DNA of 20,000 nucleotides, from positions 45,641 through 65,640 of the IMG/VR virus record IMGVR_UViG_3300030372_002239. The stretch is one strand, 5' to 3'. Position numbers and translations under genes: made by a program. Positions 1 to 20,000 of the stretch are shown here, one piece after another. Origin of the DNA: an uncultured virus (IMG/VR IMGVR_UViG_3300030372_002239). Lineage: Duplodnaviria; Heunggongvirae; Uroviricota; Caudoviricetes. The notes under the pieces were generated by a model. It made no database searches, was not told the origin of the DNA, and worked only from the letters and a program-made list of their open reading frames with translations. Positions within the stretch are counted from its first letter, which is position 1; the number at the start of each line of letters is the position of its first letter.

Positions 1-170
1 ATGTTCAATGGCCCGTAGTCCAATTGTTTCGCGTCAAGCAACTTAACACAATCGAGTGCGTTTAGAAATGCTTGATTGCCAGCAATTGTAATTAGTGAGA
101 TGTCAATGTTGGTTTGTTCACCGTCCATTGCGTTCATAGTCATTTTGGTTTCTCTCTCGAAACTATTCAT
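1..170 (-). CDS. 5' part of a protein resembling DUF1599 / nucleotide modification-associated domain 1 (runs off the window)
   Basis: Manual translation from ATG at 170 (alternative 143): MNSFERETKMTMNAMDGEQTNIDISLITIAGNQAFLNALDCVKLLDAKQLDYGPLN...; open to the window edge. The K-x-x-DYG-x-x-N motif is typical of this phage family. Start overlaps the stop of 163..1068. Confidence 0.5.
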   Translation of the reverse strand, partial: MNSFERETKMTMNAMDGEQTNIDISLITIAGNQAFLNALDCVKLLDAKQLDYGPLN

Positions 171-1068
171 TGAAGTTTAGTGGGTTATATTTTTTAGTGT
201 AAAAGTCGTTCTCGATTACTGCTTCACCAAAGTCTCCAGCGTTGCAGATTCTAGTGAACTTGCACATTCCGAATTTGGTTTCGCAGCAGTTAAAATTAGG
301 CAGAAAGTATTGTTTATCTTCCTTGATGTTCTTGGTAAGTAGCTCGACGAAGTTGACGAGAGTCTCAGTAAGATGCTGCTCAAAGTATGCGAGCTTCTGA
401 TTTGAGTAATCTAGGATTGCGCTTCGCTGAAACTTGTTGCGACCAGAGCGAGACAAAAAGATGCCGTTGATAAGTGCTTGATAGTTTCTTTCGGGGAACA
501 GCTTGCGCATCACCAAGGTATACAACATGAGTTGCGTAGACATTTCATATGAAGCCAAGTAACGGTCAACTGTTGTGACTGCCGTTGACTTGTGATCGCA
601 GATAACATTCTGGCCAAAGTATGTACCAATGAAGTCAATTGTTCCGCAAAGAATGATGTCGATGAACCCGTTTGTGTAAAAGGGATAAGCAAACTTCATT
701 TCAAGAAGCGGTTTACCTTCGTGCTTCTCTACCTTGAGTCCGTCTACGTCTGAGTAGTGATCAAAGTATTGCGTGATACAGTTGGCGAGATGCCCTTGAG
801 TGCGCCAGTCATTGACGGGAACGTGAATGTCTGGATTAGAAAAATGTGTTAACGCTTCATTCATAGACTGAACCTTATCACCAGTTGCGTAATAAGATTC
901 TAGTGCCTTGTGATATGCCGTGCCGTATTCCATCTTGTGATTCATGTAACTACTACGCAAACCTCTTACAGTTGTATAGTAGAACTTGAGGGAACAGGCA
1001 GATTCTTTGTAGGCAGATGCGTCTATGCGAAGAATGTAGCGGTCTTCAGCTTTCTCTAGTTTAATCAA
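163..1068 (-). CDS. PD-(D/E)XK superfamily nuclease, Cas4/RecB-like phage exonuclease
   Basis: N-terminal 'DASAYKESAC..KFYY' and 'GTAYH', catalytic 'GTIDFI...ICDHKST', 'QLMLY', and a C-terminal Cys cluster (CCETKFGMCKFTRIC) consistent with an Fe-S staple. TTG start overlaps the upstream stop. Confidence 0.85.
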   Translation of the reverse strand: MIKLEKAEDRYILRIDASAYKESACSLKFYYTTVRGLRSSYMNHKMEYGTAYHKALESYYATGDKVQSMNEALTHFSNPDIHVPVNDWRTQGHLANCITQYFDHYSDVDGLKVEKHEGKPLLEMKFAYPFYTNGFIDIILCGTIDFIGTYFGQNVICDHKSTAVTTVDRYLASYEMSTQLMLYTLVMRKLFPERNYQALINGIFLSRSGRNKFQRSAILDYSNQKLAYFEQHLTETLVNFVELLTKNIKEDKQYFLPNFNCCETKFGMCKFTRICNAGDFGEAVIENDFYTKKYNPLNFNE

Positions 1069-1225
1069 GTTTGATCTTTCCTCTAGTTTTCTTTTGTACT
1101 TTCAGTTCTTCTAAATCGTCCGGTCTTGAGATTTTTAAGTAAGGTGCTAGGTGTTCTTGCAACTTTGAGTCAGGCATTGCCTCTAGTTCCTCGACTGAAA
1201 TCTCCAGCAGTTGTTCTATTGTCAT
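1061..1225 (-). CDS. small hypothetical protein, 54 aa (not in ORF track)
   Basis: Manual translation MTIEQLLEISVEELEAMPDSKLQEHLAPYLKISRPDDLEELKVQKKTRGKIKLD; fills the gap and overlaps both neighbours. Confidence 0.75.
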   Translation of the reverse strand: MTIEQLLEISVEELEAMPDSKLQEHLAPYLKISRPDDLEELKVQKKTRGKIKLD

Positions 1226-1308
1226 TCAAGTCCCGATAGAATTGTGCAGATTGTTGCGAATAAAAAGTAGAGTAGTCCGAGTGCGCATAAGATGTCGAAG
1301 TAGATCAT
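1222..1308 (-). CDS. 28-aa hydrophobic (single transmembrane) micro-protein (not in ORF track)
   Basis: MIYFDILCALGLLYFLFATICTILSGLE; ATGA start/stop overlaps at both ends (1305-1308 and 1222-1225). Confidence 0.65.
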   Translation of the reverse strand: MIYFDILCALGLLYFLFATICTILSGLE

Positions 1309-1817
1309 TTCATTACGCGAACAGAAGTGTCGGTAATATCTACTTCTGAATCTTCATTGACTAGATTGTATACGAATTCACGATCAGCTTCCGAAACAGA
1401 GACGTTACGCTCAAAGAGTTCTGTGTCCTTGGCAGTCTTGTACCAAGTTTCTAGTTCGTTCTTCCACGCAATAGAATCATTAAACTCGTAGTCTAACGCT
1501 TTGGATTTCAGCATATTTTGTACTGTGCCTTTGAAGTAGATGATGATGCCATCATCAGTCTTGCGTATGGCTACCTTGTTTCGGAGTAACGCATATTTTG
1601 CTTCGTCAAAGTTGTCTAGGATAAACTTGAATCCATCGTTGAACTTGACGTACAAAGTATTTGCTGTGTATCCGGTTTGCTTGGCGTTGACGTAAACGTC
1701 TTGTCCAGTTTCGATTAACCTATCGAGTATTGGCTGTACTTGCTTGGCCGCATTAGGACTGTAAGTAGAGCGATTAGGTTTCGGTTTTTGTTCTATTGTA
1801 ATGTTTTCGATTTGCAT
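1305..1817 (-). CDS. hypothetical phage protein, 170 aa
   Basis: Long ORF, A-rich codon usage like its neighbours, overlaps flanking genes; no recognised motif. Confidence 0.8.
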   Translation of the reverse strand: MQIENITIEQKPKPNRSTYSPNAAKQVQPILDRLIETGQDVYVNAKQTGYTANTLYVKFNDGFKFILDNFDEAKYALLRNKVAIRKTDDGIIIYFKGTVQNMLKSKALDYEFNDSIAWKNELETWYKTAKDTELFERNVSVSEADREFVYNLVNEDSEVDITDTSVRVMK

Positions 1818-2194
1818 TGATCCATGTATTTAGCAGCAGTTTCTTTATTACCCTTTGCTAGTTCTGCTTGTGCCAGCATAAAGAGTTTCTTGGCTGAAAG
1901 TTCTTTAAGCGAAGGAGTCCACTTTACAGCTTCATCCTGCGAGAAAAGAATTCCATCCGGTTTCTCACGATATAATTCATCCTTGAATCTCTCCAAGTCT
2001 GATGTCGGTAGGTTCTTTGGTAAACCATTCTTAACCTTGGCACGAATGCGTAACTGAGCTTGTTGATTTATAAGGGCGATTGTTGTTTTCTCACCGTAAG
2101 CCTCAACAACTTCATCAATAGACTCAAAGACCGGAGTATAAAACCCGAAACCCTTGAAATCCCCGTCGATAAACTGTTCTTTTTTATAGGTCAT
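1793..2194 (-). CDS. hypothetical phage protein, first gene after the minus-strand sigma54 promoter
   Basis: ORF track 1793..2200 (TTG); in-frame ATG at 2194 preferred. No recognised motif. Confidence 0.8.
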   Translation of the reverse strand: MTYKKEQFIDGDFKGFGFYTPVFESIDEVVEAYGEKTTIALINQQAQLRIRAKVKNGLPKNLPTSDLERFKDELYREKPDGILFSQDEAVKWTPSLKELSAKKLFMLAQAELAKGNKETAAKYMDQCKSKTLQ

Positions 2195-2222
2195 TTTCAA
2201 AAAATATGACAGTTAATATATA

Positions 2223-2238
2223 AGCAACCTTCGTGCCA
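2223..2238 (-). promoter_or_regulatory. sigma54 (RpoN) -24/-12 promoter for the middle/DNA-metabolism operon
   Basis: Minus strand reads TGGCACGAAGGTTGCT, an exact fit to TGGCAC-N5-TTGCW; intergenic, correctly oriented, predicted start near 2212. Confidence 0.9.
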
Positions 2239-2260
2239 ACTTTTTTGGGGGTAGGTGATA

Positions 2261-2968
2261 TTAATAGATGATTAATTTACCCAATGTCTTGTAACGTGCA
2301 AGTATAGATTGTAGTTCTCTGTAGTTGCCGGTGAGTTTGGTTTGATCTAGGATTTGCAGCATCAATCCTTCGGGGTCTTCGACTTCTTGTTTCTTGAGGT
2401 AGAGAGTTATGTCGTCTGTTCTATCTCGGAGTGGTGATGTCTTGATGATGAAGGTTGATATGCGGTGATAGAGATCGAGTCTGAAATTTCCTACCTCGAC
2501 TTCTTTGCGTAAGTCTTTGTTGGTTGAGAACACGAAGCGACAAGTTGCATTGTGTTCCTCGGCTTCGCCTATGCGACTATACTTCTTGTGTTGAATGAAG
2601 CGTAGTAGCTTGGGTTGTAGGTGTAAGGGAAGTTCTCCGATCTCATCTAGGAATAACGTGCCTTTGTGCGCTCGCTGAACGAAACCAGTTGTGTCTCTGG
2701 TCGCTCCCGTGAATGAGCCTTTGAGGTGTCCGTAAAGAAGCGATTCAAACAAGTCTTCTTGGAGTGTAGTTACGTTTACAGGAACGAAGTTATTTTGTAT
2801 TTTGGCGTTCGATGCTGACTGCCTTTCTCCATGTAAGATTTGAGCGATAGTCTCCTTACCTGTGCCAGACTCCCCCATCACTAGGACGGGGGAATCGTGG
2901 CTGGACAGAATGTGTGCATGGTAGATTTGCTCTAGCATGAACTTGTCTTCTGTGATTAGTTCTTCCAT
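2261..2968 (-). CDS. sigma54-dependent transcriptional activator (bEBP), isolated AAA+ domain without receiver or HTH
   Basis: Walker A GESGTGKE, ESLLYGHLKGSFTGA (GAFTGA loop), Walker B LFLDEIGE, LQPKLLRF, STNKDL, R-finger FRLDLYHR, PLRDRTDDI, sensor II GNYRELQ. Confidence 0.95.
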   Translation of the reverse strand: MEELITEDKFMLEQIYHAHILSSHDSPVLVMGESGTGKETIAQILHGERQSASNAKIQNNFVPVNVTTLQEDLFESLLYGHLKGSFTGATRDTTGFVQRAHKGTLFLDEIGELPLHLQPKLLRFIQHKKYSRIGEAEEHNATCRFVFSTNKDLRKEVEVGNFRLDLYHRISTFIIKTSPLRDRTDDITLYLKKQEVEDPEGLMLQILDQTKLTGNYRELQSILARYKTLGKLIIY

Positions 2969-3150
2969 GTAACTTCTACGCCTTCTGCGTCTAATATGTC
3001 ATCCCACTTCCAATCTTGTGGGTGTTCGTGTACTTTAGGATTCCATTTGAACTTGAGATGTACTTCAACTGTATCTAACTCAGGCTCATCGTGCTGCGGA
3101 GGGTCTTGGTTCTCTCGCTGGCCCCATGCATCAAGCGACATTTGATTCAT
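2956..3150 (-). CDS. small acidic hypothetical protein, 64 aa
   Basis: Fills the gap between the DUF932 gene and the activator and overlaps both. Confidence 0.7.
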   Translation of the reverse strand: MNQMSLDAWGQRENQDPPQHDEPELDTVEVHLKFKWNPKVHEHPQDWKWDDILDAEGVEVTWKN

Positions 3151-3901
3151 CTTGTAAGAATTTGAGTACGCTACGATTGGTTCTTGCCACTAGCTCAAAA
3201 CTTTTATCCATCTCTGGTGTCAGGTTTTGCGTTACCGCATTGTATAGATTGTATACGTTACGGTCTTTATCTTGCGAGTATGTAGGATTGCGCCATATAT
3301 CCAAGATGTCCTTGCCTCGCCTTTCACCAATCTTCTTACCCTCGACCAGCTTCTCGATGATTGATTCGCCCTTTTGTTGAGTGATCTTAAAACCGTGCAA
3401 GACTCTGTAGCCTTCAACTGATGCGTCAAACTCACGCTTGGCTGAGTTGATTGAATCGTTGATATAGTCCAAGTCTAGGTTCATTGAATGTCTACCTGAC
3501 TGCTTGGTATTCATGCATGGTGAAGTCATACCGTTAGTGCAAACAAGACGTAATGCCCCTGCATCTATTGGTATACCAGAAGAACCATCGTATGAATTGC
3601 GTAACGTGACGCGCATTCCGATGATGTCTCCCTTTGCTACTTCAGCACGTTGTTCTTTGAAGTCATAGACTGCATAAAGTCTTGCCCCATTGTTGGGACA
3701 ATAGATTTTCCTCTGAAACTCACCGAGTTTCAGACAGGATTCAACTCTGTCTATTACTTCTTTATGATGAACTATCTTGTACTTATCTGAAACAAGAGCA
3801 AGATGCTCACCTGTGTCCTCGCGAAAGTTCTCGCGATGTCCTTCGATTACTTGTCCTCGTATGTTTAATACGGGACGACTCTTTACATTGAACTCATACA
3901 T
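3131..3901 (-). CDS. DUF932-family phage/plasmid protein
   Basis: Motifs 'REDTGEHLALVSDKYKIVHH', 'LRNSYDGS', 'RLVCTNG', 'SGRH' and 'VYNLYNAVT' characteristic of DUF932. Confidence 0.85.
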   Translation of the reverse strand: MYEFNVKSRPVLNIRGQVIEGHRENFREDTGEHLALVSDKYKIVHHKEVIDRVESCLKLGEFQRKIYCPNNGARLYAVYDFKEQRAEVAKGDIIGMRVTLRNSYDGSSGIPIDAGALRLVCTNGMTSPCMNTKQSGRHSMNLDLDYINDSINSAKREFDASVEGYRVLHGFKITQQKGESIIEKLVEGKKIGERRGKDILDIWRNPTYSQDKDRNVYNLYNAVTQNLTPEMDKSFELVARTNRSVLKFLQDESNVA

Positions 3902-4119
3902 TGTTCGATTAGTTTTACTTGGTTTTGTGTTAATGCTTTATCGAATTGATAAAACAAAAATTTGTTATCACTTGTACAACATTCTGCTGTACCTGTCTGA
4001 TAGATTTCGTCGATTGTTTGGTCTTCATCGGATATTACAATGAGTCCGATTTCATTTTGTAGCATATCAACGTCACTTCGCTCAAGATGATTTACTTGCC
4101 AGATGTAAGTGTGTGCCAT
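3883..4119 (-). CDS. hypothetical protein
   Basis: ORF track 3883..4143; ATG at 4119 (MAHTYIWQ) gives a shorter overlap with the upstream gene. Start uncertain. Confidence 0.65.
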   Translation of the reverse strand: MAHTYIWQVNHLERSDVDMLQNEIGLIVISDEDQTIDEIYQTGTAECCTSDNKFLFYQFDKALTQNQVKLIEQCMSSM

Positions 4120-4625
4120 GTTGGTTTCTCTCTTCGTGTCCATCGTGCGAATGGTTTGTCTAGTTGTATGTACAGCCTGTATTTTTCTACTATTGCTAGG
4201 TCATCAAAGTTTGGTTGCTTGCGACAGTTCATGTCCTTCGCTATGGCTACAGCGAACTCGGTTCTTGATCCGATAGGTGCGTAAGAATCTTTTAGGTTCT
4301 CGTAGCACCAAGCAATGAAGTCGAGAGTGTAATGGTCTTTACCCCAGCGGTATCGACGTTCTTCACCCATCTCAATGGCATGACTTATCAGCCAGCTCAT
4401 GTTGTCGCGAGTCTTGAATGTCCATTGTGTGCATGGATGGTAGCGATAGCTATGTACTCTCGGACGGCCTAGTGCATTGCGAGGACAGTCGTCTGCTGCG
4501 AGTCTGGATAAAGGAAAACCGTTGGCCAGCATTTGTGCTGACTCAACGATCATCTTGTTTATATGTTTGTCGCAGAGATTACGCGCTGCAACAATTGGGT
4601 TATCATCAGTTACAAAGATGTTCAT
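4092..4625 (-). CDS. pyrimidine-dimer DNA glycosylase / endonuclease V-like phage protein
   Basis: Starts 'MNIFVTDDNPIVAARNLCDKHINKMIVESAQML', followed by 'HPCTQW' and a C-terminal 'YRLY...KPFARWTRREKPTW', typical of this phage family. Start placed at ATG 4625 rather than 4703. Confidence 0.8.
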   Translation of the reverse strand: MNIFVTDDNPIVAARNLCDKHINKMIVESAQMLANGFPLSRLAADDCPRNALGRPRVHSYRYHPCTQWTFKTRDNMSWLISHAIEMGEERRYRWGKDHYTLDFIAWCYENLKDSYAPIGSRTEFAVAIAKDMNCRKQPNFDDLAIVEKYRLYIQLDKPFARWTRREKPTWHTLTSGK

Positions 4626-4797
4626 CGTGACAAGCCTCGTTAAACTTGAGTATCTTTTGTCCACAACTCTCACATTCTTTATGTTGCAGACCTGTTCCAA
4701 CACAATCAGTACATTTTTGACATAATTCTGCTACGATTAAGTAGCCTTTGCCTTCGCATAATTCGCAAAGATCAACAACTCTTTTTGTGTAGCTCAT
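4606..4797 (-). CDS. small Cys-rich zinc-finger protein (DnaJ-type CxxCxGxG repeats)
   Basis: CELCEGKG, CTDCVGTG and CESCG motifs in 63 aa; coupled to neighbours. Confidence 0.7.
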   Translation of the reverse strand: MSYTKRVVDLCELCEGKGYLIVAELCQKCTDCVGTGLQHKECESCGQKILKFNEACHDEHLCN

Positions 4798-4925
4798 CGT
4801 TTCTTTGGTTTTGTACGGTTCGTTGATTTAGTTCTGCTTGAATTGGCAGGACGGCTACTTGTGTGGGTAAGTTTACCAGTTTTCATCGACCGCTCTTGCC
4901 TTCGACTATAAGGTTTGTATTTCAT
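4794..4925 (-). CDS. 43-aa highly basic peptide (not in ORF track)
   Basis: MKYKPYSRRQERSMKTGKLTHTSSRPANSSRTKSTNRTKPKKR; ATGA overlaps at both ends (4922-4925, 4794-4797). Confidence 0.65.
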   Translation of the reverse strand: MKYKPYSRRQERSMKTGKLTHTSSRPANSSRTKSTNRTKPKKR

Positions 4926-5104
4926 CGTTTTCGTGTCTTTGCTTTGATGATGCAACGTGTCAATTTTCCGTTCCAGCTATCTTGGCGTAAGGATTGATTA
5001 GGATTTTCAGTAACGCTCGGACTATCCAGTTTAGTCCAGTTTCTTGCTCTGTCTGGTATGTCTACCAGTTCGACGTTTCCGTTAACTATTGTTCTTGCTT
5101 TCAT
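4922..5104 (-). CDS. hypothetical protein, 60 aa
   Basis: Part of the contiguous overlapping minus-strand gene chain. Confidence 0.65.
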   Translation of the reverse strand: MKARTIVNGNVELVDIPDRARNWTKLDSPSVTENPNQSLRQDSWNGKLTRCIIKAKTRKR

Positions 5105-5396
5105 TAAACTTTAAGTAGTTTGGTGATCTATGAAATAGGTTGTGTACCCAATTTGCTGACTGTCTGTCTAGGTAATGTTCGTTACCTTGGATAGAGTAGT
5201 CTGGCGGGAATAGTATCTCCGTGTCTGGTAGGTCGCAATGGACGAGATGTTCTTTGTGGTATTCATGCCAGTCAGGATGTTTTTGTAGATTCTCAGGCCC
5301 GTATCCATACAAGTTGCATTCATGCAACGCGCTGATAGCCATTAGACGGGAACGGCTCGGATGTTTGAGTGCTACGGTCAAAGATGTATTGTTCAT
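5082..5396 (-). CDS. hypothetical protein, 104 aa
   Basis: Only ORF covering this interval on the operon strand; overlaps both neighbours. Confidence 0.6.
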   Translation of the reverse strand: MNNTSLTVALKHPSRSRLMAISALHECNLYGYGPENLQKHPDWHEYHKEHLVHCDLPDTEILFPPDYSIQGNEHYLDRQSANWVHNLFHRSPNYLKFNESKNNS

Positions 5397-5664
5397 GTTT
5401 CTTTTGGTATAAGCATTTCTGGATGTTTAACGTGTTTAGTAATCCGTTCAGTCTCTCGCGAGTTGTCATTGTGGGCCAGCCACAAAGTGAAATGTGGAGC
5501 GAGTTTACTGTCTGTTCTGCGATGCAATGCCCATGCAAGTAGAGTTGCGTGACATTGTCGTCAGGGAATCGCAGGTCTTTTTTGACTTCGACGCGAGTGT
5601 TGTCACGACTGAAGTTCTTGCCTTGTTTGAATGCGCGTGCAGCGTCTTGTGTTATTTTTCTCAT
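5320..5664 (-). CDS. conserved-type phage hypothetical protein, 114 aa
   Basis: 'MRKIT...NTRV...LYLHGHCIA...GWPTMTTRERLNGLL' resembles a pattern I recall from many phage early proteins; ATGA overlap with the upstream gene. Confidence 0.75.
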   Translation of the reverse strand: MRKITQDAARAFKQGKNFSRDNTRVEVKKDLRFPDDNVTQLYLHGHCIAEQTVNSLHISLCGWPTMTTRERLNGLLNTLNIQKCLYQKKHEQYIFDRSTQTSEPFPSNGYQRVA

Positions 5665-6038
5665 TTGTTGTTTTTGTAGTTTTTGTAGTCTTTATTTAAG
5701 GGGTGATTGATTACCCAGTCGTACAGTTCTTTGTTGTCGTTGTAGAGGTCGGATAGAATGCCAGAGTAAAGTGTCTTTACTGGCGAACTGATCTTGATCT
5801 TGAACTTATTGCTGAATGTATATTCGGGTTGTGACTCAGATGCCTTGCTAGAGAAGCCGCCTTGGCATCTGCGAATGCTGGTTGATATTTTACCATCGCC
5901 CCAAATGTCTTTGCCTAGTGCGGCTTGTAGTGAGAGAGCGCGACTTAATTCTCTCATAAGAGACTCGCGTTCTTCGCTTTGTTTACTTATCTTTTGGGAT
6001 AGTGCTTCCATTTTAGTTATGGATTCAGACATTTTCAT
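5661..6038 (-). CDS. hypothetical protein with N-terminal coiled coil, about 125 aa
   Basis: ORF in operon chain; heptad-like E/K/L/S N-terminus. Confidence 0.7.
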   Translation of the reverse strand: MKMSESITKMEALSQKISKQSEERESLMRELSRALSLQAALGKDIWGDGKISTSIRRCQGGFSSKASESQPEYTFSNKFKIKISSPVKTLYSGILSDLYNDNKELYDWVINHPLNKDYKNYKNNK

Positions 6039-6303
6039 GTAGAGTATTTGTTAAAGTTGTGTAAGTTGTGAGAGAGTAGCGTTCACCTGCGAGATTAGTT
6101 AAGCAGGATTCGCAAGGTTCTTTTGAGAAGTCGTCTGTCTTGTCTCCGGTCATTAAGTAACCATGCTTGGCTAGTTTATCGAGACCGTTATTTATTTCGG
6201 TGTATCTTGTTTGGGCCTCGTCTCCTTGGTAGTGGTAGTCGAGGGATGAAGCATCGCCGGTCGCGTTAAGCGTGTGGCAGTCTTGGCAGATTGTGAATTT
6301 CAT
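6025..6303 (-). CDS. hypothetical zinc-binding protein, 92 aa
   Basis: Two CxxC pairs (CQDC; FSKEPCESC...LAGER). Confidence 0.75.
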   Translation of the reverse strand: MKFTICQDCHTLNATGDASSLDYHYQGDEAQTRYTEINNGLDKLAKHGYLMTGDKTDDFSKEPCESCLTNLAGERYSLTTYTTLTNTLHENV

Positions 6304-6308
6304 GTGAG

Positions 6309-6332
6309 AAAAAAGGGGGGATTGCTCCCCCC
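6309..6332 (-). terminator. intrinsic terminator / attenuator
   Basis: Minus strand GGGGGGA-GCAA-TCCCCCC-TTTTTT just after the stop at 6340. Confidence 0.85.
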
Positions 6333-6339
6333 ATTGAAG

Positions 6340-6930
6340 TTAGGCGAATAGTGCATCTGCCTCGACATCGAGTGCATCAATCTTGGCTTGGATTGTCGCT
6401 GCCTTTTCAGCAGATTTTTCCTTGCGATGTTTAGCCTCAAGGGTGCGACGTTCCGCGAAGATTTCTTGCATCCGTTGGGCGCGAGTCTCGGAGGCTTCTA
6501 GCTTCTTGGTGAGTGCTGCTTTTCCGTCTGACTTTGTACGCTCCTTGAATGCATCCCCGTCAAGTGCTTGCGCAATGTTGGAGAGTTTCTCATCGTCGGT
6601 GTAAGAGTCTGTTCGCTTGCCGTCTATTGATTTCTTTTGGGCGGTTTTGTATTTGCCGTTATTGAGACGGTAGAAACAAGCGTCTTTTATCCATGAGTCG
6701 GCATCGTTGTCTAGGACTCCAGCTTCGTTTAGTGCCGTGATCCAATCGCGGATGTCGTTCAAGTCGTTGGTAGACTCGGAGCCTGTCTCATGCGCCCAGT
6801 ATTTGAAGGGGCCATCTTGTCCCTTGGTTGATTCAAGGAGAGTCAAGTCAAGGTTCGCGAGTGTTTCGTCGTTGTTAACCAAGGCGAGTTGGGCCTTGCC
6901 GTTTTCGTTTGTTATGATTTTGGTTTTCAT
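6340..6930 (-). CDS. early hypothetical protein, 196 aa, C-terminal coiled coil
   Basis: ATG at 6930 (MKTKIIT...); the longer start in the ORF track (6978) is the TTG of the -35 box. Confidence 0.85.
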   Translation of the reverse strand: MKTKIITNENGKAQLALVNNDETLANLDLTLLESTKGQDGPFKYWAHETGSESTNDLNDIRDWITALNEAGVLDNDADSWIKDACFYRLNNGKYKTAQKKSIDGKRTDSYTDDEKLSNIAQALDGDAFKERTKSDGKAALTKKLEASETRAQRMQEIFAERRTLEAKHRKEKSAEKAATIQAKIDALDVEADALFA

Positions 6931-6950
6931 AATAGCCCGAAGGCGAGACA

Positions 6951-6978
6951 AGACTAGCAGAGGGGGGAGGGGTGTCAA
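6951..6978 (-). promoter_or_regulatory. sigma70-like early promoter
   Basis: TTGACA (6978-6973), 16-nt spacer ending TGC, TAGTCT (6956-6951); short leader with a C-TTCG-G hairpin before ATG 6930. Confidence 0.75.
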
Positions 6979-7040
6979 CCCTTATATGAGATTTAATGAA
7001 AAAAATATTTTTTGTATATATTGATATGCTCATGGTTGTA

Positions 7041-7194
7041 TTGATTATTAAATTTATTTATTTAGATTAATCAACGGGTGGTATGCCCCCTTCTAGTAGT
7101 CTATATATATAAAGATATCTATATTTTTTTTCTATTCTGTCAACGTGTAAAGGGGGGTAGTTGATTAATCTAAATAAATAAATTTAATAATCAA
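7041..7194. repeat. perfect 35-bp AT-rich inverted repeat with 84-bp spacer; candidate origin or protein-binding hub
   Basis: 7041-7075 TTGATTATTAAATTTATTTATTTAGATTAATCAAC is the exact reverse complement of 7160-7194. Confidence 0.9.
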
Positions 7195-7228
7195 CCTTTG
7201 CCCCGTTTATTTACATTAACTAGATAAG

Positions 7229-7250
7229 AAAAAACCCCCTTGCGGGGGTT
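7229..7250 (-). terminator. intrinsic terminator
   Basis: Minus strand AACCCCC-GCAA-GGGGGTT-TTTT directly after the stop at 7256. Confidence 0.85.
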
Positions 7251-7255
7251 GTCGT

Positions 7256-7504
7256 TTATTTTTCCGGTTTGTTGAATTTCTCCTCTTCAACGTAGGCAAC
7301 GTCGGCCTTGTCGAGTTTACCTTCAAGGTAACGAATTCGCATTCTGTATTCGTTGATTTCGACTTCGTGCTTTTCGTGTACTTCGTCCCACGCTTTTTGG
7401 ATTTCATCCATTTCCCATTTAGTTGGGGCGATGTCTTCAATCAGTCGTTTGATGCCGTCAGCAATTTCGACTTTGTTCTTTAGATTATTGATGTAGTAAT
7501 TCAT
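7256..7504 (-). CDS. early acidic hypothetical protein, 82 aa
   Basis: ATG start, bounded by hairpin/terminator elements; helical, E/K-rich. Confidence 0.8.
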   Translation of the reverse strand: MNYYINNLKNKVEIADGIKRLIEDIAPTKWEMDEIQKAWDEVHEKHEVEINEYRMRIRYLEGKLDKADVAYVEEEKFNKPEK

Positions 7505-7507
7505 AAG

Positions 7508-7528
7508 AAAAAAGGGGCTTGCACCCTC
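7508..7528 (-). terminator. weak terminator-like hairpin / attenuator
   Basis: Minus strand GGGT-GCAA-GCCC-C-TTTTTT, 3 nt before ATG 7504. Confidence 0.5.
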
Positions 7529-7531
7529 ATG

Positions 7532-7735
7532 TTATGCTTCAATTGATACGCTGATGTCTCCGTCGTTTACCATGTCGCGAACCGTATCGCGTATTTCTGC
7601 GCGCCGGTCGTCTTCATTTGGTTGTGAACTGATTTCATCAACTTTTTTCTCAATTGCCTTTTGTATTATCATGGTCATTTCCGTGACAAAGTAATCGGCA
7701 AGCCCTTCAATTTGTTCTTTAGTGTTTTTGTTCAT
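7532..7735 (-). CDS. early acidic hypothetical protein, 67 aa
   Basis: ATG at 7735 (MNKNTKEQ...); the upstream extension in the ORF track runs through the promoter. Confidence 0.8.
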   Translation of the reverse strand: MNKNTKEQIEGLADYFVTEMTMIIQKAIEKKVDEISSQPNEDDRRAEIRDTVRDMVNDGDISVSIEA

Positions 7736-7758
7736 ATTTAGTGCCATGCGGCAAAGAC

Positions 7759-7786
7759 AGGTTGACATAAACAACAAATTTGTCAA
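7759..7786 (-). promoter_or_regulatory. sigma70-like early promoter (degenerate -10)
   Basis: TTGACA (7786-7781), 16-nt spacer ending TGT, CAACCT (7764-7759), then GTC and a TGCC-GCAT-GGCA hairpin before ATG 7735; same layout as the promoters at 6978 and 8163. Contains a GTTGACA-N13-TGTCAAC dyad. Confidence 0.55.
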
Positions 7787-7843
7787 CACTTTATGAAAGA
7801 AAAAATCTCATGTAAAATGCATTTATGGGTTGCGTTTCTCTGG

Positions 7844-7939
7844 ACAGCCCGAAAGGGTGGAGCGAAGCTCCCTCGGGCTGTACTAACTAATACCCGCAAG
7901 GGACTCGGCAGAGGTGACTGAAAGGAACAATTAGTTAGT
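7844..7939 (+). ncRNA. candidate structured ncRNA or ssDNA element
   Basis: Stems ACAGCCCGA/TCGGGCTGT (7844-7852/7873-7881) and ACTAACTAAT/ATTAGTTAGT (7882-7891/7930-7939) enclosing mini-hairpins with GAA, GCAA, GGCA and GAAA loops; T-rich tail; no ORF. Family not recognised. Confidence 0.5.
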
Positions 7940-7965
7940 TATATTTTTTATTTTCGTCTCAGTAG

Positions 7966-7990
7966 AAAAGGCAGGGGCCGAAGCCCCCAC
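7966..7990 (-). terminator. intrinsic terminator
   Basis: Minus strand GTGGGGGC-TTCG-GCCCCTGC-C-TTTT after the stop at 7996. Confidence 0.75.
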
Positions 7991-7995
7991 CAATG

Positions 7996-8115
7996 TTATG
8001 ACCTGTTACGTTTAAGCAACTTCTGGACTGCTCTGCGCATGATGTCTGTTTGGCGTGGATTGCGTGGAAACAGAAACTTGCGCCCTGCGTATTTCATCAT
8101 TAGACGTTTTCTCAT
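7996..8115 (-). CDS. 39-aa basic early peptide
   Basis: MRKRLMMKYAGRKFLFPRNPRQTDIMRRAVQKLLKRNRS; has its own promoter, leader hairpin and terminator. Confidence 0.7.
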   Translation of the reverse strand: MRKRLMMKYAGRKFLFPRNPRQTDIMRRAVQKLLKRNRS

Positions 8116-8135
8116 AATAACCCGAAGGCAGGGAC

Positions 8136-8163
8136 AGAGTATCAACCATCCATAACAAGTCAA
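8136..8163 (-). promoter_or_regulatory. sigma70-like early promoter
   Basis: TTGACT (8163-8158), 16-nt spacer ending TGA, TACTCT (8141-8136); leader GTCCCTGCCTTCGGGTTATT-ATG is nearly identical to the leader at 6931-6950. Confidence 0.75.
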
Positions 8164-8186
8164 GATAAAAATAAAAAATAAATTGG

Positions 8187-8214
8187 TTGACACAATTCTT
8201 GATTCTGGTACTTT
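8187..8214 (+). promoter_or_regulatory. sigma70-like early promoter, back-to-back with the 8163 promoter
   Basis: TTGACA (8187-8192), 16-nt spacer ending TGG, TACTTT (8209-8214); A-rich UP-like tract upstream; GCGGT-AAT-ACCGC hairpin before ATG 8241. Confidence 0.75.
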
Positions 8215-8240
8215 GGGGGTGCGGTAATACCGCAAATGTT

Positions 8241-8462
8241 ATGACAATAGAAAACCTAAAGTTGGCAATTCGCGGAATGGCTTCAGTATTGAATGAAACC
8301 ATCCTTGAGTTGGATACGTTGCAAAAGAAGTATGACGAACTCAAGCTGGACGAACGTCGATACTATCAATGGTGGCATGATGAAACCAAAGAGACTGACA
8401 GGCTCAAGGGTATCCTTGAGAAAACTGGCATGGCCTCGGAACCAGTAGAAGCTGATGAATAA
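8241..8462 (+). CDS. early hypothetical coiled-coil protein, 73 aa
   Basis: ATG at 8241 (MTIENLKLAIRGM...), downstream of the promoter. Confidence 0.75.
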   Translation: MTIENLKLAIRGMASVLNETILELDTLQKKYDELKLDERRYYQWWHDETKETDRLKGILEKTGMASEPVEADE

Positions 8463-8532
8463 AACTGATAAATTCTGTCTATGCTTTTTGCTAGGCTTTA
8501 TAATAATCGTAGTAATCAAGTCCCTCAGTTGA
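8455..8532 (+). CDS. 25-aa hydrophobic micro-protein (not in ORF track)
   Basis: MNKTDKFCLCFLLGFIIIVVIKSLS; overlaps the upstream stop by 8 nt and ends inside the terminator. Confidence 0.5.
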   Translation: MNKTDKFCLCFLLGFIIIVVIKSLS

Positions 8533-8544
8533 GGGGCTTTTTTT
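8519..8544 (+). terminator. intrinsic terminator insulating the late operon from the early promoter
   Basis: AGTCCCTC-AGTT-GAGGGGCT-TTTTTT. Confidence 0.85.
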
Positions 8545-8552
8545 GTGCCTAG

Positions 8553-8581
8553 AGGGGGAGGGGATCAAAGGGGGAGGGGGG
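8553..8581 (+). repeat. direct repeat AGGGGGAGGGG x2 (four G-tracts)
   Basis: GGGGG-A-GGGG-ATCAAA-GGGGG-A-GGGGGG; copies start at 8553 and 8569. Confidence 0.8.
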
Positions 8582-8674
8582 CCAGAAGTCGTGCCGCTAC
8601 TGGACTATAACCTCCTCTGAAAAAATGACCCAAAAAACACTATGAGACAAAACATACTTTATCTTATAAAATTC

Positions 8675-8690
8675 TGGCACGAACTCTGCT
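8675..8690 (+). promoter_or_regulatory. sigma54 (RpoN) -24/-12 promoter for the late operon
   Basis: TGGCACGAACTCTGCT (one mismatch to TGGCAC-N5-TTGCW, GG-N10-GC spacing exact); intergenic, upstream of the morphogenesis genes; predicted start near 8701. Confidence 0.85.
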
Positions 8691-8780
8691 TCAACCGCCC
8701 CATGTGTGAACGATCAATCGAAATCTGCAAATCAACGCCTCTAATTCAGTACGCCCTCTTCTTCAACCCCAATCTATTCG

Positions 8781-11700
8781 ATGCCTACCGAGTCTAACAT
8801 TGTTCAAGAGTTTGCTGATGGGCCAACTCCTGACACCGTTGACGCATTTGGCAAAGTAGCTGAAGGCCCACTCATAAAGTACAATCCCGGTGGTTTCGCC
8901 CAATTCCGGGCTGAGACAACTGGATTACCACCTGCTCGCGCTCAATTCGGCGACCAAGAGTTTTGGGGTCAACTCGTCACACCCACAACCACAAAACTAG
9001 ACACAGAACCAACAGGCCCAACAGGCCCAACAGATTTAGATGGCACAGGATTATCGAACGACCAAATAGACGCGATAGTAAAAGAAAGTGATGATGCAAA
9101 TAAAGAACTTGAAGATTGGTATCGCAGATCAAGTAGTGATGACCTAGTAGATTTTGATAAGTACCGACTCGACATACCAGACCCAAAAATCAACTGGGAC
9201 ACCAGCGATATTGGCTACACCGGCTACGATTACAGAAAAGACCCCGATTTCTTATCTGGAGACCTAATCAGCGCAGACCGCAATTTTGAGCCGATACAGA
9301 TTCCTCTTGGCCCCGGTGGTGGAGGCCCGATAGGACTTGCACCAAGGACACCGCAACCAAAGCAGGATCGTCCAAGAATTTCGATTACGCCAAAAGGAAT
9401 ACCAAAACCAGAAAAAGATTTACCACCAGTAAAAGGAACTTCAAAAAATACAACAGGAATATTTAAGCCAACGCTAGGAGATAAAGCGGCACAAACATTA
9501 CAAGACATATTCTCTGCAACAGAAAAGCCAGCAAGAATACTTTTTGGTAAAACACGTTATGACGCAGAAGGCCCATTACGCAAAGATGAACGTCAGACAT
9601 TTGACACACTCAAAAAGTTCAAAGATTGGTCAGATGGTTTAACTGAAGAACAATTCAAGCTATGGGAGACTAAAGGTATACCGTCAGAAACAACAGGACG
9701 CGCACCTGTTGGCCCGAAATATGGCAAGATGCTGGCTGACTTTGGTCGCATCCTCAAGAACGAAGAAAACATACGCACACAAGAATATGGCGACCTTCAG
9801 CTACTTGCTGCATTAAACACGGCAGCCTTAATCAGTCAGTATGGTGCAATCGGTGGTGCAATCCCCGTTTTAATCACAGCCTCAGACGACATTATGTCAG
9901 GCATGAACAATATGTTCGCCAAGAGTCCTGAACTAGCAGGAAACCCAATACAAGACTTTGTGCATGGTACAACATGGGTACTCGGCAAAACCTTACAAAA
10001 AACTTACAACAACACAATCGGCCAAGTCTTACCCAAGATCAAAGATACACGGATAAAGGACAAGCTAGGAAACATCGACGAGTTTATGAAAGCACCTCGT
10101 CGTCCTACAATGGGCACAAAAGCCGTAATCTCAATGCCCGATCCCGATGGCACAATAAGAACAGACCGAAACATAAGCAAAGGGATACCAGAAGCAGAGC
10201 GGCAACAAGTTACAGCGCAAACCACATCAACAGTAACAGACCCAGCGACAGCGACAGCTAGACCAATAAGTGTCCGAAACATAGGCAGAGGTGTACCAAC
10301 AGGGGCAACAACAAGACTAACTGGTGATACACCTGTCTCACAAACAACAAGCACACTACCAAAAGTCGAAACTTCTGAAACACTTACAGCCAATATAACA
10401 GATAAAGATAAACAAAAGATTGATGATGGAACAACAGTAACAGAGCAAAAGCCTACAGGCATAACAATCGTAGACGTAGATGACTTTGAATCAAAAGACC
10501 AAGACAAAGATATAGAAACAGCAGACCTAGACTTACGCTACGAGCAACCAGTCGAAACTAAAATTGTAGACCCGATAGTAGTAAGTCCAAAAGGTAAGGA
10601 GAAAAAAGATGAAATAAAAACTGAAAAAAATCAGAAACTAAAAACTCCTAAAACTCAACCAGATTTAGTTGACGCTAAATCAATAAAAGTAAAAGAAGGT
10701 GATAAAAAACCAGACCCAAAAATTAAAGGACTTAAAATAGAAAAAGTTGATGGTGTTGTTTCAAACGAAGACAAAGAAGACAAAAAAGACGTAAAAGAAG
10801 CTGACTTAAATTTAGAGTATAAAAAACTAGATGAGTCTGAACTCGATAAAATAAAGTCAAATATAGAGAAAGAACAAAAACAACGCGAAGAACAAAAACG
10901 CGAAGAAGAACGTAAACAACAGGAGGGTAAAAAGTCTAAAGACAAACCAAAATTCACAATAGATGTTGAAGAAGTAGAACCTACAACAGACCCTCCGGTA
11001 ACTGAGTTACCATTTATGCCAGAAATTGTTGCTCCCGAGGTAGACGAAGATGCAAAGCTAGATGATCCACCAGAGGAACAGCCAGACGATGAACTCGAAT
11101 ATACACCAGAAACAGGCGTAGAAGCTCCCGATGGTTTATATTACAGCACTTATTATAATGTTCCCGTTGATGCTGACGGCAATCCTTTTGGAACTTCTGG
11201 TTGGGATGAAAGTCGATACGAAGGAAAAACACTTCCGGTATTAAATATGGCATTTGGACTTGATCCTAATAATCCCGAAATTGGTGGTAAAGTAGGCGAA
11301 AAACCAAGCGGGAAAGAAATGGATTGGAATGCCAGAATGCAAGATTTTAGAGACAGGAACGCTTTGTCTGAAAATGTAGGATCAAGAACTAACTATGAAG
11401 TTGATTTTGGAGATGTAGATCCAACAATCGGCGGTGGAGGTTCGGTAAAGATAGACATGGAAGAAAATCCATACGGATTAAATAATCCGGATTTTCCCGG
11501 TCAAGGCTACAACGAAGACCCAAGCACATACCAAAGAATCGCAGATTCACAAACAGGTGTAAGATGGGACGCTAGTATAAATGATTTTGTTCCGTGGAAT
11601 CCAGATTTACCAGAGTCTAATAATCCCGACAATCCACAGTATTGGGGGCCAGAACGCGACATTCCTCAAGGCGGGGGCGAGGCTACTGGCGGGCAAAAAG

Positions 11701-11939
11701 TATGGACAAAACCTGAAGTAGCAGACCACGCAAGAAATACGGGACAGTTAACGCCAGAAAGAATAACGTGGGTAAATACAGAAACAAATGAAATACATAC
11801 TGAAACTGTAACTCCATACGTTTATCGAGACGGTTTTGGTTGGGCTTATGATTATGATACAAGTCCACCATTTTGGTTACAAGGTAACTGGCGAACATTC
11901 GATGCGCCAGTAGGAGGGAGTATTGATTTAGGTGAGTAG
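8781..11939 (+). CDS. large low-complexity protein of unknown function, 1052 aa (possible virion/ejection protein)
   Basis: 3.1-kb ORF with P/T/K/E/D-rich blocks and one hydrophobic stretch; function is inference only. Confidence 0.8.
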   Translation: MPTESNIVQEFADGPTPDTVDAFGKVAEGPLIKYNPGGFAQFRAETTGLPPARAQFGDQEFWGQLVTPTTTKLDTEPTGPTGPTDLDGTGLSNDQIDAIVKESDDANKELEDWYRRSSSDDLVDFDKYRLDIPDPKINWDTSDIGYTGYDYRKDPDFLSGDLISADRNFEPIQIPLGPGGGGPIGLAPRTPQPKQDRPRISITPKGIPKPEKDLPPVKGTSKNTTGIFKPTLGDKAAQTLQDIFSATEKPARILFGKTRYDAEGPLRKDERQTFDTLKKFKDWSDGLTEEQFKLWETKGIPSETTGRAPVGPKYGKMLADFGRILKNEENIRTQEYGDLQLLAALNTAALISQYGAIGGAIPVLITASDDIMSGMNNMFAKSPELAGNPIQDFVHGTTWVLGKTLQKTYNNTIGQVLPKIKDTRIKDKLGNIDEFMKAPRRPTMGTKAVISMPDPDGTIRTDRNISKGIPEAERQQVTAQTTSTVTDPATATARPISVRNIGRGVPTGATTRLTGDTPVSQTTSTLPKVETSETLTANITDKDKQKIDDGTTVTEQKPTGITIVDVDDFESKDQDKDIETADLDLRYEQPVETKIVDPIVVSPKGKEKKDEIKTEKNQKLKTPKTQPDLVDAKSIKVKEGDKKPDPKIKGLKIEKVDGVVSNEDKEDKKDVKEADLNLEYKKLDESELDKIKSNIEKEQKQREEQKREEERKQQEGKKSKDKPKFTIDVEEVEPTTDPPVTELPFMPEIVAPEVDEDAKLDDPPEEQPDDELEYTPETGVEAPDGLYYSTYYNVPVDADGNPFGTSGWDESRYEGKTLPVLNMAFGLDPNNPEIGGKVGEKPSGKEMDWNARMQDFRDRNALSENVGSRTNYEVDFGDVDPTIGGGGSVKIDMEENPYGLNNPDFPGQGYNEDPSTYQRIADSQTGVRWDASINDFVPWNPDLPESNNPDNPQYWGPERDIPQGGGEATGGQKVWTKPEVADHARNTGQLTPERITWVNTETNEIHTETVTPYVYRDGFGWAYDYDTSPPFWLQGNWRTFDAPVGGSIDLGE

Positions 11940-12288
11940 TCATCAAGTAGTTAGATTAGCGAAGGAAGGTTTCTCGGTTGAAGAAATTGTAGAAGACCTT
12001 GGGTATGAGCGTGAGAACGTCGAGTTAATCCTAGCAGGAAATAAGAAAGCTAAAGATACTCCGCTTGCCAAAAAATTTGAAGAACTGGAAGACACGGCAC
12101 TAGACGTAGTTCGTGTTGCGCTACAAACAGGAACAGCGAATGCTCCTGCGCTGAAAGCTGCTTTCTACGTTCTTGACCAGAGGCAGGGACTCAAGACACC
12201 TCATGGTACAACTAACGTGAACATATCAGATTTTAACCTCCGACTAGAAAAAGCGCGAGAGGTTATGAATAAAGCCATAGAAGTATGA
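11932..12288 (+). CDS. probable terminase small subunit
   Basis: N-terminal HTH-like segment (RLAKEGFSVEEIVEDLGY), helical core, 'TNVNI' C-terminal strand; size and position upstream of TerL. Confidence 0.6.
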   Translation: MSSHQVVRLAKEGFSVEEIVEDLGYERENVELILAGNKKAKDTPLAKKFEELEDTALDVVRVALQTGTANAPALKAAFYVLDQRQGLKTPHGTTNVNISDFNLRLEKAREVMNKAIEV

Positions 12289-12503
12289 CAGTAAAAAATG
12301 GACGGCTATTCGCCGTAAAGAACAAGAGCCGAAAATTCGGTGCTACAAACAAATACGTATTCACGTACCTTGAAGACAGTAACGGTGACAACGAGTTACC
12401 TTACTTATTCACGCCAAGCCAGTTACGAGTCGCACGAAAACGTGCTGAAGATAATCCAGAAGACTTGCTCGAAAAAAACTTGTTAACTGACTGGTTTGAT
12501 TAA
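12285..12503 (+). CDS. hypothetical protein, 72 aa
   Basis: ATGA overlap upstream and TAATG overlap downstream. Confidence 0.8.
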   Translation: MTVKNGRLFAVKNKSRKFGATNKYVFTYLEDSNGDNELPYLFTPSQLRVARKRAEDNPEDLLEKNLLTDWFD

Positions 12504-12859
12504 TGGAACTATACAATTATAAAGCAGAAGTTACCAGAGTTGTTGACGGTGATACTGTTGACGCTTTTATTGATCTTGGTTTTGATATGCATTCAAAGCA
12601 GCGTGTACGTCTTTACGGTATTAACGCACCGGAGACGCGAACTCGCGACTTGATCGAGAAGAAGCATGGTAAAGCTGCGACGAGACGTTTGGTTGAGATG
12701 CTCAAGGAAAACAAAAACAAATGCATTATAAAAACGTCACTCGACAAGAAAGGTAAATACGGTCGTGTGTTAGGCACATTATTCATTGACGACAAAAACC
12801 TAAACGAGACTCTGGTAGAAGAAGGTTACGCAGAAACCTACCATGGAGAAAAGCGGTAA
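12503..12859 (+). CDS. thermonuclease (staphylococcal nuclease-like, SNase)
   Basis: 'RVVDGDT', 'RVRLYGINAPE', 'GKYGRVLG', 'LNETLVEEGYA'. Confidence 0.92.
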   Translation: MELYNYKAEVTRVVDGDTVDAFIDLGFDMHSKQRVRLYGINAPETRTRDLIEKKHGKAATRRLVEMLKENKNKCIIKTSLDKKGKYGRVLGTLFIDDKNLNETLVEEGYAETYHGEKR

Positions 12860-14345
12860 CATACAATTTAAAGACCCTTACGAGATGTTGACCGTTATTG
12901 ACGACGACATCTTGGAGGGACGCATTTCTCTACACAAATGGCAGCGTGAAATCCTAGAGGATTACGGCAAGCCATCAAATGCCAGTAAACCATTCAAGGC
13001 CGCAGTAAGAGCGGCGAATGGTTCTGGTAAAGATCAATTTGTTATAGCCCCTTGCGCCTTATGGACTTGCATGGCATCAGCTAATGCAGTCTCGATAGTC
13101 ACAACTGCATCTGGTAATCAGCTAGATCGCCAAACAGACAAGTACATCAAGCAGTTAATGAACACCATTAACAAGATGTTTGGCACACAAGTCTGGAAGA
13201 TGAACTATCGTCATTACACCAACTTACTAAATGGCTCAACAATCGAGCTATTCGTAACGGACGAGGCTGGTAGAGCAGAGGGTTGGCATCCGGTAGTTCC
13301 CGGCGGGGAACTAGCAATATTTGTCTCGGAGGCCAAGTCAGTACCCGACGAGATATTTACAGCGTTGGCTCGTTGCACGGGCTTTACTAAACGAGTGGAC
13401 GTATCTAGTCCCGGCCCACCTTCCGGTCACTTCTACAATATGTGTACTGGAGGTAACTGGAAGCAATATCATGTCACAGCTTTCGACTGCCCCCATCTAT
13501 CAGAAGAATACATTGCTGAAATCAAAGACTCGTATGGAGAAACCTCTGCTTTATACAAGTCTATGATAATGGCTGAGTTTGGTGGTATGGACGAGCAAGT
13601 CGTAATAAATCACCAGAAACTTGTAGACTTGGACAAACACGAAATAGAACATCTAGAAGAAGAATACAACGTAGCTGGCCTTGATTTATCAGCAGGAGGT
13701 GACGAGCAAGTTCTAGTAATCCGAAACGGTAACAAAACGCTTGCAGTCGAAGCCTTCAACTTTCGAGACACAGTCGCCCTAATAAATCACCTAGAACACT
13801 TATTCAGAAAATACAAACTAGACCACGAACAATCAATAATCTACGGTGATGCAGGAGGTTTAGGCAAACCTATACTCGACCAACTAAAAGCTAACTGGAA
13901 CGTCACCTACGTCTTAAACCAAGCAAAGCCATACAACAATCTAGCCTACTTAAATCGCGGTGCAGAACTCTGGTTCAGCGTGGGCAAGTTAATAGAATAC
14001 GGAGAGATCATGGTTCCTAGAGAATCAAAGCTCCGCAAACAACTAGCATCTCGCTACTTCGTAGTGACACCGCAAAATAAACTACAACTTGAAAGTAAGA
14101 AACAGGCACGATCAAAGGGTCATGTATCGCCTGACAGAGCAGATGCTTTCGTACTTGCGTTCGCAGACTATCGTGGTATCAAGCCCAAGAAGTTGCGTAA
14201 AAAACGCACAGAAAAATTTACACCAAAACAATTTAATTTAACATCAAACAGACAAAGAGCGGTATTCGGCTTTAACGTAAGATCGAATCCGTGGTTACAA
14301 GATGAAATACAACAACTACAAGAATTATCAAGAGGCCGCAACTAA
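12843..14345 (+). CDS. terL: terminase large subunit
   Basis: Adenine-binding 'WQ', Walker A 'AANGSGKD', Walker B-like 'IFVSEA', coupling motif 'SSP', nuclease 'GLDLSAGGD' and 'SPDRADA'. Confidence 0.92.
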   Translation: MEKSGNIQFKDPYEMLTVIDDDILEGRISLHKWQREILEDYGKPSNASKPFKAAVRAANGSGKDQFVIAPCALWTCMASANAVSIVTTASGNQLDRQTDKYIKQLMNTINKMFGTQVWKMNYRHYTNLLNGSTIELFVTDEAGRAEGWHPVVPGGELAIFVSEAKSVPDEIFTALARCTGFTKRVDVSSPGPPSGHFYNMCTGGNWKQYHVTAFDCPHLSEEYIAEIKDSYGETSALYKSMIMAEFGGMDEQVVINHQKLVDLDKHEIEHLEEEYNVAGLDLSAGGDEQVLVIRNGNKTLAVEAFNFRDTVALINHLEHLFRKYKLDHEQSIIYGDAGGLGKPILDQLKANWNVTYVLNQAKPYNNLAYLNRGAELWFSVGKLIEYGEIMVPRESKLRKQLASRYFVVTPQNKLQLESKKQARSKGHVSPDRADAFVLAFADYRGIKPKKLRKKRTEKFTPKQFNLTSNRQRAVFGFNVRSNPWLQDEIQQLQELSRGRN

Positions 14346-16050
14346 CATACACAAGTTAGTCGGTATATGTGATGCCCAAAGTGTTCGTGCCAACGACCAA
14401 CGTCAGCAACGTCGTCTTAACGTCGATCTCGATTTAGAACGTCGCGATGGCTATCTAGCACCGGATGAGATTTATATACCAACGCACATCATCGACACAA
14501 ATATTCGTCGTGAGCAAGCCAAGTATGTTTCGTACATCGTAAACTCAAGACGCACAGCGATCTTTTCAAGCTCGACAGACCCAGCGTTTAACACCGGCCC
14601 ACTAGAGCGAGACTTTACAGAACGCTCACGTTACGACGGTTGGCAGATACCATTATTCCGAGTCATAGACTGTATGCAGTTGCATGGCTACTGTATTGCA
14701 GAAGTAGAATTCGATGACACGAAGCCCGGTCATTTTGGAATAGAATCTGTAAACTACGAGGACATTGCATTTCCAGATGACACTCGCGACATACAAGCGT
14801 GTGGTATGCTAGTTCATCGACATTACTTTACTCGTGAGCAACTGTTGGACATGGTTAAGACACGAGACTTTAGCAAATCGGAAGTCGAGGCTTTAGTAGG
14901 CGAGCCTGTTGACGAGCAGACGGAATCCTTGTTTAAGATTGAGAAGGTCATGTTTAGAAGCAAGGGGATAGTTCAAGTGGGGTGGTCTTGCGCAGCTAGA
15001 TGCAACGACTGGTTGCGCAAGCCACGTCCCCTCTTTTTGGGCAAGCGAGACGCAGAAGGAGAAATCTACGAGACAGAATATCCATACGTCGTATTCCATT
15101 ACACAATAGCAGAGGACATGACTATCAAGAATTCTGTTGGTCGTGCCTTCCTAGATAAGCACACACAAGAAGCAGTTAGTTCAATGATGTCATCGTTTGT
15201 GACTGCACATCGTCGTGCATCTAACTTTTACTTTGCCAAAGACTCTGATGATCCGAATCAAAGCAACGAGCAAACAAATGTACAGTTTGTTCCCGGCGCA
15301 CTAATAGATTCAAACGTCAGACAATTCCAACTGTCACCACCTAATGCACAGATGTTATCAGCGATACAAACATTGATAACACAGAATGCACAGGAGCAAT
15401 CTCAGATGAACTATGCTGCAATGAATCGACAAGATTCACGCAAAACAGCAACAGAGATTCAGACAGCAACCGCTGAAGCACAAATGTTATCGGCAACACA
15501 AGTTGCATTATTTAGCATCGCCATCAAACGCATCTACGAAAAGTGTTTCGACATATATAACTCTCGCGTTCTTGACGGTTTAATTGAACCAAACATCTCA
15601 CTAGAATACTTTACTGACCACAAGTACAACATGAAACCAGCGGGTGACACCGATGTTGTAGAGCGACAGGAGAAAGCGTCAAAGATGCTGCAAGTTTGGC
15701 CGGTAATTCAACAGAACAGCGCACTCGCAATAGACTACATGAAGGATATGCTGAGTATGCTATTCCCTGACGAAGCTCCAAAATACATCAACATGATGCA
15801 AGAAGATACGGCTCGCGCTCAGTTGATCCAGCAGATGATGACGATAATTCAGAGTCTAGTCACAGACCCACAAACAGGACAACTAAACCAAGAAGCACAA
15901 CCGTATGCCCAACAGCTACAACAATTACAACAACAAGTCCAAGCACTTTCGGGAGGCGACCAGAAAGGTGCTGGAGGAGCAAGCTCATCAGCAATGGCTG
16001 GACAACCCAACAACCAAGGTATTCCTCAACCTACTCAGGCAGGAGCGTGA
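14302..16050 (+). CDS. portal protein
   Basis: 582 aa directly after TerL; 'KTATEI' motif and Q-rich C-terminal barrel as in P22/podovirus-type portals. Confidence 0.85.
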   Translation: MKYNNYKNYQEAATNIHKLVGICDAQSVRANDQRQQRRLNVDLDLERRDGYLAPDEIYIPTHIIDTNIRREQAKYVSYIVNSRRTAIFSSSTDPAFNTGPLERDFTERSRYDGWQIPLFRVIDCMQLHGYCIAEVEFDDTKPGHFGIESVNYEDIAFPDDTRDIQACGMLVHRHYFTREQLLDMVKTRDFSKSEVEALVGEPVDEQTESLFKIEKVMFRSKGIVQVGWSCAARCNDWLRKPRPLFLGKRDAEGEIYETEYPYVVFHYTIAEDMTIKNSVGRAFLDKHTQEAVSSMMSSFVTAHRRASNFYFAKDSDDPNQSNEQTNVQFVPGALIDSNVRQFQLSPPNAQMLSAIQTLITQNAQEQSQMNYAAMNRQDSRKTATEIQTATAEAQMLSATQVALFSIAIKRIYEKCFDIYNSRVLDGLIEPNISLEYFTDHKYNMKPAGDTDVVERQEKASKMLQVWPVIQQNSALAIDYMKDMLSMLFPDEAPKYINMMQEDTARAQLIQQMMTIIQSLVTDPQTGQLNQEAQPYAQQLQQLQQQVQALSGGDQKGAGGASSSAMAGQPNNQGIPQPTQAGA

Positions 16051-16192
16051 ACGCTTGGTCAAAGATATAGAATATGTTGCGGTTAAGCGTGGAGTATCGG
16101 ACTCGGAAGTTCGTATTATTGCTGCACAATTAAAAACAACAGACGACATAATAGAAACCATAAATGACAGAAACAGATACAAAGGAAGTTGA
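15968..16192 (+). CDS. small helical protein between portal and scaffold
   Basis: ORF track 15905..16192; GTG at 15968 (…EEQAHQQWLDNPTTKVF) is a more plausible start. A small gene here is common in podovirus head modules. Confidence 0.65.
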   Translation: MLEEQAHQQWLDNPTTKVFLNLLRQERERLVKDIEYVAVKRGVSDSEVRIIAAQLKTTDDIIETINDRNRYKGS

Positions 16193-17276
16193 GTTCAACT
16201 TTGGCGACATTTCGGTAGGTGAAAGTCTTGAGCCAGAGCAACTTGAAGCGAAAGAACCAGAAGAACCTACTGAAGAAACACCAGAGGAATCACCAGAGGA
16301 AACTACAGAGGAATCTAGTGAAGAATCTACAGAAGACTCGTCTGAAGAATCTAATGAAGAACCTAACGAAGATTCAACCGAAGATTCAACCGAAGAATCT
16401 AGTGAAGAACTATCGACTGAAGATATTCTTGGTGACCCGCTAGAGGAAAAAGAAGAAAAGTCTGATGGACGAAGTTACGAAGGTTTTGACGATGAAGATA
16501 AACAATATGCAAAGCAGATGTCTAACAATGCGTATGAACACTTCTCGAAAAAACTCAAGGAACTAAAAACCAAGAAAGACGCAGCAGAAGAAACGCAGGA
16601 TTTAATGTCTCATCCAGAGGCGTACACGTTAAATCCAGAGTATCAAGAACTTGTCACCGATTACGATAAAGCATCGCAAGAACAGGCGCATTGGAAGCGT
16701 CAGCTTGTTGCTATTCGTAACGGAGATTCTTGGCGATCAATTGAAGGCTACGATAAAAACGGTAAACTTGTACTTGGCAAAGAAGAATACAAGCCAACTG
16801 GAGAGTCTGAAATTGATGTGCAATCTGCGCTGACAGAAGCTCAAACATTAAGTAAAAGCTACAGCAAACGTGCGCACGACATCCAGAAAAATCACACGAA
16901 AGACTACAAAGAGTCTACTGATATGCTGGAAGAAGAACAGCGTAAACAGTTCAAGTGGCTACAAGATAAGGAGATGGGCAAAAAAGTTATCGACATACCT
17001 AATCTCGGAAAAACCTCGATAAATAAGCTCAGAAAGACGTTTGGCGAAGCTATTCCCAAAGTATTCACAAACCATCCTATGTCAGAACTTGCCACGAATC
17101 TTTGGGTAATGAACCAGATTCTTGCTAAACAACAGCATGAATTAACTCAAAAGATCAAGAAGCAGAACACAAACAAGAAAGATATGCTTCGCGGAGAACC
17201 CAAAGCAACAACATCTGGTGTAGAAGACGACGACATAATTTCTATTTCAGACGGCATGGCAGACTATTTCTCATAA
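16164..17276 (+). CDS. capsid scaffolding protein
   Basis: Very acidic repetitive N-terminus, coiled-coil core, located between portal and capsid genes. Confidence 0.75.
   Translation: MTETDTKEVEFNFGDISVGESLEPEQLEAKEPEEPTEETPEESPEETTEESSEESTEDSSEESNEEPNEDSTEDSTEESSEELSTEDILGDPLEEKEEKSDGRSYEGFDDEDKQYAKQMSNNAYEHFSKKLKELKTKKDAAEETQDLMSHPEAYTLNPEYQELVTDYDKASQEQAHWKRQLVAIRNGDSWRSIEGYDKNGKLVLGKEEYKPTGESEIDVQSALTEAQTLSKSYSKRAHDIQKNHTKDYKESTDMLEEEQRKQFKWLQDKEMGKKVIDIPNLGKTSINKLRKTFGEAIPKVFTNHPMSELATNLWVMNQILAKQQHELTQKIKKQNTNKKDMLRGEPKATTSGVEDDDIISISDGMADYFS
16260..16427 (+). repeat. degenerate 12-bp tandem repeat encoding E-E/D-S/T/P-x tetrapeptides
   Basis: EEPT EETP EESP EETT EESS EEST EDSS EESN EEPN EDST EDST EESS; GAAGATTCAACC occurs twice in tandem. 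Confidence 0.8.
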
Positions 17277-17281
17277 AATAG

Positions 17282-17297
17282 TGGCACGAAGTTTGCT
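17282..17297 (+). promoter_or_regulatory. sigma54 (RpoN) -24/-12 promoter for the major capsid gene
   Basis: TGGCACGAAGTTTGCT, exact consensus, 5 nt after the scaffold stop; predicted start near 17308. Confidence 0.92.
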
Positions 17298-17306
17298 AGA
17301 ATACAT

Positions 17307-17357
17307 ACGCTTCTACGCCAAGGGCATGGCACGCTTCTACTTGTGAAGGGCATCACA
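17307..17357 (+). promoter_or_regulatory. tandem 5'-UTR motif: ACGCTTCTAC plus hairpin with AGGGCA loop, two copies
   Basis: ACGCTTCTAC-GCCA-AGGGCA-TGGC (17307-17330) and ACGCTTCTAC-T-TGTGA-AGGGCA-TCACA (17331-17357). Confidence 0.7.
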
Positions 17358-17383
17358 CGTTTAACACTTAAAATTATAATATC

Positions 17384-18787
17384 ATGGCAGTAGCAGGAGT
17401 AACGTCAAGCAGCTCGCTTGGCCAAGCATTAGGCACACAGTCAGCATCTAACGAGTTTAACAAGTTAGATTTTTACCTAGTTAAGAACGAGGTTGCCCTA
17501 TTTCCGAAATGGAATGTTTATGATTCCATGTACGGTTCAATCAAGTGGCAACCTAATATGGGGGAAAAGTTGCACGGTTTAACACCGACACCTAGTCCCG
17601 TTTCACGGTCTACATTTGCACCAAATCGTCTCAACGCTGTAGCAAAGAAAGACATCTACAAGATCGGTGAACGCGAAGAAGAAGCCTACCTATCGTATCA
17701 CAGGTACGAGAGTGGACGCTTTAGGTTTCTTTCGAGCTTTGAAGATTTTTGGAGAGATCAGTTGCAATATCAGCATCAAGACATCGTTCGTCAGATTCAG
17801 AACTCAAACAACCAGTTTGTGCGTACATTAATGTACTATCAGACACCAGACCTTTACATCGCTAAAGGTGGTGCTGGTTATCTATCAAGTTCTGTTGATC
17901 TCGATGGTGATGCTCAAAAAGCTGCGCTAACGCAAGATCAGATTCGTACTATTGACGATGATAATGATAGTACTGCTGGCACGTCGGCGGCTGTTGGCGA
18001 AGGTGGAGGACGCGAGTATCGTGATTCACTTGCAAAAGGCGGTTCCGGCCAAGACGCTGGTGCGTTGACTCTGAAAGACTTGTATAAAGCTATGCTTGTC
18101 TTGCAGGAAGACGTACAAGCTGCGCCGTTTGATCGCACTTTTGGAACTCCAAAAACTTCTGAAATGGTCAAGGGTAAATACATCCTTGTCTGTTCTACAG
18201 AGGCTTGGGCATCTCTCTTGTGGGATGACGATTTGAAGAAGCACGGTACTGGTCAAGCACTTGCATCTACGAGTCGCGACTTCCTTAAAGAAGGTTTTGC
18301 TGGCGACTTGTTCGGCAAGATTACAGTCAAGTACGATCCGTTTCCGCTGCGATTCACAGATAACGGTTCTTGGGTTGATCCGCAAACTGTTGTTAGTACA
18401 GACCCGGGTAAAGGTAAAGTCATACCTAACTCGAACTACACCAAGATTAGCAGTACCGCTAGCGATACTATCGGTTCTCTTGAGGTTGCGTTCTTGTGTG
18501 GTGCAGATGCATTCAAGACAATCTCCGTTGGCCCACCGCCACGCGAGTTTGCTGGTAAGAACATCTCCAAGAAGAAGCTGTACGGCATGAACTGGAATGG
18601 TCAGATTGATTTGACCGATCAGTTCTTGGTTCCGACTGCTGACCTTGGAACTACACCGGCAACATCTTGGGACTTAAACGTCTATGGTGATTACTTGAAG
18701 TTTATCTCTCAAACGATTCACGGTGGTATTCCCGGTGATGCAAGACATTGCTTACCGATTGTATATCGTCGTCGTCGTACTTCTTAA
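17384..18787 (+). CDS. major capsid protein
   Basis: 467 aa after portal and scaffold, own promoter and strong terminator; assignment from synteny and size rather than a specific motif. Confidence 0.8.
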   Translation: MAVAGVTSSSSLGQALGTQSASNEFNKLDFYLVKNEVALFPKWNVYDSMYGSIKWQPNMGEKLHGLTPTPSPVSRSTFAPNRLNAVAKKDIYKIGEREEEAYLSYHRYESGRFRFLSSFEDFWRDQLQYQHQDIVRQIQNSNNQFVRTLMYYQTPDLYIAKGGAGYLSSSVDLDGDAQKAALTQDQIRTIDDDNDSTAGTSAAVGEGGGREYRDSLAKGGSGQDAGALTLKDLYKAMLVLQEDVQAAPFDRTFGTPKTSEMVKGKYILVCSTEAWASLLWDDDLKKHGTGQALASTSRDFLKEGFAGDLFGKITVKYDPFPLRFTDNGSWVDPQTVVSTDPGKGKVIPNSNYTKISSTASDTIGSLEVAFLCGADAFKTISVGPPPREFAGKNISKKKLYGMNWNGQIDLTDQFLVPTADLGTTPATSWDLNVYGDYLKFISQTIHGGIPGDARHCLPIVYRRRRTS

Positions 18788-18796
18788 TTCTAACAT

Positions 18797-18824
18797 GGGG
18801 GGAGGCTTTCCTCCCCCCTTTTTT
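18797..18824 (+). terminator. intrinsic terminator after the capsid gene
   Basis: GGGGGGAGG-CTTT-CCTCCCCCC-TTTTTT. Confidence 0.9.
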
Positions 18825-18827
18825 ATT

Positions 18828-19181
18828 ATGGCTATTGTAAAAGCACAGGTTCACAGAAATTACGATGTTACTTACAACACACCTTCTGAGGTAACTGTTG
18901 GTACATCAAATGTTGCAGACTCGTCTCTTGGTTGGGACACTAGCGTAGATTATCGTTATGCATTGTTGCAGAACGTAGGTTCTACAGACATCTACTTACG
19001 CTATGGAGGTGCTGCAACTACATCAGTTTATCACACCAAAGTTTCTCCCGGCACGCAAGTAGAGTTAACTGATACAGTTCGCAGTAGCCTAAATGCAATT
19101 TCTAGTGCCGCTGGAGGTAAAGTTGTTTTAACGCTTGCCGCTCCAGACACATCACATACTAATTTACCTAACGTCTCCTAG
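18828..19181 (+). CDS. small beta-rich virion protein (decoration/structural), 117 aa
   Basis: ATG at 18828 (MAIVKAQ...); 'LLQNVGSTDIYL' beta-sandwich-like pattern; follows the capsid gene. Confidence 0.7.
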   Translation: MAIVKAQVHRNYDVTYNTPSEVTVGTSNVADSSLGWDTSVDYRYALLQNVGSTDIYLRYGGAATTSVYHTKVSPGTQVELTDTVRSSLNAISSAAGGKVVLTLAAPDTSHTNLPNVS

Positions 19182-19183
19182 TT

Positions 19184-20000
19184 ATGGCACGGATTGTTCA
19201 GCAGGGCATTATACAGGTTGCCGGTTCTGGTGAAACTGGTGTACAGGTCAACGAGTTTGAAGCCGCGATCAAGTCGGTAACAAGCAGCGCGACAGTCGGT
19301 GCAGTATTTTTGTACGACACACGCAGCGATTCTGATTCTGGCGCGTGGAGGAAGAAGTGCGCTGGACTTTCTTGGTTTGACGAAGCCGCAAGTGCCACAC
19401 GTTCAGCACGTTCAGAATTTCCGTCTGTCGCGCTGATTGTTGGCGATATTGGCGGCGCGAACACCGTTACAATTTACGACTTGGATGACCCGTCGATGCC
19501 AATGTGGATGGTTTTTAACGCGCACACCGCAGCTTGGGAAACTAACGCGGCATTTATTTCGACCAGCAGTTTAACTTCTGTCTACGCGCTTAATGGAAGA
19601 ATGTATGTTGGCGGTGAATACGGGTTAGTTGAAATTGATTTTATCACAGAACAGCAAACTAACTTTCGGCCAATATCCAGCACTCAGAGAGTACGGCATA
19701 AAAAGAGTGGCGCGATAGTTGACCGCAACGACACAAGTGGACAGTTCAGAATTACCGCTACGCCGATTGCAAATACCAACGTCAACGACGTATCCGCTAC
19801 AATCGTCGAGGGCGCGGAGATAGGTGCGCTTGGGTTGCCAATTCCTACGATTGCAGTTGCTTGCAATTCACCCGGCGCGTCTGTCATTCACCCAAACGGC
19901 AATGTCTATAATTTTACCGTCGGAAGCTATAACACAAATGCAGTAGCGTGGGACAAAGACGGGTTGTTAATTCAGTTTGTAAATGGAACGCAGCGACGAG
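19184..20000 (+). CDS. tail-fibre/virion structural protein, 5' part (runs off the window; not in ORF track)
   Basis: Manual translation MARIVQQGIIQVAGSGETG...VFLYDTRSDSDSGAWRKKCAGLSWFDE...RSEFPSVALIV...VTIYDLDDPSMPMWMVF, matching a 'YDT..DSD.GAWR...EFP...MWMVF' block I recall from marine phage tail/LamG proteins. Confidence 0.7.
   Translation, partial: MARIVQQGIIQVAGSGETGVQVNEFEAAIKSVTSSATVGAVFLYDTRSDSDSGAWRKKCAGLSWFDEAASATRSARSEFPSVALIVGDIGGANTVTIYDLDDPSMPMWMVFNAHTAAWETNAAFISTSSLTSVYALNGRMYVGGEYGLVEIDFITEQQTNFRPISSTQRVRHKKSGAIVDRNDTSGQFRITATPIANTNVNDVSATIVEGAEIGALGLPIPTIAVACNSPGASVIHPNGNVYNFTVGSYNTNAVAWDKDGLLIQFVNGTQRR

Follow-up and report, generated by a model that had tools for sequence, protein, structure and literature searches.

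Promoters read by sigma-54 remain silent until an ATPase opens them. This dependence makes them an ideal tight off-to-on switch, and a virus that supplied just that ATPase would gain a clean temporal switch from one small gene. Whether a phage has taken this route is the question raised by positions 45,641 to 65,640 of IMG/VR record IMGVR_UViG_3300030372_002239, an uncultured marine member of the Caudoviricetes (the whole 20,000-nucleotide stretch is here referred to as the window). A preliminary description of this DNA had proposed that an activator (bEBP) encoded by the phage switches host sigma-54 onto phage promoters. Here, we find that an intact predicted activator, the lack of a phage rpoN, the placement of the promoter boxes, and their conservation support this proposal at the level of sequence. 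We consider it quite likely that the window belongs to a phage of ~45 kb in which everything after the early genes is transcribed by host sigma-54 RNA polymerase.

A predicted activator and three promoter boxes

The activator gene was confirmed, by family match and motifs, at the position first given for it (Table 1). The protein matches PF00158 over residues 5 to 175 with 181.6 bits (cut-off, 20.2), and its translation contains Walker A (GESGTGKE), Walker B (LFLDEIGE), and GSFTGA in the place of the sigma-54 contact loop; GAFTGA is described as the sigma-54 contact in the accessible part of a recent preprint (bioRxiv 10.64898/2026.10.06.757011). In an alignment of the activator and its relatives (22 sequences), G35, K38, D108, and E109 are invariant, as are G84, T87, G88, A89, and the conserved arginines, with F86 nearly so. 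Among solved structures, the AAA+ cores of FleQ, NtrC1, and PspF come nearest (E values of 1e-35 to 1e-43; 35 to 47% identity). The phage protein consists of this core alone. Its AAA+ domain starts at about residue 5, leaving no N-terminal sensor, its C terminus lies ~20 residues past the GN(Y/V)RE motif, and its seven Pfam hits include no HTH family and hence no C-terminal HTH. Such an HTH is a hallmark of the family yet dispensable for activation; without a DNA-binding domain, the protein must act from solution and not from an enhancer. Truncated bEBPs of this kind do activate sigma-54 holoenzyme from solution, according to the portion of PMC3844500 that is accessible. No sigma-54 gene was detected in the record with PF04552 (Sigma54_DBD). 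From these features, the gene is predicted to encode an intact sigma-54 activator.

Three TGGCACGAA-N3-TGCT boxes, designated P1, P2, and P3, were found at the coordinates and on the strands originally claimed, and no other site in the 65.6-kb record matches sigma-54 promoters as well. The promoter consensus given in the accessible text of PMC12316311 is TGGCAC-N5-TTGCT. A scan of the full 65,640-bp record with a sigma-54 consensus ranks the three boxes at the top, with 12, 12, and 11 of 12 specified positions matched, followed by a site with 10. Compared with TGGCAC-N5-TTGCW, two boxes have no mismatch and the remaining box has one (CTGCT), and the GG and GC doublets are one helical turn apart in all three. 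The pattern common to the boxes, TGGCACGAANNNTGCT, returned three matches, all exact, when up to two mismatches were allowed; the mean in 200 dinucleotide shuffles was 0.44, and three matches were reached in none of them. A looser sigma-54 pattern with two mismatches was not enriched (16 found versus 9.97 expected), so weight is placed only on near-exact sites. There are 16 TGGCAC hexamers in all, and the 13 outside the boxes have no TGC at the correct spacing, in agreement with the earlier statement that the others lack a proper -12 box.

Gaps and start codons bear out that the boxes are intergenic and correctly oriented, each being aimed at the next gene. P1 begins 22 nt past the activator stop and ends 28 nt before an ATG (position 2194), P2 ends 11 nt before its ATG (8702), and P3, which begins 5 nt past the stop of the preceding gene, lies 86 nt ahead of the capsid gene (ATG 17384). 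Predicted transcription starts were placed ~12 nt past the GC doublets at 2224, 8689, and 17296; parts of the window occur in two marine metatranscriptomes (~5% of sampled sequence words matched), but these yielded only short contigs, which carry no information on starts. When the aligned promoter regions were compared by eye for enhancer-like shared upstream motifs, only an A-rich tract just before -24 was seen, which is consistent with an activator that has no DNA-binding domain.

TABLE 1 Predicted genes and signals of the window, in order of position
Feature	Position	Strand	Sequence, evidence, or context
PD-(D/E)XK exonuclease	163-1068	-	Behind P1
135-aa protein (probable ATG 2194) and 170-aa protein, no named function; 54-aa ORF	within 163..2200	-	Behind P1
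P1, sigma-54 -24/-12 box	2223-2238	-	TGGCACGAAGGTTGCT; predicted start near 2212
Sigma-54 activator (bEBP), 235 aa	2261..2968	-	PF00158, E 1.2e-53; Walker A, Walker B, GSFTGA
Intrinsic terminator	6315..6332	-	Just upstream of the 6303-to-2261 gene run
Sigma-70-like promoter, putatively early	6951..6978	-	TTGACA-N16-TAGTCT; heads leftward arm ending in activator gene
Three further intrinsic terminators	7970-7991, 7512-7528, 7233-7250	-	
Second copy of sigma-70-like promoter	8136-8163	-	
Third sigma-70-like promoter	8187-8214	+	Rightward
P2, sigma-54 -24/-12 box	8675-8690	+	TGGCACGAACTCTGCT; predicted start ~8701
Conserved 31-aa ORF	8702..8797	+	ATG at predicted transcript start
1052-aa protein and two small ORFs	within 8781..16050	+	Behind P2
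SNase-like nuclease	12503-12859	+	PF00565, E 1.3e-15
Large terminase TerL	12843-14345	+	phrog_2, E 2.5e-26
582-aa portal candidate	14302-16050	+	Position only
370-aa scaffold or protease candidate	16164..17276	+	Position only; between portal candidate and capsid gene
P3, sigma-54 -24/-12 box	17282-17297	+	TGGCACGAAGTTTGCT; predicted start ~17308
Major capsid protein, 467 aa, predicted HK97 fold	17384..18787	+	AlphaFold2 and Foldseek
Intrinsic terminator, strong	18797..18828	+	9-bp stem, 8 GC pairs, then T run

Transcription units

P1 is predicted to head replication and recombination genes. Its gene unit runs past the window into genes for an AAA_24 ATPase, a family A DNA polymerase, and a DUF3987 primase/helicase-like protein. 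No terminator is present between the activator gene and P1; thus, early read-through can also reach the replication genes, and their dependence on P1 is not required. P2 appears from its gene content to head the rightward run of packaging and head genes, and the message of the 31-aa ORF that opens this run is probably leaderless or nearly so. The 1052-aa and 582-aa proteins had no match in Pfam, PHROGs, PDB sequence searches, or the ESM Atlas. The 370-aa protein, without a family match in Pfam or PHROGs, is kept beside the capsid gene in relatives.

The 467-aa protein behind P3 is predicted by modeling to have the HK97 capsid fold: the AlphaFold2 model has a mean pLDDT of 79.3, and its top Foldseek matches in the PDB are all phage capsids (N4, Pan3, DEV, and T7; E ~1e-8, probability 1.00). 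Because a terminator lies directly 3' of the capsid gene, P3, the gene, and the terminator make up one short unit. The fold of the capsid leader is not stable beyond shuffled sequences (z = 1.09), and Rfam identified no RNA family in the window. The original assignment of morphogenesis and capsid genes to the boxes is upheld by the PHROG match of the terminase and by the fold of the capsid protein.

On the minus strand, the ORFs between 6303 and 2261 follow one another with overlaps or end to end, and the activator gene is the last of them. This layout agrees with the first description of the activator as the last gene of a coupled early operon; the arm is not a single simple operon, since it contains four terminators and no fewer than three sigma-70-like promoters. 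Following the promoter copy at 8136-8163 is a 36-nt stretch (8109-8144) that is 75% identical to 6924-6959, which in turn overlaps the -10 of the promoter at 6951..6978. No promoter was found past the terminator at 6315..6332, which lies just upstream of the gene run ending in the activator, so read-through or an unseen promoter is needed to reach the activator. That this leftward gene run is early is our inference.

Co-inheritance of activator and boxes

Across viral loci with activators of 41 to 99% identity, a box occurs within 60 nt past the activator stop in 58 of 73, compared with 209 of 29,200 random windows. When the loci are clustered, the box is kept in just 16 of 29 groups at the 80% identity level and 9 of 18 at 60%. 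Similarly, 72 of 80 viral loci with a capsid homolog (identity down to 27%) have a box in the 300 nt ahead of that gene, compared with 653 of 8,000 control windows, and all 10 genomes chosen by capsid homology alone have the activator (E values of 1e-48 to 1e-61). The co-occurrence of box and activator in relatives, proposed at the outset as a check, holds for most loci; the exceptions are 15 of the 73 activator loci, with no box within 60 nt past the gene, and one clade (8 of the 80 loci) that keeps the activator and has no box ahead of the capsid gene.

Two relatives (G001 and G002) carry the same three sites, and three others, with activators of 79% (G006), 60% (G007), and 44% (G008) identity, carry boxes at the same three positions. 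In each of these genomes a P2-equivalent box precedes the homologous gene run, and the 31-aa peptide behind it is conserved. The first ATG of the P2 gene is 11 to 13 nt past the box in four lineages, where it coincides with the point at which a sigma-54 transcript should start; the exception is G006, in which an in-frame ATG 2 nt past the box precedes the one at 11 nt. Two complete 54-kb genomes (G009 and G010) have six and five exact boxes and no match to the reversed pattern. In eight genomes, 19 of 26 exact sites are between called ORFs, and four of the seven remaining are P2, absorbed by the longest-ORF caller into the upstream extension of the small ORF. With one mismatch allowed, box matches in five further genomes (G011 to G015) are no commoner than those of the reversed control, and only exact sites are therefore counted. 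What stays constant across lineages is TGGCA(C/T), the 5-nt spacing, and (T/C)TGCT, while spacer and flanks vary. In a FastTree phylogeny, 29 of 30 viral activators separate from 80 cellular ones with a branch support of 97%. Together, these comparisons argue strongly that both the gene and the box positions are conserved across a deep phage lineage.

The capsid protein had no tblastn match in 50,697 GenBank phage records, and the best terminase match is at 32% (Akkermansia phages). A search of 185,579 species genomes found no relative of the terminase. Cellular activators reach no more than 46% identity, the closest being spread over many phyla, and the best-matching MAG contigs (Verrucomicrobiota, OM182, and others) have no further gene in common with the phage. 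We found no tRNA genes in bases 1 to 47,000 of the record, a range that takes in the window only up to position 1,360. The Shine-Dalgarno signal is weak (10 of 46 genes), whereas the early promoters are of the TTGACA type; given these opposing pointers, we name no host and assume only that it possesses rpoN.

Alternative explanations

Assembly error deserves attention because the record is in fact a chimera, with the first ~20 kb coming from another phage. Moreover, the activator at one IMG/VR locus (L102), 506 aa long, is of bacterial type and groups with a gene from Bacteroidaceae, and all 65 GenBank "phage" records matching the activator look bacterial or are unannotated metagenome contigs. 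It is nonetheless extremely improbable that a bacterial activator and its boxes were misassembled onto phage DNA, or that the viral contigs are bacterial. The foreign part of the record carries neither the activator gene nor the boxes, independent records of 43.6 and 45.5 kb are colinear with the phage of the window, match its part of the record end to end, and have the activator flanked by phage genes, and the activator also occurs inside 54-kb genomes bounded by direct terminal repeats.

If activator and boxes do belong to the phage, the activator could still serve mainly in host takeover, turning on the whole host sigma-54 regulon (nitrogen uptake, motility, and stress), with the phage boxes secondary or weak. 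A bEBP without a DNA-binding domain should be promiscuous and activate host promoters too, and in Salmonella, DctD250 has served to switch on every sigma-54 promoter, as reported in the accessible part of PMC3844500. We regard this account as unlikely, as it leaves unexplained why the boxes are the best three sites of the record and why they are conserved before phage replication and capsid genes, down to a capsid identity of 27%. Activation of the host regulon more probably comes on top of the proposed switch than in its place. It is less probable still, indeed very unlikely, that the boxes are recognized by a phage DNA-binding protein, or constitute a packaging or replication signal, and resemble -24/-12 promoters by coincidence. 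Extra bases common to the boxes (GAA after TGGCAC and the A-rich tract upstream) would fit another recognizer; however, the bases constant across lineages coincide exactly with those that sigma-54 contacts, the boxes always face the downstream gene, and in 10 of 10 genomes they are inherited along with a sigma-54 activator.

Proposed switch and its significance

The reading that we favor, a phage activator that switches host sigma-54 onto phage promoters, would operate as follows. Host sigma-70 holoenzyme would start at TTGAC(A/T)-N16-TAnnnT promoters of the leftward early arm, and transcription would pass leaky terminators to reach the last early gene, that of the 235-aa activator. With no sensor and no DNA-binding domain, this protein should be constitutively active, and the amount made would be the sole control. 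Once accumulated, it would act from solution on the closed complexes that host sigma-54 holoenzyme forms at the three near-consensus -24/-12 promoters, and open them. P1 would boost the genes for replication and recombination, which come immediately after the activator gene; P2 would drive the rightward run of the small, probably leaderless ORF, the 1052-aa protein, the nuclease, the terminase, and the portal candidate; and P3 would be dedicated to the capsid gene and closed by its own terminator, read-through of which would feed the tail genes. We infer the binding of sigma-54 holoenzyme, its activation by this protein, the starts, the timing, and an rpoN host. The division into middle and late promoters in the preliminary description is not retained, as nothing separates the two classes and one switch should fire all three promoters.

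A broader possibility, which we put forward tentatively, is that a family-level lineage of uncultured 43- to 55-kb phages has every post-early gene on host sigma-54 polymerase by means of a self-made, gateless, enhancer-independent activator. If this is true, no later gene would need sigma-70, and a small early protein could thus shut down sigma-70 transcription fully with the phage still expressed; the same activator would also force on the host sigma-54 regulon; and a fourth general strategy of phage timing would stand beside polymerases, sigma factors or appropriators, and antiterminators. Confirmation would add an entry to the short list of phage gene-timing modes and would indicate that a regulon can be run by a natural activator that has neither a sensor nor a DNA-binding domain. 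Activator and boxes may also provide an easy genomic marker for a large uncultured phage lineage and would restrict its possible hosts to bacteria with rpoN. As a small orthogonal part pair, the 235-aa activator and the 16-bp promoters may be of use in synthetic biology.

Relation to known regulatory systems

Bacterial sigma-54/bEBP systems (NtrC-glnAp2, PspF-pspA, and FleQ with flagellar genes) have the same promoter architecture as the phage boxes, and their bEBPs have the same AAA+ core with a GAFTGA-type loop. The phage system differs in that it is encoded by a virus and would serve it, with replication, packaging, and capsid genes as its predicted targets, and in that the activator has neither a sensor nor a DNA-binding domain. 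Helicobacter pylori FlgR, a natural activator, has no DNA-binding domain and acts on sigma-54 holoenzyme from solution, as do Chlamydia CtcC and the engineered DctD250 and PspF(1-275). FlgR and CtcC, however, retain a receiver domain that gates activity, whereas the phage activator has no gate and is closer to the engineered truncations (DctD250 and PspF(1-275)). In this respect, it is unlike any natural regulator that we checked.

Known temporal switches of phages include the RNA polymerases of T7 and N4, AsiA/MotA and gp55/gp33/gp45 of T4, the sigma cascade of SPO1, and antitermination by lambda N and Q. As proposed here, an early phage product likewise redirects transcription to later gene classes. 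Unlike in those systems, there would be no phage polymerase, phage sigma factor, or antiterminator; instead, a phage ATPase would turn on a host alternative sigma factor that is idle without it. For T4, a comparison of late transcription with enhancer-dependent activation has been drawn, in the accessible part of PMC2988020. The preliminary description named no characterized example of such a switch, and in our literature search, which covered few subscription journals, we found no phage sigma-54/bEBP cascade described. A comparable protein is Htm (Gp204) of Mosigvirus AV110, presented in the accessible text of bioRxiv 10.64898/2026.10.06.757011 as a phage early product whose AAA+ fold is bEBP-like, which has no DNA-binding domain, and which is proposed to act on sigma-54 holoenzyme. 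As described there, Htm has no GAFTGA loop and its Walker B is altered, whereas the activator of the window has all of the motifs; and Htm acts on host genes, with no phage sigma-54 promoters reported in that part of the preprint, whereas the phage considered here carries matching predicted promoters on its own genome.

Sigma-54 boxes and a minimal activator

All three sigma-54 boxes of the preliminary description (P1, P2 and P3) were recovered as exact 16-mers, unchanged in position and strand, and its remark that the remaining TGGCAC hexamers lack a proper -12 box was borne out by 13 of the 13 others, none of which has TGC at the right distance. The pattern common to the boxes, TGGCACGAA-N3-TGCT, searched with up to two mismatches, has three matches in the window, all exact, where 0.44 would be expected; a count of three appeared in 0 of 200 dinucleotide-preserving shuffles of the window. 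A looser pattern, TGGCAC-N5-TTGCW with two mismatches, was not enriched in the window (16 versus 9.97 expected), and therefore only near-exact sites carry meaning. The window is the final 20 kb of a 65,640-bp IMG/VR virus record, across which a consensus scan ranked P1 to P3 as the three best sites (12, 12, and 11 of 12 specified positions; next best, 10). Bare TGGCAC occurs 16 times on both strands of the window versus 8 expected, a count reached in 0 of 200 shuffles; this surplus exceeds what three promoters account for.

Coordinates of regulatory features and associated genes in the window
Feature	Position	Strand	Remark
P1 sigma-54 box	2223-2238	-	16-mer match
Sigma-54 activator, 235 residues	2261-2968	-	PF00158, E 1.2e-53
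Terminator	6315-6332	-	
Sigma-70-like promoter	6951-6978	-	TTGAC(A/T)-N16-TA(C/G)TCT
Terminator	7233-7250	-	
Terminator	7512-7528	-	
Terminator	7970-7991	-	
Sigma-70-like promoter	8136-8163	-	TTGAC(A/T)-N16-TA(C/G)TCT
Third early promoter, rightward	8187-8214	+	
P2 sigma-54 box	8675-8690	+	16-mer match
Conserved small ORF, 31 aa	8702-8797	+	First gene behind P2
P3 sigma-54 box	17282-17297	+	16-mer match
Strong terminator directly past capsid gene	about 18797-18818	+	

The Pfam match to PF00158 (sigma-54 interaction domain) spans residues 5 to 175 of the activator, whose translation contains the motifs GESGTGKE, LFLDEIGE, and GSFTGA. Its Pfam matches include no helix-turn-helix family, and the chain stops about 20 residues past its GNYRE motif; the activator is therefore an AAA+ core without a sensor or DNA-binding domain. 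Solved cores of FleQ, NtrC1, and PspF align to it (E 1e-35 to 1e-43), and its ATPase motifs, G-x-F-T-G-A loop, and conserved arginines do not vary among 22 aligned short relatives. The matching PHROGs family, phrog_7998, is listed there as “unknown function.” A profile search of the record found no Sigma54_DBD gene (as a control, the same search found the gene in 4 of 14 genomes: E. coli, B. subtilis, Caulobacter, and Bacteroides), so any sigma-54 must come from the host.

Conservation across uncultured relatives

Comparative evidence provides the main support for reading these sites as putative sigma-54 promoters. P1, P2, and P3 are all present in two near-identical full-length records, and three diverged genomes (G006, G007, and G008), with activators 79%, 60%, and 44% identical to that of the window, have boxes in the corresponding three places (past the activator, upstream of the homolog of the long P2 gene, and upstream of the capsid homolog), with different spacers and flanks. 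Relatives of the activator are encoded in 325 viral contigs in IMG/VR. We scored boxes with intact GG/GC and no more than two mismatches (more strictly, one) at 73 loci (L008, L010, and L035 to L105), with seven near-identical copies of the window (L004 to L007, L009, L011, and L012) excluded. Such a box lies within 60 nt past the activator stop at 58 of the 73 loci (52 under the stricter threshold), compared with 209 (78) of 29,200 random windows from the same loci. Counted by activator cluster, the arrangement is seen in 29 of 42 groups at 95% identity, 16 of 29 at 80%, and 9 of 18 at 60%, and is thus common, not universal. Among 80 loci fetched by capsid homology (27 to 81% identity), 72 have a box no more than 300 nt ahead of the capsid gene (47 under the stricter threshold), against 653 (273) of 8,000 control windows, which were drawn from the same short loci and include true sites. 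As for the check proposed in the preliminary description, co-occurrence of sites and bEBP gene in related phages, a box accompanies the activator at most of the 73 loci, and a minority of lineages are without one or the other site.

The eight loci without a capsid-proximal box form one clade, in which the activator was found in five of five records with an exact box shortly past it in all five, and which therefore lost the capsid-proximal site alone. The activator is likewise encoded by the five most distant capsid relatives (E 1e-51 to 1e-61); together with the five clade records, the gene is thus present in 10 of 10 genomes chosen regardless of it. With one mismatch allowed, boxes showed no enrichment over the control in five capsid-selected relatives (G011 to G015). 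The clade without a capsid-proximal box has two further exact boxes, at 28887-28902 (+) and 29251-29266 (-) in G011, 364 bp apart and facing each other; G012 and G014 have their equivalents. Two complete 54-kb genomes with terminal repeats resemble the phage in terminase, portal, capsid, polymerase, and activator (27 to 42% identity) and have six and five exact boxes versus none for the reversed pattern. On an unrooted FastTree phylogeny, a branch with 97% support separates 29 of 30 viral activators from 80 cellular proteins, the best 80 among the matches listed; the exception (L102) is a bacterial-type 506-aa activator in an IMG/VR locus.

Genome organization around the boxes

The record looks chimeric in its first ~20 kb. 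Bases 1 to ~20,500 (loci L013 and L014) bring in a further family A polymerase and a further terminase, together with an SU10-type capsid gene and an exonuclease that is truncated. This foreign part lacks the activator, and the consensus scan found no good box in it. Colinearity with two independent records, 43.6 and 45.5 kb long, is confined to about 20.5 to 65.6 kb, so the real phage is ~45 kb and circularly permuted, and the stated 100% completeness of the record is therefore misleading. Within the phage part (20.5 to 65.6 kb), a Shine-Dalgarno-like word of at least 4 nt is found ahead of just 10 of the 46 genes that have 80 or more codons, yet the early promoters have a canonical TTGACA -35; host translation signals may be unusual.

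The leftward arm extends from ~8160 past the activator to an exonuclease, an AAA_24 ATPase, a DNA polymerase, and a DUF3987 protein. Its two minus-strand promoters are each followed by one of two related 36-nt stretches (6924-6959 and 8109-8144, 75% identical) that overlap the -10. The activator had been described as the last gene of a coupled operon, and a tightly packed run from 6303 to 2261 does end in it. This run starts just past the last of the four minus-strand terminators (6315-6332), so the activator must be reached by read-through or by an unseen promoter. The 22 nt between the activator stop and P1 contain no terminator, and read-through of early transcription can reach the genes behind P1. 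In a relative ~92% identical, a 641-nt metatranscriptome contig covers 6310-6944, from ~7 nt past a sigma-70-like promoter -10 to a terminator T run; contig ends prove no transcript ends, so the contig only weakly hints at a discrete early transcript. Within the widest gap between early genes lies a perfect 35-bp AT-rich inverted repeat (7041-7075 and 7160-7194, 84 nt between arms) that brackets a TTGACA box and could be an origin or operator. Two tandem copies of a G-rich 15-mer (GGGGGAGGGG...) lie at 8554-8584, in the stretch separating the early arm from P2; a further copy at 6963-6977 falls inside an early promoter spacer.

The rightward arm, from P2 onward, encodes the small ORF, a 1052-aa unknown protein, an SNase-like nuclease, the large terminase (phrog_2, E 2.5e-26), a 582-aa portal candidate, and a 370-aa protein. 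The small ORF is kept in relatives at 30 to 34 aa, and its 3′ end overlaps the start of the 1052-aa gene. Its ATG lies 11 to 13 nt past the box in four lineages, with an earlier in-frame ATG at 2 nt in G006, and coincides with the place where sigma-54 transcription should begin, which suggests a leaderless P2 message. The RNA data consisted of contigs; the position of the ATG indirectly supports the predicted start.

The product of the gene behind P3, previously called a capsid gene, is a 467-aa protein whose model, folded with 49 relatives (mean pLDDT, 79.3), has as its best PDB matches only phage major capsid proteins (N4, Pan3, DEV, and T7; E about 1e-8), confirming the label. Given the terminator that follows, P3 and the capsid gene form one short unit; the whole-record scan found no further box among the tail genes beyond, which would therefore depend on read-through. 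The capsid mRNA leader (17298-17383) contains two copies of GCTTCT...AAGGGCAT, each forming a hairpin of 4 to 5 bp whose loop reads AGGGCA. Stem sequences vary between copies and phages yet remain paired (GCCA/TGGC, GTGA/TCAC, and GGTA/TACC), no unusual fold stability of the leader was found, and the motif, which may be a protein-binding or processing site, is retained even in the clade that lost P3.

A proposed single early-to-late switch and its known counterparts

The observation of a phage bEBP accompanied by sigma-54 boxes is confirmed, and the core of its interpretation, that the phage-encoded activator would switch the phage's own promoters, is supported by genomic comparison. The proposal of separate middle and late classes is replaced: with no sensor domain, the concentration of the activator would itself be the switch, and hence a single early-to-late one. 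As the activator accumulates, it would open host sigma-54 holoenzyme from solution at P1, P2, and P3 together. The system is readily testable.

GenBank phage records yielded no relative of the activator or the capsid protein in isolated phages; 65 “phage” records matching the activator were set aside as bacterial-looking contigs under phage names or unannotated “Bacteriophage sp.” fragments. The full-text literature searched, mostly outside subscription journals, yielded no phage whose gene timing relies on a sigma-54 activator of its own. Closest among described cases is Htm of Mosigvirus AV110, a bEBP-like protein which its report (bioRxiv 10.64898/2026.10.06.757011) describes as acting on host genes; Htm is without the GAFTGA loop, whereas the phage activator has GSFTGA. 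According to PMC3844500, activators truncated so as to lack a DNA-binding domain work on sigma-54 holoenzyme from solution, with lower efficiency than those bound to an enhancer; H. pylori FlgR appears in its reference list as a natural enhancer-independent activator. The phage activator resembles these truncated proteins, with the truncation here made by nature, and the system is a known molecular one newly deployed and conserved across a large uncultured phage lineage.
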